Notes under the pieces: generated by a model
Database searches by the model: none
What the model saw: only the letters and a program-made list of their open reading frames with translations
What the model was told of the DNA's origin: nothing
Part shown: one piece after another, positions 1 to 64,000 of the stretch
Layout of the letters: each line of letters begins with the position of its first letter
Position numbering within the stretch: the first letter of the stretch is position 1
Translations under genes and position numbers: made by a program
Assembly (NCBI GenBank): GCA_937893145.1
Contig: CALBJW010000011.1
Coordinates: 682 to 64,681 of the forward strand
DNA from: an uncultured Prevotellaceae bacterium
Lineage (GTDB): Bacteria; Bacteroidota; Bacteroidia; Bacteroidales; Bacteroidaceae
DNA: 64,000 nucleotides
Direction of reading: 5' to 3'

Positions 1-1456
1 GAGTGTAAGCAAGGGTCACATTGTGTTCTGGTGTCATCTTGTCAGAGAACTTATAATATTCGCTACCCATCACACCCTCACGAGTCAACATGTGAGGATA
101 GGTGCGCTCAATGCCATCAGGCTTGTAGGCACCGTGAAGGTCGAGCATCAACTCGTTCTCGGCTGTAGCCTTGATGATACGACGATACCAGTTTACCATA
201 TCCTGGTCGTCACGGTCCATGAAGTCAATCTTCACTCCCTTCACGCCCCACTTATGGTATTCAGGGAATGCCGCCTTGTACTGGTCGTTGTTGTTAGCAT
301 CTTCACAACGCAACCACAACCATATATCTACATTCTGGGCATTAGCATAGCGTATCAGTTCGGGCATATCGAGTTGAGGTGCCACATCAAGAATGTCGGC
401 TTCTGGCACGCAGTATGGTCCGTACCAAGTCCAGTCGATAAGCATATATGGCCAGTGTTCGCGAGCTGCAAAGTCGATGTACTGCTTGATGACATCCTGC
501 TCCATATTCACCTCACCACTCCACCAGTGGTCCCAGGCACACATGCCTGGTTTGATCCAAGAGGTGTTCTCCAATACACAGTCGGGATTGAGCGAACGGA
601 TTATCTCGCTCTCGATAAACTTGCCCGGATTGTTGCCCACCATCACTACGCGCCATGAGGTATTGATTTTCTCAGCAAAACGAGCCTTCACACCGTCTTC
701 CTCTTCGCCCCAGATAGGAGTGAGTTTGGTGTTGAGCATCAGGAATCCATCCTTAATCTCTGTGCTGCTACCAAGATAGAATGCAGGCCAGTTGTCGAGG
801 TCTGCCTCAAGTACTGCGAGGTAGTTGTTGCGGTCTATCTCTATGAGTCCTGGGAGTCCTGCATGTATGCTGCCCTTGATGTCGCATACAGGAGTCTTCT
901 CGAAAACTCCCTCCTGACTCGACTTGTAACTCTTGCCATCCTGCTCGTATGCGAAGTCTGGTATCCACAGACTTGACTTTGCAGGCACATTGAAACCCGT
1001 GAGTTCTCTTGTGACCTGACGATTGCCTAATACTGGAATGCCGTAAAGACCATATCTGAAAGCCACACCATCGTTCATCACACGGAATGTCACATCCATC
1101 TGGCGATACTGACCACTCTTCTCCTTGAGTACAAGAGCCAGTTCGGTGTAAGGCACCTTGCACTCCGCATGTTTATTGCGCACAACAGGAGTCCAAGCCT
1201 CCACACCCGATACGGCTTTGGCATCGTTCTTTACGGTGAAATTGCCACACATCGGAGCCTCGCCCTTCAGTTCGAATCCCATTGGAGAGGCTGCAACGAC
1301 AGTCTTACCATCGAAGTCTATGCTGTAGGTCAGGGTCTGTTGGTTGGAAACTTTGAGAGTGATGTGCTTGTCTGGCGACTGTACTTCGTATGTCTGTGCG
1401 CAGAGTTTGCCGCACAACGAGAGTAGGAAAATAGATAGAATTGTCTGTGCTTTCAT
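1..1456 (-). CDS. Glycoside hydrolase family 97 (SusB-like alpha-glucosidase/galactosidase), N-terminal 485 codons; C-terminus runs off the window start
   Basis: Absent from the ORF track because there is no in-window stop. Hand translation of the minus strand from the ATG (complement 1454-1456) is open to position 1: MKAQTILSIFLLSLCGKLCAQTYEVQ... It shows GH97-type strings (CAWDHWW, GVKGVKIDFMDRDDQDMVNWY, LDLHGAYKPDGIERTYPHMLTREGV). Plus-strand ORFs 23-658 and 393-779 are antisense shadows. Confidence 0.8.
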   Translation of the reverse strand, partial: MKAQTILSIFLLSLCGKLCAQTYEVQSPDKHITLKVSNQQTLTYSIDFDGKTVVAASPMGFELKGEAPMCGNFTVKNDAKAVSGVEAWTPVVRNKHAECKVPYTELALVLKEKSGQYRQMDVTFRVMNDGVAFRYGLYGIPVLGNRQVTRELTGFNVPAKSSLWIPDFAYEQDGKSYKSSQEGVFEKTPVCDIKGSIHAGLPGLIEIDRNNYLAVLEADLDNWPAFYLGSSTEIKDGFLMLNTKLTPIWGEEEDGVKARFAEKINTSWRVVMVGNNPGKFIESEIIRSLNPDCVLENTSWIKPGMCAWDHWWSGEVNMEQDVIKQYIDFAAREHWPYMLIDWTWYGPYCVPEADILDVAPQLDMPELIRYANAQNVDIWLWLRCEDANNNDQYKAAFPEYHKWGVKGVKIDFMDRDDQDMVNWYRRIIKATAENELMLDLHGAYKPDGIERTYPHMLTREGVMGSEYYKFSDKMTPEHNVTLAYT

Positions 1457-1510
1457 TTTTTGGGGTTCTATTAATCCCCGCAAATATCGACATTTTTGTG
1501 CAAATGTCCA

Positions 1511-1546
1511 AAAAAAAGGGCATCAAAATTGATTTGATGCCCTTTT
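1511..1546. terminator. Bidirectional rho-independent terminator-like hairpin
   Basis: The stem gggcatcaaa / tttgatgccc encloses loop attga. An A run precedes it and a T run follows. Confidence 0.6.
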
Positions 1547-1587
1547 CGGATTGTTGATATAAAGAACACGGAGACCTATACGGTCTC

Positions 1588-1738
1588 CTGGACTGAAAGA
1601 AATTAATAGAAATTAAAAGAAATTTTATCCAGAAATTATTATTTGACATAGAGTTACATTCACTCAAAAAGTAATTTCTGACCAAGCATCTATGATGCGG
1701 AAATTTCTTTTAATTTCTATTAATTTCTTTCAGTTCAG
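1588..1738. repeat. Long inverted repeat (33 bp perfect arms, extendable to ~38 bp) with a 75-bp spacer containing a nested 9-bp IR
   Basis: Arms 1593-1625 ctgaaagaaattaatagaaattaaaagaaattt and 1701-1733 (exact reverse complement). Nested IR cagaaatta / taatttctg at 1630-1638 and 1672-1680. Confidence 0.85.
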
Positions 1739-1765
1739 AACATTTCTCAAAATGTTCGTGTATCG

Positions 1766-1936
1766 TTAGAACTGGAAGTTGTTGAACTTAGCGAAGCCAT
1801 CGCCGCCGTTGTTGTATTCATCTTCCTCTTTCATGTCCTGAGCAGGTGCGCTCATAACCATGAGGTTTTCTGCTATCATATCTGCTGTTTCGAGTTCGAT
1901 GTACTCGAGTTCTGGAGTGCTATATGTCTTTTTCAT
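1766..1936 (-). CDS. Unannotated 56-aa acidic peptide, paralog A (partner of the 976-aa T9SS protein)
   Basis: Below the ORF-track size cutoff and read by hand. The ATG lies 12 nt after the stop of the 976-aa gene. Sequence: MKKTYSTPELEYIELETADMIAENLMVMSAPAQDMKEEDEYNNGGDGFAKFNNFQF. A 57-aa paralog sits in the identical position at 5104-5277. Confidence 0.6.
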   Translation of the reverse strand: MKKTYSTPELEYIELETADMIAENLMVMSAPAQDMKEEDEYNNGGDGFAKFNNFQF

Positions 1937-1948
1937 AATTTCCGAGAT

Positions 1949-4879
1949 TTACTTGATTACTTTCTTACCGTTAATAATATAAACACCCTTGACAGCGTTG
2001 TTTACACGACGACCACTGAGGTCGTAGATTACATTCTTGCCAGCCTCAGAGTCGATGGTCTCGATAGCTGTAGCGTCTTCGCTTGGGATGAACAACTTGA
2101 CAGACTGAGTGCCGCCGTATGTGAGGTATGCACGATTAGCACCAATCTTAAGACCGTCATCTGCTACACGATAGAAGCCAAGACCCTTGCTTTCCTGGTT
2201 CTGGAGAAGATAGTTGCCTGCACCTGCAGGAACATCTGTGAGAATGAATGCACCTGTGAGGAGTTCGTCTGTATAGAGGTTTTCGGTAGCGAGTGCAACG
2301 CCTGAGAGTGTAGTCTTGCTGCCGCCCTTATAATATACAATATAAGGAGTGCAAGCCTCGAACTTGTCTGCCTTTTCAAGGACTACTTCATTGTCTGCAC
2401 TAACACCTGTGGCCTTGTAAGCAGTAAAGCCTCTTGGTACATTATCTGAGTATGGGAGGATGAATGTACCATAGCCAAGAGAAGAGATATTGAGTGCAAC
2501 CTCATGCTTAGCTGCAGGAGTAACGCTAAGTGAAGTGTGAGCATTGTTGCCAGAAACACCAGCAAGGATGATGTTATTGCTTGAAGTACCGAGTGTATTC
2601 TTGCCATTGCTGATTGCAGCAACAGTTTCTACTGTATAAGAAGGCACAACTGAGAATACTGTAGCATTCTCCTTGTTAGGTGTTGTGCTGAGAGTTGTAG
2701 TACCTGAGAGGTAAACCTTATTACCATCCTTGTCGGTGATGCTCACATTGTATGTATTAACAGCTTCGCCAGCCTTCTCGAATGCTACTACCTGATGGAA
2801 GTTTGTAGAACCTGCAGCATCTGTAAACTTCATGTTGTAACCCTCGCCTGCCGAAGTGAATGTAACAGCTTTGTCGTTGATGCCTAAAGTCTCATCCTTC
2901 ATAGTGAGGTTGTAGAGACCCTTTGCTGATGGTCCCTGGAATGCCTTCTCCATGAATGTAGCTTCGATGTCAGCAAGTTTCTTGGCTGCAGCATCAATTT
3001 CTGTTGCAGACTTGCTACCACTTTCCTGAACCTTCTTGGCAGCATCCAATGCTTTCTGGTAGTTGTTCACAATAGTCTGATTGTATGTGAATGGTCTATC
3101 ATCTGTTTCCTTTGTTGCGATGTTTGCCTCTGGGATATTAGCATTAGCAACAGCATTGCCAAGTTCCTTCTCTGCACGCTTGAGCGACTTGATGTGAGTG
3201 AGGCGAACATTGTCTGCCTTGAACCAATCTTCACCAATAACATTTACGAGTGGAGTAGTTCCTCCATTAAGAACAATAAGAACAATTGATGTTTCTTCAA
3301 TCTCGAAATCACAGTTAACATCAACAAATTCGCCATTCTTAGGAGCAGCACTTCCGTTCTTAATACCACCCTTACCAATAACCTGGCCGAGGTTTGCCAA
3401 AATACCCTTAAGCACATCTCCAGTCTCACCTTTAATAATCGCACCCAAATCAATACCCTTAATTACATCGCCAAGAATACTTGTAGGAATAGTAATGACA
3501 CTAAGTTGGCAAGTTGAAGCAGTTAATCCTAATACAGAATATCTTTTAGCATTCATCAAAGCTGATGCACGATAAGCTCCTGCAGGGAGACCAATGATAG
3601 GTTGGAATATCATCTGTCCCTTATCGTGAGTGTAGTAATAATAACGATTATGTCCATTCTTCATTGCATAATAGTCTGCATTTACTACTGGGTGAGAGTT
3701 TTCAGAGAATTTGCCAAGCGAAATGGCTTCTGCAATTCCTGCAAGTCCACCTGCTGCACCTGCAGCATCTTTGCTGACTGCATTCTTAATGATTTCCAAT
3801 AAAGAACCTGCAACTTTACTTTCATCAATATCAAGAGTGTACCAACAAGACATATTGCCACGGTCGAATGAGTTGTTGCCGATAAGACCAGTGAAGTTTA
3901 CATTATCATCGAAACCGCCAAGTCCATCACCCGTAGCAAGGCGAGCAGTACAAGTTGTGCGGAGTGTTGACATAGCAGCATCCATTGCCTTTGTATCAGT
4001 AGCAATCTGAAGAGCACCCTTTGCCACAGTACAAGCCGCAGGAACTGCACCGCCCATAGCTTCTGCCTCTTCAATTTCTCGCATACATGCCTGATAGTAG
4101 TCAGCTATTGCTTCAAATTCTGCAATCTTGTTTTCGAGGTCTTCTGTAGCCTTGTTGATATCATCTACAGAAGCAGGACGGAGAGACCAAGAAGTTGCTC
4201 TACGCTTCACATCCTGAGCAGCGAGTTTCTGTACTTCAATCGCAGCCTTACCCGCAGTTGTCATTCCTTCCATCTTCATTGCCTCATCAGCATGTGCAAT
4301 AGCCTTGTCAAGACGAGCAAGAGCATCTTGTTTTGCTGCAGGACTTGCATTGTATTCGGATACACTTACAAGTACCCAAACATTATTCTCGTCGGAAGCA
4401 TCGTTTGTACAAGCAAATGCACCATCATTTACTGTAAGATAGCCTGTGTAAGAAGCTGAATTACGATTAAATGCACCGTATTTCCATGATTCTGTCTTAC
4501 TAAACTTGTAACCGTCCTCTGCAGAACCAGTGAAAACGAGTTCAGTTTCTTCTCCATCGAAAGAGGCACTTGTACTCTTAGGAGTAGCACTTCCAAAAGT
4601 ACCACTATTTGCTTCAATTTCAATGGAAGCAAATTTACCATACTTGTTCTGGAGCTTACAAGTGCTTTCTGTTACTGTAGCAGTGAAAGCAAGTGGCGAA
4701 CCCTCTGCGAGAGTTACATCTTGCGAAACGAACAAGTTTGTAGCCTTATTCAAAATGTAATAAGATGCACCGTCCTCAAGAGTTTGAGGAGTCCATGTCT
4801 GCTGTGCTAATGCCTGATGACCTATGAAAGTGCAGCATAGCAACAGCCATAAAGAAAGAATTCTTCTTTTCATAATCAT
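1949..4879 (-). CDS. Large T9SS-sorted secreted/surface protein (976 aa), paralog A
   Basis: Signal peptide MIMKRRILSLWLLLCCTFIGHQALAQ. The C-terminus ...VIYDLSGRRVNNAVKGVYIINGKKVIK fits the T9SS type-A sorting domain pattern. A central FTGLIGNNSFDRGNMSCWY...FKADNVRLTHI module looks jelly-roll/CBM-like. It is collinear with the C-terminal ~950 aa of the ORF at 5290-9537. Confidence 0.8.
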   Translation of the reverse strand: MIMKRRILSLWLLLCCTFIGHQALAQQTWTPQTLEDGASYYILNKATNLFVSQDVTLAEGSPLAFTATVTESTCKLQNKYGKFASIEIEANSGTFGSATPKSTSASFDGEETELVFTGSAEDGYKFSKTESWKYGAFNRNSASYTGYLTVNDGAFACTNDASDENNVWVLVSVSEYNASPAAKQDALARLDKAIAHADEAMKMEGMTTAGKAAIEVQKLAAQDVKRRATSWSLRPASVDDINKATEDLENKIAEFEAIADYYQACMREIEEAEAMGGAVPAACTVAKGALQIATDTKAMDAAMSTLRTTCTARLATGDGLGGFDDNVNFTGLIGNNSFDRGNMSCWYTLDIDESKVAGSLLEIIKNAVSKDAAGAAGGLAGIAEAISLGKFSENSHPVVNADYYAMKNGHNRYYYYTHDKGQMIFQPIIGLPAGAYRASALMNAKRYSVLGLTASTCQLSVITIPTSILGDVIKGIDLGAIIKGETGDVLKGILANLGQVIGKGGIKNGSAAPKNGEFVDVNCDFEIEETSIVLIVLNGGTTPLVNVIGEDWFKADNVRLTHIKSLKRAEKELGNAVANANIPEANIATKETDDRPFTYNQTIVNNYQKALDAAKKVQESGSKSATEIDAAAKKLADIEATFMEKAFQGPSAKGLYNLTMKDETLGINDKAVTFTSAGEGYNMKFTDAAGSTNFHQVVAFEKAGEAVNTYNVSITDKDGNKVYLSGTTTLSTTPNKENATVFSVVPSYTVETVAAISNGKNTLGTSSNNIILAGVSGNNAHTSLSVTPAAKHEVALNISSLGYGTFILPYSDNVPRGFTAYKATGVSADNEVVLEKADKFEACTPYIVYYKGGSKTTLSGVALATENLYTDELLTGAFILTDVPAGAGNYLLQNQESKGLGFYRVADDGLKIGANRAYLTYGGTQSVKLFIPSEDATAIETIDSEAGKNVIYDLSGRRVNNAVKGVYIINGKKVIK

Positions 4880-5035
4880 ACATTAAATTATAATTGTTAG
4901 TAGTAATAAATGCGTTAGTGGCGTAAGGCGTTAGTGGTATGCCTAATAGCTTTAGTGGTTATATTGAATGCGCAAAGATACGATAAATTATTTTAAATGA
5001 AAGAAAGAGACCATGTTTTTTGTCGTTTTATATAT

Positions 5036-5071
5036 AAAAAAGGTGTTGCCGCGAGTGCGACAACACCTTTT
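5036..5071. terminator. Rho-independent terminator after the 1415-aa gene plus peptide B
   Basis: aaaaaggtgttgccgcgagtgcgacaacacctttt is a GC stem flanked by A and T runs. Confidence 0.7.
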
Positions 5072-5103
5072 CATGATGTTATAAAGAATAGTTTCCTTAT
5101 TCG

Positions 5104-5277
5104 TTAGAACTGGAAGTTGTTGAACTTGGCGAAGCCATCGCCACCGTTTGTATATTCTTCAACTTCCTCAGACTGCTGCACTGCATGAGAACTATCAATA
5201 ACAGGGAGTTCTGCAATCATGTCTGCTGTTTCGAGTTCTACATACTCGAGTTCTGGAGTGCTATATATCTTTTTCAT
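5104..5277 (-). CDS. Unannotated 57-aa acidic peptide, paralog B (partner of the 1415-aa T9SS protein)
   Basis: Read by hand; the ATG lies 12 nt after the stop of the 1415-aa gene. Sequence: MKKIYSTPELEYVELETADMIAELPVIDSSHAVQQSEEVEEYTNGGDGFAKFNNFQF. The N-terminal 23 aa and C-terminal 14 aa are conserved with paralog A, while the middle diverges. Confidence 0.6.
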   Translation of the reverse strand: MKKIYSTPELEYVELETADMIAELPVIDSSHAVQQSEEVEEYTNGGDGFAKFNNFQF

Positions 5278-5289
5278 AATTTCCGAGAT

Positions 5290-8200
5290 TTACTTGATTA
5301 CTTTCTTACCGTTAATAATATAAACACCCTTGACAGCGTTGTTCACACGACGACCGCTGAGGTCGTAGATTACATCCTTACCTGCTTCTGAATCGATAGC
5401 GTCGATGCCTGTTGCATCTGCATCAAGAGAGAACATCTTGACTGACTGAGCACCATTGTACATGAGGAATGCACGGTTAGCACCAATCTGGAGGCCCTTG
5501 TCTGCTACATAGTAGAAGCCAAGCTTGTTATTGTTGTTCTGGAGGAGGTAATTGCCTTGATTCTCAGCAACAGGTGAGAGTTCGTTAGCGCCCTTGAGGA
5601 TGCCTTCTGTGTAGAAGTTCTGAGTAGCGAGTGCAACACCTGAAAGTGTTTCTTTCTTGCCACCTTCTGCAGAGACGATGTAAGGAACACAAGCCTCAAA
5701 CTTGTTAACCTCTTCAAGAACTACAGCATTATTCTCAACGCCTGTAGCCTTGTAAGCCTTAACGCCTGAAGGAATCTCAGCATCGTAAGGGAGCATGAAT
5801 GTACCCCAACCGAGTGAAGAGATATTAAGATCTACATTGTGCTTAGCTGCTGGAGTAACTGCGATAGTGCTGTAAGTTCTACTGCCTGATACACAAGCAA
5901 GAGTATTAGAGTTGTTGGCTACACCAAGTGAACGATTGCTATTGTTGAGAGCTGCCACTGTTTCTACTGTGTAAGAAGGAATGACTGTGAACTTTGTAGC
6001 ATCATTAACATTTGGTGTTGTGCTGAGGGAAGTAGTACCCTTGAGATAATCCTTATTGCCATCAACATCTGTGATGCTTACAACATAAGTATTAACTGCT
6101 TCGCCAACATGTTCGAAACCAACTGCCTGATGGTAGTTTGTAGAACCTGCAACATCTGTGAACAACATGCTGTACTGATTGTTGAGATTCTTGAAAGTAA
6201 CAGACTTGTCTGTGCAGTTAGCACCAGCATCCTTGATAGTGAGGTTGAAGAGACCGTCTGCTGTAGGACCCTGGAATGCCTTATCGAAGAATGTAGCAGA
6301 GAAGTCAGCGAGTTCAGAAGCTGCCTTGTGCATGTCGATAGTTGAGTTAGAACCCTTATCCTTGAGAGCCTGAGCAGCATCGTTGAGAGACTTGTACTGG
6401 TTAACGAGAGCCTGGTTGTAAGTGAATGGCTTATCGTTGCTTGTTTTGGCTGCGATGTTAGCCTCTGGGATATTAACACCCTTGAGAGCAGCAGCAAGTT
6501 CATCCTTAGCACTCTTACGAGACTGAGTCATGACGAGACGAACATTATCAGCACGGAATGGTTCTGCACCTACGAGTGGGAGTGCAATACCAGAGTTGAG
6601 CACGAGGATTACGATAGCGCCTTCTTCGATTTCAAACTCTACAGATACCTCTTCAAACTTGTTGCTTGACTGAGGATTGTTGCTGCCTGTCTTGAGAGCA
6701 CCCTGAGAGATGATAGTACCCATACTACCAATGACACCACGAAGGAGGTTGCCCATGTTAGTTGGGTCTGTAATATCGATATTGCCAATGATGTCGCCAA
6801 GAATATTTGTTGGGACAACGATTGCACTGATATAGTTCTGGAATGCAAGACCGCCAAGCAATGTGTTAGAAGTCATGAGTGCAGAAGCCTTGTACGAACC
6901 TGCAGGAAGACCAATGAGTGGCTGGAATACTGGCTGACCTGTTGTACCAAGTCCACCGACGATACCACCATTCTGAGTGTTGTAGTAGAAGCGGTTGTGT
7001 CCTTCTGCCACAGCATTAGGAGCTTCGTTCACAACTGGCTTTGAACCATCTGCGAAGTCCTGAATCTTAACAATACCTGTCAATGCACCAAGACCACCGC
7101 TTGTAATTGCACTCCACAACTTAGTCAGGTCTGATTCGAATGACAATGTGTACCAACCTGCCATCGAACCGAAGTCGAATGAGTTGTTAGCGATAAGACC
7201 TGTGAAGTTAGTGTTGTCCTTGAATGGAGTAAGATCGCCAAGGAGTGACTGACCAGCTACCGCTGCTGCTGCCGCAATGCGGAGAGTAGTGATTGCAGCC
7301 TCCATTGCTTCTGGAGTATTAGCCGCCTCGAGTGCTGCACGAGCTATGGCAACCTCAGCAGAAACGATACCACCAAGACCATTGATTTCTTCAAGTGCTG
7401 TAATAGCTGCATTGTAGTTAGGGAGCAGAGCCTTCATGTCCTCTATTGCCTTGAAGAGGGCATCGGCAGTATTGTTCATAGAAGAAATTGTAGTTGTTGG
7501 AAGACCAGAAACAGTCAAAAGGTATTGAGCTGCTGTACGCTGAGCAACAACATTTGTCACAGCACCAAACAATGGGCCACCATCCTGAAGAATCTCATTA
7601 GCTGCTGCTACAGCCTCCTGAAGGCGCGCTACCGCATCCTTTCTTACTGCATCACTACTGTTGTACTCTTCTTCGCTTACAAGAACCCAAACATTATATG
7701 AGTCAGACTCAATAGTCTTCTCTGCAAGAGTAGCAGAATTACCTGCTGGAAGAGCAGAAAGATATGTCTTGTAAGTTGCTTCCTGACGCAAGCCACCGAA
7801 GAAACCACCATACTGCCATGTTCTCTGAGTACTCAAAAGGTATCCATCGTTAGCTTCTGTAACTGTGAAGTTAGTCTTAGAACCTGTAGGAGAAACCGTA
7901 ATAGAAGTTGGAGTACCCTGACCACCTGTACCAAGAAGACCTTCATCTACATTGATTGTAAGGTTGAGGTATGTGCCATCCTCATTCTTGAACGCGTATG
8001 TACCATCTTCGTTTGCTTCAGCTGTAAATACCATTGAACCGTGGTCGAGCATAGTATTTGAACTGCCAATGAAGTAGCCTGTTGCCTTGTTTATGAAGAG
8101 ATAATTAGCACCATCTTCAAGAGCAACTGGTGTCCAATCCTTTGAAGGGTCTGTAGTAGTAAAGAGGTTTACATTTGTGAGTTCAGCACCGTTCACATTG

Positions 8201-9537
8201 ATAGTATAGTTGCCAGCCTCCTTAGTATAGAATACATAAGAATAAGAAGCACTCTGTTCTGCATTTGGAGCAGCAAAGCGTACTACCTCATTACCGTTAC
8301 CATCCTTGATGGTTACTGTAGTAGTACCTGTATAGTTGAATGTCAACTTATATGCCTGATTGCCCTTGAGAGGCATGATGTTGTTTGGAGCATCATTACC
8401 ATAAACATCTGTGATAACAGTACCAGCTTCAACGGCATTAACCTCACGAGAGTTAGCCTCCCATACTTTACTATCTGTATTCCAGTCAAAAGGATTAAGG
8501 CTATTTGCTCTAAGATTATTATAAAGTGTATTGGCCTCTTCTTGAGAATAGTTTGCTTCATTTGCTATAATATCAAGAGCTTTAGCATAGAGAGCACGAT
8601 ACTCTTTACCTGTGTATGGAGCATATTCGTTTCTTGCAAAACCAAGTTTTGCTTCTGCAGTGGCAATAATGCCCTCTGCGTATGTAATGCCCTTCTTCAA
8701 GTTGTCAAGGCTAAGAGCCTTCTTTGTTGTACCACTTACTGGAATAACGATTGACTTATCGCCTACGGCAATTGTTACATTTCCGCTATGAGAAGCAGAA
8801 GAAACATTTCTACCAAGAGTAGGAGTATTATAAGTAATTACAATTTCTGTAGTTGTTGGAGCACCATTACCACCTTCAATTGTAGCAGGAGATACAGTGA
8901 AGATGTTATTATCACTACTTACTGTTACATCTCCTAAACGAGGTGAATAGTTGAGAGCTACAACGATTGTTGGTTGGTTACCAGTTACAACATTACCAAA
9001 TTCTGCCGACTCCTTGTCTGCCGAGAATGTGTTATCATACTCCTCTGCTTTAACGAAAATCCAACGAGCAGTACCGTCGTTAGCATTTTCTGCAATGGCA
9101 ATTGTATTTTCTGCTGTTGCAGAAACATAGCGTGCAGCCCTTGATAAACCGCCTGTCTGGACTGTAGCATTGAGAGTGTAGTAATTCTGATTACGACCTC
9201 TGTTCAAAACATTGACTGGAGATGCAGCATTTGTAGCGACAGACACAACCCAATTCTGGTTGAAAAGAGTTCCTGTGTTTATACTTGTCACACTAATGTA
9301 CTTCTCATCCTGTGACTTTACAGCACTTCCTTCCACAGTCCATGTGGTAGAAGGGTCTGCACTCAAAGTGTTGTTATCGTTGAGATAAGTCTTTGTCCCA
9401 ACATTGTAGAGGTAATACTCAACGCCAGCTTGAACTTCTTCAAACTTAGGTTGCCATCCCTCATTCTGCGCCATTGCCCGATTCCCCACTAATGAGCAGC
9501 ATAGCAATAGCATTAACGAAAATAATTTTCTTTTCAT
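5290..9537 (-). CDS. Large T9SS-sorted secreted/surface protein (1415 aa), paralog B with ~470-aa N-terminal extension
   Basis: Signal peptide MKRKLFSLMLLLCCSLVGNRAMAQ. The last 28 aa are identical to paralog A (T9SS CTD). It shares the FTGLIANNSFDFGSMAGWY...FRADNVRLV module. The extra N-terminal region repeats the W..V...EEY lectin-like unit. Confidence 0.8.
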   Translation of the reverse strand: MKRKLFSLMLLLCCSLVGNRAMAQNEGWQPKFEEVQAGVEYYLYNVGTKTYLNDNNTLSADPSTTWTVEGSAVKSQDEKYISVTSINTGTLFNQNWVVSVATNAASPVNVLNRGRNQNYYTLNATVQTGGLSRAARYVSATAENTIAIAENANDGTARWIFVKAEEYDNTFSADKESAEFGNVVTGNQPTIVVALNYSPRLGDVTVSSDNNIFTVSPATIEGGNGAPTTTEIVITYNTPTLGRNVSSASHSGNVTIAVGDKSIVIPVSGTTKKALSLDNLKKGITYAEGIIATAEAKLGFARNEYAPYTGKEYRALYAKALDIIANEANYSQEEANTLYNNLRANSLNPFDWNTDSKVWEANSREVNAVEAGTVITDVYGNDAPNNIMPLKGNQAYKLTFNYTGTTTVTIKDGNGNEVVRFAAPNAEQSASYSYVFYTKEAGNYTINVNGAELTNVNLFTTTDPSKDWTPVALEDGANYLFINKATGYFIGSSNTMLDHGSMVFTAEANEDGTYAFKNEDGTYLNLTINVDEGLLGTGGQGTPTSITVSPTGSKTNFTVTEANDGYLLSTQRTWQYGGFFGGLRQEATYKTYLSALPAGNSATLAEKTIESDSYNVWVLVSEEEYNSSDAVRKDAVARLQEAVAAANEILQDGGPLFGAVTNVVAQRTAAQYLLTVSGLPTTTISSMNNTADALFKAIEDMKALLPNYNAAITALEEINGLGGIVSAEVAIARAALEAANTPEAMEAAITTLRIAAAAAVAGQSLLGDLTPFKDNTNFTGLIANNSFDFGSMAGWYTLSFESDLTKLWSAITSGGLGALTGIVKIQDFADGSKPVVNEAPNAVAEGHNRFYYNTQNGGIVGGLGTTGQPVFQPLIGLPAGSYKASALMTSNTLLGGLAFQNYISAIVVPTNILGDIIGNIDITDPTNMGNLLRGVIGSMGTIISQGALKTGSNNPQSSNKFEEVSVEFEIEEGAIVILVLNSGIALPLVGAEPFRADNVRLVMTQSRKSAKDELAAALKGVNIPEANIAAKTSNDKPFTYNQALVNQYKSLNDAAQALKDKGSNSTIDMHKAASELADFSATFFDKAFQGPTADGLFNLTIKDAGANCTDKSVTFKNLNNQYSMLFTDVAGSTNYHQAVGFEHVGEAVNTYVVSITDVDGNKDYLKGTTSLSTTPNVNDATKFTVIPSYTVETVAALNNSNRSLGVANNSNTLACVSGSRTYSTIAVTPAAKHNVDLNISSLGWGTFMLPYDAEIPSGVKAYKATGVENNAVVLEEVNKFEACVPYIVSAEGGKKETLSGVALATQNFYTEGILKGANELSPVAENQGNYLLQNNNNKLGFYYVADKGLQIGANRAFLMYNGAQSVKMFSLDADATGIDAIDSEAGKDVIYDLSGRRVNNAVKGVYIINGKKVIK

Positions 9538-9754
9538 AGCTATAAAAATTAATAAAATAAGTTAGCTTCGATTAGTCCATACATTAAGAGTTAGATAGCT
9601 GCTTGGAGTTAGTTAAGAGCCAGTTTCACTACAAAACGTATCAGAGTCGTCTATAATTTTTGCAAAAATACAGATATTATTCCTAAAAACAAAGCGTTAT
9701 ACACCTTATTTTATATATAAAGGCCCTCTTTCCATCGAAAGAGAGCCTAAAATG

Positions 9755-10786
9755 CTAGTTATTTATGTTTTTTGACAAGTCTTCGGAGAGTTGGGAAGCT
9801 TGCGTGCCTTTCGCCACAATCTTATGCTTTTTGTCAATCAAGAAATATGTGGGCACTTCGCTTACACCAATCTGCTTAAACGGTTTGGAGTCGAAAGCAC
9901 GAGGGTCGCAATAATGCTCAATGGTGGTGAGGCTATCAAAACGAGTCATGTTGCGCCAGCGGTCATATTCATTGTCGATTGAGAAAGCCACGATACGCAA
10001 CTGCGACTTGGTGTTGTCATTGGATGCCTGTCGAAGCTTACTCATGAACTCGTACGATGATGTTATCCATGTGGTCCAGCAAAGGAAAAGGGTAAGCTGA
10101 CTATCGGTCGTGGACCAGAGTGCGGTCTTCTTCCCTTCCACACCTGGTAATTTGACATCAGGGAATGTGTCGCCGATGTTCAGTCCCTTGATAGCCTTGA
10201 CCTGAGCCTCAAGAGTCATGAAGTAAGGTTGTTCCTTGTGGACAGGACGAAGCATCTCAAGCACTTCGGTAAGCTCCTTATATGTAGTCTGTGCATTATG
10301 CACAAAGTAGCGTTCAAACAAATAAAGTGACACAACGGACTCAGCATGTTCGGACATGAAACGACGAGCCTTTGCTTGTGTGTCGGAATAGGAGGCATTC
10401 TGTATGTCGGAACGGAACTGATTCATCAGTTTGTTCTCTTCATTACCCGATGCCTTGTAGTTGTTGAGGGCACTTGAAACCGCATCGTACTCCACCTCAT
10501 CGCCAGGACCGATGAACACTACCTGTTCAAGGGCATTAGGGAAGAGGATGATGTAAGGGGTTGGTTCGGCTGCCACACCGCCGTAATGGAATTTGCCAGA
10601 CTCAATGCGCAGCGTGTCGAAACGTGCATTGTCGTCTAACGTATTGAAGATGTATATCTCACCGGTCTCCATACCGTCGATGGAACCGTTGAAACGAAAA
10701 GAATCACCACTTGGTCCGCACCCCACAAAAATGAGGAGTGCGGCAAGTGATGAAACGTAGAGTGATATTTTCTTATAAGAAATCAT
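9755..10786 (-). CDS. TlpA/thioredoxin-like lipoprotein (DUF4369-type N-domain) lacking the CxxC active site
   Basis: Lipoprotein signal ...LLIFVGCG. The fold pattern is TlpA-like, but the position of WCxxC reads LFLCWTTWITSSYEF. Confidence 0.6.
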   Translation of the reverse strand: MISYKKISLYVSSLAALLIFVGCGPSGDSFRFNGSIDGMETGEIYIFNTLDDNARFDTLRIESGKFHYGGVAAEPTPYIILFPNALEQVVFIGPGDEVEYDAVSSALNNYKASGNEENKLMNQFRSDIQNASYSDTQAKARRFMSEHAESVVSLYLFERYFVHNAQTTYKELTEVLEMLRPVHKEQPYFMTLEAQVKAIKGLNIGDTFPDVKLPGVEGKKTALWSTTDSQLTLFLCWTTWITSSYEFMSKLRQASNDNTKSQLRIVAFSIDNEYDRWRNMTRFDSLTTIEHYCDPRAFDSKPFKQIGVSEVPTYFLIDKKHKIVAKGTQASQLSEDLSKNINN

Positions 10787-12475
10787 TTACTTGAGAAGAC
10801 CACTGATAACTTCCTTGAAACCAGCGAACTCAACGTCGTTGAGTGCCTTAGAAGCGAGTGAACGATCGAGTGACACAGCCTTTGTGAGTGCTGAAGTGAG
10901 AGCTGTTGTGTCATTTGTACGAGCACCAAGGATAGCCTTGAGGTAATATGTGAGTGCATCTGGGTTCTTGATAGCGTCGATAGCTGACTTTGCACCAGCA
11001 TAGTTGTTAGCAAGAATCTGTGCAAGAGCTGCAGTGTTGTTGCTTGTCTTGTTGAGGAGAGTAGCTGCTTCACCATACTTACCATTGATGATGTTGAGGA
11101 GTGCTGTAGCCTCTTCGATGCCGTTTGCACCTGGAGCCTTAGCAAGGTACTGCTCTGCTGCAGCAAAGTTACCTTCCTGAATAGCGATGATACCAAGGTT
11201 TACGTTTGGTTCACCAGCTGTTGGGTTTACAGACTGAGCCTTAGCGATGTACTGCTTTGCAAGGTCGTTGTTACCTTCTGCAAGTGCAATAGAAGCGAGG
11301 TTGTTGAGTGAACGGTAGTCGTTTGGATAGAGTTCTACAGTCTTTGCATAAATCTTCTTTGCATCTGGAGTACCCTTTGTGAGAACACCACCTGCATAGA
11401 GGAGTTCTTCAACGCTGAGCTTAGAAGCATCGTCATCGAACTGAGCAACGATTTCCTCATCGCTACGACCGATAACATCGTAGTTGATGATCATACGTGA
11501 ACGACGGAGTTCAGGGAGAACTGCCTTAGCGAGGTCACCATAAACTGTTGAGATGTTGCGGATTTCCTGTTCACGCTGCTCTGGGTCCTGATACATAGAG
11601 AGAACACGGAGGATAACATCCTTGTCCTGAAGGTTTGACTGCGAAACGAGTTCCTGGAAACCTTCCCAGTCCTCAGCAGTATATTTCATGTTTACATCAC
11701 CATCAAGCTTCTGGCGACGGAGCTGCTGCTTAGCGTAGTTCTCAGAAACCTCACCACGACGCTCTGCAAGACGTTCGTTGATAGTGTATGCACCATCTGG
11801 AGAAGCGTAAGCACTTACGTCGATGTTCTTGAGAACGAGGCTGTGCTGGTCGTCCTTGATATTCTTGAGTGTAGCGATGAAGTCCTTAACTGTCTGGCCA
11901 TTGAGCTCTGAACCACGGAGGTTAGACTGACCGATAAGGAACTTGATGTTTGCTGCCTGCTTCTGGCTGATGATACGCTGGAAGTTGTCTGGTGCAGTAC
12001 CGAAGTTACCACTCTTTGCAGTCTCGCGAGCGAGAGCAGCAGTAGAGAGCACACCGTAACCAATCTTTACCTCTGGAGCCTTGAGAACCTTGTTGCCCTT
12101 CTTTGCCTCAAACTGCATGTAGAGGTCGCTTGCTGCCATAGCATCTGTGTAAGGGAATGATGTACGCATAGTTGCGTGACCACCGTTTGAGTAAGAGATG
12201 ACAGTGTTGTTAGCCTGTACCTTCTCGCCCTGGAATGTAGCACTGGCACCTACTGTCTGACCACCATTGTACTTGAGTACTGGAACACAAGTAACGACAG
12301 CCTTCTTTGGGAATGCCTTTGCTGGGATGTTAGCACTGATTGTTGCAGGAACCTCACCACCTACATACTCGAGTGGAGTTGGAGTAACCTGGAAGTTGTC
12401 TGCAGTGAGCTTGAGTTTGCTACAGCTTGCGAGCAATGCTACTGCTGGAAGAAGAAGATAAACGTTCTTTTTCAT
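10787..12475 (-). CDS. TPR-repeat lipoprotein
   Basis: Signal plus lipobox MKKNVYLLLPAVALLASCS. The C-terminal half has Ala/Asn/Leu-rich TPR-like repeats (YAKTVELYPNDYRSLNNLASIALAEGNNDLAKQYIAKAQSVNP...). Confidence 0.6.
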   Translation of the reverse strand: MKKNVYLLLPAVALLASCSKLKLTADNFQVTPTPLEYVGGEVPATISANIPAKAFPKKAVVTCVPVLKYNGGQTVGASATFQGEKVQANNTVISYSNGGHATMRTSFPYTDAMAASDLYMQFEAKKGNKVLKAPEVKIGYGVLSTAALARETAKSGNFGTAPDNFQRIISQKQAANIKFLIGQSNLRGSELNGQTVKDFIATLKNIKDDQHSLVLKNIDVSAYASPDGAYTINERLAERRGEVSENYAKQQLRRQKLDGDVNMKYTAEDWEGFQELVSQSNLQDKDVILRVLSMYQDPEQREQEIRNISTVYGDLAKAVLPELRRSRMIINYDVIGRSDEEIVAQFDDDASKLSVEELLYAGGVLTKGTPDAKKIYAKTVELYPNDYRSLNNLASIALAEGNNDLAKQYIAKAQSVNPTAGEPNVNLGIIAIQEGNFAAAEQYLAKAPGANGIEEATALLNIINGKYGEAATLLNKTSNNTAALAQILANNYAGAKSAIDAIKNPDALTYYLKAILGARTNDTTALTSALTKAVSLDRSLASKALNDVEFAGFKEVISGLLK

Positions 12476-12523
12476 TTGATTTGTTAATAATAGTGTTTTT
12501 AGTTTATAATTATAGTGTATTTA

Positions 12524-13753
12524 TCACTTCGTGAATTTCTTTGTCAATGTCTTGACTGGATACCAAACCGATGCGAAGCCCACAATGACTACTGTGGCAA
12601 AGACGAGCAACACATCTGTGAGGTGAACACTGACTGGATAAGCATTGATGATGTAGGCATCGGTATCAGCACCAAACTTGATGAGTCCGTACTTCTGCTG
12701 AATGAAGCAGAGCACAAGACCAAGAGCAAGACCAATGACTGCTCCGAGGAGGGAAATCATTCGACCTTCATACATGAAGATGTTGGCAATCTGCTTGTCG
12801 GAAGCACCGAGGTTGCGGAGTGTCACAGCATCATCCTTCTTGTCAATGATGAGCATTGAGAGTGAACCGATGATGTTGAAACATGCTATCATGAGGATGA
12901 ACGTGAGGAAGATGTACGATATGAACTTCTCGATGTTCATAATCTTAAAGGTGTCCTCCTGCTGCTCATAACGGTCCTGAATGATGTAGTCTTCACCAAG
13001 AATCTTCTTCAAGTTCGATTTTGCACCATCTATGCTTGTGCCTCCATTGAGACGAAGCTCTACGGCTGTCACATAACCATCACGTTCGAAGAGACGACGA
13101 GCGAAATCTATGCTTGTGAGGATATAGCTATTGTCATACTTGCTCTGTTTCACCATGAAGGTGGTACCAGACGAGAAGAGTTGTTCGTTGTTGAAACTCT
13201 CCGTTGGGTCCTGAAGGTCAATCTCCTCACCCTGTCGAGGTGCATATACCTCGATTGGAGTGTCAAAAACCTCCTGCGAGGTGAGTTGCTGAAGAAGTGT
13301 CGTACCAGGAATACCATAATCTATGACATCAAGTGTGAGTTCAAATGTTCCCTCACCCTGTAGGATGTCATCGATATGTGTCAGTTCCTCAAAGTTGTCA
13401 TCCACACCTTTCACCGTTGCCATCACCTGACGATTGTTGAGCATCAGTAGGGCTTGGTCCTCTATGGTCTCTGTATATACGGCAACATCCTTGTACGACT
13501 TGACCTTTCTCAGTTCTGGAGCATCAGCCTCCATGTACTTGCCCGTAGCAGGAGTAATCTTGAGCTGTGGATCGAAAGCAGTAAAAAGGTCTGCTACCAT
13601 GTCCTGAAAACCATTGAACACGCTAAGGATACAGATAAGTGCTGCCGTTGCTATTGCCACACCACACACCGACACACCACTAATGATATTAATGGCATGA
13701 TGCGACTTCTTCGAGAGAAGGTAACGGCGGGCTATGTAGAATGGGAATGACAT
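12524..13753 (-). CDS. FtsX-family ABC transporter permease (LolC/LolE-like)
   Basis: The N-terminus MSFPFYIARRYLLSKKSHHAINIISGVSVCGVAIATAALICILSVFNGF is canonical for LolE/FtsX permeases. There is a large periplasmic loop followed by 3 C-terminal TM segments. Confidence 0.8.
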   Translation of the reverse strand: MSFPFYIARRYLLSKKSHHAINIISGVSVCGVAIATAALICILSVFNGFQDMVADLFTAFDPQLKITPATGKYMEADAPELRKVKSYKDVAVYTETIEDQALLMLNNRQVMATVKGVDDNFEELTHIDDILQGEGTFELTLDVIDYGIPGTTLLQQLTSQEVFDTPIEVYAPRQGEEIDLQDPTESFNNEQLFSSGTTFMVKQSKYDNSYILTSIDFARRLFERDGYVTAVELRLNGGTSIDGAKSNLKKILGEDYIIQDRYEQQEDTFKIMNIEKFISYIFLTFILMIACFNIIGSLSMLIIDKKDDAVTLRNLGASDKQIANIFMYEGRMISLLGAVIGLALGLVLCFIQQKYGLIKFGADTDAYIINAYPVSVHLTDVLLVFATVVIVGFASVWYPVKTLTKKFTK

Positions 13754-14088
13754 TACTTATTAAGCAGGCGGTCGATGTTCTCAACATAGTCGAGAGAGTC
13801 ATCGATGAAGAACTTGAGTTCTGGGATGATACGAAGCTGATGGCGTTCAAGGTTGCCAAGAGCGAAGCGAATCTGACTTGTCTGCGCATTGATGTTCTCG
13901 AGTATCTCCTGTGCCTTGTCGGATGGGAAGATACTGAGGTATGCCTTTGCAACAGAGAGGTCTGGGCTGACACGAACTACCGACACCGAGATAAGGATAC
14001 CACGTGTCTGGCGTGTCTGCTGCTGGAAGATTGTGCTGAGGTCTTTCTGAATGAGACGAGCAATCTTATTTTGTCTTGTTGTTTCCAA
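13753..14088 (-). CDS. rbfA: Ribosome-binding factor A
   Basis: The 111-aa sequence RQNKIARLIQKDLSTIF...VSVVRVSPDLSVAKAYLSIFP...LRIIPELKFFIDDSLDY matches the RbfA pattern. Confidence 0.85.
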   Translation of the reverse strand: METTRQNKIARLIQKDLSTIFQQQTRQTRGILISVSVVRVSPDLSVAKAYLSIFPSDKAQEILENINAQTSQIRFALGNLERHQLRIIPELKFFIDDSLDYVENIDRLLNK

Positions 14089-14136
14089 TTATTTCTAAAG
14101 TTTATGAGTTTATAGGTTTATGAGTTTATTAAGTGT

Positions 14137-14166
14137 CCTCCCTTTTTGGGGGGATCAGAGGGGGAG
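14137..14166. repeat. GC-rich palindromic element copy (covers the OMT stop codon)
   Basis: cctccctttttggggggatcagagggggag. The last 5 OMT codons and its stop lie inside it. Confidence 0.55.
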
Positions 14167-14862
14167 CTTCTTTATTATTGTCAAGCCATCCCTCAGTGGC
14201 AAAATGACTTTCTCCACACGGGTATCTTTGGCTATGAAGTCGTTGAAAGCCTGTATGCCACGAGTTTGGAGGTCACATTCCTTAGGGTTCTTGTCAAGCA
14301 CATGTCCATCCCACAGGGTATTGTCTGCCAGGATATAACCACCAGGATTGAGATGTTTGAGCACGAGTTCGTAGTACTCAAGATAGATACGCTTGTCGGC
14401 ATCGATGAAAGCCAGGTCGAACTGAGTGTTCAGTTCTGGAACGATGTCGATAGCATCGCCGATGTGCATCGTGATGTTGTCGGCGTATGGTGAGTTCTTA
14501 AACCAAGGAAGTGTGAAGTCCTCCTGTTCATCGTTTATCTCAATGGTATGAAGATGGTACTCATCCTTGCCCCATCCCTCAGTCTTGGCCGCAGCAGCCT
14601 GACCTTCCGCAAGGCAAAGTCCCGAATATCCGCTATAAGTGCCAAGTTCGAGAATCTGCTTCGGACGAATCATCTCCACGAGCATCTTCAGTATTCTGCC
14701 TTGCAGGTGTCCACTCGCCATGCGTGAATAGAGCAGATGCAGATTGGTCGCACGGTAGAGCCTGTGCAGATACTCACCCTCAGGGTCGATATGCTGACGG
14801 ATGTACTCGTCTATATCATCCTGAAACTGCTGAACGTCGGAAATTAGTATGTCTTCTCGCAT
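14155..14862 (-). CDS. Class I SAM-dependent O-methyltransferase (family 3, caffeoyl-CoA OMT/YrrM-like)
   Basis: ILELGTYSGYSGLCLAEG (SAM motif I), FDLAFIDADK and GGYILADNTLWDG are present. The last codons (KKLPL*) run into a GC-rich palindromic element. Confidence 0.75.
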   Translation of the reverse strand: MREDILISDVQQFQDDIDEYIRQHIDPEGEYLHRLYRATNLHLLYSRMASGHLQGRILKMLVEMIRPKQILELGTYSGYSGLCLAEGQAAAAKTEGWGKDEYHLHTIEINDEQEDFTLPWFKNSPYADNITMHIGDAIDIVPELNTQFDLAFIDADKRIYLEYYELVLKHLNPGGYILADNTLWDGHVLDKNPKECDLQTRGIQAFNDFIAKDTRVEKVILPLRDGLTIIKKLPL

Positions 14863-15278
14863 TGTGCCAACAGTGCTTCTACTCCAAGTCTGTAACTATC
14901 CAATCCGAATCCACAAATCACACCAACACAAGCACACGAAATCATGCTCTTGTGGCGAAACTCCTCACGGGTATGCACATTCGAGATATGCACCTCAATG
15001 ACAGGAGTGTTCACGCCTCGGATAGCATCCTGCAGCGCAACGCTCGTATGAGTATAGGCACCAGCATTGAGCACTATACCATCCCACGAGAAGCCCACTT
15101 CATGAATCTTATTGATCATCTCGCCCTCCACATTCGACTGGAAATAGTCAAACTCCACCTCCGGGTAGCGTGCTTTCAGTTCCTCGTAATAGTCAAGAAA
15201 ACCGCGAGAACCATAAATGCCAGGTTCACGCTTACCAAGAAGGTTCAAATTCGGGCCATTAAGAATTAGAATCTTCAT
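14844..15278 (-). CDS. aroQ: Type II 3-dehydroquinate dehydratase
   Basis: MKILILNGPNLNLLGKREPGIYG...VLNAGAYTHTSVALQDAI...IEVHISNVHTREEFRH is present. I place the start at the internal Met (MKILIL), because a TACCTTTG -7 box lies just upstream. The ORF track extends the ORF to 15347. Confidence 0.85.
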   Translation of the reverse strand: MKILILNGPNLNLLGKREPGIYGSRGFLDYYEELKARYPEVEFDYFQSNVEGEMINKIHEVGFSWDGIVLNAGAYTHTSVALQDAIRGVNTPVIEVHISNVHTREEFRHKSMISCACVGVICGFGLDSYRLGVEALLAQCEKTY

Positions 15279-15394
15279 ATCTTTGTGTATAAATCGATTT
15301 ACCGTGCAAAGGTACAACATTTTTCTTAAAAGAAAAAAGAAATCCAAATAAATAGGTCAAAACTACTGGACTTTTTAAAAATTTTTGTTTTTAT

Positions 15395-15685
15395 AAAAGC
15401 TTTAAAAGTTCTACTAATCCACTTTTGGAAGCACCACTATCTGCAAGAAGCTTATGCTCCCGAACTGTACACATACGCAAGACCAAGAAATAAGATATAC
15501 TATCTTATCGCAGAAGATATACTATCTTATTTCAGAAGATATACTATCTTATTACCAAAACTTACGCATGTTTCTGTTCCAACCTGATCATATCGAACAG
15601 AAACATCCGGAAAATTTCAAAAAGTGTAGATTTGTCCGCTTCGACAAACCTATTCAAGTGAATTAGTAGAACTTTTAAAGCTTTT
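15395..15685. repeat. TIR-bounded 291-bp element (MITE-like or invertible segment)
   Basis: 24-bp perfect terminal inverted repeats aaaagctttaaaagttctactaat (15395-15418) and attagtagaacttttaaagctttt (15662-15685), extendable to 28 bp with 1 mismatch. The interior is 235-243 bp. Confidence 0.8.
15492..15552. repeat. Three tandem 22-bp-period copies of the palindrome AAGATA-TAC-TATCTT
   Basis: aagatatactatcttat starts at 15492, 15514 and 15536. Each copy is internally palindromic, so the array resembles an operator array. Confidence 0.85.
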
Positions 15686-15707
15686 TTTAAAACAATTTAT
15701 TTTTTAT

Positions 15708-16718
15708 TCAATTCTTCCGTACTATCAGTTTGTAGAAGAATCGAACTACCTTGCCGAGAGGGGTGTAGCGAATGCCCCAATCCTTGATGGCTTCGGTGAA
15801 GAGTTGTTCGATGTGTGGGTCTTTCTGCGGGTTATCTACCTTCACTAAATGGATTGGTTCTTGGAGAGGTTCGCGGTCGAATTCGTACCATTGGAGGAGG
15901 TCGAAGCTCTTGAAGTGGGTACCGTTCTTGAGACCTATGTTGCGAACCATAGTGCGAGAAGGGGTGAGGCAGAGTCCGCCAGCCTTGTAGATGGCGAGTT
16001 CCCAACAGATGTCCCAAGGGATAGGACGCTTGTCGAGACTCTTGAGGCATGGGAATACTCCTCCGTACTGGATGGCATTGATGTCATCGGGTGTCATGCC
16101 CTGGAGTGCTTCTTCGCGAGTGTTGAAGTGATGGAAATATTTCTGCCAGCGGTCACGCCATGTGCCCCATCCCCAACCTGATGGGTGAGGGGTGAAGTAG
16201 AAGCCCCTTCCTACCCCTCCACAAGGGGAGGGAACTCCACCCGGATGGTGATCGCTGCGCTTGGCTGTCCCCTCCCTTTGGGGGAGGGTTAGGGAGAGGT
16301 TTGTGAATCCACTCACATGCATAACCTTCTCTACATCTTGGTACATATCGAAGGCATCGTTCATGTATTGAAGGTAGTAGGGAGATGTGCAGATGTCGTC
16401 TTCGAGGACTATGATGCGGTCGTGAGTCTCGAAGACTTGGGCAATGCCTTCGGTGATGTTTCGTTCGAGGTAGATATTCTCTGGACGCTCTATAATGGTC
16501 ATGCTTCGGAGGGCATGAGTCTGATTGATATCTTTTTGAACCTTATGCAGATAGGTGCGCACTTCGTTCACCATGCGCCACGACTCTTCGTTCTTGCCTC
16601 CATCGGAGAAGACATAGAGGTCGGTCTCCGCAGCAAGGGTGTTGCGAAGAAGGTGTTCAATGGTCTTCTGGGTGTTGTCCGCACGATTATAAACGAACAT
16701 TGCTACGGGTGCTGTCAT
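15708..16718 (-). CDS. GT-A fold glycosyltransferase carrying an in-frame GC-palindrome insertion
   Basis: MFVYNRADNTQKTIEHLL...DLYVFSDGG...IIVLEDDI fits a DxD-type GT. Residues ...TLPQREGTAKRSDHHPGGVPSPCGGVGRGFYF... are encoded by two CCCCTCC(C)-N4-GGGGAGG(G) hairpins. Confidence 0.7.
   Translation of the reverse strand: MTAPVAMFVYNRADNTQKTIEHLLRNTLAAETDLYVFSDGGKNEESWRMVNEVRTYLHKVQKDINQTHALRSMTIIERPENIYLERNITEGIAQVFETHDRIIVLEDDICTSPYYLQYMNDAFDMYQDVEKVMHVSGFTNLSLTLPQREGTAKRSDHHPGGVPSPCGGVGRGFYFTPHPSGWGWGTWRDRWQKYFHHFNTREEALQGMTPDDINAIQYGGVFPCLKSLDKRPIPWDICWELAIYKAGGLCLTPSRTMVRNIGLKNGTHFKSFDLLQWYEFDREPLQEPIHLVKVDNPQKDPHIEQLFTEAIKDWGIRYTPLGKVVRFFYKLIVRKN
16214..16288. repeat. Two GC-rich hairpins inside the GT coding sequence
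   Basis: cccctcc-acaa-ggggagg (16214-16231) and cccctccc-tttg-ggggaggg (16269-16288). The reading frame is preserved. Confidence 0.8.
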
Positions 16719-17398
16719 AGATATTGTTCAAGGAGTTTGGTGTCCGACTTATATGTTATCTTCATGCAAGCCTCATCGCCATCAACGATGTGGACAGGGA
16801 TGTCGGGACGATAGCGGAGGACTATGCCGCAGTCGTCCGTTGCCTTGAAGTCTGGGTCTTGCAGTCCTATCTCGTAGGCATTGCGGATGATGCTGATGTC
16901 GAAGCCCTGTGGTGTCTGAGCGCGACGGAGGGTACTGCGGTCTGGCACACTCTTTATGATGCCATCTTCGATGAAGAGAATAGTATCAACTGATGGTTGT
17001 GCTACTCCTACAGCTTGACAAGTTTGAAGTTTCAGAACCACATCATCTATTATCTTCTGAGTGACAAGTGGGCGAGCCGCATCGTGGAAGATGAGGTTGC
17101 AGTCTTCATCCTTGTAAGCATTTATGGCAGAGAGACTTGAGTCGTAGCGTTCTTTGCCTCCTACGAGTATTCTTTGCAACTTCTTCCAACTGTTGTTTGA
17201 GGCTATTTCTTGCATAGTCTCTACATTGTCAGCACTTACCACAACGGCTACTTCATCAATATTCTCGTTCTTGTCAAATGCATCGATGGCATATTCGATG
17301 ACCATACGACCACGAATCTCAAGATATTGCTTCGGCACATTCGTACCCATTCTTTTGCCCGAACCTCCAGCCAAGACTATAGCGATGTTATGTTTCAT
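16715..17398 (-). CDS. IspD/TarI-family cytidylyltransferase (probably CDP-alditol/sugar-phosphate activation for the glycan locus)
   Basis: IAIVLAGGSGKRMGTNVPKQYL...FHDAARPLV...AQTPQGF are present. Its start and stop overlap the flanking flippase and GT genes, so they are co-transcribed. Confidence 0.75.
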   Translation of the reverse strand: MKHNIAIVLAGGSGKRMGTNVPKQYLEIRGRMVIEYAIDAFDKNENIDEVAVVVSADNVETMQEIASNNSWKKLQRILVGGKERYDSSLSAINAYKDEDCNLIFHDAARPLVTQKIIDDVVLKLQTCQAVGVAQPSVDTILFIEDGIIKSVPDRSTLRRAQTPQGFDISIIRNAYEIGLQDPDFKATDDCGIVLRYRPDIPVHIVDGDEACMKITYKSDTKLLEQYL

Positions 17399-18837
17399 TT
17401 TTTCTTCAATAAAAAGTTAAGACACTCCTTCAATATGTTTGCACCAAGCAACCACAACGCAGCAAAATAGATAAAAGCCGCGATAATAATGCGGGAGATG
17501 AGCAGAACATATAGATTTTCAATGCTTTGTGTTAGGAAATATGTTGCAATCATTGTACCTGCCGCTATTGTAAGGAAAGGCACAATGTCCTTGATGGCTT
17601 GAACGAAACCAAAACTTATCTCTCTCCACACAAAGAAATGCCAAACGCCAATCCACAACACTACGATGCAGACATACGCCCACACCATAGTTTCAACACT
17701 TCCCCCACACTGCTGAATGCCAAGTACGGTACTCAAAAGGATGACTCCCTGACAAATGACATTCCACATATATATATTGGACTTTCCACGAGAGATAATC
17801 ATGTTGAAATAGAGGGTTGCGATAGGGAGGAATGCTCCACCGATACAAAGTATTCGCATGAGATTGGCAGACTTGAGCCACTTGTCCGTGATGAGTGTCT
17901 CGATAAATTCTGGCGAGATAAGTGATAGCCCAAACATCACAGGAAAAGAAATGAAACAGGTGAACCTCAGCATCTTACTGAATGCTCGGCACAAGCGTTC
18001 TGGGTCATCGCCCACCTGTACGAATGTTGGTTGTGCCACTCCCTGTACCATACCTGTAATGGTTGATGCACCCATCGTATTCCACTTGTTTGCCTGATTG
18101 TATCGTCCTACTACATTCTTATCATAGAAACGACCAAGCACTACGGAGAAGATGTTGTTGTTCACTTGGTTAACGATGTTGGTAATGAGCATCTTGCTTG
18201 AGAATCCAAACATCTCACGGATTGGTTGGAACGACACTTTTAAGGATGGTTTCCAGCCACTCAACACCCAACTCAACACACTCACGCAGAGGTTGAAGGT
18301 GATGGTTTGTGTTGCCAATCCCCAGTATGCCATTCCTTTATAAGCCATAACGATACCTACCGTACCCGACACAAGCAATGATGTCAAACCCATTATAGCA
18401 AGTTCCTTCTGCTTTATCTGCTTTGCAAGTATGGCTCTTGGCACAATGCTGAACGAAGCAATGAAGAAACCGAAGAAGCAATAGCGCGATAATGGTAACA
18501 GCAAAGGTTCATTATAGAAGTCTGCTATGAGTGGAGCACACAGGAAGAACAGCACATAAAGCGAGAAACTGACACATATATTGAACCAAAATACGGAGTT
18601 GTAGTCCTTATGCGTAGCACCTTTCTTGTTGATTAAGGCTGTAACAAAACCACTATCCTGCAACGAGTTGGCAATAAGTGTGAAGATTGTCAACATACCG
18701 ATAAGACCGTAGTCCTCCTCACAGAGTTTACGAGCAAGCACAATGCCGAACACCGCATTCAGTATCTGCGTTGCCCCATTGTTGAGTGCTGCCCAAAAGA
18801 GTCCTTTCGCTGCCTTATCTTTAAGATTTTCTGCCAT
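17395..18837 (-). CDS. Wzx-type polysaccharide flippase (MOP superfamily)
   Basis: A 480-aa polytopic membrane protein. The N-terminus KGLFWAALNNGATQILNAVFGIVLARKL is typical of polysaccharide biosynthesis (Wzx) proteins. Confidence 0.75.
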   Translation of the reverse strand: MAENLKDKAAKGLFWAALNNGATQILNAVFGIVLARKLCEEDYGLIGMLTIFTLIANSLQDSGFVTALINKKGATHKDYNSVFWFNICVSFSLYVLFFLCAPLIADFYNEPLLLPLSRYCFFGFFIASFSIVPRAILAKQIKQKELAIMGLTSLLVSGTVGIVMAYKGMAYWGLATQTITFNLCVSVLSWVLSGWKPSLKVSFQPIREMFGFSSKMLITNIVNQVNNNIFSVVLGRFYDKNVVGRYNQANKWNTMGASTITGMVQGVAQPTFVQVGDDPERLCRAFSKMLRFTCFISFPVMFGLSLISPEFIETLITDKWLKSANLMRILCIGGAFLPIATLYFNMIISRGKSNIYMWNVICQGVILLSTVLGIQQCGGSVETMVWAYVCIVVLWIGVWHFFVWREISFGFVQAIKDIVPFLTIAAGTMIATYFLTQSIENLYVLLISRIIIAAFIYFAALWLLGANILKECLNFLLKKK

Positions 18838-18855
18838 TGTACATTTATTTTAGTG

Positions 18856-18863
18856 CAAAGATA
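18856..18863 (-). promoter_or_regulatory. -7 box TATCTTTG (minus strand) for the wzx operon
   Basis: Matches the Bacteroidetes TAnnTTTG consensus, about 20 nt upstream of the ATG. Confidence 0.5.
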
Positions 18864-18872
18864 ACTGTTTTA

Positions 18873-18993
18873 AGTGAAGAGTGAAGAGTGAAGAGTGAAG
18901 AATTTGCTTCCGCAATAGTATTTTTGCAGGTGATTCCTATCTTTTTTCTCTTCCGGCAGGAAATTCTTCACTCTTCACTCTTCACTCTTCACT
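18873..18993. repeat. 33-bp perfect inverted repeat whose arms are (AGTGAAG)x4 heptamer arrays, 55-bp spacer, in the wzx/licD divergent promoter region
   Basis: Left arm 18873-18905 agtgaagagtgaagagtgaagagtgaagaattt. Right arm 18961-18993 is its exact reverse complement. Confidence 0.9.
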
Positions 18994-19001
18994 AAAATTT
19001 G

Positions 19002-19009
19002 TAATTTTG
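19002..19009 (+). promoter_or_regulatory. -7 box TAATTTTG for licD
   Basis: TAnnTTTG, 17 nt upstream of ATG 19026. Confidence 0.5.
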
Positions 19010-19025
19010 CACAAAAATACAAATT

Positions 19026-19826
19026 ATGGCATTTGACCCCAACGAATTAAGAGCAAAATATAATCCCGTCGGCTCTACTATATATAAAATGCAGATGCGA
19101 ATGCTCGAGATACTCGAGGAGATAGACAAGATCTGCAGTCGTCACGGCATACCTTACTGGTTGTCGGGTGGTAGTATGCTTGGTGCTGTTCGTCATCAAG
19201 GCTTTATCCCTTGGGATGACGACCTTGACATTGAGATGCTTCGTCCCGACTTTGAACGACTTATGAAGATTCTGCCCAACGAACTGCCAGAGCATCTTGC
19301 ATTGCAATGGCACACTACAGACAAGAACTACTTCTTCCAGTTTGCTAAGGTTCGTGACCGCAACAGCCAACTCTTTGAACGAAATGGATACGACAAGGTG
19401 TTCAAGGAACATGGCATTTGGGTTGACATCTTCCCTCTCGAAGCCACTCCTCGTTGGATTCACAACCTCTCAAATCTCACATTCGGACACACATACAAGA
19501 TGATGCGAACAGCACAAAATCCAGAGTCTGCGATGTGGAAGGTCAGAACTCTTGCTGCTATAAACCGTAACATCATCTTCCCCGTACTCAGAGGATTATC
19601 AAAGATTTTCCGTACTCCATACTACGACTTTGCTCTCGGCATTCCATACTTCCAGAAGAGTCTAAAGGAGGACTACTTGCCTGTTCGCAGAGTGAAATAC
19701 GAACACACCTCCGCCCTCATCATGAAGGAGGCAGAGAAATGTCTTGCATACAGATATGGAGACTATATGCAACTACCTAAGAATCCTGGTTCGGAATACC
19801 ACTCGGATGACATCAAGATTTGGTAA
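19026..19826 (+). CDS. LicD-family phosphotransferase (phosphocholine/alditol-phosphate transfer)
   Basis: YWLSGGSMLGAVRHQGFIPWDDDLDIEM is the LicD signature. Confidence 0.8.
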   Translation: MAFDPNELRAKYNPVGSTIYKMQMRMLEILEEIDKICSRHGIPYWLSGGSMLGAVRHQGFIPWDDDLDIEMLRPDFERLMKILPNELPEHLALQWHTTDKNYFFQFAKVRDRNSQLFERNGYDKVFKEHGIWVDIFPLEATPRWIHNLSNLTFGHTYKMMRTAQNPESAMWKVRTLAAINRNIIFPVLRGLSKIFRTPYYDFALGIPYFQKSLKEDYLPVRRVKYEHTSALIMKEAEKCLAYRYGDYMQLPKNPGSEYHSDDIKIW

Positions 19827-19831
19827 GATGC

Positions 19832-20905
19832 CTACTTATTTGTCTTGCCAAATCGTCCACTTAACCACGGAACTCGTTCTACATGCGGAACGAGCAGGAA
19901 GCAGATGACAAATATCATAAATATAAGTATGGTGTAGTCGTCCCAATGTCCACGAAGAGTGCGAACATTGGCTGAGCGAGTCATCTTGTAGAACATCATG
20001 ATTGGATAATGCGCCACGAAGAACACCATCGAGTGCTGTCCTATATATCCAATCACAGGAATGCGTGGGATATTGAGATTGAGCAATATACCCGACAATC
20101 CACACAGTGCAAGTGTAATGGCACATACCGTAATGAGAGGATCGCCTACCCAAATATTATCAACCATAGTATATGACCCTGCATACATATAGTTGAGGAT
20201 GCAGAATCCAATGGTCATAACCACTCCTACCGCCAAAGAAGCCTTTCGCCCAAGTCGTTCCATGATGAAGTGCCACAGGCGACCGAGATAGAATAGATAA
20301 ATGCCAATAAACACATTATCCAGTCCAAGCCACAGAGGGTTTTCCTTCGTCCACATCCAATAACTGATGAATGGAAAACCGAGAATGAACCAATGTATCT
20401 TGAAGTTCAGCACCGAACGATTCTTATTCCATCGCAACGACTCAGGAATAGGAATGCGAAGCAATGGAGGCACCTTTGCTATGAAGTGGCACACGATGTA
20501 CGAGATGAAGAACGAGAAGAGGAACCAACATGGTATGTTGCCATAGAACTGGCTCGACTCCCAGATATGCTTTATCTCGACCTGCTTGCATAGTGCATTG
20601 TTTGGATCAAGGATAAACCACACAAAGAAGAAATAGAGGATATTGCCAATGAATCCCCACACGAGGTATGGCACAATGAGTTGTTTGAACTTCTTTTTGC
20701 AGAACTCACGCGAATCACCGCTCACAGTCTTATTGAAATATCCTGCCTTGAAGAAGAAGAAGGACATGAAGAAATATGACCATTGCATGATGATGGTCCA
20801 CCACTCCTCCTTACCAAATCCACATGAATTGGTGATGTGAAGCATTATCATTCGGATAATGCAGATGCCACAAAGGAGGTCGAATGCATGATTGCGTTGT
20901 TTCAT
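19832..20905 (-). CDS. Acyltransferase family 3 membrane protein (paralog 1)
   Basis: Polytopic. MKQRNHAFDLLCGICIIRMIMLH... is a close paralog of the ORFs at 22843-23871 and 23881-24885. Confidence 0.7.
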   Translation of the reverse strand: MKQRNHAFDLLCGICIIRMIMLHITNSCGFGKEEWWTIIMQWSYFFMSFFFFKAGYFNKTVSGDSREFCKKKFKQLIVPYLVWGFIGNILYFFFVWFILDPNNALCKQVEIKHIWESSQFYGNIPCWFLFSFFISYIVCHFIAKVPPLLRIPIPESLRWNKNRSVLNFKIHWFILGFPFISYWMWTKENPLWLGLDNVFIGIYLFYLGRLWHFIMERLGRKASLAVGVVMTIGFCILNYMYAGSYTMVDNIWVGDPLITVCAITLALCGLSGILLNLNIPRIPVIGYIGQHSMVFFVAHYPIMMFYKMTRSANVRTLRGHWDDYTILIFMIFVICFLLVPHVERVPWLSGRFGKTNK

Positions 20906-21960
20906 TTTCTACCAAACAAATATTCTTTGAACAATGGACTTACCCTCAACACATTGCTAACAAGACAACAGAAGGCGATGACAATGAGTGCCACCGATAC
21001 TGCACATACCACATCCACCACAAAGTTCGGATGATACTTATCGAGCCAAGGTCCTACCATCGGTAGTTTTGGAAGCAGGATGAAGTGCAAAAGGTATATG
21101 TCGAGGGTACGAACACCTATATACTGCAAACCTCTTCCGAGGAGAGTGTCCTTTGTGAATGAATCCTGATAATGGCGGAAGAACATCACAACCATAAACA
21201 TCAGAGTGTACATAGCAAGAGTCTTTGGTGCGTTGGTCCACTCCATCTTCATAGTGTGCCACTTGAAGATATCTGCACAACAGAAGAAAGCAAGTGTAGC
21301 AACAAGTGGGAAGAACCACTTCGCATCAAAGAGTTTTTGCACCTTGTCCCAATGGCGATGCACAAGATTGCCCATCACGAAGAAATGCATGAACTTAAGT
21401 GTCTCGTAAAGCGATGAATACATCATGAAGTCTGTCTTGTACCACTTACCAAATTCTTTTGGCATATAAAGGCTCAAGTATGCAAAGAGGCTTACTGCCC
21501 ACAATATCCAAATAGGTATATTAGAGCTCTTCAACTTCTGCGCTATCCATGCCACAATATAATATATAAGGAACATCTGCAGCAGCACCCAAGTGAACCA
21601 ATAACCACCCTTCGTAGGCAGAGTCATACACTTCACGAAGCCATCCCAGAATGGCATCTTGGACTTCAGAACGAGGAACACACACAGGAATACGAGTGCA
21701 GGAAGTACCTGTACCTTTATTTTCTTCCAAGTAAGTGAACAGAACGAAGCTGCGTTCCACACCCACTTACTCTTGTATGCGAGAAAACCGCTCACGAAGA
21801 AGAACAATGGCATACGAAACAACACGAGGAAAGGAAGCGATGCCGATATCTTCTCGCTCTGCCCAAAACTCATCTGTGCCACATGGTACGACACGACAAG
21901 TATCATGGTGAATCCTCGCATGGCATCAAGCCATTGCATCCTTTGCTTACCTTCTGCCAT
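20902..21960 (-). CDS. Acyltransferase family 3 membrane protein (divergent paralog)
   Basis: RMQWLDAMRGFTMILVVSYHV is the classical acyl_transf_3 N-terminal motif; about 10 TM segments. Confidence 0.7.
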   Translation of the reverse strand: MAEGKQRMQWLDAMRGFTMILVVSYHVAQMSFGQSEKISASLPFLVLFRMPLFFFVSGFLAYKSKWVWNAASFCSLTWKKIKVQVLPALVFLCVFLVLKSKMPFWDGFVKCMTLPTKGGYWFTWVLLQMFLIYYIVAWIAQKLKSSNIPIWILWAVSLFAYLSLYMPKEFGKWYKTDFMMYSSLYETLKFMHFFVMGNLVHRHWDKVQKLFDAKWFFPLVATLAFFCCADIFKWHTMKMEWTNAPKTLAMYTLMFMVVMFFRHYQDSFTKDTLLGRGLQYIGVRTLDIYLLHFILLPKLPMVGPWLDKYHPNFVVDVVCAVSVALIVIAFCCLVSNVLRVSPLFKEYLFGRK

Positions 21961-22846
21961 CTTTTATCATTTTTACAAGTTTATCACTCTTACCGCTCAA
22001 TAATTTGCGTGTGAACATCTTGTCGCTCTTGATTAGTCTGTCATAATCCGTCTCGTCCATCACCTTGATAACTGGTTCATAGTCGATGAAATGCATTGGA
22101 GTGAGTGCATCAAGTCCAGGATAAGGACCATCATATTCGATACAACGAGACTTGAATTCGGAGTTGAATGCAACGGTCTGGATAAAGGTCTCAGCAGAAC
22201 CGAACGAGTCCATGAAATAGTCCCTCACCTTCTCGTTATCACAATATTCATCGATGAGTCGCTGTGCCAAATCCTCTGTGATACACCACCAAGCAGAACC
22301 TTTATACAAGGTCCATCCGTTTGGAAGAGTAAGACTCTTCTTCATTCCTAAGGCAGACTTCAGTTTGCGACAAAGAATGCCTATCCTTTCATTTGTCTTA
22401 TTGCTCAGCAAACGAAAACTGAAGAATGGGCGCGATGTGGTGTAGAGTTCTGTTTGCTTAGCAGGTGTATCAGGATGTGTCATGTTTACCCCCATAAGGA
22501 TTTCCTTATCGCCAATCGACTCTAAGTAACTCGTGATGCGTTCGTTGGACCAAAGAGGATAATCCATTCCGCTGAGGAAAAAGATACGATCGAAGTGCCT
22601 TTTGTAGTCAACAGCAGCTGCTATGAGTTGCATCTGATAGCACACTTCAATAATAGTACCCCATCGCACGTCACACCTTTCCTCTATGAAATGGATATTT
22701 TCACCTTGAATTATGGAAGTAAATTTAGTGATGTCCGACTTCTTGTCGATATGTATGAAGAAGTCCGCGTCCTCGTGCAAGGCTTCTATCAGACGCTTCA
22801 ACTGAGGAGCATCGGTATGTGCTGATATGAGATAGGCTATATTCAT
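21947..22846 (-). CDS. GT14-like (core-2/I-branching type) beta-glycosyltransferase
   Basis: MNIAYLISAHTDAPQLKRLIEAL...FFIHIDKKS...FFLSGMDYPL...GSAWWCIT matches the branching-enzyme family pattern. Confidence 0.65.
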   Translation of the reverse strand: MNIAYLISAHTDAPQLKRLIEALHEDADFFIHIDKKSDITKFTSIIQGENIHFIEERCDVRWGTIIEVCYQMQLIAAAVDYKRHFDRIFFLSGMDYPLWSNERITSYLESIGDKEILMGVNMTHPDTPAKQTELYTTSRPFFSFRLLSNKTNERIGILCRKLKSALGMKKSLTLPNGWTLYKGSAWWCITEDLAQRLIDEYCDNEKVRDYFMDSFGSAETFIQTVAFNSEFKSRCIEYDGPYPGLDALTPMHFIDYEPVIKVMDETDYDRLIKSDKMFTRKLLSGKSDKLVKMIKDGRR

Positions 22847-23871
22847 TTTTTCTCCGTTTTAAATCGTCCTGACAACCAAGGCACACTCTCCACATACGGA
22901 ACGAGCCAAGTGCAGAAGCAGAACACAAATACAATAAGTATTATGAAGTCATCCCAACGACCATAGATGCTACGACCGAAAGAGATGTGGGTAAAACGAT
23001 AGAACTGTAGCAATGGATAGTGCGCCACGAAATAGACCATCGAGTGCTGACCAATATAGTTGATGACAGGAATGCGAGGCAAGGGCAACTTGATAAGCAA
23101 TCCCGACAATCCTATCAAGATGATGAAGGTGTTCACGAATGCTGCCAACGCATCTCCCCTGAACTTATTCGTACTCATGTGATATTCACCATGCCACAGC
23201 ACATTGCTTACAGCAAAGATGACAATAAGAAGAGTACAAAGTGCCAAAGCTTGGTTTCGAGTCAACCTCTCAAGGCACCATCGCCATCCTCGTCCTATAT
23301 AGAAGAAGAAGGCTCCCATAAATACATTACTCAAACTCATAGGCAATGGATTGTCCTGAGTATAAAGCCAATAGCTAATGAACGGGAAAGTGAGAAGTAT
23401 AACGGTCTGGAACACAGACACAGGTTTCACAATATGTATCTTCTTCATGAAATGCACCAGCACATAAGCCGAGAAGAACGAGAAAAGGAACCATACAGGT
23501 TCGTTTCCCCAGAAACTACTTGTCATCCACAGGTGACTCCATTCCATCGGTTCGATAGGATGATGATAACGGTCTATCTCAAATGGCAGATAGAACGCAT
23601 ACACCAAGAATCCTATTGTACCCCACACAACATAAGGAATGAGAAGTCGCTTTGCCTTGTCCTTGATGTACTCCTTCGAATTGCCCGCAACAGTCTTGTT
23701 GAAGTACCCAGCCTTGAAGAAGAAGAAACACATGAAGAAGAACGACCACGCCATCACAGTCTTCCACCACTCATCACCCTTATGTCCACAGAAGGTGATG
23801 GTGTGAAGCGTTACCATGCGGATAATGCATATTCCACATAGGAAGTCGAATGTATGATTGCGTGATTTCAT
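22843..23871 (-). CDS. Acyltransferase family 3 membrane protein (paralog 2)
   Basis: MKSRNHTFDFLCGICIIRMVTLH...; the C-terminus VPWLSGRF is shared with paralogs 1 and 3. Confidence 0.7.
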   Translation of the reverse strand: MKSRNHTFDFLCGICIIRMVTLHTITFCGHKGDEWWKTVMAWSFFFMCFFFFKAGYFNKTVAGNSKEYIKDKAKRLLIPYVVWGTIGFLVYAFYLPFEIDRYHHPIEPMEWSHLWMTSSFWGNEPVWFLFSFFSAYVLVHFMKKIHIVKPVSVFQTVILLTFPFISYWLYTQDNPLPMSLSNVFMGAFFFYIGRGWRWCLERLTRNQALALCTLLIVIFAVSNVLWHGEYHMSTNKFRGDALAAFVNTFIILIGLSGLLIKLPLPRIPVINYIGQHSMVYFVAHYPLLQFYRFTHISFGRSIYGRWDDFIILIVFVFCFCTWLVPYVESVPWLSGRFKTEKK

Positions 23872-23880
23872 ATCGCAAAA

Positions 23881-24885
23881 TTACTTCTTTTTTTTGAATC
23901 TGCCACTCAACACCGGCACTTTTTCCACTATTGGCACCAGCCAAAAGCATATTACCATCACAAAAACAGCCAGAATGATAAATTCATCCCACCGTTTTAC
24001 GATGGAACGACTGAAACCAAAATGTATGAATTTATAGAAGAAGATGAGTGGATAATGCGCCACGAAGAACACCATCGAGTGCTCACCGATGTAATTGATT
24101 ACTGGCACTCGTTTCATTGGCAGGGCAAGCAGAAGTCCAGAAATGCCACAAAGGGCACAAGTGGTATTGATGCCAGCTCCCCAAGGGTTCTGCACGAATT
24201 TATTTAAACTCATGTCATACTCTCCATGCTTCATCTTATTACCCACAATGAAGATGAGGATAAGCATGATGGAAATACCAATGATTTGAGTTCTGCTGAC
24301 CTTATGCTGAAGTAGTTTCCAAAGGTGTCCGAGATAAAAATAGAAGACTCCCATAAACACATTGTTCATACTCAACCACAATGGGTTATGGTTCTTCCAA
24401 AGGAAATAACTGATGAACGGAAATGTGATGATGATAGGATGCAGATACTTGACTTTGTAGATGAAGTGTATAGCCACATAAGCCAAGAAGAACGACATGA
24501 GGAACCAACAAGGAGGGTCGCCATAGAAATGGCTTACGCTATAGATATGTGTCCATGTCAGTTTGGATATGTCTTTTGCAAACTGGTTCTTAAAGATGAA
24601 CATCAGTCCAAAGTACACCATACTACCTATTGCACCCCATGCGAAATAAGGTGTGAGTAGTCGCTTTGCCTTGTCCTTGATGTATTCCCACGAGTTTCCG
24701 CTCACTGTCTTATTGAAATATCCTGCTTTGAAAAAGAAGAAACTCATGAAGAAGAAAGTCCAAGCCATCAACTTGCCAAACCAGTACTCACCACGAAATC
24801 CACACATGCTGATGGTGTGAAGCAACAGCATGCGCAGGATGCACAGTCCGCACAAAAAATCAAATGCATGGTTTCTTTGTTTCAT
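23881..24885 (-). CDS. Acyltransferase family 3 membrane protein (paralog 3)
   Basis: MKQRNHAFDFLCGLCILRMLLLH...; the C-terminus is VPVLSGRFKKKK. Confidence 0.7.
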   Translation of the reverse strand: MKQRNHAFDFLCGLCILRMLLLHTISMCGFRGEYWFGKLMAWTFFFMSFFFFKAGYFNKTVSGNSWEYIKDKAKRLLTPYFAWGAIGSMVYFGLMFIFKNQFAKDISKLTWTHIYSVSHFYGDPPCWFLMSFFLAYVAIHFIYKVKYLHPIIITFPFISYFLWKNHNPLWLSMNNVFMGVFYFYLGHLWKLLQHKVSRTQIIGISIMLILIFIVGNKMKHGEYDMSLNKFVQNPWGAGINTTCALCGISGLLLALPMKRVPVINYIGEHSMVFFVAHYPLIFFYKFIHFGFSRSIVKRWDEFIILAVFVMVICFWLVPIVEKVPVLSGRFKKKK

Positions 24886-24970
24886 TTTGTTCTATTTAGA
24901 TGCAAAATTAGTCATTTTATTTGTTATAAGTTATAAATAAGCATTAAAATATAGTCATTGTTCACAAAAT

Positions 24971-24998
24971 CTTAATTCTTAATTCTTAATTCTTAATT
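24971..24998. repeat. (CTTAATT)x4 heptanucleotide tandem repeat just upstream of the dxs -7 box
   Basis: cttaattcttaattcttaattcttaatt. A TATCTTTG box follows at 25007-25014. Confidence 0.9.
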
Positions 24999-25032
24999 AA
25001 AATAACTATCTTTGCTCGTTATTTCATGAAAT

Positions 25033-26940
25033 ATGGGCGAAACAATCGAATATAAAATATTGCCGAACATCAATAGTCCTGCCGACCTACGCAAACTGAA
25101 AGTTGAGCAGTTGCCTACACTTTGCGATGAACTTAGACAGGACATCATACAAGAATTGTCGGTCAACCCTGGACACCTTGCTTCGAGTCTTGGTGTCGTG
25201 GAACTGACTGTTGCCTTGCATTATGTGTTCGATACTCCATACGACCGTATAGTTTGGGATGTTGGTCACCAAGCTTATGGTCACAAGATACTTACAGGTC
25301 GCCGCGACCGTTTCTGCACAAACCGACATCTTCATGGCATCAAACCCTTCCCTTTCCCTACAGAAAGTGAATACGACACCTTCTGTTGTGGTCATGCCAG
25401 CAACTCCATCTCTGCCGCTTTAGGTATGGCTGTGGCTGCTCGACTGAACAAGGAGAACCGACAAGTGGTTGCTGTGATAGGTGATGGCAGCATGAGTGGC
25501 GGTCTTGCTTTTGAAGGTATCAACAACACTGCCGGAACTCCAAACGACATGCTTGTCATACTCAACGACAACAATATGTCTATCGACCGCAGTGTGGGCG
25601 GTATGCGCAAGTACCTTCTCGAACTCAACACTAATCAGTCTTATAATAATATAAGGTATAAGGTCAGCGAGAAACTCACCAAGTGGGGATGGCTCGATGA
25701 CAAGAGCAAGAAGAAACTTATCCGCTTCAACAACAGCGTAAAGTCGCTACTCACTCGACAACGCAATATGTTTGAAGGAATGGACATCCGTTACTTCGGT
25801 CCTGCAGATGGACATGATGTGGTGGAACTGGTTCGCATCCTCAATCTGATAAAGGACATGAAGGGACCAAAACTGCTTCATGTTCACACTAAGAAAGGTA
25901 AGGGTTACAAGCCTGCAGAAGAGAACGCTACCGTTTGGCACGCTCCTGGTAAGTTCGACTTTGAGTCGGGCGAACGACTTGAACACAAACCCGACACGCC
26001 TCAACCTCCTCGCTTCCAGGATGTCTTCGGAAGCACACTCCTCGAACTCGCCCAACAGAACCCTCGCATCGTAGGTGTCACACCAGCGATGCCAACAGGT
26101 TGTTCGATGAACATCATGATGAAGGCTATGCCAGAACGCACATTCGATGTGGGTATCGCTGAAGGACATGCTGTCACATTCTCTGGAGGTATGGCAAAGG
26201 ATGGTCTCCTTCCTTTCTGCAACATATACTCATCATTTGCTCAACGAGCATACGACAATATCATTCACGACTGGGCAATCATGAACCTCGACATGGTTCT
26301 GTGCCTCGACCGTGCCGGCATAGTGGGCGAAGATGGTCCTACACATCATGGAGCGTTTGACCTCGCAGCTCTTCGCCCTATCCCAAACCTCACCATCTCT
26401 TCTCCTCTCGACGAGACAGAACTCCGCAAACTCATGTACACAGCCCAGATTCCGGGACACGGACCATTCGTAATCCGCTATCCTCGTGGTTGTGGTAGTG
26501 TGGTCGATTGGCGTTGCGAATTTGAAGAACTACCTGTGGGCAAGGGACGCAAACTGCGTGACGGTGAGGATATTGCCATCCTTTCACTCGGTCCTATCGG
26601 TGTGGAAGTGAGAAAGGCAATCATGATTGCTGAGATGAATGCCTCAAACGAAAACAAGAAAGCGCCTTCTGTGGCTCACTACGATATGCGATTCCTCAAA
26701 CCTATCGACACGGACATCCTCCATGAGGTAGGCAAGAAGTTCAAACGCATCATCACAGTCGAGGACGGTGTCATCACTGGCGGACTCGGTTCCGCAGTCC
26801 TTGAGTTCATGGCAGACAATGGTTATCACCCAGAAGTCATCCGCCTTGGCATCCCAGATATGTTCGTAGAGCACGGTAAGGTAAGTGAATTATACAAGAT
26901 AGTTGGATTGGATGCAGAAAGCATCGCAAGTAAGATATGA
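25033..26940 (+). CDS. dxs: 1-deoxy-D-xylulose-5-phosphate synthase
   Basis: [50 protein letters not shown] and [18 protein letters not shown] are present. Confidence 0.9.
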
Positions 26941-28316
26941 AGATAATAATAGCAGGCGCTGGTGCCGTAGGAACGCATCTTGCACGACTCCTCTCTAAGG
27001 ACAACATGAATGTCGTGCTTATGGATAGTGATGTGGATAAGTTGCGTAAGGTAAATGCAGACCTCGACATCATGACCGTACCTAAGTCTCCTTCTTCCAT
27101 CGAGGAACTGAAGGACGTAGGTGTGGCAGGTACGGACCTGTTCATTGCTGTCACTCCTCAGGAAACGGAAAACATCACATGCTGTATGCTTGCCAAGCAA
27201 CTTGGTGCCAAGCGTACTGTGGCTCGTGTTGACAACTACGAATACATGCGTCCTGAGAATGTGGAAATCTTCAAGCACATGGGCATCGAATCGCTCATCT
27301 ACCCAGAACTGCTTGCAGCACAAGACATTGCCACATCATCGAAGTACAGTTGGGCTCGACAGATGTGGGAGTTCTCGGGCAGCGACCTCGTGCTTCTCAG
27401 CGTGATGATGCACGATGCTCATCCTATATATGACAAAGAAGTTTCAAACGAAAACAACAAACTTGTTGGACACACTCTGAAACAGATTGGTATGAACCAC
27501 GGCCACTCGTTCCATGTTGTTGCTATCAAGCGTAATGGAGAGACCGTCGTGCCTTATGGTGATGAACTTATTCTGCCTCGCGACCTCGTGTTCTTCATGG
27601 CAACAAAGGAGAACCTCGACCTCATCAAGCATCTTGCAGGCAAGGAAAACTACCCTGCCATCAAGCATCATGTCATTATTGGTGGTGGTAAACTTTCTAT
27701 CCGTGCCGACTGGGCTTTGCCAAGCAATCAGAATGTGAAAATCATAGAACCAGACGCTGAGCGTTGTCAGGTCATCGGAGGAATGGTAAAACCAAGCACT
27801 CTGATTATCAACGGTGAAGGTCATGATATGGAACTGCTCAACGATGAAGGTCTTGACCGCTTCGAGTCGTTCATCGCACTCACTCCTAATGATGAAGCAA
27901 ACATCCTGGCTTGTGTGGCTGCTCGTCGTAAGGGCATTCGCAAGACCATCGCTCAGGTGGAGAACCTCGAATATCTCGACATGGCAGAGGACCTCGATGT
28001 GGGTACTATCATCAACAAGAAGATGATTGCAGCGAGCCACATCTACCGAATGCTCCTCAAGAGCGATGTGGACAATGTGAAGATGCTCTCCATTGCTAAT
28101 GCCGATGTGGCTGAGTTCGTTGTCAAGGCAGGTTCGAAAGTTACAAAGAAACCTGTCATGGCACTCTCCCTTCCACACGGTGTCAACATTGGTGGTATGG
28201 TACGCGATGGCAAGTCTATGCTTGTTAACGGTCCTACTCAACTCCAAGCAGGCGACCGTGTCATGGTGTTCTGCATCGGTTCGACATTGAAGAAATTAGA
28301 TAAGTTCTTTAGATAA
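26937..28316 (+). CDS. trkA: Trk potassium uptake system NAD-binding subunit
   Basis: [19 protein letters not shown] is followed by a duplicated RCK/TrkA-N plus TrkA-C architecture. The gene is translationally coupled to dxs and sits upstream of trkH. Confidence 0.85.
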
Positions 28317-28320
28317 AAAC

Positions 28321-29805
28321 ATGATCAACTGGCGACTCATATTACGAATAATCAGCGTTCTGCTCTCCATCGAAGCAGGACTGATGTTCCTATGTCAGAT
28401 TGTCGCAGTTATATATGGCGAAGGATTACTTGCCTTCACGCTCCCAATCCTTGCATCCCTTTTGCTCAGCAGTATAGCAGCATTCTTCGGAAAGAACTCA
28501 GGCACTAACATGGGACGAAAAGATGGTTACATTGTCATCTCCATTGTATGGGTTCTGTTCTCCGTCATCGGTATGTTCCCTTTCCTTATCGATGGATGCA
28601 TACCAGATGTGGCAAGTGCCTTCTTCGAGACGATGTCGGGATTCACATCAACCGGAGCTACTATCCTTGATGACGTGGATAGCCTACCACATTGCTTGCT
28701 CTTCTGGCGTTCGGTAACTCAGTGGGTGGGAGGTATCGGTATCGTGTTCTTCACCATCGCCATTCTGCCTGCCTTTGGTGTGGGCGATGTAAAACTCTTT
28801 GCAGCAGAGAGTACTGGACCTCTTCACGACAAGGTTCACCCTCGTATCTCTGTGGCTGTCAAGTGGATTGGTTCTGTATATGTTTCAATCACAGTATTGT
28901 GTACCATATCTTTGAAACTATGTGGAATGGGGTATTTTGATGCCATCAATTATGGCATGTGTTGTACCGCAACGGGTGGTTATGGTACACACTCTGCACT
29001 CCTTCACGAACAGTTCAACTCGGCAGCAATAGAATATGTTCTCATATTCTTCATGTTTGTGTCGGGTATCAACTACACCTTAATATATTATACCATTCTG
29101 AAGGGTAAGATACGCCAGTTCTTCCATGATGCGGAAGCAAGAGCATACCTATTCATCGTGCTTGCTGCCACTATCATCTGTACCATTTCGCTTGAAATGA
29201 CTGATGGCGACACCAACCTCGAACTCTCTATCCGTGAAAGTCTCTTTACGGTTATCTCTCTCCAGACAACAACGGGTTTTGCATCATGCGACTACACCCT
29301 TTGGCCTGTTCAGCTCATGCCTGTACTCCTCTTCGTGATGTTCGCAGGAGCATGTTCGGGTAGTACAACAGGTGGTTTCAAGTGTGTGCGACTGAGCATC
29401 ATCTATCGTGTCATTCGCAATGAGTTCACACGAATACTCCACCCTCGAGCAGTCATTCCAGTTCGTCTCAATGGAAATGTCGTGTCACCATCAGTTGTGC
29501 AAACACTCATGGGCTTCGTTACCCTCTTTGTGGTGTCTCTTTTCTTTGGTGCATTCGTACTTGCACTCTTTGGTGTCGATCCTAACGATGTGCATCCTAA
29601 CTTCAACTACTACGAGGCATTCGGTCTTGCCATGTCATCCCTCAGCAATGTAGGTCCTGGTATGGAATACTATGGCCCTGCCCACTCATGGATGATTCTT
29701 TCAGCACCAGCCAAGTATGTATGTTCCTTCCTCATGCTCATCGGCCGTCTTGAAATTTTCCCAATCGTACTTCTGTTCTCTTCTGCATTCTGGAAGAAAA
29801 ACTAA
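28321..29805 (+). CDS. trkH: Trk/Ktr-type potassium transporter membrane subunit
   Basis: A 494-aa polytopic protein. SGFTSTGAT, TTTGFAS and NVGPG selectivity-filter-like repeats are present. Confidence 0.85.
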   Translation: MINWRLILRIISVLLSIEAGLMFLCQIVAVIYGEGLLAFTLPILASLLLSSIAAFFGKNSGTNMGRKDGYIVISIVWVLFSVIGMFPFLIDGCIPDVASAFFETMSGFTSTGATILDDVDSLPHCLLFWRSVTQWVGGIGIVFFTIAILPAFGVGDVKLFAAESTGPLHDKVHPRISVAVKWIGSVYVSITVLCTISLKLCGMGYFDAINYGMCCTATGGYGTHSALLHEQFNSAAIEYVLIFFMFVSGINYTLIYYTILKGKIRQFFHDAEARAYLFIVLAATIICTISLEMTDGDTNLELSIRESLFTVISLQTTTGFASCDYTLWPVQLMPVLLFVMFAGACSGSTTGGFKCVRLSIIYRVIRNEFTRILHPRAVIPVRLNGNVVSPSVVQTLMGFVTLFVVSLFFGAFVLALFGVDPNDVHPNFNYYEAFGLAMSSLSNVGPGMEYYGPAHSWMILSAPAKYVCSFLMLIGRLEIFPIVLLFSSAFWKKN

Positions 29806-29875
29806 AGGGATGTACCATTTAGTCATGTACCATTTACCATTGAGCTGCGCATGGTTTGGGGGACTGATATATAAC

Positions 29876-29912
29876 AAAAAAAGACTCACAACAATGTTGT
29901 AAGTCTTTTTTT
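29876..29912. terminator. Bidirectional terminator between trkH and tRNA-Asn
   Basis: aaaaaagactcacaacaatgttgtaagtcttttttt. Confidence 0.7.
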
Positions 29913-29913
29913 G

Positions 29914-29987
29914 CGCTTCAGGATGGGCTTGAACCAACGACCCCATGATTAACAGTCATGTGCTCTAACCAACTGAGCTACTGAAGC
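29914..29987 (-). tRNA. tRNA-Asn: tRNA-Asn (anticodon GTT)
   Basis: Hand-folded cloverleaf from the reverse complement. Acceptor GCTTCAG/CTGAAGC, D arm GCTC-AGTTGGTTA-GAGC, anticodon arm CATGA-CTGTTAA-TCATG. The T arm GTTGG-TTCAAGC-CCATC has one T-T mismatch. No CCA is encoded. Confidence 0.85.
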
Positions 29988-30184
29988 AGATGTTTTGGTT
30001 CTGAAAAGCAGTTGCAAAGGTACACCATATCACGGAAACCACCAAACAAATGCAAAATAAATTTAATATTCAAACGTATTTTTTTGCGAATATAATACGT
30101 TTTTGTGCATATCATTGTCATATTTCACCCATTCGTACGATTAGTTCGTTAAAAAATCGTAACTTTGCAAACAGAAATAAATAG

Positions 30185-31444
30185 ATGAAAGTTTTACTTG
30201 TCAACACATCCGAACGAGTAGGTGGTGCAGCCATCGCTTGTAACAGACTTATGGAAGCCTTGAACCACAATGGAGTCAAGGCTAAAATGCTTGTGCGTGA
30301 TAGGCAGACAGACAATCCTTTGGTTGCAAGTATTCCTAAAGGAATAAAGCAGAAGTTTGATTTCCTTTGGGAACGCGGTGTGGTCTTTCTTCACAACCGC
30401 CTGAAGATGAATGGTGTGTTTGGGGTGGACATCGCAAACACTGGTACTGACATCACCAATATGAAGGAGTTCAAGGAGGCTGATGTTATTCATCTTCACT
30501 GGTCCAATCAGGGATTTCTCTCGCTTCACGACCTCGACAAGATTCTGCATTCGGGCAAGAAGATAGTCATCACTATGCACGACCAGTGGTACTTCACTGG
30601 CATCTGCCATTACTCAAGTCCTTGCATACGCTATCAGTCGTTCTGCACCAACTGCCCACAAATCAAGGGCAAGATGCACGACATAGCAAAGAAGGTGTTT
30701 GAAAAGAAAAAGAAGATGTACTCGTCTTCTCATATCACCTTTGTTGGCTGTAGCAAATGGATTGCCGACATGGCAAGCCTCTCTTCCCTCACCAAAGGAC
30801 AGGAGGTGACGAACATTGCCAATGCTATCGACACTAATGCTTTCTGCCCAAAAGACTGGAAAGAGGCACGCAAGGAGTTTGGTTTGCCTGAAGACAAAAA
30901 ACTCATCCTCTTCGGAGCACAGAAGATTACTGATGAACGCAAAGGTTTCAAGTATCTTGCTGAAGCATGTCGCATCATCAAGGAGCAACACCCAGGAGCG
31001 GCAAGCGAAATAGGCATAGTGGTTGTTGGTGGCAAGTCGGAAGTCATAAGCAATGCCCTTCCACTCCCTGTTTATGCTGTGCCATATATCAGCGAGGAGA
31101 GTCAGATGGTCAAACTGTATAACACTGTTGATATCTATGCTACTCCTTCCCTTCAGGACAACCTTCCAAACACTATCGTTGAGGCGATGTCGTGTGGCAT
31201 TCCATGTGTCGGTTTCCGTGTTGGTGGCATTCCTGAGATGATTGACCATGAAGGTAATGGTTATGTGGCAGAATACTGCGATGCTAACGACTTTGCACAA
31301 GGCATCCTCTGGACTTTAGCTGTTGACAACTACCCAGAACTGAGTCGTGCTGCACGAACAAAAGCCCTCAACACATACAGCGAAAGTGCAGTAGCAAAAA
31401 AATATATAGAAGTATATGATAACGCTCGTATCAGTAACATATAA
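30185..31444 (+). CDS. GT4-family (Glycos_transf_1) glycosyltransferase
   Basis: MKVLLVNTSERVGGAAIA...; the C-terminal motif PSLQDNLPNTIVEAMSCGIPCVGFRVGGIPEMI is E-x7-E type. A TAACTTTG -7 box lies about 20 nt upstream. Confidence 0.8.
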   Translation: MKVLLVNTSERVGGAAIACNRLMEALNHNGVKAKMLVRDRQTDNPLVASIPKGIKQKFDFLWERGVVFLHNRLKMNGVFGVDIANTGTDITNMKEFKEADVIHLHWSNQGFLSLHDLDKILHSGKKIVITMHDQWYFTGICHYSSPCIRYQSFCTNCPQIKGKMHDIAKKVFEKKKKMYSSSHITFVGCSKWIADMASLSSLTKGQEVTNIANAIDTNAFCPKDWKEARKEFGLPEDKKLILFGAQKITDERKGFKYLAEACRIIKEQHPGAASEIGIVVVGGKSEVISNALPLPVYAVPYISEESQMVKLYNTVDIYATPSLQDNLPNTIVEAMSCGIPCVGFRVGGIPEMIDHEGNGYVAEYCDANDFAQGILWTLAVDNYPELSRAARTKALNTYSESAVAKKYIEVYDNARISNI

Positions 31445-32201
31445 TGCCGAGAGCACCCTTCTGCGTACCCTGCAGAGTGTGGAATGCCAGACTTACTCCA
31501 ACATTGAGCATATCATCATGGATGGAGGTTCTACGGATGGTACTGTATCATTAGCAGAGGCATATAAGCAACGCATTGGTGACAGGTATAGCGTGATTAT
31601 CGTGAGCGAGAAGGACCGTGGTTTGTACGATGCCATGAACAAGGCTCTCAAGATTGCCACAGGCGATTTCATCTGTTTCCTTAATGCTGGCGACAAACTC
31701 CACTCATCCTGTGTTCTTGCTCAGGTTGCAGATGTTGCCCACAGCAAAAGTGTTGGTGTGGTGTATGGCGACACAGACATAGTAGATGGTAATGGCAATT
31801 ACATTCGTTCTCGCCGTCTCACTCCTCCACACATCCTCACATGGTGTTCGTTTCTGCATGGAATGCTCGTGTGCCATCAGTCATTCTACGTTAATCGCAA
31901 TATAGCACAGGAGTACGACCTCTCTTATCGCTTCTCTGCCGACTTCGACTGGTGCATCCGCTGCCTCAAGGAGGGTGAACGAAAGCAACTCAGGAACATA
32001 TACATCAAGCCTTCTGTCAACAAGGGTTATGCATCGGACTCGAGAATTGTTCTCACCGATTATCTCTCTGAAGGCATGACAACAGCCAACCACAGGGCTT
32101 CGCTCAAGGAGCGTTTCCACATCATGGCTAACCATTACGGACTAACAAAAACAATTATACAACACATCTGGTTCGTTCTCAGAACCGTAATAAAAAGGTA
32201 A
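31416..32201 (+). CDS. GT2-family glycosyltransferase
   Basis: ITLVSVTYNAESTLLRTLQSVECQTYSNIEHIIMDGGSTDGT and FLNAGD are present. It overlaps the GT4 stop by 29 nt. Confidence 0.8.
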   Translation: MITLVSVTYNAESTLLRTLQSVECQTYSNIEHIIMDGGSTDGTVSLAEAYKQRIGDRYSVIIVSEKDRGLYDAMNKALKIATGDFICFLNAGDKLHSSCVLAQVADVAHSKSVGVVYGDTDIVDGNGNYIRSRRLTPPHILTWCSFLHGMLVCHQSFYVNRNIAQEYDLSYRFSADFDWCIRCLKEGERKQLRNIYIKPSVNKGYASDSRIVLTDYLSEGMTTANHRASLKERFHIMANHYGLTKTIIQHIWFVLRTVIKR

Positions 32202-32205
32202 AAAG

Positions 32206-33894
32206 ATGAAAGTTTTCAAATTTCAGCCAGAGCTCGTTAAGACTCTGAAGAACTACAACAAGCAGAAATTCACAGCCGACCTCATGGCGGGTATCATCGT
32301 GGGTATCGTGGCACTCCCTCTTGCCATCGCCTTCGGTATCGCTTCGGGTGTCACTCCAAAGGAGGGTATCCTCACAGCCATCGTAGCAGGTTTCGCCATC
32401 AGTGCCTTTGGTGGTAGCCGCGTACAGATTGGTGGTCCTACAGGTGCATTCATCGTCATCATCTACGGCATCATTCAGCAATACGGAATGGACGGACTCA
32501 TGATTGCAACCATCCTCGCAGGTCTCTTCCTCATCCTCTTGGGTGTGTTCCGTCTCGGTACCATCATCAGTTACATCCCTTACCCAATCATCATTGGTTT
32601 CACATCAGGTATCGCACTCACCATCTTCTCTACTCAAATCAAGGACCTCTTCGGTCTTCAGATTGAGGGAGCTGTACCAACAGACTTCATCGAGAAGTGG
32701 ATTTGCTACATAAAGAACTTCTCAACTGCCGACCTCGCCACAAGTATCATTGGTATTCTCAGCGTTGTGGTTATCGCAGTTACCCCACTCATCAACAAGA
32801 AGATACCGGGTTCTCTCGTTGCCATCATCCTCATGACTATTGCAGGTGTGGTTCTCACAAACCAGTTCGGCATTCATGTTGAGACTATCGGCGACCGTTT
32901 CACTATCGACCCATCTCTTCCAGAACCTACTATCCCTACTCTCACATGGGAAAGTGCTAAGGGACTCATCTCTCCAGCCATCACCATTGCCATTCTCGGT
33001 GCTATCGAGTCGTTGCTCTCCGCTACCGTTGCTGATGGTGTGATTGGTAAGAAGCACGATTCAAATCAGGAACTTGTTGGTCAGGGTATTGCCAACCTCG
33101 TATCTCCTATCTTCGGAGGTATTCCTGCTACTGGTGCCATCGCACGTACTATGGCAAACATCTCAAATGGTGGTAAGACTCCAGTTGCAGGTATCATCCA
33201 TGCAGTTGTGCTCCTCCTCATCTACTTCTTCCTCATGCCACTTGCCAACTACATACCAATGTCGTGTCTTGCAGGTGTACTCGTAATCGTAAGTTACAAC
33301 ATGAGCGGTTGGCGTACAGTAAAGCAGTTGATGAAGAACCCTAAGTCTGACATCATCGTGCTTTGGCTCACATTCATCCTCACAGTTATCTTCGACCTCA
33401 CCATCGCTATCGAGGTAGGCATCATGATAGCTTGTCTCCTCTGTATGCGCCGTATGGCTGAGACTACTCAGGTTAGTGTCCTCACAGACGAGATTAACCC
33501 AGAAGAGGAAGTTGACTTCGAGGCTGGCAACATCGAGCATCTCCAGATTCCAGAACATGTTGAGGTATATGAAATCAACGGTCCATACTTCTTCGGTATG
33601 GCAAATAAGTTTGAAGATATGATGAACCGCATGGAGGAACGCCCAGAGGTCCGCATCATCCGTATGCGTCGCGTACCATTCATCGACTCTACAGGTATGC
33701 ACAACCTTCAGAACCTCATCGAACTCAGCCACAAGAACGGCATCGATGTCATCCTTTCTGGTGTCAACGAAGATGTTCGCAAGGTTCTCATCAAGAACAA
33801 GTTCGACCAGCTTCTCGGCGAAGAGAATATCTGCCCAAACATCAACCGTGCTCTTGAAGTAGCCGAGAAGGATGTTAAGGAACATTTGAAATAA
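32206..33894 (+). CDS. SulP-family anion (sulfate/bicarbonate) permease with C-terminal STAS domain
   Basis: [28 protein letters not shown]; polytopic core; the C-terminal ...[23 protein letters not shown] is a STAS signature. Confidence 0.85.
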
Positions 33895-33931
33895 ATGCCA
33901 AATGGTAAATGGCTCAATGGTAAATAGCAAA

Positions 33932-34936
33932 ATGAAAGGTCTTGTCATCAGAAATACAGGTTACTCCTACACAGTGCGTGCAGACGAAACAGGAGAAGTC
34001 TTTGACTGCAAAGTCAAAGGCAACTTCCGTATTCGTGGCATTCGCACCACTAACCCAGTAGCCATAGGCGACAGAGTGGAATTTAGGCCAGAAGCCAACC
34101 AACAGATATCAAGCGCATGCCCTCCCCCTTCGGGGGTTGGGGGGCCTCAAGGTCTCATCACCGCCATTCAGGACCGCAAGAATTACATCATCCGTAAATC
34201 TACCAACCTCTCCAAGCAGTCGCACATCATCGCAGCCAATGTAGATATGTGTTTCCTCGTTGTCACCGTCACTCAACCTGAGACATCCCTAACCTTCATC
34301 GACCGTTTCCTCGCAAGTGCAGAAGCCTATCGTGTACCTGTCACACTCGTATTCAACAAAGTCGATTTAATCAATGATGAAGTAGCAGATGAAAACGAAA
34401 TAGACTGGGCATCATACCTCGATGGTGTCATCAACCTCTACGAAACCATTGGTTACAAGTGCATGAAGGTATCTGCCACTACAGGCGAAGGCGTCGAAAC
34501 ACTCCGAGCAGAACTCAAGGACAAGACCACCCTCTTCAGTGGCAATAGTGGTGTAGGCAAATCCACCCTCATCAATAGCCTTGTACCAGGACTCAACCTC
34601 CGCACCTCAGAGATTTCCGATGCCTACAACACAGGTAAGCACACCACCACCTTCTCCGAGATGTACGACCTCCCTATCGGTGGTCGCCTCATCGACACTC
34701 CAGGCATCAAGGGTTTCGGTACCTTCGACATGAAACGTGAAGAAGTGAGCCACTATTTCCGTGAGATCTTCCACTTCTCCCAAGACTGCCGTTTCAACAA
34801 CTGCACCCACACCCACGAGCCTCACTGTGCCGTCCTCGAAGCCCTCGAACGCCACGACATCTCCGAATCCCGCTACAACTCCTACCTCTCCATGCTCGAA
34901 GACGAGAAGGAAGACAAGTACAGACAAGGGTATTAG
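33932..34936 (+). CDS. rsgA: Ribosome small-subunit-dependent GTPase A, with a 12-15 aa insertion encoded by a GC palindrome
   Basis: [15 protein letters not shown]... (OB fold), [14 protein letters not shown] (G1), DTPG, and the C-terminal [16 protein letters not shown] zinc knuckle. The ORF track starts 30 nt earlier (33902). The insertion [15 protein letters not shown] lies at 34111-34155. Confidence 0.85.
34120..34144. repeat. GC-rich imperfect palindrome inside the rsgA coding sequence
   Basis: ccctccccc-ttcg-ggggttgggggg encodes PPPSGVGGP in the OB-fold loop of RsgA. Confidence 0.7.
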
Positions 34937-35039
34937 GAAAAGACAATTGAACCATTCTCATATTTGCACAGTATCATATAGAATAAACGGGGGGCTAGTG
35001 TATAGCTCCCCTAATTAGTATAGTTGAATACACTTGCCA

Positions 35040-38000
35040 CTTCTACAACCTTAAATAATAAGGAGTGTGTACACATACGAAATGCCCGTATATTCTTATG
35101 TATCTTTGCAAAATCCCCTTTCTTATTTTCTTCCAATATGCATAGTCTTAAATGATTCCTCGCGTAAAAGAATATCCTGTTCATACTTTTCTAAAGAATA
35201 TAACTTATAGAAAACCATTTGTTCAATTGTTAAATCAATTTTAGTATCATCTTTGTATCTATGACCATAAAATGCCATTGATCCATCATCGCGTTTGGTA
35301 ATTTGTTCTAGTATAAATGTCATCATCGGCTCTGATTTATATGACACATAAAATCCTCCAATGGTTGCATTTACGATGTTTTTAGACTGTTCACATAAGA
35401 AATATTGCCTTGTTCCATTAAGGGTGGGGTGATAAACTGTCATCATGTCATCTTTTATATCAGTTACAATTCCGTAGGCATTTCTTATGTATATGATATC
35501 ATTTATTTTATGTATTGACACATTAGTTAAAGGATCGATTGCATGGTATAAAAGATTTCTCTTCTCACCATTTGCCAACATAACACTACATGATTTCTGA
35601 AGCACATCATTACTTATTACTTTGCATGCACCAAAAAACATAGAATACACATAATCCCCTTCTTTTAACCTTTCATAATACCTACTTATTTGAATTTGTC
35701 TATTAAGGTTCCTTACGCTTGACTCTGTTAGGGAAAAAAGTTGAGAATCGACTTCTGTATCAAAATGAATATCACTTTCTTGTATTTCTTTAATGAATCT
35801 TGAAGGATATTTGTTTTGGTTTATGGAACTATTAAAGCCTTCAGAATCTGTTAAAATAAGATTCTTCTCAGCTCTTGTTATTGCAACATACATCAATCTT
35901 CGTTCCTCTTCTTCTCCTGCATTTTCTCTTTCTACTATTGATCTATAGTTTGGTAATATACCTTCAGACAACCCAACAACAAATACATAAGGAAATTCTA
36001 GTCCTTTAGACTGATGAATTGTCATCAGTTTTACTTTTCCTGTTACTGTTCTCGAATCCTCATCAATATACAAAGCAATATCTTGTAGATAGTTATTCAA
36101 GTTTCTTTCACCCATCCACTCATTATCATACTCATTTGTTGAGTGAAGTAACTCTTTTATATTATCTAGTTTATCTGTATCTTCATCTTTTTTATATTCA
36201 CTCATTAAGTTTGTCTTCTTCAACACAACATCAAGTATATCTGTAACTCTTTGCGTTTTTGACATAACGGATAGTTCATCAATAAGAGTAATAAAGTTTA
36301 CGAGTTCTTTTTTGGCACCAAATAAATTATCTATATGTTTCTTTAATGTGGCATATAAAGATAGATTCTCTTGCTTTGACATTTCTTTCAATTTATTCAT
36401 AGAAGCCTTACCAAACTTACGAGATGGCGTATTTATAACTCTTTCAAAAGACAAATCATCTCCAAAGGCAACAAGTTTAAGATATGCTATACAATCTTTT
36501 ATCTCTTTTCTCTCATAGAATCTTATACCACCCCAGATTACATAGGGTATGCCGTGTTTAACGAACTGCTGCTCAAAAGAACGAGAAATATATGATGCTC
36601 TAAACATTACTGCAACATCTTCATAATTCTTCTGCTTATCAACAATATTCAATATTTGCTTTGCAACCCATTCCGCCTCTAACTCTTCACTTTTGTCATG
36701 ATGATATACTATTCTTTCATCACTTTTGTTTTGAGTAAACAAATCTTTATGAACTCGATTTTTATTGTTACTAATAACGGAATTTGCAACTGATAAAATC
36801 TTTGAATTTGATCTATAATTTTCGTTGAGAATTATATCCGTATCGGCCTTGAAGTTGACAAACAAAGAAGGATCTGCCCCACGCCACTCATAGATTGCTT
36901 GATCTGGGTCTCCAACGACCATAAGATTACCACATTTTTCGCATAGAAACTTAATGATTTGCCAATCAGTTTTATTACAATCTTGAACTTCATCAACCAT
37001 TATATAATTAAACTTCTCTTGCCAATATTGTCTAACATCATCATGCTTTTCTAAAAGATATAATGCCATATAAATTATATCCGTAAAATCAATTGAGAAG
37101 TTCTTTAGCTGTATTTTTATATATTCAGTAAATTTATCTTGACCAGAATTATCAGCATTAGGGAGGAAATGTTCCACATAATAAGTGGAAGATTTAGCTA
37201 ACGAAATTTCTTTTAAGAATTGTTTTACAGTTAATGCGGATCTGTCCAAACCTAACAATTTCATTACATCCTTAGCATATGTTACACTATCCTCAGTATC
37301 CAAAATATTGAAATTATCAGGCCATCCTAATCTAAATATATCACGTCTCAATACTTTTACACAAAAGCTATGTATTGTACAAATGTTTTCAAAAACCCTA
37401 TACTGTCCATGAAGAATTCTATTTATTCGGAAACGCATCTCGTTTGCTGCCTTATTAGTAAAAGTTAGGCACAGTACATTAGACGGATTAATGCCAATCT
37501 CTGACACTAAATAGGCATAACGACTTGTTAGAACTTTTGTTTTTCCTGTTCCAGCTCCTGCAATTACCCTAACTTTACCTTCTGTGCTTCCAACAGCTTT
37601 TGCTTGTTGTTGATTTAAGGTTTCAAAAAATCCTTTATTTCTTGACAATATGTTTGGTTGAGCAGGTTCTTCCAACATATCTTTCATTGCAAATATACTA
37701 TCCATACTTTTATTTTTACTAACCGCAAAATTACAACATTTTATTGAAAGAACAAATAAAAAGCATTAAAAAACATTTCTCATATCTCAATCTCATCACA
37801 AACAGTAACTCTGTCTTTGAGCATTATTCTCCACGAAGAATATTATAGACGATCACTAGTCGCACACGAGAGCGAAAAAATAAATGAAGTTTGATAGTTT
37901 GGAGAGAAATTACAATTATTGAACCTGAAATATAATAACATCCACATTCATACTAAAATAGATGATTGCACATAATAACCAAAAGATTCTAAGGAGACAT

Positions 38001-39430
38001 ACAAGGACACTAACTTAAAACCCACATCTGAGCAGACTTGAAATGGATTCGCTGTTACCGCCTGAGGCAAAGGCGGCGCCACCGACATCAAGAACTGCCA
38101 GATGCTATGCAAAATGCATAATAGGATGAAGGGGAATAGGTAAGAATCAAGGCAATAGGCAGACTGTCTGCTTGGGTGGTCAGAATAGTTAGGGAGCAAT
38201 CGATAAAAATGTTTTTCTGTAATTATCATAAAAAATATTACAGATAAATTTTTACATTAACATAATTTTTGTATATTTGCAAACTATACTTTTCAAGTAT
38301 ATAATAAATATTAACAGATTATAATAAATCATTCGAATCAAGAATTGTATTTATGAATAATCATTTTGTATGTTTACTCACCATGTAAAATCTAATATAT
38401 GAATTGTTCAAAAGATAGTAAGAAGAAAATTGCTGAAATTCTTAACGCACTAAAAGATCCTTCTTATAAAAAAAAGGATATTCTTAAGTACACTCTTCAA
38501 AATTTGAATTATTACGAACTTGATTTTCTTTACAAGAGAGTTCCTTTAATGTATAAAGGTCTTTTTTCTTTATCGTATCTTGCTCGACATAATTATGAAC
38601 AAATATTTAGCACTTCTATTCAGCCTGTCACGGAAACGATTGATTATATTGGAAAAGAAACCTTCATTATTGTACAACATTATGAATTGCTGAACAAATA
38701 TATTAAGTATCGTGACAAAATTGATAGCTTGGTACTTACAGGCAAATACAAAGACGCCAAAGAATTGCTTAATCAAGTTAATAATACTATTAGCTATTCA
38801 TACTGGGCTGCTTCGTATGAAATCAAAATAGAAAGATTCCTTAATGGACAATCGTCTGCTATAGAATTGCACAATAAGTTATTCTATCGTAACAAAAATA
38901 ACTTATGGGGTAAATTCTGCAATGCCGCATTTTACACAAGTACAAAGGATTATGTGACTGATTTTGAACGTAAATTGTGTTACAATGGTGATAGCCCATA
39001 TTATACAAGGTTAAACAAAATTATTAAGTCTCATTATCTATCTTTTGATGGTATTGACGATGATGAAGGCATGTTTTGTGACATGAACTCATCAATAATT
39101 GACCTTTATAATAATTTCATAAATTATCTATCATGTTTTACTAAACAAATATATCGGGATGATGATTTTAAATACTTCTTGGCTGTACTCAATAAAAAGA
39201 TAAATGATATAAGAATCAAAAATATATTGAACATGACAGATGTTCAATGTCAACATAAAACAGATAATGAAACAAGAAAATCAATTGTTAGAAATTACCT
39301 TACAAGCAATTTCGAAAGCTCCGCTTCTGAAAGTTTAGATTACTTAATCGAACAGCCTTTAGATACAGAAATACTCCTAATATATGTAAAAAGTATAGTT
39401 CTGTTAAAAAAAGAAATAGATGAACCATCA
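35040..39430. other. Low-GC genomic island (two genes) between rsgA and the prophage end
   Basis: There is a visible compositional drop (long A/T runs, AT-rich codon choice) compared with both flanks. The boundaries are approximate. Confidence 0.6.
35123..37705 (-). CDS. SF1A UvrD/PcrA-type helicase (860 aa) with ~220-aa C-terminal extension of repeated Tudor/SH3-like segments
   Basis: Helicase motifs are readable: AGAGTGKT (I), LTFTNKAANEM (Ia), MVDEVQDCN (II), VVGDPDQAIYEWRGA (III), NYRS (IV), TIHQSKGLEFPYVFV (V), YVAITRAEKNL (VI). The tail contains GDYVYSMFFGACKVIS-type beta segments. Confidence 0.8.
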   Translation of the reverse strand: MDSIFAMKDMLEEPAQPNILSRNKGFFETLNQQQAKAVGSTEGKVRVIAGAGTGKTKVLTSRYAYLVSEIGINPSNVLCLTFTNKAANEMRFRINRILHGQYRVFENICTIHSFCVKVLRRDIFRLGWPDNFNILDTEDSVTYAKDVMKLLGLDRSALTVKQFLKEISLAKSSTYYVEHFLPNADNSGQDKFTEYIKIQLKNFSIDFTDIIYMALYLLEKHDDVRQYWQEKFNYIMVDEVQDCNKTDWQIIKFLCEKCGNLMVVGDPDQAIYEWRGADPSLFVNFKADTDIILNENYRSNSKILSVANSVISNNKNRVHKDLFTQNKSDERIVYHHDKSEELEAEWVAKQILNIVDKQKNYEDVAVMFRASYISRSFEQQFVKHGIPYVIWGGIRFYERKEIKDCIAYLKLVAFGDDLSFERVINTPSRKFGKASMNKLKEMSKQENLSLYATLKKHIDNLFGAKKELVNFITLIDELSVMSKTQRVTDILDVVLKKTNLMSEYKKDEDTDKLDNIKELLHSTNEYDNEWMGERNLNNYLQDIALYIDEDSRTVTGKVKLMTIHQSKGLEFPYVFVVGLSEGILPNYRSIVERENAGEEEERRLMYVAITRAEKNLILTDSEGFNSSINQNKYPSRFIKEIQESDIHFDTEVDSQLFSLTESSVRNLNRQIQISRYYERLKEGDYVYSMFFGACKVISNDVLQKSCSVMLANGEKRNLLYHAIDPLTNVSIHKINDIIYIRNAYGIVTDIKDDMMTVYHPTLNGTRQYFLCEQSKNIVNATIGGFYVSYKSEPMMTFILEQITKRDDGSMAFYGHRYKDDTKIDLTIEQMVFYKLYSLEKYEQDILLREESFKTMHIGRK

Positions 39431-39460
39431 CAAGTATGGGGCATAAAACGAAGCGGTTAG
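38399..39460 (+). CDS. Orphan 353-aa helical protein, apparently 3'-truncated by the prophage insertion
   Basis: A long AT-rich ORF with Asn/Lys/Tyr-rich helical sequence and no motif I recognise. The last ~10 codons (..SQVWGIKRSG*) lie in G-rich prophage-type sequence. Confidence 0.55.
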   Translation: MNCSKDSKKKIAEILNALKDPSYKKKDILKYTLQNLNYYELDFLYKRVPLMYKGLFSLSYLARHNYEQIFSTSIQPVTETIDYIGKETFIIVQHYELLNKYIKYRDKIDSLVLTGKYKDAKELLNQVNNTISYSYWAASYEIKIERFLNGQSSAIELHNKLFYRNKNNLWGKFCNAAFYTSTKDYVTDFERKLCYNGDSPYYTRLNKIIKSHYLSFDGIDDDEGMFCDMNSSIIDLYNNFINYLSCFTKQIYRDDDFKYFLAVLNKKINDIRIKNILNMTDVQCQHKTDNETRKSIVRNYLTSNFESSASESLDYLIEQPLDTEILLIYVKSIVLLKKEIDEPSQVWGIKRSG

Positions 39461-39553
39461 AGGAGTTGGAGGCTGTGGAATCGGCAAGGAGTTGGATAAC
39501 ATGGAGTTAGGTGGAGGGTGAGGATGGAGGTCGAGAAAAACGAAATGGTTCGG

Positions 39554-39584
39554 GGGCTTACATTGGTTTACGTTGGGCTTACAT
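39554..39584 (+). repeat. Three tandem GGKYTTACRT units (10-11 bp period)
   Basis: gggcttacat t ggtttacgt t gggcttacat. Further single copies lie at 39618-39626, 39776-39785 and 40461-40471. Confidence 0.75.
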
Positions 39585-39846
39585 CGGGGTGCTAATGGGA
39601 TGCAAAGACGGAGGGATGGTTTACATGGGGGACTTGGAGAGGTGCAATATGGGTGGGTGATTCTGAGGATCTGGCGGTCGGTGTGACCGCTTTTTTTGTT
39701 GGGTTTTGGAATGTTTAACAATGCGAATATATTCCATATAATGATTATTTGGTATATTTGCAGTCAAATAACATAGGGTTTACATAGGGTATAGGACGGA
39801 TTTGATGGAATATACAGGGGTGTGAACCTGGATAAATGACAGGAAT

Positions 39847-40074
39847 ATGGCAAAGGTAATACATGTGCATCTGATAGGAAAAGGCAAAGACTTCTATTTC
39901 AGTAGTATAACTGCGGTTTTCTCGGTACTGGAAGCTGAGGAGATAGGCGTGAGTAAGAGTTATCTGCTTCATGCAGGATTAAGCGGTGGTGGAACGGTGA
40001 TGACAAAGAAAGCGATGATCAAGCAAGGGACGCTTGTATCGGGAGGTAGGAGCAAGAGGCCTAAAGGGCGTTGA
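39847..40074 (+). CDS. Hypothetical 75-aa protein in the prophage left arm
   Basis: This is the only plus-strand ORF in the C-poor arm. A TATATTTG -7 box lies at 39753-39760. Sequence MAKVIHVHLIGKGKDFYFSSITAVFSVLEAEEIGVSKSYL... with a basic tail. A terminator-like hairpin lies downstream. Confidence 0.5.
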   Translation: MAKVIHVHLIGKGKDFYFSSITAVFSVLEAEEIGVSKSYLLHAGLSGGGTVMTKKAMIKQGTLVSGGRSKRPKGR

Positions 40075-40121
40075 AATGGCGTTAGAACGCTGTTTTTGGG
40101 GCGTTTAGAGCGGTTTTAGAG

Positions 40122-40149
40122 CCTCACGGTGGGTTGTGGGGAACGGTGG
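40122..40149 (+). repeat. Prophage intergenic hairpin repeat, copy 0 (degenerate)
   Basis: cctcacggtgggttgtggggaacggtgg. Confidence 0.5.
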
Positions 40150-40182
40150 TGGTGACAGCCAAGGACGGCTGTCAGAAAAAAG

Positions 40183-40238
40183 CAAGATGCGCATCATCTG
40201 GGTTTGTGGCTCAGGTGGTGCGCATCTTGTTTGTTTTT
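40183..40238 (+). terminator. Terminator-like long hairpin followed by a T-rich tract
   Basis: caagatgcgca ...25-nt loop... tgcgcatcttg gtttgttttt. Confidence 0.5.
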
Positions 40239-40285
40239 GCACACTATTGGGGTATGGTGTGCAATGGAAAGTGTTAAAAAATAGG

Positions 40286-40357
40286 TTAGGGTTACATTTA
40301 GGGTTGCAGTTTAGGGTTACATTTTTTGAAAACTTAGGGTTACATTTAGGGTTACAT
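40286..40357 (+). repeat. Five direct TTAGGGTTACAT 12-mers (3 contiguous + 2 contiguous)
   Basis: Copies start at 40286, 40298 (variant ttagggttgcag), 40311, 40334 and 40346. Confidence 0.9.
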
Positions 40358-40613
40358 TTGGCGATTTTTGGGGGTGCGTAGAAAAGGGGTGTAATGGTCG
40401 GAATATTGGCGTTTGTGCTGAATTTGGGAATATAGAGGGGGATGTATAACCCTATATTTTGGGGTTTACACATTATATTATATATGCGTATGCGTGTGTA
40501 TGTGAGGGTTTTAGGAGGATATGGTATGATAATTTGGGGTTAAAATGGGGTGCGTGCGTGGAAAATGGAGGTGTGTGGGAGGGGGTGTGCGTGTCGGGTG
40601 GTTTTGGTGTGTG

Positions 40614-40641
40614 CCCTCGGGAGAACCCTCGTGAACGGTGG
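40614..40641 (+). repeat. Prophage intergenic hairpin repeat, copy 1
   Basis: ccctcgggagaaccctcgtgaacggtgg. Confidence 0.7.
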
Positions 40642-40675
40642 TGGTGCTACCTGATGGGGATGATGAGGGGGTGTG

Positions 40676-41098
40676 TCAGCCAACCGCAGCAGGAGCGAGT
40701 TCTTCCGCATGGACAGACTCTACCCCTTTTGTTTCTTCGAGTTGTCGTATGCGTTCCTGTGCAGCTCCGAGTTGCATGGAGAGAGATTCATTTCGCTTCT
40801 GTAAATCATTGATCATTGCGAGAAGTTCTGTGAATGAAGCGGAATTGTTGGATTGTAAGGTGGAGTTTGCAGATGTGGTGAGCATTTCGCCTTCTCCAGT
40901 TAGGAGCCAATGAGCACTTAAATTAGGGTATGCATATAGAATCCTTTCAATATTTGATGAGTTGATGCTTTTAGTGATTCCCTTACGCATTTTACCCACT
41001 AAACCAACTGATAAGCCAGCATTGACTGTCATTTGGTTATCGTTTATGCCTGATTTATCCATAAAATATAGCAAGCGTTCTATAAAATTATCGTTCAT
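40676..41098 (-). CDS. Phage repressor (CI-type HTH, Bacteroidales variant) with C-terminal coiled coil
   Basis: MNDNFIERLLYFMDKSGINDNQMTVNAGLSVGLVGKMRKG...YPNLSAHWLLTGEGEM is the typical Bacteroidetes phage-repressor HTH. It is divergent from the early operon. Confidence 0.75.
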   Translation of the reverse strand: MNDNFIERLLYFMDKSGINDNQMTVNAGLSVGLVGKMRKGITKSINSSNIERILYAYPNLSAHWLLTGEGEMLTTSANSTLQSNNSASFTELLAMINDLQKRNESLSMQLGAAQERIRQLEETKGVESVHAEELAPAAVG

Positions 41099-41174
41099 AT
41101 TGAAAAAAAACTATATATTTTATTTGTTATATTGAAAATATTCTATATCTTTGCAACCGAATTAACAATGTTAA
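41097..41174. promoter_or_regulatory. Repressor/early-promoter control region
   Basis: Direct repeats atattgaaaa at 41097 and 41129, a TATCTTTG -7 box at 41146-41153, and the palindrome ttaaca-a-tgttaa at 41162-41174. Confidence 0.5.
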
Positions 41175-41229
41175 CACGCGCCAAATATACAAAAAAGGCG
41201 TGATTTGACATAAAAATAACGGTTAAAAA

Positions 41230-41403
41230 ATGGAAAAAGGTAAAATCAAGCGAATGTTGGACAAGGTTATGTTTGTTCACATGGATGGAGACGAAGAAGT
41301 GGTCTTCACTGTTAGGGATTTTATAGGCAGTATGGTGCTTTGTGTGCTATTGTTGCTTGTAGTAGGATGTGCTGGAACACTGGAGCATCAGTATGGATGG
41401 TAA
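41230..41403 (+). CDS. Small (57 aa) membrane protein, first early gene
   Basis: Below the ORF-track cutoff. Sequence MEKGKIKRMLDKVMFVHMDGDEEVVFTVRDFIGSMVLCVLLLLVVGCAGTLEHQYGW. It lies about 80 nt downstream of the TATCTTTG -7 box at 41146. Confidence 0.45.
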   Translation: MEKGKIKRMLDKVMFVHMDGDEEVVFTVRDFIGSMVLCVLLLLVVGCAGTLEHQYGW

Positions 41404-41407
41404 TATG

Positions 41408-41435
41408 CCCTACGGAAAAGCGAAGGGAACGGTGG
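41408..41435 (+). repeat. Prophage intergenic hairpin repeat, copy 2
   Basis: ccctacggaaaagcgaagggaacggtgg; starts 4 nt after stop 41403. Confidence 0.8.
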
Positions 41436-41487
41436 TCGCCGAAATCGGCATAGGAAACAGAAAACTATAACTAAAAATGATAAGGAA

Positions 41488-41871
41488 ATGAAAAAGTACA
41501 TTGCGATTGACAAAGAAATGCGTGAGAAGCTGATGAAGATCTTCGGATGCAGCAGAGTATGGGTGTGGAAGGCACTCAATTATGAGAACGACACTCCCAA
41601 GTGCATGAAGATACGCATGGCAGCCTTGAAGATGGGTGGTCATGTGGTGGGTGATGACACCGCGCTGGAAACGAGTTACGAGAGCAGCGAGGGTATCATG
41701 ATTCAGAAGTTCGGTCCGAGAGTGAGGCTGATAGTGGATATTGCCCATGAGGATGGCGAGTATGAGGTGGAGATAGATGGCATGGAATGGCAGAGAGGTA
41801 GTGCTAAGATGAGCATACCTGAGTTCATGAAGATGCAGGAGAGTGTGGACTTGATGGCTAAGAGCTTGTAG
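41488..41871 (+). CDS. Hypothetical early protein (Ner position, possible DNA-binding N-terminus)
   Basis: A 127-aa ORF between the repressor region and the transposase. Function is inferred from position only. Confidence 0.5.
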   Translation: MKKYIAIDKEMREKLMKIFGCSRVWVWKALNYENDTPKCMKIRMAALKMGGHVVGDDTALETSYESSEGIMIQKFGPRVRLIVDIAHEDGEYEVEIDGMEWQRGSAKMSIPEFMKMQESVDLMAKSL

Positions 41872-41929
41872 TGACAAATTAGGAACAGTAAAGCGGTGCG
41901 ACAATGGCGCACCGAAGAGAACAGAAACG

Positions 41930-43981
41930 ATGGAGTATTACGGAAGAATATTGTGTATATCGGCAAATGACCTTACAAGGGTGGGCGCAGATGGCAGTGC
42001 TGCCATCATGAGCGTGTCAAACTATAAGGCAATGTGCCATCGCGGTCAGTTGAACGTGATACGCCAGGGCAAGGGGCTTGGCAACTATGCGCTTGTGGAG
42101 GTTGCCACTCTTCCAAAGAGATTCAAGGATATGGTAACTGAGAGATTCGGTACTGGAGAAGACCACATTCTGAGAGACTGGTTTGAACAGCACTGGTGTG
42201 TGGATGCTAAGGCAAGAGAGTTCTATACAAGATACAGGTTTGTGGATGGCAGCTCTCTCCCTCCAGAGCATGTGATACAATACACTCATGATGCGAGCAC
42301 TCTGAAGGCAGTGATCAGTCTGATGGCAGACACGAAAGCAATGCGCAGAGCCATGCAGGGCGAATCGGTGAACTGGAGCGAAATGGTAGGAGCCTTGAAG
42401 TTCTACCAAGAGCAGTTTGGGCATTCTCTGCCATTGAGTCCGAACCGATTCAAGACAAAGGTGAGGGAGTTCAAGGAAGGCGGTTATGAGGTGCTTATCT
42501 CGAAGAAGTTCAAGAATGACAATTCAAGGAAGGTGAGCTACAAGATAGAACGCTTGATTCTAAGCCTTGACAGTCTGCCAGAGAGACCATTTAACAGTAC
42601 GGTGGCAGAGTTGTATAATGAGTTTGTGATGGGAGCAATACACGTTGTGGATCCAGAGACTGGAGAGGTGTTCAATCCTATCGAGTTCACAGACAAGAAG
42701 GGCAATCCCCTTGTGCTGAGTGAGGCAACCATTGCGAACTATCTGAACAAGCCAAAGAACAAGGCTCTGAGGGCAAAGCTGCATGATGGTCAGTGGGAGT
42801 TCAATAATGAGTACCGACCACACCATCTGAGACAGAGTCCTCAATGGGCATTCTCGAAGCTCAGTGCTGATGACCGTGACCTTCCAAGAAAGATGCACAA
42901 CGGTCAGAGGGTGAAGGCATACTATGTGTATGACGTGGCAAGCGGTTGCGTTGTAGGATATGCTTACAACAGACTGAAGACTGCCGATTTGTTCCTGGAC
43001 TGCATGAGGAACATGTTTCAGACTATAGACAGGAACGGATGGTACATGCCAGCGCAGATAGAGGTGGAGCACCACTTGGTGAACAACTTCGCTGACGGTT
43101 TGATGAAGGCAGGTGTGGTGTTCCCTCTTGTAAGATGGTGTAATCCTGGCAACTCTCAGGAGAAGCGTGCAGAGCACTTGAACAGAGCCAAGAAGTACGG
43201 AACGGAGAAGGAGCTGCAGGTGGGTATCGGAAGATGGTACAGCAGACTGGAGGCTAACCGTCCTAAGTCAGAGAAGGTGTATGATGAGTTCAATGACACC
43301 TACAAGGAGAAGACCTACGACTATGAGGAACTTGTGGCAGACGATGTGAGAGCCATCTATGAGTTCAACCATCAGAAGCATCCTAACCAGAAGCGTTATC
43401 CTGGCATGACTCGCTGGGATGTGCTGGAGAAGATGCAGAATCCAGACCTTGCACCTGTAGATAAGGCGGTACTCTACCGATACATCGGTGAGCATACGGA
43501 AACAAGCATCAGAAGGAACATGTACTGCACGGTGATGTATAACGAGTATGTGTTGCCATCGCCAAGGGAGATTGAGAAGCTGGAGCCAAGAAACATGAAG
43601 GTGGATGCTTACTATCTACCAAATGAGGATGGAAAGATTGGCGAGGTCTATCTGTATCAGAATGGTGCTTACATAGCGAAGTGCGAACAAGCTGTAAGGT
43701 ACAATGAGGCTACTGCAGAGCAGACTGAGGCAGATTTGGAAGCTTACACTGAGCAGAGCAAATATGTGAGCCAGTTCGATAAGATGATGAAGGATGAGAA
43801 GGTGAAGAAGGTGGTGGTGATGAAGAAGGAAGAGGTGGATGAGATTATCTCGGAAGCAGAGTGTCAAAGCCACAGCACAAATCCATCTGCAGGACTGATG
43901 GGAACGATGGCAGATGAGGATGATCTGAGCGAATGGATGGACGCTGGTGCTTGGAAAGGAAGAGGAAGGGAGTCGATATAG
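41930..43981 (+). CDS. Mu-type DDE transposase (MuA-like, rve core)
   Basis: 683 aa. Central region ...SADDRDLPRKMHNGQRVKAYYVYDVASGCVVGYAY...IEVEHHLVNNF fits a DDE/RNase-H-like core. It is followed directly by a MuB-like ATPase. Confidence 0.75.
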   Translation: MEYYGRILCISANDLTRVGADGSAAIMSVSNYKAMCHRGQLNVIRQGKGLGNYALVEVATLPKRFKDMVTERFGTGEDHILRDWFEQHWCVDAKAREFYTRYRFVDGSSLPPEHVIQYTHDASTLKAVISLMADTKAMRRAMQGESVNWSEMVGALKFYQEQFGHSLPLSPNRFKTKVREFKEGGYEVLISKKFKNDNSRKVSYKIERLILSLDSLPERPFNSTVAELYNEFVMGAIHVVDPETGEVFNPIEFTDKKGNPLVLSEATIANYLNKPKNKALRAKLHDGQWEFNNEYRPHHLRQSPQWAFSKLSADDRDLPRKMHNGQRVKAYYVYDVASGCVVGYAYNRLKTADLFLDCMRNMFQTIDRNGWYMPAQIEVEHHLVNNFADGLMKAGVVFPLVRWCNPGNSQEKRAEHLNRAKKYGTEKELQVGIGRWYSRLEANRPKSEKVYDEFNDTYKEKTYDYEELVADDVRAIYEFNHQKHPNQKRYPGMTRWDVLEKMQNPDLAPVDKAVLYRYIGEHTETSIRRNMYCTVMYNEYVLPSPREIEKLEPRNMKVDAYYLPNEDGKIGEVYLYQNGAYIAKCEQAVRYNEATAEQTEADLEAYTEQSKYVSQFDKMMKDEKVKKVVVMKKEEVDEIISEAECQSHSTNPSAGLMGTMADEDDLSEWMDAGAWKGRGRESI

Positions 43982-43983
43982 AA

Positions 43984-44011
43984 CCCTGCGGAAAAGCGCA
44001 GTGGACGGTGG
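43984..44011 (+). repeat. Prophage intergenic hairpin repeat, copy 3
   Basis: ccctgcggaaaagcgcagtggacggtgg; starts 2 nt after the transposase stop. Confidence 0.8.
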
Positions 44012-44066
44012 CTGCCGAACACGGCATTAAAATAGGATTAGAAAACAATTAAAATTTAATAAGACA

Positions 44067-44939
44067 ATGGAGATTACAAAGGAAATCAAGGAGCGTATAA
44101 TCGGTGCAATCATGATGGATCGTGAGAATTATACGAGTGACAACAAACATGCGGTGAGCTTGGGTATCAGCGCGAGTGTTTACAATGCCATCAAGAAGGG
44201 CAACTATGAGAAGCAGGTGAGCGATGCTAACTGGATATGCATTGCAAGAAGGCTTGGCGTGGTACTGAAGAAGGAAATGGAATGGAAGGCAGCAGAGACT
44301 CCTACTTTCGTGTTCGTGAGCGAACAGCTGGAAGTGTGCCAGCAGAGCGGACTGAGTGCCATGCTCTGTGATATGCCAAACATCGGCAAGACATTCACGG
44401 CAAGAGCATACGTGAGAACACACAAGAACTCGGTGTATATCGACTGCAGTCAGGTGAAGACAAAAGTGAGACTGATACATAAGATTGCCAAGGAGTTTGG
44501 TGTGGGTGTGAATGGTCGATACACAGATGTGTATGAGGACTTGGTGGCATATCTCAGAACCATTGACAGCCCTCTGGTCATTCTTGATGAAGCAGGAGAT
44601 CTCCAGTATGAGGCATTCTTGGAACTGAAGGCTCTTTGGAATGCTACAGAACGAGCTTGTGCATGGTACATGATGGGTGCTGACGGATTGAAGGCAAAGA
44701 TACAGCAAGCCATCGAGAGAAAGAAGGTGGGATATACGGAAATGCTCAGTCGATTCGGTGACACTTACAGTAGGGTGACTCCTGATGACGCTAAGGAAAG
44801 GATGAAGTTCCTGAAGGCACAAGCTGCTATCGTGGCGAAGGTGAATGCTCCTGAAGGTACGGATGTGATGCAGATTGTGCATCTGAGCGGTGGAGGTTTG
44901 AGAAGGGTTTACACTGAGATTGAGAAACTGAGGAGATAG
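44067..44939 (+). CDS. MuB-like AAA+ transposition ATPase
   Basis: N-terminal HTH-like region, Walker A DMPNIGKTFTA, Walker B LVILDEAGDL. It sits immediately after the transposase. Confidence 0.75.
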   Translation: MEITKEIKERIIGAIMMDRENYTSDNKHAVSLGISASVYNAIKKGNYEKQVSDANWICIARRLGVVLKKEMEWKAAETPTFVFVSEQLEVCQQSGLSAMLCDMPNIGKTFTARAYVRTHKNSVYIDCSQVKTKVRLIHKIAKEFGVGVNGRYTDVYEDLVAYLRTIDSPLVILDEAGDLQYEAFLELKALWNATERACAWYMMGADGLKAKIQQAIERKKVGYTEMLSRFGDTYSRVTPDDAKERMKFLKAQAAIVAKVNAPEGTDVMQIVHLSGGGLRRVYTEIEKLRR

Positions 44940-44948
44940 ATGATAAGA

Positions 44949-44977
44949 CCCTGCAGCAAAACTGCAGGGCACAGTGG
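44949..44977 (+). repeat. Prophage intergenic hairpin repeat, copy 4
   Basis: ccctgcagcaaaactgcagggcacagtgg; starts 9 nt after the MuB-like stop. Confidence 0.8.
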
Positions 44978-44982
44978 CGAGA

Positions 44983-45213
44983 ATGGAACATAAAGATTAT
45001 AAACCTGGGACGCGGTTCCTGTTCTTGGTGGACTACTTTGAGGCAAGCGGAATCCTTGATGACTGGATGGAGGGTGACTGGAAGTGCGATTTGAGAATGA
45101 GGCGTGCTAAGACACCTAAGCGTGTGGTGGTGGAAGTGGAGGATGTGATGATGGCATACAGGATTCATCAGTGGCATCCGAATGCAAAGGTAGCGATACA
45201 AGAACCGAAGTAA
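44983..45213 (+). CDS. Hypothetical early protein (76 aa)
   Basis: The ORF-track entry starts at a GTG (44974) inside the intergenic repeat. I prefer the ATG at 44983 (MEHKDYKPGTRFLF...). Confidence 0.5.
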   Translation: MEHKDYKPGTRFLFLVDYFEASGILDDWMEGDWKCDLRMRRAKTPKRVVVEVEDVMMAYRIHQWHPNAKVAIQEPK

Positions 45214-45215
45214 TG

Positions 45216-45243
45216 CCCTCGGGAAAACCCTCGGGAACGGTGG
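45216..45243 (+). repeat. Prophage intergenic hairpin repeat, copy 5
   Basis: ccctcgggaaaaccctcgggaacggtgg; starts 2 nt after stop 45213. Confidence 0.8.
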
Positions 45244-45262
45244 TAAACTAAAAAAAGAAACT

Positions 45263-45901
45263 ATGGTAAAGAAGAAAAGAGCATACAGTCCGACGGATGT
45301 GCTGAAGATGAAGCGTCCTTGCTACGAGTTTGATGGTGCTTGGGAGCATAGCATGGGAAAGCCTGCAAAGACTGGTACCTGGATTATATGGGGTCCAAGC
45401 GGTAATGGCAAGAGTTCATTTGTGATGCAGTTGGCTAAATATCTGTGTGGATTCGAGAAGGTCATATATGACAGTCTGGAGGAGAGCACAGGACTGAGTT
45501 TCCAGAAGAGTCTGAAAAGGCACAATATGGGCGATGTGAGCAAGAAACTCATGATTCTTGACCGTGAGAGTGTGGAGAGTCTTAGCGAGCGTCTGAGGAA
45601 GCCTAAAAGCCCAAAGGTGGTGATTATTGACTCGTTTCAGTATTCGGGATTGAACTACAACACTTATATCAGGATGAAGGAGGAGTTCAGTAACAAGCTT
45701 ATCATCTTCATCAGTCATGCTGAAGGACTGAGACCTGCAGGAAGAGCTGCAAAGAAGGTAGAGTATGATGCTGACATAAAGATAAGGGTGGAAGGCTTCA
45801 GAGCGATGTGCAAGAGCCGATTCATGGATAAACCAGGAGTGCCATTTACGGTATGGGAAGAAGGTGCAGCTCGGTACTGGATGGGAAAGGAACAAACTTA
45901 A
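45263..45901 (+). CDS. RecA-fold P-loop ATPase (Sak4/AAA_24-like, inferred)
   Basis: Walker A IIWGPSGNGKSSF and Walker B KVVIIDSFQY; 212 aa. Confidence 0.55.
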   Translation: MVKKKRAYSPTDVLKMKRPCYEFDGAWEHSMGKPAKTGTWIIWGPSGNGKSSFVMQLAKYLCGFEKVIYDSLEESTGLSFQKSLKRHNMGDVSKKLMILDRESVESLSERLRKPKSPKVVIIDSFQYSGLNYNTYIRMKEEFSNKLIIFISHAEGLRPAGRAAKKVEYDADIKIRVEGFRAMCKSRFMDKPGVPFTVWEEGAARYWMGKEQT

Positions 45902-45917
45902 CTAATAATACAGAAAC

Positions 45918-46181
45918 ATGAGTCGAATTAGAAAACAGATGGAAATCACCCCTCCTCAGTATGTACATGGAACTAAACTGAAAGAGGTTCTGTACAGTAA
46001 TAAACACACTTGTCCTTATTGCCACGGAAACGGTTGATTTTGGACTGATAGTGATTCAAGGGGTGAACGTGAAAAGAAAGATTGTACCGTATGTAAAGGA
46101 TGTGGAACTCTTGATGCAGAGGTAACAATCGAGTGGAAACCATCAAAAGAACCAGATGAAATATGCTGGGCACAAGGATAA
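45918..46181 (+). CDS. DnaJ-type double CxxCxGxG zinc-ribbon ORF interrupted by one in-frame TGA (46035-46037): readthrough/recoding candidate or fresh pseudogene
   Basis: Hand translation gives MSRIRKQMEITPPQYVHGTKLKEVLYSNKHTCPYCHGNG-TGA-FWTDSDSRGEREKKDCTVCKGCGTLDAEVTIEWKPSKEPDEICWAQG*. The final TAA is 1 nt before the ATG of the next gene. Confidence 0.45.
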
Positions 46182-46182
46182 T

Positions 46183-46593
46183 ATGGCACAGGAAGTATTT
46201 AATTTTGGATGGTTCTATGGACTGTTCGAGAAATTGCCAGGACTGAAAGATGCTGAAGCTGTCAAGAAGGAAATGGTCAAGAACTTCACTTGGGGCAGGA
46301 CTGACAGTCTGAAGGAAATGAAGAAGGAGGAATATGACAACCTCTGCAAATCTCTGGAGAAACTGGTGGGTCCTACGGACAGGGAGCGGATGGTCAAGGC
46401 TATCAAGCAGAAAAGGAGCATGGTGCTCCATCAGATGCAGTTGTATGGCGTTGATACCGCAAACTGGGATCGAGTGAATGAGTTCTGCAGGAATCCTCGT
46501 ATTACAGGGAAGGAGTTCAGAGAACTGAGTGGTGATGAACTTGATGCTCTTCAGAAGAAGTTGAGGGCAATGAGAAGAAAGAAGGAAGATTAG
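46183..46593 (+). CDS. GemA/gp16-like (DUF1018-type) Mu early protein
   Basis: MAQEVFNFGWFYGLF...TWGRTDSLKEMKKEEYDNLCKSLEKL...GVDTANWDRVNEFC. I place the start at the ATG at 46183 (the track starts at 46156). Confidence 0.55.
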   Translation: MAQEVFNFGWFYGLFEKLPGLKDAEAVKKEMVKNFTWGRTDSLKEMKKEEYDNLCKSLEKLVGPTDRERMVKAIKQKRSMVLHQMQLYGVDTANWDRVNEFCRNPRITGKEFRELSGDELDALQKKLRAMRRKKED

Positions 46594-46604
46594 AAGCCGT
46601 TAAG

Positions 46605-46632
46605 CCCAGCGGAAAAGCGCAGGGAACGGTGG
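46605..46632 (+). repeat. Prophage intergenic hairpin repeat, copy 6
   Basis: cccagcggaaaagcgcagggaacggtgg; starts 11 nt after stop 46593. Confidence 0.8.
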
Positions 46633-46682
46633 TAACAAAACGGCGAGTCGATGACTCTCCGAACATAAACAAAATAAACAAT

Positions 46683-47336
46683 ATGGATAGAAAAGAATTT
46701 TTGAAAGGTCTTACTGCTGAAGAGCGTAAGGAACTGCTTGCTGAAATGGCAGAGCAGGAGAAGAGTGAGAAACTTGCAAGACGCGATGCATACGAGGCAC
46801 TTCGCAGTCAGTTCGTGCATGATGTGGCTATGAAGCTGGAGCCTGTAGTTATGGATGTGAAGGCATTCCGTGACTGGATCGAGGGCGAGAGCAGCACCTT
46901 CAGAACTGTGATGAACGAATATGGTCAACTTCGCAAGGGTGAAGAGCAGGCAAACTTCACTGTTGTTGATGGTGACTGGAAGATTGAGGTTCGCCAGAAC
47001 AAGGTGAAGAGCTTTGATGAGCGTGCTGATATGGCTGCAGAGCGATTGATCGCTTATCTGAAGGACTATGTTGCCAAGAGTGAAAAGGGTGTTGATGACC
47101 CTATGTATCAGTTGGCGATGACTCTTCTTGAACGCAACAAGCAAGGTGATCTCGACTATAAGAGCATCAGCAAGCTGTACGAAATGGAAGACAAGTTTGA
47201 TGATGAGTATCGCGAAATCATGGGATTGTTCCGCGAGAGCAATGTGGTAAACAAGACTGTGATGAACTATTACTTCCACAAGCGTGATGATAACGGTGTG
47301 TGGAGAAGAGTTGAACCAAGTTTCTGCAGGTTGTAA
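46683..47336 (+). CDS. DUF3164-like Mu-family early protein
   Basis: MDRKEFLKGLTAEERKELLAEMAEQEK... The track start (46629) is a GTG inside the intergenic repeat, so I prefer the ATG at 46683. Confidence 0.55.
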   Translation: MDRKEFLKGLTAEERKELLAEMAEQEKSEKLARRDAYEALRSQFVHDVAMKLEPVVMDVKAFRDWIEGESSTFRTVMNEYGQLRKGEEQANFTVVDGDWKIEVRQNKVKSFDERADMAAERLIAYLKDYVAKSEKGVDDPMYQLAMTLLERNKQGDLDYKSISKLYEMEDKFDDEYREIMGLFRESNVVNKTVMNYYFHKRDDNGVWRRVEPSFCRL

Positions 47337-47341
47337 TTTAG

Positions 47342-47370
47342 CCCCTGCTGAAAAGCGCAGGGAACGGTGG
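47342..47370 (+). repeat. Prophage intergenic hairpin repeat, copy 7
   Basis: cccctgctgaaaagcgcagggaacggtgg; starts 5 nt after stop 47336. Confidence 0.8.
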
Positions 47371-47390
47371 TAGAAATATCAAAATAACGT

Positions 47391-47430
47391 AAAAAGTGTG
47401 CTACAGATTAGTTTCTGTGGCACACTTTTT
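47391..47430 (+). terminator. Rho-independent terminator ending the early operon
   Basis: aaaaagtgtgctacag-attagttt-ctgtggcacacttttt. Confidence 0.7.
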
Positions 47431-47451
47431 GGTTAGGTGTGTAAAAGTTAG

Positions 47452-47459
47452 TATCTTTG
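47452..47459 (+). promoter_or_regulatory. -7 box TATCTTTG for the 90-aa Mor-position gene
   Basis: A canonical TAnnTTTG 57 nt upstream of ATG 47516, directly after the terminator. Confidence 0.5.
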
Positions 47460-47515
47460 CGACTGAAAGAGGTGCGCCAAGGATGGTTCATCTGAAAACG
47501 AGGAGGATATAAGGT

Positions 47516-47788
47516 ATGCCACACGGACGAAACAAAGAGCTGATAGCAAAGCGTGATGAAGCACTGTGCCGCCGTTACCACTATTGGACGGAGGTGCAGA
47601 GATTGCGTTTTGATGATGCTCTGAAGCAGCTATCGCAGAATGAGTTCTTCATCAGCGAGGAGAGAATTATGGCTATCGTTCGCAATATGGTGGGCAAGAT
47701 TGAGGGGTTAGATCTTAGTGCTGTGCCAAAAGTGAAGAAACCAAGGCTTTCAGCACGGCAATTAGAACTCTTCGCTGAGACGAACTGA
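47516..47788 (+). CDS. Hypothetical 90-aa protein in the Mor (middle regulator) position
   Basis: It has its own TATCTTTG -7 box (47452-47459) after a strong terminator. Sequence MPHGRNKELIAKRDEALCRRYHYWTEVQRLRFDDALKQL... A regulatory role is positional inference only. Confidence 0.5.
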   Translation: MPHGRNKELIAKRDEALCRRYHYWTEVQRLRFDDALKQLSQNEFFISEERIMAIVRNMVGKIEGLDLSAVPKVKKPRLSARQLELFAETN

Positions 47789-48211
47789 AAAGAATGTCTC
47801 ATATACCTTTATGCCTCCAGGGAGTGGGTAGTATTGGGATTTTTTGCGAATGAGTTGGGGGGAGCTGATGGCAGAACCATCAGGAACGGTGGCACGCCAA
47901 CCATGGAGGAGAGTGATAAGCTTTTGGGAAAGGGCTTGTCGCTCTTGAATTTTATCGGTGGTGGTGGAACCATAGTGTGTGTCGTCGTAGCAGTCGATGG
48001 CGAGACGGACAGAGAATGTTGTTTCGGAGCGTTGCGAGAGGCTGTGAGTGGTTGTCCATTCGGAAACAGTATTGCCTACGAGGACACAAGGGAATGTGAC
48101 TGGGTAGGTGTCTTCTTGTGTTTCGAGTTGACCGTAATCTTCATCTACAAGAGAGAGTTCTGGAAGATTTTGTGCGATGTGATTGATGAGGGGGAGAAGT
48201 ATATGTTCCAT
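47762..48211 (-). CDS. Hypothetical virion/head-tail protein (last gene of the leftward morphogenesis block)
   Basis: A 149-aa ORF coupled to the upstream G-like gene (stop and start are 1 nt apart). It converges on and overlaps 47516-47788 by 27 nt. Confidence 0.5.
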   Translation of the reverse strand: MEHILLPLINHIAQNLPELSLVDEDYGQLETQEDTYPVTFPCVLVGNTVSEWTTTHSLSQRSETTFSVRLAIDCYDDTHYGSTTTDKIQERQALSQKLITLLHGWRATVPDGSAISSPQLIRKKSQYYPLPGGIKVYETFFSVRLSEEF

Positions 48212-48212
48212 A

Positions 48213-48788
48213 TTATTGTAGAGTCTTTGTTATTTCAGATTCGATTGTTTGTTTTACTTTAGCGTTGAGTTCCTGGGACTCACCGATGAATTGGCGTTGA
48301 GGAATGTTGATGTTAAGATTCTGCTTTTTAGTAAGAGCCATATTACGCCAGAAAGAGGCAGCAGAATTTTCGTCTTTGGCTGCTTCTTTGCCTCCAGACT
48401 TGTAGAACATAGCCCAAGAGAAGCCTCGCATCTTTGGGGTCACTCTGGGATGAGTGGTACCGCCTTGGTTATGGATGGGGGCATAGATGACTGAGTTTGT
48501 GATGGTGACATTGTAGTCGCCAGGAATGTACTGTATGGAGGAAAAGAGGTGGTTACGCGATGAAAGGAGTGGACCGTATTGTGATGCTGCAGCCGAACTC
48601 GGCTGTAGTTGACGGCGAGTTTTTTTCCATTGATGAAGTCCACCATTAACGAAGCCACTTTGACGGAAATTGTCTTGGAAGTGGTCTTTAGCCATGCGCC
48701 CAACTATGATTGGTAATTTGCGTCTGGCAAGGTCTTGGAGGGCTTTTTGCTTGGATTTTATGTGGTTGATGAAAGAATTTGGGTCCAT
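48213..48788 (-). CDS. Virion morphogenesis protein (Mu G / HK97 gp10-like)
   Basis: MDPNSFINHIKSKQKAL...GRMAKDHFQDNFRQSGFVNGGLHQWKK...VIYAPIHNQGG. I place the start at the internal Met (the track extends to 48860). Confidence 0.6.
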   Translation of the reverse strand: MDPNSFINHIKSKQKALQDLARRKLPIIVGRMAKDHFQDNFRQSGFVNGGLHQWKKTRRQLQPSSAAASQYGPLLSSRNHLFSSIQYIPGDYNVTITNSVIYAPIHNQGGTTHPRVTPKMRGFSWAMFYKSGGKEAAKDENSAASFWRNMALTKKQNLNINIPQRQFIGESQELNAKVKQTIESEITKTLQ

Positions 48789-48900
48789 TGTTTGGTTGGG
48801 AATTAAAAAGTTCGTACATTTGCAGTTAGAAAAAAGATGATGGAGGTAACACGTGCCCAATGGGCTTAGGACCCGGGTTAACGCATTCCACCATCTTTTT

Positions 48901-50241
48901 TTATTTATGATAGCCTGTTATAATGTCATCAGGCTTCTTTTTTTCTATGGTGTATAATACTTCAGATCCAAATAACTTATGCACTTTAACATTTGCCCAA
49001 TATATATCATTACCTATTTTTAGTGAATAATATGTGAAGTATTCTGCTTCTGGATGTTTCTTTCTGTCTGGGTTCTTTGGGTCGAACTTTGGACTTGAAG
49101 AATCGTATGGACGGTTTTCTGCCCACCCTTCATATTTCCATCCTTTTATCTTACTCAAATCAAAGGTTGTAAGCCATTTCATGAGGTTGGCATCTTCACG
49201 ACCATGTTCGTAAACATCTTGAAGGGAACGGCGAAGAACAATAAGTTTTCCAGTGCTAAATTCTGCCCCTGATATTTCTTTTCCATCATACTGGTCAATC
49301 TGCTTCTTAACCTTTTTTAAGCGTGCTGCTGCATTCTTATCAGCTCTGTTCATCCCAGGAATGCAACCATCTATAAACTGACAGTTGTAGCAGTGTTTCT
49401 TTTGTGCCGTGAACGGCAGCCAACGGGATAAGCCGTTGGAATGGGAGCTACTGGCATGGAAAGGGCATGAGGAACAGTCGTCGGGGAAGTAGGGATGATC
49501 CTGAGAAAAGACTTGGGGAGAGCCTGCTTTGGTTTTGAGACCTTGATGAGAGTCGGAACCAGGGGCGGTTCCTCCTTCAACCTTGCCGTCAGGGATTGGA
49601 GTGACAGGGTCGGTGGTGGAGGAGAGGGAGCACTTGCAGTTCCAACGATCGCCAGGGCGGTGGTCGTTCCAGAAGGAATCATCAACAGGACGGACTGTGT
49701 TCCAAAAGACTTGGTGGTCAGCTCCTGGATGGGCAGATGTGGAAGGCATCCATTTGAGATTAGGGAGAATGTCTTTCTCTGCTTGGAACTGTTGCCAGTC
49801 AGCAGCCTGATGAGCACGGATGATTGCCGTGTCATATTCTGTCTGAAGCCACGAACCTACTTGATGGGATGCTATTGGTGCAACATCCTCAGACCACTGT
49901 TTGAATGACTTTAGATTGCCATTAGAATCAAGGAGCTGAGCTGCCATATCACGCTGGAGGCGGTGAACCTTGAATGCAGCAAAGACCTCGTTGGAATGAT
50001 GGAGAGCATTGCGGAAGGCATGGTCTGGGTCATAGGCTGATTGCGAAATGCCTTTGTCTGTGGCTTGGGTTATGATGCGAGCAGTTTCTTGGAAAAGACC
50101 AGGATCGAGTTCCGTGAGAGGGTCAAGGTCAGAAGAGACATAGATGGCACGGAGTGCATCGGCGAGGACTGAGGAATCAAAGCTGAACCCTTCTCCAATA
50201 GCACGAGGAACTTGTATGCCATAAAGGTCATTCATTACCAT
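48901..50241 (-). CDS. MuF/SPP1-gp7-type head morphogenesis protein with Cys-rich linker and ~150-aa low-GC C-terminal cargo domain
   Basis: The MuF core has ...AHQAADWQQF...WMPSTSAHPGADHQVFWNTVRPVDDSFWNDHRPGDRWNCKCS. It is followed by DDCSSCPFH...HCYNCQFIDGC and an AT-rich terminal module ...LIVLRRSLQDVYEHGRED...YFTYYSLKIGNDIYWANVKVHKLFGSEVLYTI. Confidence 0.75.
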   Translation of the reverse strand: MVMNDLYGIQVPRAIGEGFSFDSSVLADALRAIYVSSDLDPLTELDPGLFQETARIITQATDKGISQSAYDPDHAFRNALHHSNEVFAAFKVHRLQRDMAAQLLDSNGNLKSFKQWSEDVAPIASHQVGSWLQTEYDTAIIRAHQAADWQQFQAEKDILPNLKWMPSTSAHPGADHQVFWNTVRPVDDSFWNDHRPGDRWNCKCSLSSTTDPVTPIPDGKVEGGTAPGSDSHQGLKTKAGSPQVFSQDHPYFPDDCSSCPFHASSSHSNGLSRWLPFTAQKKHCYNCQFIDGCIPGMNRADKNAAARLKKVKKQIDQYDGKEISGAEFSTGKLIVLRRSLQDVYEHGREDANLMKWLTTFDLSKIKGWKYEGWAENRPYDSSSPKFDPKNPDRKKHPEAEYFTYYSLKIGNDIYWANVKVHKLFGSEVLYTIEKKKPDDIITGYHK

Positions 50242-51611
50242 TCTAAAGCTGCCCCGTTGGTAGGGGCTGGGACGAAAAAACCTCGTAGCCAGTTTTTGAG
50301 AGACTTCTTCTGTGGTTGATTAGGACTCACCACCTGTTTCTTTTTAGTATCATTTTCATCGTCCACATCTTCCTCTTCAATTATAACTTCCTGTTGATGA
50401 TGGTTTGGTGGCTGCTGATTGGACTGTTGCAACTGCTGTGACTTCATTTTGTCATAGTCCTTAGGCTTCTCAACCCCAAATTCCTCATACAAATAATCAT
50501 CATCAACAGGAAGGTTGAAGTTTTGCTTGAGCTGAGTAAGCAAGGACATTTTTGTATTAGGGTCAACATCCTTCTGTTCTGGATAGCAGAACTCACCACC
50601 AGCCACCTTGATACCAAGAGACTCAAAGATGTCTGCCATGTCATAATTTAGAACATCTAAGATGAAACGCTGATCTGCAAGTGTCACTTTGTCTTCTACC
50701 TTCTTGTGTACTGTTCCAAGTGCCTGAGTTCCGTTCTCATTAGACTCTGTTGTGAGAGTGTTGCCGAGAATGAGTTTAGAAAGTTCGTTGTTGCATCGCT
50801 CACAAAGACGTTCGTACACATCTGCAGAACCTGTCTTGTTGCCAGCCTCTACAAGTTTGAGTTCCGTGTCCTTGCCATGAACAAAGACAGCGAGGGCTCC
50901 AGCATTAGAGGAGTCTTCGAGAGCACGACGGCGTGAGTCGTCATCGTCGGTGTCGTAGGTGTATTCCTGAATAGGCATACCGAAAACCTCAGAGAACTGT
51001 GCCCAGTCTGCTGTTGTGTTGCGCTTATAGATAACCCAAGGTGCAGCTTTGGCGAGAAGACCAAGTTCGCGAGGAGTACCGACGAAAAGAAGGTCTGGGT
51101 ACTCATCCCATGAAGTGCCTGTGATGTCAGTCTGCTGACGGAGAATGATACGCTTGATAGGGTCAGCGTGTTTGCGAGGAACGAGGTCATAGTTAGCCCA
51201 TTCCCCATCCTTGTAGAACTGAAGGAGGGAGAAACCCCAGAACTTGGCATCAAGGATGTCAGAAATCAGACGGTTGAACCAAGGAGAACGTATTTGCTCA
51301 TTGACAGTTTCGTCTGGTTTGCCATTGCGTCGAAATTCAATATCAGAGCAAAGAATGGCGTTTTTACGCTTCTCTATGACACATGTGAGGTGAGTGTCAA
51401 GGAGAATGTCTGAATAGAGGTCATAGAGCTTGTATCGGCGTGAGAAATCAACATTCTCAGCAGACTGGATGGCAGCCATGAAGTCGGAGGTGTCAATGCC
51501 AAATCTTTTAGGCTGGGAAAGGATTATTGTGTTTGGACGCGATTGACCAGGTATTGGAATGTTACCGCCTGATGTGATGCGTCCTTTTGGGAGTTTGGTC
51601 TTTTTACTCAT
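50235..51611 (-). CDS. Portal protein (Mu gp29/DUF935-like)
   Basis: 458 aa with an acidic C-terminus. It lies between the TerL/DUF1320-like genes and MuF. The assignment is mostly positional. Confidence 0.65.
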   Translation of the reverse strand: MSKKTKLPKGRITSGGNIPIPGQSRPNTIILSQPKRFGIDTSDFMAAIQSAENVDFSRRYKLYDLYSDILLDTHLTCVIEKRKNAILCSDIEFRRNGKPDETVNEQIRSPWFNRLISDILDAKFWGFSLLQFYKDGEWANYDLVPRKHADPIKRIILRQQTDITGTSWDEYPDLLFVGTPRELGLLAKAAPWVIYKRNTTADWAQFSEVFGMPIQEYTYDTDDDDSRRRALEDSSNAGALAVFVHGKDTELKLVEAGNKTGSADVYERLCERCNNELSKLILGNTLTTESNENGTQALGTVHKKVEDKVTLADQRFILDVLNYDMADIFESLGIKVAGGEFCYPEQKDVDPNTKMSLLTQLKQNFNLPVDDDYLYEEFGVEKPKDYDKMKSQQLQQSNQQPPNHHQQEVIIEEEDVDDENDTKKKQVVSPNQPQKKSLKNWLRGFFVPAPTNGAALEW

Positions 51612-51623
51612 TGTTGTATAGTT

Positions 51624-52049
51624 TTATAAGCGTGTTGAACGCTTGGGATTGGACTTGAATAGGGTTGATGAAGAAGCAGCCCTTTCTTCTTCTGGAAGTA
51701 ACGGAGCTCCTTCGATGGAGATCGCTTCGGATGCAACAGCTTTCATCCATTCCACAGCACGCTCATAGCGGTCTTTTCGGATTTGAGAAATCTTCTGTGG
51801 GTTGTGGATAGAGAAAATATGATATACGGCAATGTCGAGTACCATCATGAGGATGAGCTGGTGTCGCTGATCGCCTGTCTGTGAGAAGATGGCATTGCAG
51901 TCGTAGCGTTTTGAGAGATAGCAACGAAGTTCTGCAATGGCACGGTCTTCGCATATTTCGATGACTGTTTCATCATTTCGGGTGAGCGCATCGAGAATGT
52001 CACGATGGACTGATGCGTCATAGTCTGAGAGTTGTACAAATTGACTCAT
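51624..52049 (-). CDS. DUF1320 (Mu gp36-like) head-tail connector protein
   Basis: MSQFVQLSDYDASVHRDILDALT...AIAELRCYLSKRYD...LDIAVYHIFS...RYERAVEWMKAV fits the gp36 family pattern. Confidence 0.6.
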   Translation of the reverse strand: MSQFVQLSDYDASVHRDILDALTRNDETVIEICEDRAIAELRCYLSKRYDCNAIFSQTGDQRHQLILMMVLDIAVYHIFSIHNPQKISQIRKDRYERAVEWMKAVASEAISIEGAPLLPEEERAASSSTLFKSNPKRSTRL

Positions 52050-52052
52050 ATA

Positions 52053-53585
52053 CTATATTCGATGTTTGTTTGTTCTTGACTTGGTTTTGCGAGAAACTGT
52101 GACTGGTTTGTCGGTGCGTCGTGCAATCTGGTCGATGATGCGATTGCCACCTTCCACGGCATCAGGTCCATCTGCAGGATAGCGGAGAGAGAGGGTGAAG
52201 AGCGAGAACTGATCATCGAGTTCCTTCATGTGAGGGTTATCACGCTCAGCCTGGTTGAGAATAAGATTGCCCTCACGATTCATAGGCTCCAGATTGGCTT
52301 CGATACGAGTTGCCTTCTCTGTCTTCTTCTCTTCATCGCCTCGGATATAGAGTGTGATGTTATGCTCCTGACGCGCTTTTTTAACGAGCGGTTTGAATAC
52401 TTGTTGGAAGAATGGATCCTGAAGCTTGTTGTTCTCCATGTAGCAATAGACGGTAGATTTTCCACCTACATATTCGAGAAGTTTGACATACCACTCGATG
52501 AACTCAGAGTTTAGAGCCTGTGAGAGGAAAGTCTTGATGACATAGAGTTTGCCATCGAGTTTGCCAAGGAGAGAAACAGTCTTGAAGGATTTACCCTTTT
52601 TGCCTTTTGACTCACCAGGTGCAGGGTCGCCGTATGCAACGAGGAACTTGAACTTGGAAAGTGGAGGCACTTTGCCGTAGGTCAGTTTCTTGAAAATCTC
52701 ACCTTCAGATATAGGATTGTTGAAATACTCACCTTGCTGTGTCTTGGTGGAAATCTTTGAGAGAGTGCGGTCGATGTCAGCTTCAGTATTCTTCTCTGGC
52801 CATGTGGAGCGTCCTTCTTTGTCGCGTATGTTGACAATATCCCAATGGTCAGCCATCTCTCCTGCACGCTTGACGCAACAGTCTTTAGCGATGATGTTGC
52901 CACAGAAGATGATGGTGGTAGGTTCGGAAATGGAACGTGTAGGATAAAGGGCTTTTTCCCACCACTCCCAACGCTTGTTGATAGTGTCAGGATTTTGGCA
53001 GTCTTCATCGGTGTCGAAGTCATCCACGAGGAGCACATCAGGTCGTATCGCTTCATTGCGAGAACCACGAGGAGACTGACCTGCGCCGATGGCACGGAAA
53101 GCTACACCTGACTTGGTTATGAACTCGTCTTCAGTCCAGGAACCAAGAGTTTCCTGTTTGCCATAATAAGCGATGATGCGTCCGTTAGCTTCGAGGTTTG
53201 CACGATATGGGGCGAGAAGACGCATCGCATTGTCCTTAGAATTGGATGTTAGAATGACATTCTTTTTGCGTTTGGTCAGCGTTATATACAGGACTATAAA
53301 CATGGTCACGGTAGATTTTGCGAGTTCACGAGACCATGAGAGGACTTCAAACCATTCGTCATTAGCAATGATGCGTCTGATAGCCTTCTTGTGGAAATCT
53401 GCGAACTCGTATTTAGCATAACCAGGAAAGAAGAACTTAATCCATTCTATAGGGTGTGCTTCGAGATAGAGACGGTGCTTCTCTCGTTCAGCATGAGAGA
53501 GATTGCGATCGACAGGAGTAGAGCGAGCGATGTCCTCCTTGTATTTCTCCCAGTCGAGGAGAGCTAATTTGTCTGATTGCTTCAT
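52053..53585 (-). CDS. Terminase large subunit
   Basis: 510 aa. It has an ATPase region plus an acidic nuclease-type motif LLVDDFDTDED. It overlaps the TerS stop by 4 nt. Confidence 0.7.
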   Translation of the reverse strand: MKQSDKLALLDWEKYKEDIARSTPVDRNLSHAEREKHRLYLEAHPIEWIKFFFPGYAKYEFADFHKKAIRRIIANDEWFEVLSWSRELAKSTVTMFIVLYITLTKRKKNVILTSNSKDNAMRLLAPYRANLEANGRIIAYYGKQETLGSWTEDEFITKSGVAFRAIGAGQSPRGSRNEAIRPDVLLVDDFDTDEDCQNPDTINKRWEWWEKALYPTRSISEPTTIIFCGNIIAKDCCVKRAGEMADHWDIVNIRDKEGRSTWPEKNTEADIDRTLSKISTKTQQGEYFNNPISEGEIFKKLTYGKVPPLSKFKFLVAYGDPAPGESKGKKGKSFKTVSLLGKLDGKLYVIKTFLSQALNSEFIEWYVKLLEYVGGKSTVYCYMENNKLQDPFFQQVFKPLVKKARQEHNITLYIRGDEEKKTEKATRIEANLEPMNREGNLILNQAERDNPHMKELDDQFSLFTLSLRYPADGPDAVEGGNRIIDQIARRTDKPVTVSRKTKSRTNKHRI

Positions 53586-54025
53586 AATTTATCTTTGATG
53601 AAAGCGTCAGCGAGACGCGTGAGTTCTTTTGCTTTTTCGAGATCTACAGGACGGAGCCATTCGATGAACTGTGTGAGTACAGAAATGATGTCAGCAATGC
53701 CAACATCAGTTTCCATCTTCTTGATGGTTGATGAGAGTTTCCCAAGAATGTCAGCTTCGGCGGTAGTGGCAAATCGCTCACCTTCAGGGCGTGCTGCTAT
53801 GACCTTGTTTATTTCTGCGACTTGGCGGTAGAGATTAGAAATCTGCTCCTCTCTGGTGAGAGTTATTCCGACCTTCTGCTGTTCCCACTTTTCAGTGTTT
53901 ATCCACTTGTTGATAGTTATGCGAGAGACACCTACGCGGTCAGCAATTTCTTGCTGAGTAAGGTTCTCTTTGAGGTATAGGGTCTTTGCCCATTCTTTTT
54001 TTTGAGAGATTGATAGTTCTGCCAT
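53582..54025 (-). CDS. Terminase small subunit (HTH)
   Basis: LTQQEIADRVGVSRITINKWI is an HTH. It is the first gene of the leftward late block. Confidence 0.65.
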   Translation of the reverse strand: MAELSISQKKEWAKTLYLKENLTQQEIADRVGVSRITINKWINTEKWEQQKVGITLTREEQISNLYRQVAEINKVIAARPEGERFATTAEADILGKLSSTIKKMETDVGIADIISVLTQFIEWLRPVDLEKAKELTRLADAFIKDKL

Positions 54026-54049
54026 GACTTTTTATTATGAAATGTGGTG

Positions 54050-54180
54050 CAAAGTTGGTGATTTTTTGGGAGTTAAAAAAATGAAGACCGCATGATAACA
54101 AGTTAAAACGGCATGATGAAGTTATAAAGTTTTATGATAAAATGGCGATTTTTTTATGTCGGAAATTTGTCGCAACTTTG
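54050..54180. promoter_or_regulatory. Divergent late promoter region with two inverted CAACTTTGCA cores
   Basis: Minus-strand caactttgca (complement of 54048-54057) lies 25 nt upstream of the TerS ATG. Plus-strand caactttgca lies at 54173-54182, facing the lysin/head/tail genes. Confidence 0.45.
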
Positions 54181-54269
54181 CAAGCGAAAACGCATCAGAG
54201 GGCGTGGAGGGACGGTGCTGCCGTCAAGTGAAAATGATCGTAGCCCTCCCTACCTAATGGGCGTGAGAA

Positions 54270-54298
54270 CCCTGCGGAAAAACCGCAGGGAACAGTAG
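54270..54298 (+). repeat. Prophage intergenic hairpin repeat, copy 8
   Basis: ccctgcggaaaaaccgcagggaacagtag; lies in the leader of the endolysin gene. Confidence 0.8.
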
Positions 54299-54319
54299 CA
54301 AAGAAAATACATAATAAAG

Positions 54320-54976
54320 ATGAAAATACTTATAGATAATGGTCATGGCGTGAATACTGCAGGCAAGTGCTCGCCAGACAGAAACCTTCGAGAATATGCA
54401 TACACAAGAATCATAGCCCAAAGACTCTTGGACAAACTGAAGGCTGCAGGATATGATGCTGAGCGAATCGTGGTAGAAGATACTGACATTACTCTCGGTG
54501 AAAGATGCAGACGTGTGAACAGAGTATGTGACCGACTGGGAAAGAATAATGTGATATTCGTATCTATCCATGTGAATGCAGCACCTGGTAGAGGTGTTGA
54601 CTGGAAAGCAGCTGGTGGATGGGCAGCTTACACATCGAGAGGACAGACAAAGGCCGATAAGTTTGCAGAGTGTCTGTATGATTCGGCAAAGGTACATCTT
54701 CAGAAGTATGCAAGACAGATGGAAGAAGGCAAAAAGACTGGAGTGTACGGAACGAATCAGCGACCATACCGCACAGACAAGACTGATGGCGATAGCGATA
54801 TAGAAGCAGGATTCTATGTGCTCGTACATACAGAATGTGCTGCTGTACTGACAGAGAACCTGTTTATGGATAATAAGTCAGATGTGAAATATCTGCTTTC
54901 TGATGAAGGAAAGAATGCTATTGTGGATCTGCACTTTGAAGGCATCGTGAGGTACATCAGAAGCGTAAGAGGTTAA
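54320..54976 (+). CDS. N-acetylmuramoyl-L-alanine amidase (Amidase_3-type endolysin)
   Basis: MKILIDNGHGVNTAGKCSP...YAYTRIIAQRL...FVSIHVNAAPG...ENLFMDN is present. Confidence 0.8.
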   Translation: MKILIDNGHGVNTAGKCSPDRNLREYAYTRIIAQRLLDKLKAAGYDAERIVVEDTDITLGERCRRVNRVCDRLGKNNVIFVSIHVNAAPGRGVDWKAAGGWAAYTSRGQTKADKFAECLYDSAKVHLQKYARQMEEGKKTGVYGTNQRPYRTDKTDGDSDIEAGFYVLVHTECAAVLTENLFMDNKSDVKYLLSDEGKNAIVDLHFEGIVRYIRSVRG

Positions 54977-55017
54977 AAGAAGCCCGAATTGTGACTATAT
55001 AAAAACGAAAACAAAAT

Positions 55018-56049
55018 ATGAATAAATTTTTCAATATGATAGCTAAGGGCTCAACATGCAGCATACTTCTGTATGGTGATATTGGTGAGCGCGACAAGGT
55101 GCGCAGTGGTGATATTGCACGCGAGCTCCTTGAAGCCGAGGCTATGTACAAGAACATTGATGTGCGCATCAACAGTTATGGTGGTGATGTGTACAGTGGC
55201 ATAGCCATCTTCAACGCATTGCGTAACAGCAAGGCGAACATCAATGTCTATATAGATGGTGTGGCTGCAAGCATGGCAAGTGTGATAGCCATGTGTGGAA
55301 AGCCTGTGAAGATGAGCAAATATGCAAAGCTTATGCTTCACAATGTCAGTGGAGGTTGCTACGGCAATAAAAAGGAAATGCAGAAGTGCATCAACGAGAT
55401 TGAGACACTGGAGGACACTTTGTGCCAGATGTACAGTGCCAAGACAAAACAGGACAAAGAGGCTATTAAGGCGAAGTATTTTGATGGTGAAGACCATTGG
55501 ATGAACGCTGATGAAGCACTTGCACTCGGTTTTGTGGATGGAATTTATGATGCAGAACCAGTGCCAGAAGATGCTACTGCAGAACAAGTGTATCAAATTT
55601 TTAACAATCGGCTCGTTGAGCCCCAAAACTCAAATAACATGAATATAGAAGAACTCAAAAAGCGTCCGCAGTTCAAGGACTGTGCGACTGATGAGGATGT
55701 GATTGCTCGCATTGCCCAGCTGGAAAGCGAAGCTGCTACAGCAAAGAACCTCACAACAGAGAACGCCCGTCTGAAGGGTGAAGTGAAAACATTCAAGGAT
55801 AAGGAGGCGGCAGCTACAGATGCAGCAAACAAGGCACTCCTCGATGCGGCAGAACAGGATGGTCGTATTGACGCTAAGACTCGCCCAATGTATGAGAACC
55901 TCTTGAAGTCAGATCCTGAGAATTGCAAGGGTATTCTCGCGACACTCCAGCCAAAGCGTATGGTGATGCAAGACCTTAATATCCAGCCTGAGCACGAAAG
56001 CCCTTGGGATAAGCGCATGAAGGAAATTGAGGCTAAGTGCAAGCATTAA
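55018..56049 (+). CDS. ClpP-family head maturation protease fused to a coiled-coil scaffold domain
   Basis: The N-terminal half has INSYGGDVYSGIAIFNAL...DGVAASMASVIAMCG...MLHN (Ser/His protease). The C-terminal half is Ala/Lys/Glu-rich coiled coil. Confidence 0.75.
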   Translation: MNKFFNMIAKGSTCSILLYGDIGERDKVRSGDIARELLEAEAMYKNIDVRINSYGGDVYSGIAIFNALRNSKANINVYIDGVAASMASVIAMCGKPVKMSKYAKLMLHNVSGGCYGNKKEMQKCINEIETLEDTLCQMYSAKTKQDKEAIKAKYFDGEDHWMNADEALALGFVDGIYDAEPVPEDATAEQVYQIFNNRLVEPQNSNNMNIEELKKRPQFKDCATDEDVIARIAQLESEAATAKNLTTENARLKGEVKTFKDKEAAATDAANKALLDAAEQDGRIDAKTRPMYENLLKSDPENCKGILATLQPKRMVMQDLNIQPEHESPWDKRMKEIEAKCKH

Positions 56050-56051
56050 GA

Positions 56052-56079
56052 CCCAACGTGAAAGCGAAGTGAACAGTGG
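56052..56079 (+). repeat. Prophage intergenic hairpin repeat, copy 9 (degenerate stem)
   Basis: cccaacgtgaaagcgaagtgaacagtgg; starts 2 nt after stop 56049. Confidence 0.65.
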
Positions 56080-56111
56080 CAAAAGAACCATAAACCATAA
56101 ATAACAGATAT

Positions 56112-57083
56112 ATGGCAATAGTAGTAAAAAACACCAATTACAATGGCGAGGTACTGGAACAGATCCTTACACTCGCCGCAACAGGCAATGAGATTGTCGA
56201 AAAGGGACTCGTTATGATTATCCCTGGTGTGGAGAAGAAAATCAGTCTTCCACGCCTCAAGAGCGGCAAGATGTTGCAGAAGCGTAAAGAAGATCCTCAG
56301 AAGAGCGACAGCAAGGGTGACTTCAACTATGATGAGAAGTCGCTTGACCCTGTTGACTTCATGGCCTTCACAGTATTCAACCCTCGTGCCTTCGAGCAGA
56401 TTTGGCGCAAGTGGCAGCCAAAGGGCAATCTCGTATTTGCTCAGCTCCCTCCAGAAGGACAGAACGCTCTCCTTTCAGAACTCAGCAAGCAGGTTCAGTT
56501 TGAACTTGGCGATCACTATGTGAACGGTGAGTTCGGTGACGACGATGATCACCTCATGAACGGTATTCTCACACAGGCAGCTAAAGACAAGAACTGCATC
56601 ATTGTGGAGACAACAGAGACCACCATGGTCAAGAAGCTCTATGCTATTCGCAATGCGATTCCAAAGGCAATCCGTAACAATCCGAACTTGAAGATCCTCA
56701 TGAGCATTGATGACTTCGACAAGTACGATGACGAGCTCACAGAACGCGAGAACAAGAACGCCAGCGAGACTGACGTGAACCAGAAGCGTTTCAAGGGCAT
56801 TCAGATTGAGACAATCGCATCGTGGCCAGATGACCTTATCGTAGCAACTCTCTGTTCAACTGGTAGCAATGGTAACTTGTTCGTGGCGGTGAACCTTCAG
56901 GACGATGAGGATGTCATCCAGATTGACAAACTCAGTGCTGCAAGCGAGCTCTATTTCTTCAAGCTTTTGATGAAGGCAGATACAAACATCGCCTTCGGTG
57001 AAGAGTTCGTTGTGCTTGACAAGCGTAAGGTTCCTAAGTTCGTGAAGGCAGCAGCTGCTGAGCAGGCAGAAGAGGGCGAGTAG
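56112..57083 (+). CDS. Major capsid protein
   Basis: A 323-aa ORF directly after the protease-scaffold gene. The assignment is positional plus size. Confidence 0.65.
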   Translation: MAIVVKNTNYNGEVLEQILTLAATGNEIVEKGLVMIIPGVEKKISLPRLKSGKMLQKRKEDPQKSDSKGDFNYDEKSLDPVDFMAFTVFNPRAFEQIWRKWQPKGNLVFAQLPPEGQNALLSELSKQVQFELGDHYVNGEFGDDDDHLMNGILTQAAKDKNCIIVETTETTMVKKLYAIRNAIPKAIRNNPNLKILMSIDDFDKYDDELTERENKNASETDVNQKRFKGIQIETIASWPDDLIVATLCSTGSNGNLFVAVNLQDDEDVIQIDKLSAASELYFFKLLMKADTNIAFGEEFVVLDKRKVPKFVKAAAAEQAEEGE

Positions 57084-57089
57084 GCTTGA

Positions 57090-57116
57090 CCTCGGTAAAA
57101 CCCTCGGAAACGGGGG
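57090..57116 (+). repeat. Prophage intergenic hairpin repeat, copy 10
   Basis: cctcggtaaaaccctcggaaacggggg; starts 6 nt after the capsid stop. Confidence 0.7.
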
Positions 57117-57120
57117 CTGA

Positions 57121-57148
57121 CCTGCAGCAGAACTGCAGGGAAAATAAC
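57121..57148 (+). repeat. Prophage intergenic hairpin repeat, copy 11 (tandem with copy 10)
   Basis: cctgcagcagaactgcagggaaaataac. Confidence 0.7.
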
Positions 57149-57165
57149 TAAATAATGAGTAAGGG

Positions 57166-57603
57166 ATGACGGCTTTAGAAATTATACTCAACATACTGCA
57201 ATGGTTAGTCCCGACAGGAGGTTTTGGAGCCGTCATCATCTGGCTCACTAACAAGAATGTCAGGAATGCTGAAGCGGCACTGAAAACTCAGGATGCATAC
57301 AAGGTAATGTATGAGAATGTGTCGAAAACAGTTATTGACCTTCAAAAAGAAAACGTAAAACTATATGAAGCAATTAGTGAACTCAATGAAACTATCAGGC
57401 TTGCTATTAGTTGCAAGCATTATGATGTTTGCCCTATCCGTCCAAAGCTGCAGAAGTGTACGAGTGGACGAAAAGAAGGAGGTAGAGACTTCCGTCCAAA
57501 CCATGGGCATGGACAGCATCGCATCAGAGATGAAAATCATGACATATCAGGCAGTACCGATGTCGGAGGTGAAACTGGAGATTCCGATGATGAACCTCCG
57601 TAA
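57166..57603 (+). CDS. N-terminally membrane-anchored coiled-coil protein (i-spanin/holin-like candidate)
   Basis: MTALEIILNILQWLVPTGGFGAVIIWL (TM), then the coiled coil KTQDAYKVMYENVSKTVIDLQKENVKLYEAISELNETI. The 3' 239 nt overlap the next ORF out of frame. Confidence 0.5.
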   Translation: MTALEIILNILQWLVPTGGFGAVIIWLTNKNVRNAEAALKTQDAYKVMYENVSKTVIDLQKENVKLYEAISELNETIRLAISCKHYDVCPIRPKLQKCTSGRKEGGRDFRPNHGHGQHRIRDENHDISGSTDVGGETGDSDDEPP

Positions 57604-57895
57604 TCTGGCTGAAGGTGCTGGATATTACAAGAAAAGTGGTCAGGCAACAGTTGGAGTGCGAGCGTCTGGTGACACAGTATATATAGACGCTACGTGTGAC
57701 AGCCTATTGACACGGGTCTCGTATTACGAACGACAAAACGCCAATTTGAAACGTGTTCTGGAAGCGGCAAACAAGAAAGTAGAAGAGACCAAGGAAATAC
57801 AGAGCTCGAACGGCAAGAAGATGCTGTGGGGGATGCTCGCCTCCTTTGTTGTGGGGACAGGAACAGGAATCGCTGTTAAGGCTAAATTTTTCTGA
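57365..57895 (+). CDS. Lipoprotein-signal protein with C-terminal TM helix (unimolecular-spanin-like topology)
   Basis: MKQLVNSMKLSGLLLVASIMMFALSVQSC (lipobox-like) and the C-terminal MLWGMLASFVVGTGTGIAVKAKFF. It starts inside the previous ORF. Confidence 0.5.
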   Translation: MKQLVNSMKLSGLLLVASIMMFALSVQSCRSVRVDEKKEVETSVQTMGMDSIASEMKIMTYQAVPMSEVKLEIPMMNLRNLAEGAGYYKKSGQATVGVRASGDTVYIDATCDSLLTRVSYYERQNANLKRVLEAANKKVEETKEIQSSNGKKMLWGMLASFVVGTGTGIAVKAKFF

Positions 57896-57988
57896 CTGAG
57901 CTACCTTAGAACATTAGCAGGAGACTATAAATCTGCTGCAGGAACTATGGTGGCAAAAACAAATTCGATAACTTAAAAGTAACAAAAA

Positions 57989-58426
57989 ATGCAAGACACA
58001 GGTGGTTACAGAGAAGGTACGGACCTTATCCTCAGTGTGAACAGCAAGGCACTTGGACATAGCACAACTTGTAAGATCAGTGACAGCACTGAGACAGGTG
58101 AGCGTGTGACAAAGGAAGCTCAGACTGGCAAATGGAAAGAGAAGTACGTGAAGAGTCTTTCTGAGACAGTAACGGCAGAGGGATTCACATACGAGGGTGA
58201 CGCAATGGGTTATCCAGACTTAAAGACAATCATGCTGGCAGCACAGCCAGTGACCCTCACTTATTCTTACCGTGCGAATGCCAATAACGGCACTTCGGTT
58301 ACAACAGCATACACAGGCGAGTTCATTATCACAAGTCTTGAAGAGACTGGTGATGCAGGTGACGACGCTAAGTGGAATGTGACATTCGAGAACTCGGGTG
58401 CAGTTACTCCAGTAGGCGGTGAATAA
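57989..58426 (+). CDS. Major tail (tube) protein, siphovirus type
   Basis: 145 aa. It sits immediately upstream of the chaperone pair and the tape measure gene. The C-terminal ...YTGEFIITSLEETGDAGDDAKWNVTFENSG pattern is typical of tail tube proteins. Confidence 0.65.
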   Translation: MQDTGGYREGTDLILSVNSKALGHSTTCKISDSTETGERVTKEAQTGKWKEKYVKSLSETVTAEGFTYEGDAMGYPDLKTIMLAAQPVTLTYSYRANANNGTSVTTAYTGEFIITSLEETGDAGDDAKWNVTFENSGAVTPVGGE

Positions 58427-58440
58427 CAATGGCTACTGAA

Positions 58441-58468
58441 CCCTGCGGAAAACCGCAGGGAACGGTGG
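58441..58468 (+). repeat. Prophage intergenic hairpin repeat, copy 12
   Basis: ccctgcggaaaaccgcagggaacggtgg; starts 14 nt after the tail-tube stop. Confidence 0.85.
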
Positions 58469-58499
58469 CATCTTCAACGAAAACGATAACGAAAACAGA

Positions 58500-58778
58500 A
58501 TGAAGAAAATCAATATCGGTGGCAAGGAACTGCCATGTAGAATGACTCTGGGCGCAATGCTCAAATTCAAGCGCGAGAAGGGAAAGGACGTGAGTCAGCT
58601 TGACAAAGATCTCGAAGACCTTGCTTTCCTCCTCTGGTGCTGTGTGGTAAGTGCTTGCAAAGCTGACGGCATTGAGTATGGTGACAGCTTTGAGGATTTC
58701 TGCGATAAGATTGACGCAAACGATCTGAACACCTTCTATGGTGGTATGGAAAGCGAGTCAAAAAAAAAGACGAATTAG
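58500..58778 (+). CDS. Tail assembly chaperone (gpG-like)
   Basis: A 92-aa ORF ending just after an A9 run. It is followed by an ORF that is open in the -1 frame. Confidence 0.7.
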   Translation: MKKINIGGKELPCRMTLGAMLKFKREKGKDVSQLDKDLEDLAFLLWCCVVSACKADGIEYGDSFEDFCDKIDANDLNTFYGGMESESKKKTN

Positions 58779-59122
58779 ACGGTGGAGCTTCTGTTGATAT
58801 AGAAACTCTGCTTGGTATAGGTATGGGGTGTATTGGGATGAGTTTGGATGACTTTTGCCGATGCACCCCTTCTGAGTTCTCTGCAATTCATGAGAAATGG
58901 AATGAGCGTGAGGTAGGAATGAGCAGAGAGCGATGGGAAATTGCAAGGCGAGGATGGTTCTATACTTTGCGTCCGTATTCAAAGAACCTCAGCCTGGAAA
59001 AGATATGCATGTTCCCTTGGGAAAGAGACGCAGAAGTGGTGGCACTTGAAAAGAAGCCACTGAGCAAGGAGGAGGAAAAGAAAAGGTATGAGGAAGCTAA
59101 GAAGAGATATGGTCTGAAATAA
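58500..59122 (+). CDS. Tail assembly chaperone -1 frameshift fusion (gpGT-like)
   Basis: The -1 frame is open from the slippery A_AAA_AAG (58763-58769) through ORF 58823-59122; I checked this codon by codon. Confidence 0.6.
58763..58769 (+). promoter_or_regulatory. Programmed -1 ribosomal frameshift slippery heptamer A_AAA_AAG
   Basis: tca aaa aaa aag acg aat tag in the zero frame. This is the same heptamer as the classical dnaX slippery site. Confidence 0.6.
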
Positions 59123-59127
59123 CCATT

Positions 59128-59274
59128 TCACTTCTTAAAGTTAGAGCGGAACATTTCACCCCGTCTTTCTTTCTCGAAATCAGAACGCCCTGCCTCTTTG
59201 AATCCTTGCCAAAGGAAATAGCAAAGAAGAGGACAAAAAAGATAGATAAAAAGAAAAACAAAAATATCATGCAT
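59128..59274 (-). CDS. Antisense-encoded 48-aa membrane peptide (moron candidate)
   Basis: MHDIFVFLFIYLFCPLLCYFLWQGFKEAGRSDFEKERRGEMFRSNFKK. A minus-strand TATATTTG -7 box lies about 30 nt upstream. It occupies the chaperone/TMP gap. Confidence 0.4.
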   Translation of the reverse strand: MHDIFVFLFIYLFCPLLCYFLWQGFKEAGRSDFEKERRGEMFRSNFKK

Positions 59275-59315
59275 AGCGTGAACATTGTTAATTACGGTGC
59301 AAATATAAGAAAAAA

Positions 59316-62300
59316 ATGGCAAACGAGATAAACTATAAGATAAAAATATCTACTGATGGCGAAAAAAGCTTTCAGGAAATAGCAGTGGAGGCAAAATCGG
59401 CAGATGAAGCTATCGAAAAGGTGGTGAACACTGTCAACAAAGCCTCAGATAAGTTCAAAGAAATGGCTGCAACGAGTCTTACCCTGAATAACCTATCGAA
59501 TGCTGTACAACAGTTGGACTCTATGTTTCAGGGGATGGTGGGAAGTAGCCAGAGCTTTGATGCTTCGATGCGCGCCGTAAATACAATGGCTGGCAAGGGA
59601 GAGGCAGAGTTTGAAAAGTTGAAAGGTTCGGTTGCCGAACTCGGCAAGGAAATACCAAAAACGAGAGAAGCACTTGCTGATGGTTTATACCAGGTAATAT
59701 CAAATGGCGTTCCTGAGGATAATTGGATTTCGTTCTTGGATAAATCAGCGCGAGCTTCGGTTGGAGGCATTGCGGACCTTGGGCAGACAGTGACTGTGAC
59801 TTCTACAATCATCAAAAACTATGGTATGGAGTGGGAGGCAGCAGCAGAGATACAAGATAAGATTCAAATGACTGCCAAGAATGGTGTGACCTCATTTGAA
59901 CAGCTTGCAAGTGCCTTGCCACGAGTGAGTGGTAACGCTGCCACCCTTGGCGTGAGCATAGATGAACTGATGGCTACCTTTGCAACTCTTACAGGGGTGT
60001 CAGGCAACACAGCCGAAGTCAGCACGCAGTTGGGTGCTATCTTCACAGCATTGATAAAGCCATCGAGTGAAGCTGCAAGCATGGCTGAGGATATGGGCAT
60101 TAAGTTTGATGCAGCAGCAATTAAGGCAAAAGGAGGAATGCAGAATTTCCTCCAGTCATTGGATCGTGATGTGAAGACATACGCATCTGCCCATGATATG
60201 CTGTCAGAAGAAATATATGCTAAGTTGTTTGGAAGTGCAGAAGCATTGAGAGCGTTGATACCATTGAATGGTGAACTTGCTGATACATTTGCAAGCAATG
60301 TTGATGCTATGTCCAATAGTGCAGGTACCATAGATGAAGCCTTTGAACAGATGGCAAGCACTGGAGAAAGTGCCACACAAATGCTGAGGAATCAGATAGC
60401 GGCATTCACAGACTGGATAGGTACAGCTGTGGGTACTGCCGCCCCATACGTGTCATTTGCCAGCAATACATTGGTAGCGTTTACTAATGCTATGCAGCTT
60501 ATCACATCGTTGCGAGGAATGAGTTCTGCCATGAAAGCAAACTCTGCTGTTATGGAAATCGCTTCTGTTCATCAAAAATCTGTTGCTGCTGCAGAGCGAT
60601 TACTTGCAGCAAGTGGATATACTGCTGCTGCAGGAACTACGGCATTGAATGTTGCTGTTGGAATTTTGGAAGGCATACTGACTGCAGGACTTGGTGTTGC
60701 TATTTTTGCTATTGTCGGTTACTTCACAAGTTTGGGAGACTCTGCTGAAGAAGCAGCTGGTAAACTCGACTCACTGAAGGAGGCAGAAGATGCTTTCTCT
60801 AATGCTGTTTCGACTGCTAAGAGTGAGATTGAAATGGAGAAAGTAAAGCTGCAGGAACTTATAAATAGCCATACAGATGCAACAGAAACGATTGAACAAC
60901 TTAATCAGAAATATGGTGAAAGTTTTGGCTATCATAAGACTGCTGCAGAATGGTACGATACGCTTGTTTCCAAGAGCAAGGTGTATTGTGAACAGTTAGG
61001 CTATGAAGCACAGGCGAAAGTGCTTGCAGCGAAAAAGGCTGCTGCGGAATTGAAGATGGCACAAATGGAGGCTGATGGTACTGACAAAACAAAGACTTGG
61101 AAGCTCGGGTCTAAACTTGATGCGGCAGGTAACAGAAATATCACCATCAACAGAGTAGAGGTTGAGAGTGATGACTATAAGGCACTGAAGGAGGAAGTTG
61201 CCGACCTCGGCAATCAGTTTGATGTGTGTGTGAAGAAGAGTGCTGAAGCTGCAAAAGCAATGCAGACCAACGCTAATGCGTCAGGAACTGTAGCTAAAGC
61301 CGTAGGATGGCAACAGATGAGTTATGAAGCTCTTGGCAAGGCTATCGAGGAGCAGAAGAAGAAAGTTGGAAAACTTGCTGGTGTCAATGCCTCGGAAGCA
61401 AACAAGGAAGCAACAACTCTCAAACAGATGGAGGCGAGGTATAAGAAACTTGGCAAAGACTACGGACTCAGCAGTGCAGGAAGCGTAAGAAATAGCGGCA
61501 AGACAAAGGATGGTCTTGATGGAAGCAAACTTGTGGCAGATGCGGAGACTTATAAGGAACTCGGAAACAATATCAAGTATTATGAGCAGCAGCTGGAGAA
61601 GACTAAACCATCAGAAAAGGAGACCATATCGAGACTTGTTCAGAACATTGCAGGTTTGAAGGAGAAGCAGGCTGCCATCAAGGAGGTTCTTGATGCTGCA
61701 GGGCGACCAACAGAACTGAATACGCTGGAAAATATTGATAAGGAGATTCAGTATCAGCAGGGACTGAGGTCGAAAGCAACGGCAGAAAACATTGGGGGGA
61801 TAGACAAAGAAATACATCGTTTGAATGGTCTTAAAAGGGCATTAGAAGACAGTGGACATGCGAGTGTCGGTGTTGATCAGATTCATACATACGAGGAATT
61901 GGAAGCCGAAATCGGCTATTATGAGGGGAAGTTGAGAACTGCCAGTGAGACAGAACGCGTGGAGATACAGAAGCAGATTCTCTCCCTTCAGAACCTCAAA
62001 AAGGAATGGGACGGCGTATTGGCAAGCGTTGGTGCTCCTGATGAAAGCAAAGTCAACACCATCGAGGAACTGGAGGCTGCCATAACTTATTACAGCAACT
62101 TGCAGAAGAAGCAGAGTGCGGAGGAGGTGGCAAATACTCAGGAGGTGATAAACAGACTCGAAGGCAAGAAAAAGGTACTCCTGGATATAGCAAGCATACC
62201 TACTATGGCGAATGAGCTTGCAGAACTCGGCAAGCTCGGAAATGCGGAGCTGAAGATGGAACTTCAACTGATAGGCATTGAAGGTATCAAGAATAAGATC

Positions 62301-63092
62301 CGTGGATTGCAGAAGATGCTTGATGACACCAAGAATCCTTTGGGCAAGGAACAGCGTCAGGAGGTGATGAAGATGATGGCTGCATACCAAGGTTATGAGA
62401 ATGTTCTGAAGAAACAGAATGTGACCATCAGCCAAACATGGGGCAGCATCAAAGGCATTGGCAATAGTGTGGAGTCACTGACAGAAACACTGAAAGGAGA
62501 TGGAAACGCTTGGGAGAAAGTGTGTGGTGTGATGGATGGTATGCTTGGGCTTTATGAAGGGATTAAGGGTATAGTGGAGATAGTGCAGATATTGACGGCT
62601 GTAACCACAGCACATGCTGCTGCAAAGATTGCAGAAGCAGGAAGTGAAACAACTGAATCTGGAACATTAGCGGCAAATGCTGCAGCTGCTGCAACTGCTG
62701 CTGCCACGACCACAGCTGCAAATTCTATAGCAACAGCATCATGGACAGCACTCGCTGCTGCTGAATTTATGGCTGCACATGCAGAAATCCCTTTTGCAGG
62801 TTTCGGTATAGCAAGCGGTTTCATTGGTGGTATGGAGGCTCTTGTGGCTGCATGTGCGATTCCTAAATTTGCTAATGGCGCAATAGCATACGGTCCTACT
62901 CTTGGCTTGTTTGGTGAGTATGCTGGAGCGAGTTCAAACCCAGAGGTTGTGGCTCCATTGAGTAAGCTGCAGGATTTGCTTGATACGGATAACGGAGGAG
63001 GTATGCTGGCAGGCAAGGTGAAGTTTGAAATAGACGGAAGAAAACTTGTTGGCGTGCTCCAGAAGGAAGATAAAATGAAGAATAGAACTTAA
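59316..63092 (+). CDS. Tail tape measure protein (1258 aa)
   Basis: Long coiled-coil/Ala-rich protein with a hydrophobic C-terminal segment (...AAAAATAAATTTAANSIATASW...GFGIASGFIGG). It sits downstream of the G/GT pair. Confidence 0.85.
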   Translation: MANEINYKIKISTDGEKSFQEIAVEAKSADEAIEKVVNTVNKASDKFKEMAATSLTLNNLSNAVQQLDSMFQGMVGSSQSFDASMRAVNTMAGKGEAEFEKLKGSVAELGKEIPKTREALADGLYQVISNGVPEDNWISFLDKSARASVGGIADLGQTVTVTSTIIKNYGMEWEAAAEIQDKIQMTAKNGVTSFEQLASALPRVSGNAATLGVSIDELMATFATLTGVSGNTAEVSTQLGAIFTALIKPSSEAASMAEDMGIKFDAAAIKAKGGMQNFLQSLDRDVKTYASAHDMLSEEIYAKLFGSAEALRALIPLNGELADTFASNVDAMSNSAGTIDEAFEQMASTGESATQMLRNQIAAFTDWIGTAVGTAAPYVSFASNTLVAFTNAMQLITSLRGMSSAMKANSAVMEIASVHQKSVAAAERLLAASGYTAAAGTTALNVAVGILEGILTAGLGVAIFAIVGYFTSLGDSAEEAAGKLDSLKEAEDAFSNAVSTAKSEIEMEKVKLQELINSHTDATETIEQLNQKYGESFGYHKTAAEWYDTLVSKSKVYCEQLGYEAQAKVLAAKKAAAELKMAQMEADGTDKTKTWKLGSKLDAAGNRNITINRVEVESDDYKALKEEVADLGNQFDVCVKKSAEAAKAMQTNANASGTVAKAVGWQQMSYEALGKAIEEQKKKVGKLAGVNASEANKEATTLKQMEARYKKLGKDYGLSSAGSVRNSGKTKDGLDGSKLVADAETYKELGNNIKYYEQQLEKTKPSEKETISRLVQNIAGLKEKQAAIKEVLDAAGRPTELNTLENIDKEIQYQQGLRSKATAENIGGIDKEIHRLNGLKRALEDSGHASVGVDQIHTYEELEAEIGYYEGKLRTASETERVEIQKQILSLQNLKKEWDGVLASVGAPDESKVNTIEELEAAITYYSNLQKKQSAEEVANTQEVINRLEGKKKVLLDIASIPTMANELAELGKLGNAELKMELQLIGIEGIKNKIRGLQKMLDDTKNPLGKEQRQEVMKMMAAYQGYENVLKKQNVTISQTWGSIKGIGNSVESLTETLKGDGNAWEKVCGVMDGMLGLYEGIKGIVEIVQILTAVTTAHAAAKIAEAGSETTESGTLAANAAAAATAAATTTAANSIATASWTALAAAEFMAAHAEIPFAGFGIASGFIGGMEALVAACAIPKFANGAIAYGPTLGLFGEYAGASSNPEVVAPLSKLQDLLDTDNGGGMLAGKVKFEIDGRKLVGVLQKEDKMKNRT

Positions 63093-63099
63093 AAAATAA

Positions 63100-63127
63100 C
63101 CTGCATTAAAACTGCAGGGCATAATGG
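63100..63127 (+). repeat. Prophage intergenic hairpin repeat, copy 13
   Basis: cctgcattaaaactgcagggcataatgg; starts 7 nt after the TMP stop, and its 3' end contains the next ATG. Confidence 0.75.
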
Positions 63128-64000
63128 CAGTAATTATGATGGGATTACGATATAGAGGAGAATTTGGCTCACAGACTCTTGTTCAATGGAGGTGTGAGAT
63201 TTGGCAGGAAGGGTTTGCTGGTGAAGCTGGCGAACTTATGTTTCCTGCTGATGAACCATTGCTGATAGAATGGGAAGGAAAGGAGAAATGGGAAGTCATA
63301 CAAGGTTCGATGGCCACACTGAGACTGTTGAGCCCTGGTGACAGAACCTATATCGACTTATATACATTGAGAAGTGGAAATATCAGACTCGATGTATATA
63401 GAAACGAATCGAAATTCTGGTCTGGCTGTCTGGATCCTGAATTGTATGAGGAACCATATAGCTACAAAGACATGTATGAGGTTTCGTTGAAATTCTCTGA
63501 CTTTGGTGTGCTGAAGAGAACAAAATTCAATCTAAGCGGTATTGTCTCGATAGAGAGAATACTTAATGAGGCATTGACAAAAGCAGGTATCAACCATAGC
63601 GGTGTGGTAAAAAAGATTAGTACCTATGTAAATAGTATAAACAGACCAGAAGTAATGTCCCTTGCGGACTATTCGGTTGTTGCAGAGAACTTCACTGATG
63701 AAGAAGGTGAAGTGATGTGGATGAGTGATGTCCTCGATGGGGTTCTACAGCCTTTTGCTATGAGAATTGTACAAAGAGAAGGTAAGATTCTTCTGTATGA
63801 TCTTAATGCCATGTCAGAAGAGGATGGTGTGAGAATCGGTTGGAATAGTGATGATGCTGTACTCGGAGTTGATAAGGTTTATAATAATGTTCGAGTAGTA
63901 TTCAGTCCTTATTCTGACAGTACGCTGATGAGTGGTGGGGATGATAGTGCGGATGATTTGGATCCATCGGTAATGAATGCTGAATATGCAGATCCGAGCA
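63124..64000 (+). CDS. Tail protein following the TMP (distal tail protein candidate), partial
   Basis: Absent from the ORF track (no in-window stop). Hand translation from ATG 63124 is open to the window end: MAVIMMGLRYRGEFGSQTLVQWRCEIWQEGFAGEAGELMFPADEPLLIEWEG... Confidence 0.6.
   Translation, partial: MAVIMMGLRYRGEFGSQTLVQWRCEIWQEGFAGEAGELMFPADEPLLIEWEGKEKWEVIQGSMATLRLLSPGDRTYIDLYTLRSGNIRLDVYRNESKFWSGCLDPELYEEPYSYKDMYEVSLKFSDFGVLKRTKFNLSGIVSIERILNEALTKAGINHSGVVKKISTYVNSINRPEVMSLADYSVVAENFTDEEGEVMWMSDVLDGVLQPFAMRIVQREGKILLYDLNAMSEEDGVRIGWNSDDAVLGVDKVYNNVRVVFSPYSDSTLMSGGDDSADDLDPSVMNAEYADPS

Follow-up and report, generated by a model that had tools for sequence, protein, structure and literature searches.

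VirE1 (with VirE2 as its substrate) and the class I chaperones of type III secretion are small, acidic, cytoplasmic proteins encoded in the same operon as their substrates, which carry a positively charged terminal signal and are taken directly from the cytoplasm. [quoted passage not shown] Predicted RiPP precursors lying remote from their gene clusters are reported to be common in microbiome genomes (PMC11953309).

The window, by which we mean the whole stretch of 64,000 nucleotides, from an uncultured member of the Bacteroidales, that was analysed, holds two copies of a cassette made of a giant gene, a spacer of 12 nt and a small ORF encoding what we call a trailer peptide. The coordinates of this duplication given by an earlier sequence-only reading proved exact, both spacers being ATCTCGGAAATT. 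The features are as follows:

5290..9537, minus strand: large surface-protein gene B, 1415 aa, from its ORF and translation
5290-5436, minus strand: basic tail of protein B, counterpart of the tail of protein A
5278..5289, minus strand: 12-nt spacer ATCTCGGAAATT from the gene B stop to the peptide B start
5104..5277, minus strand: trailer peptide B, 57 aa
5036..5068, minus strand: G+C-rich hairpin then a T-run (GGTGTTGTCGCACTCGCGGCAACACCTTTTTT), read directly from the sequence
1949..4879, minus strand: large surface-protein gene A, 976 aa, from its ORF and translation
1949..2095, minus strand: basic tail of protein A, its last 48 residues, ..ATAIETIDSEAGKNVIYDLSGRRVNNAVKGVYIINGKKVIK
1937..1948, minus strand: 12-nt spacer ATCTCGGAAATT from the gene A stop to the peptide A start
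1766..1936, minus strand: trailer peptide A, 56 aa
1514..1546, minus strand: terminator-like hairpin GGGCATCAAA..TTTGATGCCC and T-run, from inverted repeat I5 and the sequence

The small ORFs had been described as unannotated; both are in the protein collection (P0004 for the 57-aa and P0023 for the 56-aa peptide), where they are nameless. The hairpin at 5036..5068, located 36 nt past the stop of peptide B and not listed by a simple terminator scan, is likely the end of the two-gene transcript B. It has an equivalent in L001 and L002, two loci holding orthologues of gene B (1418 and 1409 aa) at the same synteny. The terminator-like hairpin at 1514..1546 would end the transcript of gene A and peptide A. 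In this genome an inverted-repeat element of 151 nt lies between it and peptide A; in L001 and L002, this hairpin starts no more than ~15 nt after the peptide stop.

Proteins A and B are large, Sec-exported surface proteins of a carbohydrate-binding type, 50% identical overall and 65% identical across the last 350 aa. Protein B carries a Sec signal peptide (..AMA, followed by QNEGW), multiple beta-rich and helical modules and a conserved C-terminal module that ends ..VIYDLSGRRVNNAVKGVYIINGKKVIK, and matches no Pfam or NCBIfam family. Protein A also has a signal peptide (..ALA, followed by QQTW). Its AlphaFold2 model (mean pLDDT 73) comprises a beta-rich N-terminal domain (39-172), a helical region (173-317), a CBM-like jelly roll (~330-565), helices (566-646), two beta domains (656-760 and 783-920) and a low-confidence basic tail (927-976). 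Its fold matches with Foldseek were CBM16, CBM6, CBM51, meprin MAM and Cry-toxin jelly rolls, with no catalytic fold. One homologue of the big proteins (P0018) bears a dockerin, which suggests gene exchange between Bacteroidales and cellulosome-type bacteria.

The big proteins of the cassettes have in common a short basic tail, ..YDLSGRRV..KGxYIxNGKKVxK, of net charge +4 to +6. In protein A the charge is +5 over the last 27 residues, and the tail reaches a pLDDT of ~50 when modelled alone. Among loci chosen for holding homologues, this tail ends only 5 of the 91 ORFs of at least 150 aa. A profile built from nine tails matched the C-termini of the PDB entries 4kca_A (E 3e-7) and 7jvi_A (E 9e-6), and the T9SS C-terminal domain of RgpB (5hfs) with an E-value of 0.056. 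The tails fail the curated T9SS models PF18962 and TIGR04183, so that the label "T9SS-sorted", attached to these proteins from the sequence, describes only a weak resemblance to the RgpB domain.

Peptides A and B share the N-terminus MKK(T/I)YSTPELEY(I/V)ELETADMIAE and the C-terminus NGGDGFAKFNNFQF and differ in their acidic middle, as had been noticed in both copies. Their net charges are -8 (pI 4.05) and -9 (pI 4.1), respectively. They carry no signal sequence, again in agreement with the first reading, their highest 12-residue Kyte-Doolittle hydropathy being at most 1.0. The model of peptide A alone shows no secondary structure (pLDDT 59), and such predicted disorder is what one would expect of a docking or leader peptide. 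The trailer peptide found no match in Pfam, NCBIfam or PDB families. When the 64 kb were searched in six frames with the expressions M[KR][KR]x[YFW]xxPx[LIVM] and GGD[GA][FL][AV][KR], only these two sites were returned. At both conserved ends of the peptide ORF, synonymous changes make up most of the substitutions: pN/pS was 0.32 overall, 0.12 in the N-terminal 23 codons, 0.48 in the middle and 0.00 in the C-terminal 14 codons, with zero non-synonymous changes in the latter despite synonymous ones. The pair is therefore not a chance occurrence and, judged from its substitutions, the small ORF is a constrained coding sequence under purifying selection.

Conservation outside this strain had been named as a test, and profile searches did recover relatives at 28-45% identity. 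The peptides are members of an undescribed family of ~50-65 aa, strongly acidic (net charge -2 to -12, pI 4.0-4.5), without signal peptide and predicted to be disordered. Three parts were distinguished: an invariant-type N-terminal segment of 25 residues, MKKxY(S/N)(S/T)PELxx(V/I)xL....(M/L)IAxS; a fast-evolving, acidic, Gly-rich linker; and a short acidic/aromatic C-terminal segment, GGDGFAKFNNFQF here and ..NLWDxxW elsewhere. Y5, P8 and L10 are invariant or nearly so across the family, and the YxxPxL string singled out in the window thus forms the core of its most conserved segment.

We compared ten distinct cassettes from nine Bacteroidales loci (winA, winB, L003, L004, L012, L017, L018, L019, L022 and L023). 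In all ten the peptide comes after a gene that ends in the common basic tail, at a distance of 8-100 nt, and in seven the spacer is 8-17 nt long. Beside the 12 nt of the two window copies, the spacers measure 8, 13, 13, 16, 17, 35, 55 and ~100 nt in the other lineages. Peptide and big gene are a two-gene unit, genetically tied. Whether the peptide always follows T9SS C-terminal-domain genes had been put forward as a check; in these cassettes it always follows a gene with the common tail, which resembles such a domain weakly. Some homologues of the big protein have no peptide (L008, L009), including a full-length one with an intact tail (L009).

With modest confidence, we take the data to point to a peptide linked with the big protein and carrying a leader-type docking motif. 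Our tentative reading is that the trailer is a RiPP-precursor-like companion peptide with such a motif, and not a free-standing bacteriocin. The peptide would be made from the same transcript, probably by ribosomes that complete the big protein and re-initiate 8-17 nt further on. The N-terminal segment of the peptide would serve as a YxxPxL-type docking strand, such as PqqD/RRE-type recognition domains bind, and its partner would be the product of a gene at another place in the genome. Processing or export would fall to this partner together with a peptidase and an exporter, and the lineage-specific C-terminal segment would do the work jointly with the co-expressed surface protein. The coding constraint, the relatives at 28-45% identity, the linkage to the tail in every cassette, the leader-type motif, the predicted disorder, the look-alikes beside a PqqD operon described below, the dockerin-bearing homologue P0018 and the reported frequency of remote RiPP precursors count for this companion peptide.

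The N-terminal segment resembles a lasso/RRE-type leader, and the only signal from curated models came from the lasso precursor model NF033528, of which three peptides match the first 10-11 residues (E 0.02-0.16). No curated RiPP precursor model was matched above its cut-off, and the peptides show none of the Cys, Ser or Thr patterns that known cores typically have. Membership of the lasso family was rejected on the score (14.9 bits for a cut-off of 33, over residues 1-10 only), on the lack of a conserved penultimate Thr and on the lack of neighbouring B and C genes. What we take to be the paeninodin precursor scored 16 bits on residues 1-17 of the family profile, a lead and not a test. The Gly-Gly, noticed ahead of the conserved tail of the peptide, lies at residues 44-45 after polar and acidic residues, which does not look like a double-glycine leader site, and no bacteriocin-leader model matched the trailer peptides.

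The search of the 64-kb window agreed with the first reading in finding no maturation enzyme or peptidase-ABC exporter: no PqqD/RRE protein, radical-SAM enzyme, cyclase, C39 peptidase or other peptidase-linked ABC exporter was detected, which counts against the companion-peptide reading. No maturation gene was called up to ~10 kb upstream in L001-L003 or on both sides in L012, several of these contigs ending shortly past the peptide. Also counting against it are the tail without peptide in L009 and the long acidic linker, unusual between a "leader" and a "core"; in addition, the model gives no reason for the place of the peptide behind this particular tail.

Look-alike peptides were found in L005-L007, whose host is likely a Firmicute, in a phylum other than that of Bacteroidales. 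Two unrelated giants (2204 and 2314 aa), whose C-terminus is non-basic and quite unlike the tail, each precede a MKKxYxxPELxxIKFSLxDV.. peptide that has a GGAGG-type ribosome-binding site at the right distance. These peptides score 19.5-29 bits on the N-terminal segment of the family, share with it only the N-terminal 18-27 residues, and were partly found by a pattern derived from that motif. They adjoin a divergent operon encoding a PqqD-family protein, an S26-like peptidase, a 223-aa protein of unknown function and an ABC exporter, a neighbourhood that is a single independent observation in a different phylum.

The main rival, somewhat doubtful in our view, is that the acidic peptide, made one-for-one at the end of the shared mRNA, is a cytoplasmic escort or chaperone. 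By charge pairing or beta-strand addition it would bind the basic tail while the surface protein is nascent, and would keep this tail soluble, protected or correctly timed until Sec export strips the peptide off. The presence of the same tail in 10/10 cassettes is in its favour, spacers of 8-17 nt in 7/10 fit translational coupling, and the charges are opposite (-2 to -12 for the peptides, +4 to +6 for the tails). Tail, spacer and peptide N-terminus form the best-conserved block of the cassette, and the low confidence of the tail (pLDDT ~50) and the disorder of the peptide, each modelled alone, both fit folding on binding. However, the tail would have its role in the periplasm or at the outer membrane, once Sec has exported the protein, and the peptide has no signal peptide. 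The look-alike loci keep the N-terminal motif behind a non-basic C-terminus; this motif recurs behind quite different C-termini and is thus unlikely to read the tail. Moreover, L009 keeps the tail without peptide, no covariation between tail and peptide is visible in the ten pairs, and type IX cargo has no described chaperone, a word that the review PMC10202324 does not contain.

Less probable still is a regulatory micro-protein that would report full translation of the long ORF and feed back on the cassette or related genes, or act as a cell-cell signal coordinating surface-protein production. The position of the peptide in the same transcript directly behind genes of 1000-2300 aa in two phyla would suit this role, as would the short, linear, acidic/aromatic C-terminal stretches FNNFQF, NLWDEEW and DLDSLLP, which look like protein-interaction motifs, and the ABC exporter adjoining the look-alike cassettes. 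Against it, no regulator is conserved beside the cassettes and the data indicate no target. We know of no peptide signalling system of this kind in Bacteroidales.

Around the stop of the big gene, from ~-83 to +37, the paralogs are 97-98% identical in 60-nt windows, and the windows flanking this junction are 58-79% identical, which bears out the claim of a near-identical junction between far more diverged big genes. The pattern is repeated in two related assemblies, and pS in the peptide is 0.31 at the N-terminus versus 0.89 in the middle. The sequence-only reading had proposed gene conversion or strong constraint. Gene conversion over ~120 nt together with protein-level constraint explains the junction best, and constraint on RNA structure drops out: an RNA element was rejected (z = -0.38), as was an antisense ORF. 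The reduced synonymous divergence over these ~120 nt and the lack of the peptide in L008 and L009 are also what a hitch-hiking, non-functional ORF would give, its similarity arising only from a gene-conversion or recombination tract among paralogous surface-protein genes. This is very unlikely, the ORF being open and its three-part pattern kept at 28-45% identity in unrelated contexts with different spacers; the C-terminal 14 codons without non-synonymous changes and the well-placed ribosome-binding sites of the look-alike loci point the same way.

A small acidic gene immediately downstream of a large secreted protein recalls the layout of polymorphic-toxin pairs, but an immunity or inhibitor protein for a toxin or enzyme domain is highly improbable: the big protein is most conserved at its C-terminus instead of ending in a variable toxin module, Pfam, NCBIfam and fold searches found neither a toxin nor a catalytic domain, and the peptide is predicted to be disordered and has only 56 aa. 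Finally, a C-terminal extension of the big protein by stop-codon read-through (TAA plus four codons), suggested by both window copies being in frame with the big gene, is refuted by the loss of frame in relatives, as the spacer is 11 nt in the gene B orthologues of L001 and L002 and those of 8-~100 nt elsewhere are all out of frame.

Returning to the companion-peptide reading, the trailer peptides resemble lasso/RRE (PqqD-domain) RiPP precursors in being short, without signal peptide, in their MKKxYxxPxLxxxxL N-terminus with its YxxPxL leader motif, in combining a conserved N-terminus with a divergent remainder and, for the look-alikes of L005-L007, in adjoining a PqqD-family gene, a peptidase and an ABC exporter. 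They differ in lacking a conserved Thr at the leader end and a recognisable macrolactam core, in carrying a long acidic linker and in the absence of B and C enzymes from both the window and the Bacteroidales flanks examined. Their strict place behind one type of large secreted-protein gene is no known RiPP trait. As in the double-glycine leaders of peptidase-containing ABC transporters, a Gly-Gly precedes a conserved C-terminal segment, but it lacks the hydrophobic -4/-7/-12 pattern, is not conserved in L012, L018, L019 and L022, and has no C39 transporter near it.

VirE1/VirE2 and the class I type III chaperones share with the cassette a small acidic peptide adjoining a substrate with a basic terminus; they have no sequence or fold similarity to the trailer peptides, and the big protein here first crosses the inner membrane via Sec. 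Like type A T9SS cargo such as RgpB of Porphyromonas gingivalis, the big proteins are Sec-exported, multi-domain proteins of Bacteroidales, and their tail, ..YDLSGRRV..G(V/I)YI..KKVxK, resembles motifs B, D and E. Unlike the seven-strand domain of 70-100 residues, this tail has ~45 residues and is not folded confidently by AlphaFold2, and type A cargo genes are not described as having a small gene behind them. As for type B cargo, the PorP/SprF partners carry signal peptides and form outer-membrane beta-barrels several hundred residues long, whereas the partner here is a 56-aa acidic peptide without one; they nevertheless offer a precedent for a cargo-specific partner gene adjoining a T9SS cargo gene.

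The two cassettes in the window each consist of a large gene, a trailer peptide ORF and a closing hairpin, all on the minus strand and located as follows.

Features of the two cassettes
5290-9537, minus strand: big gene B, 1415 aa, ORF
5104-5277, minus strand: trailer peptide B, 57 aa, ORF (pI about 4.05-4.08 across both peptides)
5036-5068, minus strand: hairpin and T-run closing pair B, read off the sequence
1949-4879, minus strand: big gene A, 976 aa, ORF
1766-1936, minus strand: trailer peptide A, 56 aa, ORF
1514-1546, minus strand: hairpin and T-run closing pair A, from the inverted-repeat listing

The same 12-nt spacer, ATCTCGGAAATT, runs from the big-gene stop to the peptide ORF in both pairs. 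The peptides have the N-terminal MKK(T/I)YSTPELEY(I/V)ELETADMIAE and the C-terminal NGGDGFAKFNNFQF in common and differ in their acidic middle; a six-frame regex scan of the 64 kb found both motifs only at these two sites. Calculated over 60-nt windows, paralog identity was 97-98% from about -83 to +37 around the big-gene stop against 58-79% in adjacent windows, and the same pattern was found in the related assemblies L001 and L002. Coordinates, shared peptide ends, junction identity and regex scan thus bear out the duplicated two-gene cassette, with its 12-nt spacer and small peptide, proposed by the sequence-only reading. Between the peptide A stop and its terminator hairpin lies a 151-nt element (1588-1738), present once in the window, with 38-nt terminal inverted repeats (97% complementary). 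It looks like a MITE-like insertion because the hairpin nearly abuts the peptide in L001 and L002.

Between the paralogs, the pN/pS of the peptide ORF was 0.32 overall, 0.12 in the first 23 codons, 0.48 in the middle and 0.00 in the last 14 codons (two synonymous changes, zero replacements); orthologue pairs behaved in the same way. Close relatives at 68-91% identity came from several assemblies, and exhaustive and word-indexed profile searches retrieved more distant members (P0007, P0008, P0009 and P0010) at 28-45% identity, so that conservation beyond this strain, which had been set as a check, was confirmed. The peptides had also been called unannotated: no source names either of them, but gene callers do predict both (P0004 and P0023). 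Apart from one sub-threshold lasso-model hit on residues 1-10, the family matched nothing in Pfam or NCBIfam, and its profile had no meaningful match among PDB sequences. The AlphaFold2 model computed with the family alignment contained no secondary structure (pLDDT 59), and the peptide is predicted to be disordered. Every member is acidic, with a net charge of -2 to -12 and a pI of 4.0-4.5, and the window peptides show no signal-peptide-type hydrophobic stretch, in agreement with the absence of a signal sequence noted earlier.

Genomic context was recovered for all peptide relatives where possible. Ten distinct cassettes were obtained (the two window cassettes, winA and winB, and eight other loci), to which the related assemblies L001 and L002 are added in the list below.

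Spacer between the upstream gene and the peptide ORF
winA, winB: 12 nt
L001, L002: 11 or 12 nt
L003: 13 nt
L004: 13 nt
L012: 35 nt
L017: 8 nt
L018: 16 nt
L019: 55 nt
L022: about 100 nt
L023: 17 nt

In all ten distinct cassettes the upstream product ends in one common module, formed by a beta domain running to ..ANRAYL, a short linker and the tail ..(I/V)YDLSGRRV..KG(V/I/L)YI(I/V)NGKK(V/I)xxK. The N-terminal parts of these proteins diverge widely; the L003 protein, for instance, aligns with protein A along the C-terminal 480 residues alone, at 28% identity. Such tails close 5 of 91 ORFs of at least 150 aa, counted in loci chosen for holding homologues, and are rare enough to place the tail-peptide linkage far beyond chance. 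The check whether the peptide always follows genes with this C-terminus in Bacteroidales was positive (10/10). The converse link is not obligatory: L009 has an intact tail yet no peptide, L008 has its tail cut off by a convergent gene, and the homologues L010 (ending in a dockerin) and L016 have other C-termini and no peptide. At L009, the next gene (12416-14500, 694 aa) closes with a truncated version of the tail (..GEAYDLSGKKLAK), with no peptide behind it. The peptide motif gave no confirmed locus in the GTDB species-representative genomes, and nothing was found in the viral contigs and plasmids searched; in JGI metagenomes the N-terminal pattern retrieved five loci and the GGDG pattern none. 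The trailer peptides are a real, conserved and unnamed micro-protein family, forming a two-gene unit with large surface proteins that bear one short basic tail.

Other origins of the conserved junction were considered. Stop-codon read-through can be virtually dismissed: the window copies are in frame, yet the frame is lost in relatives, whose spacers measure 8, 11, 13, 16, 17, 35, 55 and about 100 nt. Two antisense ORFs cross the junction, at 1860-1982 on the plus strand (40 aa, hydrophobic) and at 5185-5391 on the plus strand (68 aa). They lie in different frames in the two copies, a 1-nt spacer deletion in L001B and L002B would break any spacer-spanning ORF, and both are probably spurious. 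An RNA element was rejected as well, the fold z-score being -0.38 and Rfam giving no match in window positions 1-10000 at E up to 1. Synonymous divergence was lower at the peptide N-terminus (pS 0.31 versus 0.89 in the middle). Together with the rejected alternatives, this is consistent with constraint on the protein plus gene conversion of a short tract, in line with the gene conversion or strong junction constraint first suggested.

Proteins A and B start with a Sec signal peptide (4790-4879 and 9450-9537, minus strand), with Gln directly after the A-x-A cleavage site; predicted cleavage (ALA|QQ and AMA|QN) bares this residue, which fits the 'Q-rule' of Bacteroidetes as outlined in PMC5837995 and PMC10653852. 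Neither Pfam nor NCBIfam contained a family matching the big proteins. For the 976-aa protein, AlphaFold2 (mean pLDDT 73) predicted a beta-rich domain at the N-terminus, long helical stretches and several jelly rolls. In Foldseek the jelly rolls matched modules of CBM16, CBM6 and CBM51 as well as meprin MAM and Cry-toxin domains, and no catalytic fold was found. From this model we read the big proteins as large surface proteins of a carbohydrate-binding or adhesin type. Their family is rare, with eight matches in a collection of 5.8 billion proteins. Only two species-representative genomes contain the big-protein module, both 'Bacteroidaceae bacterium' MAGs that correspond to L008 and L009 and lack the peptide. 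The C-terminal 350 aa are the best-conserved region (65% identity versus 50% overall). In P0018 (L010, 132-2018; 628 aa), which is 40% identical to the middle part of the window proteins, a dockerin replaces the Bacteroidales tail, suggesting that cassette genes may have been exchanged between Bacteroidales and dockerin-bearing bacteria of the cellulosome type.

The big proteins had been described as T9SS-sorted, which is plausible but unproven. PF18962 and TIGR04183 gave no match at E up to 10, whether searched with the whole proteins, with their last 87 or 191 residues or with nine aligned tails. Tail residues 927-976 of protein A were modelled with low confidence and with no more than short strands (pLDDT about 42-57, from a shallow nine-sequence alignment). 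A tail profile matched the extreme C-termini of 4kca_A (E 3e-7) and 7jvi_A (E 9e-6), two PDB proteins carrying the same short tail. It also weakly matched 5hfs, the established C-terminal domain of RgpB (E 0.056), in an alignment over ..iFDMNGRRV..GVY. No Por, Gld or Spr gene was found among the ORFs scanned within the 64-kb window.

Pfam scans covered essentially all large ORFs of the window. They detected a thioredoxin-like lipoprotein, a TPR protein, a MacB/FtsX permease (the only ABC-type component in the window), a polysaccharide-biosynthesis locus, housekeeping genes and a Mu-like prophage. These scans gave no hit for PqqD, a radical-SAM enzyme, a cyclase, a C39 peptidase or another ABC exporter linked to a peptidase, upholding the earlier statement that the window contains no maturation enzyme or peptidase-ABC exporter; the gene calls of L001-L003 and L012 likewise list none. 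RiPP precursors predicted at a distance from gene clusters were common in a survey of human microbiome genomes (PMC11953309), so this absence weakens the precursor reading but leaves it tenable. The surface-polysaccharide locus (15708-24885 and 30185-32201) comprises four consecutive paralogous Acyl_transf_3 genes (19832-24885), split by a Core-2/I-branching-type glycosyltransferase, together with a LicD gene, an IspD-like cytidylyltransferase and a flippase. This content suggests a heavily O-acylated glycan decorated with phospho-alditol or choline. The prophage extends over about 38400-64000, and its 683-aa ORF might be a transposase.

Features of the Mu-like prophage
41930-43981: 683-aa ORF without Pfam match
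44067-44939: AAA_22 protein
46629-47336: DUF3164 protein
48213-48860: virion morphogenesis protein
48901-50241: Mu F-like protein
50235-51611: Mu portal
55018-56049: ClpP-type protease
59316-63092: tape-measure protein

Look-alike peptides were found outside these loci. P0011, a weak profile match (E 3.4), lies directly behind a 2204-aa secreted protein in L005-L007, where the opposite strand encodes a second peptide of the same type behind a paralogous 2314-aa protein. Both peptides belong to the MKKxYxxPEL type, and a GGAGG-type ribosome-binding site precedes each, from which we infer that the organism is probably a Firmicute. Against the Bacteroidales profile the look-alikes scored 19.5-29 bits, with the match confined to their N-terminal 18-27 residues. 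An operon divergent from one giant encodes a PqqD-family protein, which matches PF05402 and, below cut-off, lasso-type PqqD models (E 1e-8). The operon further encodes an S26-like peptidase, a 223-aa protein of no known kind and an ABC exporter. The PqqD adjacency is one independent case and is therefore suggestive, not conclusive; the L005/L006 locus may be an undescribed RRE-dependent peptide system. In L005/L006 (1-2700 and 3367-19587), the two giants converge on two leucine-rich-repeat (LRR_5) genes. Further look-alikes, L020 and L021, came from short contigs, the L021 peptide following a protein that is similar at its C-terminus to the L006 giants. The position behind a giant secreted protein thus recurs without the Bacteroidales tail, which makes it less likely that the N-terminal motif reads the tail itself.

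Across 13 aligned Bacteroidales members, the conserved part is the first 25 residues, MKKxY(S/N/I)xP(E/A)Lxx(V/I)x(L/V)....(M/L)IAxS. A variable, acidic, Gly-rich stretch follows, and then a short acidic/aromatic C-terminal segment kept only within sub-groups: GGDG(F/L)(A/V)(K/R)..N(F/L)(W)D..(W/F) in six lineages, and ..DVWED, ..NAWGEDDEEDME or ..GNSGDVR in others.

We tentatively favour a companion peptide whose N-terminal leader-type strand would dock on an RRE-like partner encoded elsewhere, and which would be processed or exported and carry a lineage-specific working end. A cytoplasmic escort of the tail is conceivable, if on the unlikely side; the 10/10 linkage sits beside it in its favour, and the tail-less look-alike loci on the other side. 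It is rather doubtful that the trailer peptide is a cross-phylum, two-part adaptor, always encoded behind secreted surface proteins of very large size. The conserved strand at its N-terminus would then dock to a common PqqD/RRE-peptidase-ABC-type recognition or export machine, while the lineage-specific acidic/aromatic end would engage the cognate giant or the giant's short export tail. A regulatory or signalling micro-protein appears unlikely. That the ORF is non-functional and merely hitch-hikes with its neighbour is very improbable in view of its pN/pS and its distant relatives. An immunity protein is hardly credible, as the C-terminus of the big proteins is their best-conserved part and no toxin domain was found.

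Large carbohydrate-binding surface proteins are a main hold of gut and rumen Bacteroidales on polysaccharides, and the handling of the short tails at their C-termini is poorly understood. For type A cargo, no accessory gene is described in the T9SS review PMC10202324. A conserved, unnamed micro-protein tied to the tail points to a missing component. If the companion peptide is RiPP-like, a modified peptide would be co-expressed, and would probably work, with a specific surface protein; an escort would give such cargo its first chaperone-like factor. The adaptor, if true, would be the first known cargo-specific accessory factor for type-IX-like cargo and would connect recognition of the RiPP type with how giant adhesins are made or function. 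Under either the RiPP-like or the escort reading, tail plus trailer peptide makes a simple genomic marker, open to testing in culture and by metaproteomics. Our literature search on small genes after type IX cargo, the tail sequence and Bacteroidales RRE or lasso peptides found no description of the peptide family.

Finally, the cassettes were compared with known systems. Polymorphic toxin-immunity pairs combine a variable C-terminal toxin domain with a co-varying immunity gene, whereas the C-terminus of the big proteins is conserved and neither the Pfam scan nor the fold search of the protein A model revealed a toxin domain. With VirE1-like and type III class I chaperones the peptides share small size, acidity, the lack of a hydrophobic segment expected of a cytoplasmic protein and a gene adjoining that of the substrate (12 nt downstream); no sequence of a known chaperone family matched them in Pfam, NCBIfam or PDB, and they are predicted to be disordered. 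Double-glycine (PCAT) leaders measure 15-25 aa, end in GG with hydrophobic residues at -4, -7 and -12, and have a C39 peptidase-ABC transporter nearby. The Gly-Gly of the peptides occupies residues 44-45, behind the polar/acidic ..EEDEYNN, is missing from several members and matched none of the NCBIfam double-glycine leader models. It is not a family feature, because the C-terminal segment is conserved only within sub-groups, and it does not resemble a double-glycine leader site. Lasso precursors have a penultimate leader Thr, a core starting with Gly, Ala, Ser or Cys with Asp or Glu at positions 7-9, and adjoining B (PqqD/RRE plus protease) and C (Asn-synthetase-like cyclase) genes. The 13-sequence alignment contained neither such a Thr column after the motif nor a consistent core start, and B and C genes were found neither among the Pfam-scanned window ORFs nor in the gene calls of L001-L003 and L012. 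The lasso model NF033528 scored 14.9 bits on residues 1-10 of peptide A (cut-off 33) and did not match peptide B or five Bacteroidales relatives. The family profile gave 16 bits, over its residues 1-17, to a sequence that we take to be the paeninodin precursor, which serves as a lead only. By the tests run, the peptide belongs to none of the lasso, double-glycine and known chaperone families. The YxxPxL motif pointed out beforehand was recovered as Y5-x-x-P8-x-L10 in both window peptides, with Y and P invariant and L nearly so across the family, and the N-terminal segment is formed like the YxxPxL leader to which PqqD/RRE domains bind. Type A C-terminal domains, for their part, are Ig-like and measure about 70-100 residues. 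They are sandwiches of seven strands with motifs A-E, of which the last 22 residues (motifs D and E) can suffice for secretion (PMC10202324). Compared with them, the tail resembles a compressed form with B-, D- and E-like motifs.

What the first reader, a model, noticed from the sequence alone, without database searches (positions are those of the whole stretch)
35040..39460. Low-GC island: stand-alone UvrD-type helicase with reiterated Tudor-like tail plus a divergent orphan protein whose 3' end is replaced by the prophage
Between rsgA and the prophage edge the composition drops sharply, which is the usual mark of acquired DNA. Only two genes lie here, arranged divergently. One is an 860-aa SF1A helicase with every motif readable. 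It is followed by about 220 aa containing three beta-rich segments (GDYVYSMFFGACKVIS, INDIIYIRNAYGIVTDI, IGGFYVSYKSEP) that resemble reiterated UvrD/PcrA C-terminal Tudor domains. The other is a 353-aa Asn/Lys/Tyr-rich helical protein with no motif I recognise. The last ~10 codons and the stop of that ORF lie in G-rich prophage-type sequence, so the gene appears to have been cut by the transposable-phage insertion. Accessory UvrD-like helicases in such islands recur in anti-phage systems (for example Gabija GajB). No known partner (OLD/TOPRIM ATPase, nuclease) is visible here. If this is a defence or anti-mobile-element module it does not match an architecture I know, and it may have been inactivated by the phage it sits next to.
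Basis: partly seen in the sequence, partly recalled or inferred. Interest (0 to 1): 0.65.

Follow-up and report, generated by a model that had tools for sequence, protein, structure and literature searches.

The report
Phage-split Detocs gene beside unrelated helicase
The "orphan" gene is the first third of the sensor kinase of a known anti-phage system (Detocs), cut by a Mu-like prophage, and the neighbouring PcrA/UvrD-type helicase is an unlinked, horizontally acquired gene rather than its partner.

Summary
Window 35040-39434 is 31% GC against about 45% on both sides. It carries an intact 860-aa SF1A helicase (35123-37705, minus strand) and a divergent 353-aa ORF whose last 7 codons and stop are phage DNA.

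The interpretation as a new helicase-plus-orphan defence pair does not hold. The ORF is the first 345 codons of a 1119-aa gene. The intact protein matches PADLOC PDC-M60A (E 6e-53), which is DtcA, the sensor kinase of Detocs. In two prophage-free alleles (94-99% identical DNA), dtcA is followed by dtcB (a receiver) and dtcC (a receiver fused to a PNP ATP nucleosidase).

Three close alleles have three different upstream neighbours, and the helicase occurs only in the window. A 91-bp relic of a restriction-enzyme gene marks where a type II R-M pair used to lie. None of 78 dtcA loci from other species has a UvrD-type helicase within 10 kb.

The prophage end is exactly at 39435, confirmed by an independent insertion of the same phage.

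In the helicase tail, only one degenerate Tudor domain (aa 680-725) is statistically supported. The last 135 aa are known from one other protein cluster but are under purifying selection.

This is a known system that has been naturally disrupted. Interest is low to moderate.

The parts
35040..39434 (.). Low-GC (0.31) acquired segment, the remnant of a variable defence island downstream of rsgA
   Evidence: Composition. Detocs operons are also low in GC relative to their flanks in most of the Bacteroidales relatives checked (5 of 6 loci; the exception is L011).
35123..37705 (-). Accessory PcrA/UvrD-family SF1A helicase, 860 aa, intact
   Evidence: Pfam UvrD-helicase and UvrD_C. NCBIfam pcrA scores 590 bits, below the equivalog cut-off of 911. 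The best PDB match is PcrA 1pjr at 7e-129. dN/dS against the 80%-identical homologue is about 0.1.
35531..35668 (-). Degenerate PcrA/UvrD-type Tudor domain (aa 680-725)
   Evidence: A custom Tudor HMM built from 108 repeats in relatives scores 13.0 bits (E 3.5e-6) here and 28.5 bits in P0002. It lies at the orthologous position after the YPSRF motif.
35126..35530 (-). 135-aa lineage-specific C-terminal extension (aa 726-860) of unknown fold
   Evidence: Shared only with P0002 among 120 relatives. No hit in the word-indexed 5.8-billion-protein search or in JGI metagenomes. dN/dS is 0.115. The single-sequence AF2 model has pLDDT 35.
38054..38143 (+). Relic 3' end (last 29 codons plus stop) of a type II restriction endonuclease gene (GmrSD_N+HNH), with an in-frame stop
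   Evidence: It translates to VTA*GKGGATDIKNCQMLCKMHNRMKGNR*, against VTAWSKGGATDIKNCQMLCKMHNRMKGNR* in L002. Homology with L002 and L093 begins at 38053.
38144..38398 (+). dtcA upstream (promoter and leader) region, conserved with the prophage-free alleles
   Evidence: Lies within the 99.4% (L002) and 94% (L093) identity blocks.
38399..39434 (+). 5' fragment of dtcA (345 codons plus 1 nt of 1119 codons): part of the helical, TPR-like sensor region of the Detocs kinase
   Evidence: 99% identical to residues 1-346 of the 1119-aa P0121. The fragment matches PADLOC PDC-M60A at 3e-9 and the intact protein at 6e-53. The AF2 model of P0121 is all-helical over residues 5-335.
39430..39434 (+). Predicted left copy of a 5-bp target duplication (ACAAG). 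Not verifiable here.
   Evidence: These are the last 5 host bases before the phage end. The right end of the phage is outside the window.
39435..39460 (+). Phage-derived end of the chimeric ORF (2 nt, 7 codons and the stop)
   Evidence: The alignment with L002 ends at 39434. Phage homology starts at 39435.
39435..64000 (+). Left 24.6 kb of a Mu-like transposable prophage of about 39 kb. It includes the repressor (40676-41098, minus), transposase (41930-43981), MuB-like protein (44067-44939) and tape measure (59316-63092).
   Evidence: PHROG hits and PhageMin_Tail. The same phage in IMG/VR UViG_3300001598_000098 (39,344 bp) matches from exactly 39435 at 98% identity, with a different host flank.

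Best explanation
The island is a remnant of a variable defence island.

The 353-aa ORF is the 5' 31% of dtcA. This gene encodes the sensor histidine kinase of a Detocs (PADLOC PDC-M60) anti-phage two-component system. A Mu-like transposable prophage of about 39 kb inserted after nucleotide 39434 and split the gene.

In intact alleles the operon is dtcA (1119 aa)-dtcB (149 aa)-dtcC (415 aa). DtcA has a helical sensor region followed by a His-kinase module with invariant H762. DtcB is a stand-alone receiver. DtcC is a receiver fused to a PNP nucleosidase.

According to the published mechanism, DtcA senses infection and autophosphorylates. It passes the phosphate to DtcC, whose PNP domain cleaves ATP and dATP and aborts the infection. 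DtcB buffers leaky signalling. In this genome the kinase is split, so the system is most likely dead (inferred).

The helicase is a separate, horizontally acquired paralogue of PcrA/UvrD. It occupies the slot where a type II R-M pair lies in a sister allele. It is probably an active 3'-5' DNA helicase or translocase. Its RNA-polymerase-binding Tudor domain has degenerated, and it has gained a conserved 135-aa extension. Its biological role is unknown. I consider it an independent accessory or anti-mobile-element cargo gene, not part of Detocs (inferred).
For: - A full HMMER search finds P0121 (1119 aa), 99% identical over residues 1-346, and a family of proteins of about 1100 aa.
- P0121 matches PDC-M60A at 6e-53 over residues 88-1087.
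- PDC-M60 calls coincide with Detocs calls on the same proteins (PMC11811056 supplement). The architecture matches the Detocs paper.
- L002 carries dtcA, then dtcB (PDC-M60B, 4e-32), then dtcC (PDC-M60C, 8.5e-99; Response_reg plus PNP_UDP_1). L093 has the same order.
- The window matches L002 at 99.4% over exactly 38053-39434.
- H762 in the motif STRIRHG is invariant in 26 family members.
- The AF2 model has pLDDT 84. Foldseek matches it to GHKL and histidine kinases: PDK, ZraS and AdeS.
- A 760-aa product identical to P0121 residues 361-1119 exists on a 22.8-kb contig listed under NCBI and ENA, sources it shares with the window's contig.
- The phage end at 39435 is confirmed by an independent insertion.
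- The helicase is unlinked: 0 of 78 loci have one, L002 and L093 have different upstream genes, and the helicase homologue L001 has unrelated flanks.
- The helicase is under purifying selection along its whole length.
Against: - dtcB, dtcC and the 3' part of dtcA were not seen in this genome. The window ends inside the prophage, and the DNA of the 22.8-kb contig could not be fetched.
- Loss of Detocs function is inferred, not measured.
- No context longer than 3 kb exists for the helicase subfamily, so a lost or distant partner cannot be excluded.
- The identity of PDC-M60 and Detocs rests on one paper's supplementary table plus the matching architecture.
Confidence: 0.85

Rival explanations
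1. One reading: the helicase and the divergent 353-aa protein form a new two-gene defence module that the phage inactivated.
For: The genes are adjacent, divergent and both low in GC. The helicase hits the PADLOC GajB and RTasHel models.
Against: None of 78 dtcA loci has a UvrD-like helicase within 10 kb. The nearly identical alleles L002 and L093 have other upstream genes, and a restriction-enzyme relic lies between the two genes in the window. The second gene belongs to the three-gene Detocs operon.
Confidence: 0.03
2. The helicase is GajB of a Gabija system, or the helicase of a DRT system, whose partner has been lost.
For: PADLOC GajB models score up to 5e-96 and RTasHel scores 1e-108.
Against: There is no OLD/TOPRIM or reverse-transcriptase ORF anywhere between rsgA and the prophage. 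The protein is much closer to PcrA, UvrD and Rep: NCBIfam pcrA 4e-177 and PDB 1pjr 7e-129, and every PDB chain listed at E<=1e-20 is named PcrA, UvrD/helicase II, Rep, AddA or UvrD/REP helicase, none GajB. Any UvrD-type helicase would hit these broad PADLOC models (inference).
Confidence: 0.05
3. The helicase is simply this organism's housekeeping PcrA/UvrD.
For: All motifs are intact and dN/dS is about 0.1. Relatives of about 710 aa at about 50% identity sit in housekeeping-like neighbourhoods with normal GC.
Against: The gene is 31.6% GC in a 45% GC genome. It is only about 50% identical to the core-like relatives. The subfamily is known from two protein clusters only. The homologue L001 has unrelated flanks. 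The gene lies in a slot where a sister allele has R-M genes.
Confidence: 0.1
4. The dtcA-prophage junction is an assembly chimera rather than a real insertion.
For: The contig is metagenome-derived, and the right junction was not seen.
Against: The breakpoint coincides to the base with the phage terminus defined by an independent insertion. A matching 3' gene fragment starting 15 codons (45 nt) downstream of the breakpoint is on record from an assembly listed under NCBI and ENA, as the window's contig is.
Confidence: 0.03

Closest known systems
Detocs (dtcA-dtcB-dtcC; PADLOC PDC-M60), Rousset et al. 2023
   Same: The intact alleles have the same three-gene order and domain content. There is a kinase of about 1100 aa with a helical N-terminal sensor, a conserved histidine and a GHKL module. 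It is followed by a stand-alone receiver and then a receiver fused to a PNP effector. HMM matches to PDC-M60A, B and C are strong.
   Different: This is a Bacteroidales-type, very low-GC version. It is only distantly related in sequence to the studied Vibrio alginolyticus system. In the window only the first 345 codons remain next to their promoter, because a Mu-like prophage interrupts the gene.
PcrA / UvrD / Rep (SF1A DNA helicases)
   Same: The full helicase core with all motifs is present. The best PDB match is G. stearothermophilus PcrA. A C-terminal Tudor-type domain lies at the orthologous position.
   Different: The protein scores below all NCBIfam equivalog cut-offs. The Tudor domain is degenerate: relatives carry the consensus H-x-x-F-G-x-G, but here the histidine and the glycine-x-glycine pair are lost (YSMFFGACKV). 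There is an extra 135-aa extension with no detectable relatives beyond one cluster. The gene is low in GC and lies in a defence-island context.
Multi-Tudor PcrA-like helicases of gut Bacteroidota and their phages
   Same: Relatives at about 50% identity carry 2-4 tandem Tudor repeats after the core, for example P0047 with four.
   Different: In the window's protein only the first repeat is statistically detectable.
Gabija GajB
   Same: It is a UvrD-like helicase in a defence context, and the PADLOC GajB models hit it.
   Different: There is no GajA partner, and the sequence is far closer to PcrA, UvrD and Rep.
Mu-like transposable phages inserting into host genes
   Same: The phage has a transposase A, a MuB-like protein and a repressor at its left end. 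The terminus is sharply defined and the target sites are unrelated.
   Different: The target here happens to be an anti-phage gene. The terminus reads TATGGGG rather than the Mu-type TG start. The target duplication was not seen.

Membership tests
Detocs (DtcA sensor kinase) | Sequence match to the family profile (PADLOC PDC-M60A, which corresponds to DefenseFinder Detocs) | tested here: met
   The window fragment scores 3e-9. The intact allele P0121 scores 5.9e-53 over residues 88-1087 of the protein against profile positions 110-1125 of 1161.
Detocs (DtcA sensor kinase) | Large protein with an N-terminal helical (TPR-type) sensor and a C-terminal histidine-kinase module with a conserved phospho-accepting histidine | tested here: met
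   This holds for the intact allele. The AF2 model has pLDDT 84, is helical over about residues 5-600, and has long helices plus an alpha/beta domain at the C terminus. Foldseek matches PDK, ZraS and AdeS kinases at E of about 1e-4. H762 is invariant in 26 sequences. The window's own ORF retains only sensor residues 1-345.
Detocs (operon) | dtcB (stand-alone receiver) and dtcC (receiver plus effector, usually PNP) immediately downstream of dtcA | not testable with these tools
   For this genome the region lies beyond the prophage and outside the window, and the contig carrying the 760-aa 3' fragment could not be fetched. The feature is met in allele L002 (PDC-M60B 4e-32, PDC-M60C 8.5e-99) and allele L093 (dtcB- and dtcC-sized genes immediately downstream, 96% identical in DNA to L002), and in 76 and 66 respectively of 78 other loci.
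Detocs (function) | Phage-triggered ATP/dATP nucleosidase activity and abortive infection | not testable with these tools
   This needs experiments. It is known only for the Vibrio system.
Gabija (GajB) | Adjacent GajA (OLD-family ATPase plus TOPRIM nuclease) | tested here: not met
   There is no other ORF of 60 aa or more outside the helicase gene between 34937 and 38398, apart from one 93-aa ORF overlapping the restriction-enzyme relic.
Gabija (GajB) | Helicase closer to GajB than to housekeeping UvrD-family helicases | tested here: not met
   NCBIfam pcrA scores 590 bits. The PDB hits at E<=1e-20 are PcrA, UvrD, Rep, UvrD1 and AddA; none is named GajB.
PcrA/UvrD/Rep SF1A helicases | UvrD-helicase and UvrD_C domains with the conserved helicase motifs (GAGTGKT, DEVQD, GDPDQAIYEWRGA, QSKGLEF, VAITRAE) | tested here: met
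PcrA/UvrD/Rep SF1A helicases | Orthology to PcrA, UvrD or Rep (NCBIfam equivalog cut-offs) | tested here: not met
   Scores are 590 against 911 (pcrA), 471 against 1144 (uvrD) and 471 against 951 (rep).
   One copy is supported (aa 680-725, E 3.5e-6, custom HMM). The second is not significant. The third is not detected. No PcrA/UvrD Tudor family was among the tail's Pfam matches. The AF2 model of the tail is unusable.
Mu-like transposable prophage | Transposase A, MuB-type ATPase and repressor at the left end; the same terminus at unrelated insertion sites | tested here: met
Mu-like transposable prophage | Short (5-bp) target-site duplication | not testable with these tools
   The right end lies outside the window. 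The predicted duplicated sequence is ACAAG.

The most novel reading that the evidence does not exclude
The helicase may be a stand-alone anti-mobile-element immunity helicase. It has a degenerate Tudor domain and a 135-aa extension that is conserved under purifying selection and known from only two protein clusters. It took over a defence-island slot previously held by an R-M system. A second, weaker novel reading is that the transposable phage gains from inserting into and disabling Detocs.
Probability: 0.12. Interest if true: 0.5.

Novelty: new member of a known kind. Interest (0 to 1): 0.25.

Why it matters
This removes a false lead. The supposed novel helicase-orphan module is a known Detocs operon split by a prophage, lying next to an unrelated helicase.

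What remains of value is modest:
- It is a clean natural example of a transposable phage insertionally inactivating an anti-phage system.
- Defence genes immediately upstream of a Detocs cassette turn over rapidly. Three nearly identical alleles have three different neighbours, with breakpoints inside an R-M gene.
- There is a rare PcrA-like helicase variant whose conserved C-terminal extension has no known relatives.

Tried and rejected
- The word-indexed protein search with the 353-aa ORF found nothing. The exhaustive HMMER search was needed.
- Exact-protein look-ups of the two window ORFs, of RsgA with two alternative starts, and of the 760-aa fragment were not on record.
- The genome scan with the truncated ORF found nothing. 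It succeeded with a family alignment.
- The helicase tail found no relatives in the word-indexed search or in JGI metagenomes. It had no PADLOC hit and no meaningful Pfam hit.
- The single-sequence AF2 model of the tail was unusable, with pLDDT 35.
- My visual impression that the tail resembles the tails of the 905-920-aa relatives was not supported (phmmer and jackhmmer).
- Rfam found nothing meaningful in 34500-42000. The only hit, n00280, reflects helicase coding similarity and is below threshold.
- No repeats flank the helicase segment.
- An attempt to find an empty site through the neighbouring SulP gene failed. The contigs were too short or the gene order differed.
- A search of viral contigs for the dtcA sequence just beyond the insertion site found nothing.
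- A sequence search of PDB with the DtcA profile gave only a marginal hit to the YycG catalytic (ATP-binding) domain. The fold search was needed.

Full report
**1. Observation**

The region is as described.
- GC falls from about 0.45-0.51 to about 0.30 between roughly 35000 and 39430, then returns to about 0.45. Computed over the whole blocks, GC is 0.451 for 1-34936, 0.309 for 35040-39434 and 0.457 for 39435-64000.
- The only long ORFs in the low-GC block are 35123-37705(-), 860 aa, and 38399-39460(+), 353 aa. They are divergent and 693 bp apart.
- The upstream neighbour is rsgA (Pfam RsgA_GTPase, 1e-55).
- The downstream neighbour is a Mu-like transposable prophage. It encodes a repressor (40676-41098), a transposase (41930-43981; phrog_310, 9e-47), a MuB-like protein (44067-44939; phrog_296, 4e-38) and a tape-measure protein (59316-63092).

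**2. The '353-aa orphan' is a truncated dtcA**

The ORF has no Pfam, NCBIfam or PHROG hit. It has no word-index homologue. It does have a weak PADLOC hit to PDC-M60A, a profile of 1161 positions.

An exhaustive HMMER search of 1.84 billion representative proteins returned 59 relatives, most of them 1095-1180 aa long. The top hit is P0121 (1119 aa), 99% identical over residues 1-346. P0121 continues ...EPSQ-DASILQY..., where the window reads ...EPSQ-VWGIKRSG*.

The intact P0121 matches PDC-M60A at 5.9e-53 across residues 88-1087. PADLOC's PDC-M60 and DefenseFinder's Detocs call the same proteins in Bacillus cereus genomes (PMC11811056 and its supplement).

The Detocs paper (bioRxiv 10.1101/2023.01.24.525353) describes three components:
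- DtcA, a sensor kinase with N-terminal TPRs and an essential histidine.
- DtcB, a stand-alone receiver proposed to act as a phosphate buffer.
- DtcC, a receiver fused to a PNP domain that cleaves ATP and dATP and causes abortive infection.

**3. Prophage-free alleles**

P0121 is encoded on L002, a 10.6-kb Logan contig. Its gene order is as follows:
- type II methyltransferase, 273-1412
- type II restriction enzyme (GmrSD_N plus HNH), 1415-2575
- dtcA, 2831-6190
- a 149-aa receiver, 6187-6636 (PDC-M60B, 3.8e-32)
- a 415-aa Response_reg plus PNP_UDP_1 protein, 6614-7861 (PDC-M60C, 8.5e-99)
- SoFic, 8130-9233

L002 positions 2485-3866 equal window 38053-39434 at 99.4% identity, and nothing else in the window matches L002.

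At the right edge the alignment ends after ...CCATCACAAG. L002 continues ATGCAAGC, whereas the window continues TATGGGGCATAAAACG. The host-derived part of the ORF is therefore 345 codons plus 1 nt. The phage supplies 2 nt, 7 codons and the stop.

At the left edge the homology starts inside the 3' end of the restriction-enzyme gene. Window 38054-38143 translates to VTA*GKGGATDIKNCQMLCKMHNRMKGNR*, against VTAWSKGGATDIKNCQMLCKMHNRMKGNR* in L002. This is a 91-bp gene relic with an in-frame stop.

A second allele, L093 (protein P0197, about 95% identical), also has dtcA-dtcB-dtcC. It matches L002 from L002 position 2382 onward. Upstream it carries yet another gene, a 359-aa ORF on the minus strand with no Pfam hit.

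So three nearly identical dtcA alleles have three different upstream neighbours, and two independent breakpoints lie within the restriction-enzyme gene. The helicase is present only in the window.

**4. The other half of the gene**

The 90%-identity cluster of P0121 contains four proteins:
- P0121 itself.
- The window's 353-aa product, from the 68,282-bp contig.
- P0197.
- A 760-aa product (sources NCBI and ENA, 22.8-kb contig) whose residues 2-760 are identical to P0121 residues 361-1119.

The 760-aa product is what a gene caller would report for the 3' part of a split dtcA. Its DNA could not be fetched. Assigning it to the same genome as the window is therefore an inference.

**5. The phage end**

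A 19-mer from the junction occurs once in IMG/VR, in UViG_3300001598_000098 (39,344 bp). From its position 99 onward that contig matches window 39435-40343 at 98% identity. The preceding 98 bp are unrelated host DNA.

The phage terminus is therefore exactly at 39435, and the phage is no longer than about 39.2 kb. The window holds 24.6 kb of it, so the right junction and the target duplication (predicted ACAAG) are out of reach.

**6. Family-level checks on DtcA**

In an alignment of 26 full-length members, H762 (motif LSTRIRHG) and several C-terminal residues are invariant or nearly so.

The AF2 model of P0121 built with this alignment is confident (pLDDT 84.4). It shows a helical solenoid to about residue 600, then long helices, then a C-terminal alpha/beta domain. 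Foldseek against PDB returns pyruvate dehydrogenase kinases and the bacterial histidine kinases ZraS and AdeS, at E of about 1e-4 to 1e-3. The TM scores are low, as expected for a multidomain query. I read this as support for a GHKL/His-kinase module, not as proof.

The phage breakpoint falls in the loop after helix 323-335. The window's product is therefore a partial sensor domain without the kinase.

**7. Linkage test**

A scan of one genome per GTDB species with the family alignment gave 78 loci, mostly Bacteroidota. I ran tblastn against these loci, each with up to 10 kb of flank on either side. It found dtcB in 76, dtcC in 66, and a homologue of the window's helicase in 0. RsgA, the methyltransferase and the restriction enzyme were also absent, and SoFic appeared in 3 loci.

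Detocs therefore moves as a three-gene cassette with variable neighbours. In five of the six closest Bacteroidales loci checked, the operon is much lower in GC than its flanks (0.28-0.34 against 0.37-0.49); L011 is the exception.

**8. The helicase**

It is a complete SF1A helicase.
- It matches Pfam UvrD-helicase and UvrD_C.
- NCBIfam pcrA gives 4e-177, but 590 bits is below the equivalog cut-off of 911.
- The best PDB matches are PcrA 1pjr (7e-129), then UvrD and Rep. No chain named GajB appears at E<=1e-20.
- The PADLOC GajB and RTasHel hits look like what any UvrD-type helicase would give against such broad models (my inference). No GajA or reverse-transcriptase ORF is present.

The closest relative is P0002, at 80% identity and 842 aa. 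Its 3-kb contig L001 matches the window only within the coding region.

All other relatives are about 50% identical and mostly about 710 aa long. One of them, P0059, lies among housekeeping-type genes and has normal GC.

Many relatives end in one Tudor domain with the signature GDxVxHxxFGxGxV. Some carry 2-4 tandem copies.

An HMM built from 108 such repeats detects one copy in the window's protein, at aa 680-725 (13 bits, E 3.5e-6). The same copy in P0002 scores 28.5 bits. The third is not detected.

Residues 726-860 are shared only with P0002.

dN/dS between the two homologues is 0.105 for the core, 0.136 for residues 656-725 and 0.115 for residues 726-860. The extension is therefore a real, constrained protein domain. 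Its fold could not be predicted (pLDDT 35).

**9. Interpretation**

The evidence shows the following:
- The 353-aa ORF is a phage-truncated dtcA.
- Its operon partners in intact alleles are dtcB and dtcC.
- The helicase is not a conserved neighbour.
- The helicase segment lies where R-M genes lie in a sister allele.

I infer the following:
- Detocs is inactive in this lysogen.
- The remaining operon lies beyond the prophage.
- The helicase is an independent accessory gene of unknown role, possibly directed against mobile elements.

Mu-like phages insert with little target specificity (established knowledge). The hit on a defence gene is therefore most simply chance.

**10. Verdict**

The proposed new helicase-partner module is not supported. 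This is a known system (Detocs) in a new, disrupted instance, next to a rare PcrA-like helicase variant. Interest is 0.25.

Noticed in passing
window 38054-38143: A 91-bp relic of the 3' end of a GmrSD_N+HNH restriction-enzyme gene, with an in-frame stop, lies between the helicase and dtcA. A second allele (L093) keeps 194 bp of the same gene. The R-M pair was therefore lost twice, independently.
   Followed up: yes
window 39554-40470: Eight same-strand copies of GGGYTTACA(T) are clustered in the largely non-coding, strongly G-skewed left 1.2 kb of the prophage. Examples are at 39554, 39575, 39776, 40287, 40312, 40335, 40347 and 40462. Fewer than one copy is expected by chance. They are probably transposase or repressor binding sites.
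   Followed up: partly
window 39435-39440: The prophage terminus reads TATGGGG rather than starting with the TG dinucleotide typical of Mu ends. The boundary is fixed to the base by an independent insertion (L092).
   Followed up: partly
window 39847-40074: A small 75-aa ORF inside the phage's left-end region matches phrog_10608 (1e-22, unknown function). The left end is therefore not entirely non-coding.
   Followed up: no
L093 1-1077 (minus strand): A 359-aa ORF, cut by the contig end, replaces the R-M genes upstream of dtcA in this allele. It has no Pfam hit. Its HVHIVVW motif might indicate an HUH/Y1-type transposase, but this is speculative.
   Followed up: partly
window 30185-34936 compared with L089: Gene order differs from a relative whose SulP falls in the same 90%-identity protein cluster. 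In the window rsgA directly follows SulP. In L089 rsgA lies about 8 kb upstream, and SulP is followed by a flavoprotein, fumarase and frr. This points to a rearrangement next to the island.
   Followed up: no
window 1949-9537 (minus strand): Two very large ORFs (976 aa and 1415 aa) have no Pfam hit at E<=1e-3.
   Followed up: no
window 29750-30250: A local GC dip to 0.37 lies around tRNA-Asn (29913-29987, minus strand), just upstream of the glycosyltransferase genes.
   Followed up: no
proteins P0027, P0047, P0056, P0058, P0106 (relatives of the helicase): PcrA-like helicases of gut Bacteroidota carry 2-4 tandem Tudor domains at the C terminus. Others (P0077, P0101) carry a different C-terminal domain of about 250 aa. 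The tail of this helicase clade is highly modular.
   Followed up: partly

What the first reader, a model, noticed from the sequence alone, without database searches (positions are those of the whole stretch)
40122..63127. Prophage-wide family of a 7-8 bp GC hairpin plus conserved GGGAACGGTGG tail, placed just after stop codons of rightward genes
I find 14 copies, plus a degenerate 15th at about 57917-57953, of CCCTGCGG-AAAA(G)-CGCAGGG-AACGGTGG and close variants. All copies are on the plus strand and all lie inside the prophage. None occurs in the 39 kb of host DNA or in the leftward (minus-strand) morphogenesis block. Ten copies begin only 2-14 nt after the stop codon of a plus-strand gene (41403, 43981, 44939, 45213, 46593, 47336, 56049, 57083, 58426, 63092). 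Some stem variants keep pairing (CCCTGCAG/CTGCAGGG versus CCCTGCGG/CCGCAGGG), which looks like compensatory change and argues for a structural, probably RNA-level, role. The single-stranded tail GGGAACGGTGG is the most conserved part. The hairpins lack U tracts, so they are not classical terminators. Distances to the next start codon vary from 0 to about 60 nt, so they are not simple ribosome-binding sites either. Candidate roles are mRNA 3'-end protection or processing sites, termination-reinitiation coupling in an SD-poor Bacteroidetes context, antitermination RNA elements, or binding sites for a phage protein. I know of no described equivalent for Mu-like phages.
Basis: seen in the sequence. 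Interest (0 to 1): 0.7.

Follow-up and report, generated by a model that had tools for sequence, protein, structure and literature searches.

The report
Strand-polar hairpin repeats in Mu-like prophage
A Mu-like prophage of a Prevotella-type bacterium is peppered with about 17 copies of a 32-base hairpin-plus-tag repeat that all lie on one DNA strand and come and go between near-identical phages, so it looks like a REP-like invasive repeat rather than a fixed gene-expression signal.

Summary
The repeat is real. A covariance model finds 13 significant copies, all on the + strand and all inside the prophage, with none in 39 kb of host DNA. Two or three weaker copies are also present. The stem is supported by covariation, and the A-rich loop and the 3' tag AACGGTGGY are the most conserved parts.

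The "RNA signal of rightward genes" reading is weakened on four counts:
- One window copy (47865) lies antisense inside a leftward gene. In sister phages, + strand copies sit between and inside leftward head genes, so orientation follows the genome strand, which also carries a gene-independent G>C skew.
- 116 related phages lack the element and have plain A-rich junctions.
- Phages with identical MuB differ site by site in presence, stem type and partial deletions.
- The same element occurs sporadically in other Prevotellaceae contigs, once in frame inside a glycosyltransferase gene.

Best reading: a REP-like hairpin repeat with a single strand orientation, spread by copying or gene conversion and tolerated just after stop codons. 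It probably acts incidentally as an intercistronic mRNA hairpin and a recombination junction. No mobilising enzyme or RNA effect was shown. It is a new variant of a known kind and of moderate interest.

The parts
40122..40149 (+). Weak copy (stem CCTCAC/GTGGGG with a G-U pair, exact tag GGGAACGGTGG)
   Evidence: Model hit of 16.2 bits, E 0.039. Conserved in all 7 variants.
40614..40641 (+). Copy of the CCCTCGGG direct-repeat subtype. It lies 35 nt beyond the stop of the leftward gene 40676-41098.
   Evidence: 41.8 bits. Point polymorphisms among variants. Fold is no better than shuffles.
41408..41435 (+). Copy 4 nt after the stop of 41230-41403, followed by a second small hairpin (41435-41451)
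   Evidence: 45 bits. In variant L263 a CTGCAG-type stem replaces this one at the same site.
43882..43910 (+). Decayed sense-strand copy inside the C-terminal coding part of the MuA transposase gene
   Evidence: Custom scan. In variant L261 the orthologous site has a perfect CCATCAG/CTGATGG stem with tag GAACGGTGGCA, scoring 16 bits. Translation shown.
43984..44011 (+). Copy 2 nt after the MuA stop
   Evidence: 42.4 bits. L121 and L263 carry the other stem subtype at this site.
44949..44977 (+). Copy 9 nt after the MuB stop (CTGCAG stem, 5-nt loop, tag CACAGTGG)
   Evidence: 22.2 bits. Predicted energy -14.9 kcal/mol, z -2.6.
45216..45243 (+). Copy 2 nt after the stop of 44974-45213 (CCCTCGGG subtype)
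   Evidence: 46.4 bits. The left arm is deleted in variant L262.
46605..46632 (+). Copy 11 nt after the stop of 46156-46593. This site is a junction where an 87-aa ORF cassette is present or absent.
   Evidence: 46.9 bits. Hairpin deleted in L265 and L266, and subtype swapped in L261. Cassette polymorphism shown.
47343..47370 (+). Copy 6 nt after the stop of the DUF3164 gene. It lies upstream of a separate inverted repeat (about 47395-47432) that ends in a short T run.
   Evidence: 41 bits. Sequence.
47865..47892 (+). Copy with a fully different stem (CTGATGG/CCATCAG). It is antisense inside the leftward tail-terminator-like gene 47762-48211.
   Evidence: 35.9 bits. Gene call and Pfam hit. Read as ATVPDGSAIS. 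The alternative allele has a canonical stem plus a duplicated tag, a 12-nt in-frame difference.
49418..49449 (+). Decayed copy (stem CCAACGG/CCGTTGG), antisense inside the leftward Mu F-like gene
   Evidence: 15.9 bits in the window, 31.3 bits in L121. Present in all variants.
54270..54298 (+). Copy with a perfect 8-bp stem. Its tag supplies the stop codon of the small ORF 54134-54298.
   Evidence: 31.4 bits. Predicted energy -16.4 kcal/mol, z -5.6. Absent from 4 of the 6 variants that cover this site.
56052..56079 (+). Copy 2 nt after the protease stop, with the stem almost lost
   Evidence: 36.7 bits. Predicted energy -1.3 kcal/mol. Absent in L272 and L273.
57089..57148 (+). Head-to-tail pair of copies (57089-57116 and 57120-57148) after the major capsid gene stop
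   Evidence: 38 bits for the first copy. The second was found. The 53-nt pair is duplicated at another intergenic site in the sister contig at 94% identity.
58441..58468 (+). Canonical copy 14 nt after the stop of the major tail gene
   Evidence: 48.1 bits, the best hit. Predicted energy -16.5 kcal/mol, z -3.7. Absent in L272 and L273.
63099..63127 (+). Copy with a degenerate tag, 6 nt after the tape-measure gene stop
   Evidence: Found. The sister contig has an extra canonical unit inserted head-to-tail here.

Best explanation
The unit is a roughly 32-nt module. It has a GC-clamped 7-8 bp stem (outer CCC/GGG) with an A-rich tetraloop or pentaloop, followed by the unpaired tag AACGGTGG(C/T).

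It behaves as a REP-like dispersed palindromic repeat of Prevotellaceae mobile DNA that has expanded in one lineage of Mu-like transposable phages.

Shown:
- Copies are gained, lost, partly deleted, duplicated head-to-tail, and overwritten by other subtypes between nearly identical phages.
- They sometimes carry flanking leader sequence or a neighbouring small ORF with them.
- They always lie on one genome strand, whatever the direction of the local genes.

Inferred:
- Propagation is a DNA-level process that treats the two strands differently. Two candidates are hairpin-and-tag recognition on the strand left single-stranded by one-directional Mu-type replication, and tag-anchored template switching or gene conversion.
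- Only insertions in harmless places survive: immediately after stop codons but ahead of the A-rich unstructured leader of the next gene, and in C-terminal tails or linkers of proteins.
- In rightward operons the copies are transcribed as stable hairpins just past the stop codon. There they probably act as REPs do in E. coli, as barriers to 3'-to-5' decay and decouplers of neighbouring cistrons, and they serve as recombination junctions. No single site is essential.
For: Real and structured:
-.

Strand polarity independent of genes:
- All hits in the window and in eight variants are on the + strand.
- L121 12494 and 12971 lie between the leftward portal, adaptor and TerL genes.
- L121 8635, 10273 and 11179, and window 47865 and 49418, lie inside leftward genes.
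- The same antisense arrangement occurs in the distant phages L246 and L056.

Genome-strand asymmetry:
- Cumulative GC skew rises across the whole prophage.
- Third-codon-position GC skew, measured on the + strand, is +0.22 for rightward genes and +0.35 for leftward genes.

Lineage-specific and dispensable:
- 0 hits in 116 relatives.
- Plain A-rich or 6-nt junctions at the orthologous gene boundaries.
- Per-site presence/absence, stem swaps, hairpin deletions and tag duplication among phages with identical MuB.
- A copied 53-nt pair and a tandem extra unit.
- Element plus leader copied together.
- An 87-aa ORF cassette at an element boundary.

Outside the phage:
- Prevotella and Alloprevotella MAGs and metagenome contigs.
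- One in-frame, sense-strand copy in a GT92 glycosyltransferase gene, conserved in three contigs.

REP precedent:
- Small tagged palindromes lying mostly downstream of ORFs, with some units inside genes (PMC3733652, read).
Against: - No transposase or other partner protein was identified. The one candidate gene that co-occurs (44974-45213) also occurs in two element-free phages.
- No clean target-site duplication was found. Gains usually come with diverged flanks, which fits recombination better than precise transposition.
- Unlike REPs and REPINs, there are no inverted dimers, the tag is neither GTAG nor CGTC, and chromosomal density is low.
- Outside the phage head block, most copies are in the sense orientation and directly follow stop codons. 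This would also fit an RNA-level role.
- The strong conservation of loop and tag could reflect function rather than a requirement for mobilisation.
- The replication direction of this phage is inferred from skew only.
Confidence: 0.5

Rival explanations
1. A dedicated cis-acting RNA element of the phage's polycistronic mRNAs. A protein recognises the post-stop hairpin and its GGGAACGGUGG tag. That protein could be an endoribonuclease, a stabilising factor or an antiterminator, and it would set transcript ends, segmental stability or coupling to the next cistron.
For: - Ten copies begin 2-14 nt after stop codons.
- Covariation supports the stem.
- Loop and tag are conserved in sequence.
- Most copies outside the phage also follow a gene in the sense orientation.
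- The hairpins stand out in mRNA that is otherwise G-rich and C-poor.
Against: - In some variants, up to about a third of the copies (5 of 11 in the partial contig L274) lie in the leftward head block in the 'wrong' orientation for those mRNAs.
- Sites are polymorphic among near-identical phages.
- 116 relatives do without the element.
- Several copies have lost the stem.
- One copy sits in the sense orientation inside a conserved coding sequence.
- G-U mismatches do not exceed A-C mismatches (9 against 7).
- No Rfam family matches.
Confidence: 0.25
2. A DNA-level orientation-dependent signal used by the phage itself. Examples would be a recognition site for a replication, recombination-protection (Chi-like) or packaging factor that reads one strand, in the manner of Chi or KOPS in bacterial chromosomes.
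For: - Absolute single-strand orientation that matches the genome-wide G>C skew.
- The tag ends in GGTGG, which resembles E. coli Chi, GCTGGTGG (from my own knowledge).
Against: - The tag alone is not over-represented in 1.78 Mb of element-free relatives: 48 observed against 47.7 expected.
- A Chi- or KOPS-type site needs no hairpin.
- Relatives lack the element entirely.
- Sites are dispensable.
- Copies occur singly in unrelated chromosomal loci.
Confidence: 0.1
3. Solitary CRISPR-repeat-like units. The 28-nt length, stem-loop and 8-nt 3' handle recall type I-E and I-F repeats. Such units could act as Cas6 processing sites or as RNA anti-CRISPR decoys.
For: The size and architecture resemble Cas6-type repeats (sequence; from my own knowledge). 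Phage-borne solitary repeats are known as RNA anti-CRISPRs (from my own knowledge).
Against: - Scans of one genome per species for 185,579 species, and of the metagenome collection, with a 21-nt core gave only single matches per locus and no arrays.
- No cas genes are nearby.
- About 17 copies spread between genes is unlike the known solitary repeat units.
- Copies occur inside coding sequences.
Confidence: 0.04
4. Intrinsic transcription terminators or attenuators between genes.
For: GC-rich hairpins in intergenic positions.
Against: - No U tract follows any of them.
- The terminator scan flags none of them on the + strand.
- The phage has ordinary hairpin-plus-T-run terminator candidates elsewhere (for example 39673-39691).
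- Copies lie within operons and inside coding sequences.
Confidence: 0.03

Closest known systems
REP elements (repetitive extragenic palindromes), including the GTAG- and CGTC-tagged superfamilies (Di Nocera et al. 2013, PMC3733652)
   Same: - A 20-40 nt GC-rich imperfect palindrome with an unpaired conserved tag at one end.
- Stem of about 8 bp and loop of 4-5 nt, the dimensions of CGTC-type REPs.
- Mostly downstream of ORFs, with occasional units inside genes.
- Subfamilies with different stems.
   Different: - The tag is 8-9 nt (AACGGTGGY), not GTAG or CGTC.
- Copies are strictly co-oriented and pair head-to-tail, whereas REPs typically form inverted (head-to-head or tail-to-tail) dimers.
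- Density is high in a phage and very low in sampled chromosomal DNA.
- No RAYT association is shown.
IS200/IS605-family elements and their small derivatives, which transpose as single-stranded DNA (from my own knowledge)
   Same: Recognition of a hairpin plus an adjacent short single-stranded motif. Strong orientation bias tied to one strand in replication.
   Different: Those elements have two different hairpin ends and are at least about 100 bp long. No Y1 transposase, no defined target sequence and no precise excision or insertion were found here.
PeSL mobile regulatory cassettes of T4-type phages (Arbiol et al. 2010, PMC2839356)
   Same: Repeated intergenic stem-loop modules in a phage. 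They mark sites where small ORFs are inserted, deleted or exchanged between close relatives.
   Different: PeSLs contain a sigma-70-type early promoter, and their stem-loops act as terminators. This element has no promoter or terminator features and is only about 32 nt long.
Rickettsia palindromic elements and yeast mitochondrial GC clusters (from my own knowledge)
   Same: Invasive GC-rich palindromes that insert into intergenic DNA and, in frame, into protein-coding genes.
   Different: Different hosts, sizes and sequences. They are not known to be strand-polar or concentrated in phages.
Stoperators of cluster A mycobacteriophages (from my own knowledge)
   Same: Dozens of short asymmetric sites in short intergenic gaps of a temperate phage, with a strong orientation rule.
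   Different: Stoperators follow the direction of transcription and are repressor-binding duplex sites without a hairpin. Here orientation does not flip with transcription, and copies also occur outside phages.

Membership tests
REP / REPIN | Short (20-40 nt) GC-rich imperfect palindrome able to form a stem-loop | tested here: met
   Covariation on 50 distinct copies. Canonical copies fold at -15 to -16.5 kcal/mol with z of -2.6 to -5.6.
REP / REPIN | Unpaired GTAG or CGTC tag at one end | tested here: not met
   A conserved unpaired tag exists, but it is AACGGTGGY (reverse complement RCCACCGTT). Definition taken from PMC3733652.
REP / REPIN | Tens to hundreds of copies dispersed over the host chromosome | tested here: inconclusive
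   0 copies in 39 kb of host flank and 0 in about 86 kb of related chromosomal loci. Single copies were seen in several other Prevotellaceae contigs. No complete host genome could be scanned.
REP / REPIN | Inverted dimers (REPIN/BIME organisation) | tested here: not met
   Only head-to-tail pairs were seen (57089/57120; L159 at about 17018/17049; L243 5633/5678). No opposite-strand copy occurs in any phage contig.
REP / REPIN | Associated RAYT (Y1 transposase) gene flanked by the repeats | not tested
   No Y1 transposase was seen among the annotated phage genes. Host genomes could not be surveyed.
REP / REPIN | Predominantly extragenic and downstream of ORFs | tested here: met
   Ten window copies lie 2-14 nt after stop codons. 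The same holds in other contigs. A minority lie inside genes.
Intrinsic terminator | GC-rich hairpin immediately followed by a U tract | tested here: not met
   The tags are G/A-rich. None was flagged on the + strand.
CRISPR repeat / solitary repeat unit | Identity or close similarity to a repeat that forms regularly spaced arrays in a host genome | tested here: not met
   The 21-nt core gave only single matches per locus in the genome and metagenome scans.
PeSL-type mobile regulatory cassette | Promoter consensus joined to the stem-loop | tested here: not met
   No conserved sequence lies beyond the tag. No promoter-like motif is associated.
PeSL-type mobile regulatory cassette | Serves as a junction for insertion or deletion of small ORFs between close relatives | tested here: met
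   An 87-aa ORF is present or absent directly after the tag of the 46605 copy. Element-plus-leader cassettes are copied together.
Stoperator-like repressor sites | Orientation follows the local direction of transcription | tested here: not met
   + strand copies lie between and inside leftward genes.
Any Rfam family | Match to a curated covariance model | tested here: not met
   Only chance-level hits at E of 0.7-4.

The most novel reading that the evidence does not exclude
The hairpin plus the AACGGTGGY tag is the specific substrate of a dedicated strand-reading enzyme. One candidate is a nuclease or transposase for single-stranded DNA that exploits the one-directional replication of a Mu-like phage to multiply a 32-nt passenger. 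The other is a hairpin-specific endoribonuclease that cuts phage polycistronic mRNAs at each cistron boundary. Either way the family would be a previously undescribed system with a trans-acting partner, not merely passive repeats.
Probability: 0.15. Interest if true: 0.75.

Novelty: new variant of a known kind. Interest (0 to 1): 0.45.

Why it matters
- Small palindromic repeats are usually studied in chromosomes. Here one family is concentrated at about one copy per 1.5 kb in a transposable phage and is absolutely strand-polar, on a genome whose base skew is also strand-wide.
- If the polarity reflects copying on single-stranded replication intermediates, these phages give a compact natural system for studying how hairpin repeats spread. 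Sister genomes already capture gains, losses and conversions.
- The repeats also mark junctions where small genes are swapped, so they bear on how mosaic phage genomes are built.
- For annotation, they explain spurious GTG/TTG ORF starts inside the GGTGG tag and odd short peptide insertions (ATVP...) in head and tail proteins.
- It would matter much less if the copies prove to be inert debris.

Tried and rejected
1. Rfam scan of 38-64 kb at E <= 5 gave only chance hits.
2. A 14-nt tag pattern in viral contigs was too unspecific. Only 6 of 120 loci had a real hairpin.
3. A search for a different, lineage-specific repeat in element-free relatives found none.
4. The Chi-like hypothesis failed. 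The tag alone is not enriched in 1.78 Mb of related phages.
5. ECF-sigma promoter and Shine-Dalgarno-like readings of GGAAC and GGTGG were rejected. Nothing downstream is conserved, and distances to start codons range from 8 to 145 nt.
6. The small gene 44974-45213 was tested as a phage-encoded partner. It is present in all five element-bearing Mu-like phages that cover that region. It is absent next to MuB in the 37 element-free loci, apart from one weak partial match elsewhere in L153. It is also present in the element-free L237 and L197.
7. Target-site duplication: one suggestive TTAGAT repeat was seen. The flanks are diverged haplotypes, so this remains unproven.
8. G-U against A-C mismatch asymmetry was tried as a test of RNA folding on one strand. 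The count was 9 against 7, which is uninformative.
9. BLAST of the unit against GenBank phages and plasmids gave no match.
10. Host identification by exact protein look-up gave no names. The look-up with the tape-measure protein found nothing.
11. MAFFT misaligned the copies that have 5-nt loops. The model was therefore seeded from the ten copies of equal length.

Full report
**Setting**

Bases from about 39.4 kb to the end of the window are a Mu-like transposable siphophage. The main genes are:
- MuA transposase, 41930-43981.
- MuB-like ATPase, 44067-44939.
- A DUF3164 gene.
- A leftward block, 47762-54025. It encodes tail-terminator-like, Phage_tail_S-like, Mu F-like, Mu portal, Gp36-like adaptor, large terminase and a small HTH/terminase-like protein.
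- Rightward genes after that: amidase, ClpP-type protease, major capsid, major tail and tape-measure.

The same phage, with 100% identical MuB, sits at different chromosomal sites in other samples, as expected for a transposable phage. The host is inferred to belong to the Prevotellaceae, for two reasons:
- The same repeat occurs in contigs titled Prevotella or Alloprevotella.
- TAnnTTTG motifs typical of Bacteroidetes promoters are present (their identification as promoter motifs is from my own knowledge).

No source name for the window's own proteins could be retrieved.

Yes.
- The tag GGGAACGGTGG (at most 1 mismatch) occurs 9 times against 0.33 expected, always on the + strand.
- A covariance model seeded from ten equal-length copies was run over all 64 kb on both strands with filters off. 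It finds 13 copies at E <= 0.04, all on the + strand and all within 40120-58470. Nothing in the 39 kb of host DNA scores better than E = 0.8.
- Two more copies (57120 and 63099) have degenerate tags.

Three corrections are needed:
- The '15th' copy at 57917 is not supported.
- Copy 47865 lies antisense inside the leftward gene 47762-48211, where it encodes ATVPDGSAIS.
- A decayed copy at 49418 lies antisense inside the Mu F-like gene.

**Anatomy**

An alignment of 63 hits, 50 of them distinct, from the window and other loci gave these results:
- The stem has 83.5% standard pairs.
- 29 cells are changed on both sides, against 9.0 expected. None of 500 shuffles reach this, and the versions with slid partners score far lower.
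- Clear compensated stems include CTGATGG/CCATCAG, CCAACGG/CCGTTGG, CCCGTAG/CTACGGG, CCCCACG/CGTGGGG and CCTTGCGG/CCGCAAGG.
- The outer CCC/GGG pairs, the A-rich loop and the tag AACGGTGG(C/T) are the most conserved columns. Nothing beyond the tag is conserved.

Not every copy is a good hairpin:
- The CCCTCGGG...CCCTCGGG subtype is a direct repeat that folds no better than shuffles.
- Copy 56052 has essentially lost its stem.
- G-U mismatches (9) do not outnumber A-C mismatches (7). There is therefore no sign that pairing is selected on one particular strand.

**Orientation follows the genome strand, not the genes**

The closest relative, IMG/VR contig 3300001598_000098 (loci L121 and L159), is 91-97% identical in DNA. 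It carries 19 copies at E < 0.1 in its first 28 kb, all on the + strand. Several are in the leftward block:
- 12494 and 12971 lie in the gaps between the leftward portal, adaptor and terminase genes.
- 8635, 10273 and 11179 lie inside leftward genes.

Five further variants with identical MuB gave 56 hits, and four late-region loci gave 19 more. All are on the + strand. Variant L274 has five copies in the leftward block. Two distant phages show the same antisense arrangement in their portal/terminase block:
- L246, with portal 32% identical.
- L056, with portal 55% identical.

The + strand also carries a gene-independent base asymmetry:
- Cumulative GC skew rises throughout the prophage.
- Third-codon-position GC skew, expressed on the + strand, is +0.22 in rightward genes and +0.35 in leftward genes.

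**Not a conserved phage feature, and highly dynamic**

Element-free relatives:
- The 37 loci with MuB 43-77% identical and the 79 loci with capsid protein 79-84% identical contain no copy.
- They have no alternative repeat either.
- Their MuA-to-MuB junctions are plain A-rich leaders. In most of them MuB and the next gene are 6 nt apart.

Among the phages with identical MuB, individual sites vary in many ways:
- Sites are present or absent: 54270, 56052, 58441, and the two head-block gaps.
- One stem subtype replaces another at 41408, 43984, 46605 and 47865.
- The hairpin is precisely deleted, leaving CCC plus the tag, at the 46605 site in L265 and L266.
- The left arm is lost at the 45216 site in L262.
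- The tag is duplicated at the 47865 site, a 12-nt in-frame change.
- A 53-nt head-to-tail pair is copied to another intergenic site.
- An extra unit is inserted head-to-tail after the tape-measure gene.
- In L121 the element and its downstream leader are copied together.
- An 87-aa ORF is present or absent immediately after the tag of the 46605 copy.

Gains usually come with diverged flanks. Recombination or conversion is therefore better supported than precise transposition, and no reliable target-site duplication was found.

**Outside this phage**

A 21-nt core pattern found the element in these places:
- Three Prevotella MAGs and one Alloprevotella MAG.
- Other viral contigs. Some are Mu-like with 3-4 co-oriented copies.
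- 12 metagenome contigs.

The contexts include:
- After an SSB-like gene and upstream of a solute-symporter gene.
- Next to AbiC-like and AAA_15 genes.
- In a G-rich, hairpin-dense spacer upstream of a GHMP-kinase gene.
- In frame and in the sense orientation inside a GT92 glycosyltransferase gene, conserved in three contigs.

Density is low outside the phage. Orthologous GHMP-kinase loci (about 86 kb fetched, partly redundant) have none, and the window's own host DNA has none. The family is therefore neither phage-exclusive nor a dense chromosomal REP. It looks like a repeat of Prevotellaceae mobile and variable DNA that has expanded in this phage lineage.

**Mechanism**

What is shown:
- A structured, tagged palindrome.
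- Strict genome-strand polarity.
- Rapid birth, death and conversion of copies.
- Survival in places where an insertion does no harm.

What is inferred:
- Copying depends on a process that treats the two strands differently. Two candidates are recognition of the folded hairpin and tag on the strand exposed by one-directional Mu-type replication, and tag-anchored template switching.
- Selection removes insertions that would put structure into the A-rich leader. Bacteroidetes genes are thought to need an unstructured leader for initiation without a Shine-Dalgarno sequence (from my own knowledge). This would explain the placement just after stop codons without invoking a function.
- Where the copies are transcribed in rightward operons, stable hairpins immediately after a stop codon would be expected to act as REPs do, as local barriers to decay and decouplers of cistrons. 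The 2013 survey of tagged REPs gives the general REP properties (PMC3733652).
- The cassette-junction behaviour resembles that of PeSLs in T4-type phages (PMC2839356).

Rivals were considered:
- A dedicated RNA signal cannot be excluded, but it conflicts with the orientation data, the site polymorphism and the copies inside coding sequences.
- A Chi-like or KOPS-like DNA signal is not supported, because the tag alone is not enriched in relatives.
- CRISPR-like, terminator, promoter and ribosome-binding-site readings were tested and rejected.

**Verdict**

Its central idea, an RNA element tied to rightward genes and special to the phage, is not supported.

The element is best filed as a new, strand-polar variant of REP-like palindromic repeats. 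It does not meet the strict REP or REPIN criteria for tag, inverted dimers or chromosomal abundance. No partner enzyme and no RNA effect have been demonstrated.

Noticed in passing
window 39555-39785 and 40289-40357: There are nine copies of GG(G/C/T)TTAC(A/G)T in two clusters about 750 nt apart at the left end of the prophage. They are plausibly transposase and repressor binding sites (attL and an operator/enhancer region), as in Mu.
   Followed up: no
window 41435-41451, 44011-44027, 41895-41913, 46642-46657: Other small intergenic hairpin families lie right behind or near the main element: GYYGCCGAAnnCGGCAT, GGTGCGACAATGGCGCACC and GGCGAGTCGATGACTC. Related forms recur in sister phages and in other Prevotellaceae contigs, for example GTTGCCATGACATGGCAAC in L249 and TGCCGAACTCGGCAT in L261.
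   Followed up: partly
window 47762-54025: The head and packaging genes, plus two tail-completion genes, are transcribed leftward, opposite to the rest of the phage. Even so, third-codon-position GC skew still favours G on the + strand (+0.35). The strand asymmetry is therefore independent of coding direction.
   Followed up: yes
L261 9659-9922, L265 7312-7575 (site of window 46633): An 87-aa ORF is present in three variants and absent from the window and three others. It is inserted exactly between the tag of the 46605 copy and the leader of the DUF3164 gene.
   Followed up: partly
L250 647-678, L254 2913-2944, L260 3688-3719: The element sits in frame and in the sense orientation (encoding LPCGKAQGTVA) just after the DFDEF motif of a GT92-family glycosyltransferase gene. 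It is conserved in three metagenome contigs that differ by synonymous-looking changes in the flanks.
   Followed up: partly
window 54134-54298: This small ORF ends in a TAG that is part of the element's tag (AACAGTAG). Variants without the element have a 48-aa ORF that ends differently. Likewise, the GTG and TTG 'starts' of the mechanical ORFs at 46629 and 47834 lie in or beside elements.
   Followed up: partly
window 36000-40000: GC content drops to 0.31-0.34 at the insertion site. The 353-aa ORF 38399-39460, just left of the prophage end, has no Pfam or PHROG match and is absent from the sister contigs.
   Followed up: no
L253 8060-8320: A G-rich spacer of about 260 nt upstream of a GHMP-kinase gene is packed with at least six different small hairpins on one strand. 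One uses the same stem as the element (CCCTGCGG/CCGCAGGG) but has a GGGAA loop and no tag. Orthologous loci have unrelated sequence there.
   Followed up: partly
L243 1413-1522: In the Alloprevotella contig, a masked run of N is flanked on both sides by copies or part-copies of the element ending in the same ...GGTGGCTGCTGGCGGGA. The masked stretch may hide a tandem cluster.
   Followed up: no
window 57089-57116 and related copies with tag AACGGGGG: In the CCCTCGG subtype the tag often reads GGGGG instead of GGTGG. This lets the right 'arm' pair with the tag (CCCUCG-GRAA-CGGGGG) and gives an alternative hairpin. No TGCGG-type copy shows this tag change.
   Followed up: partly
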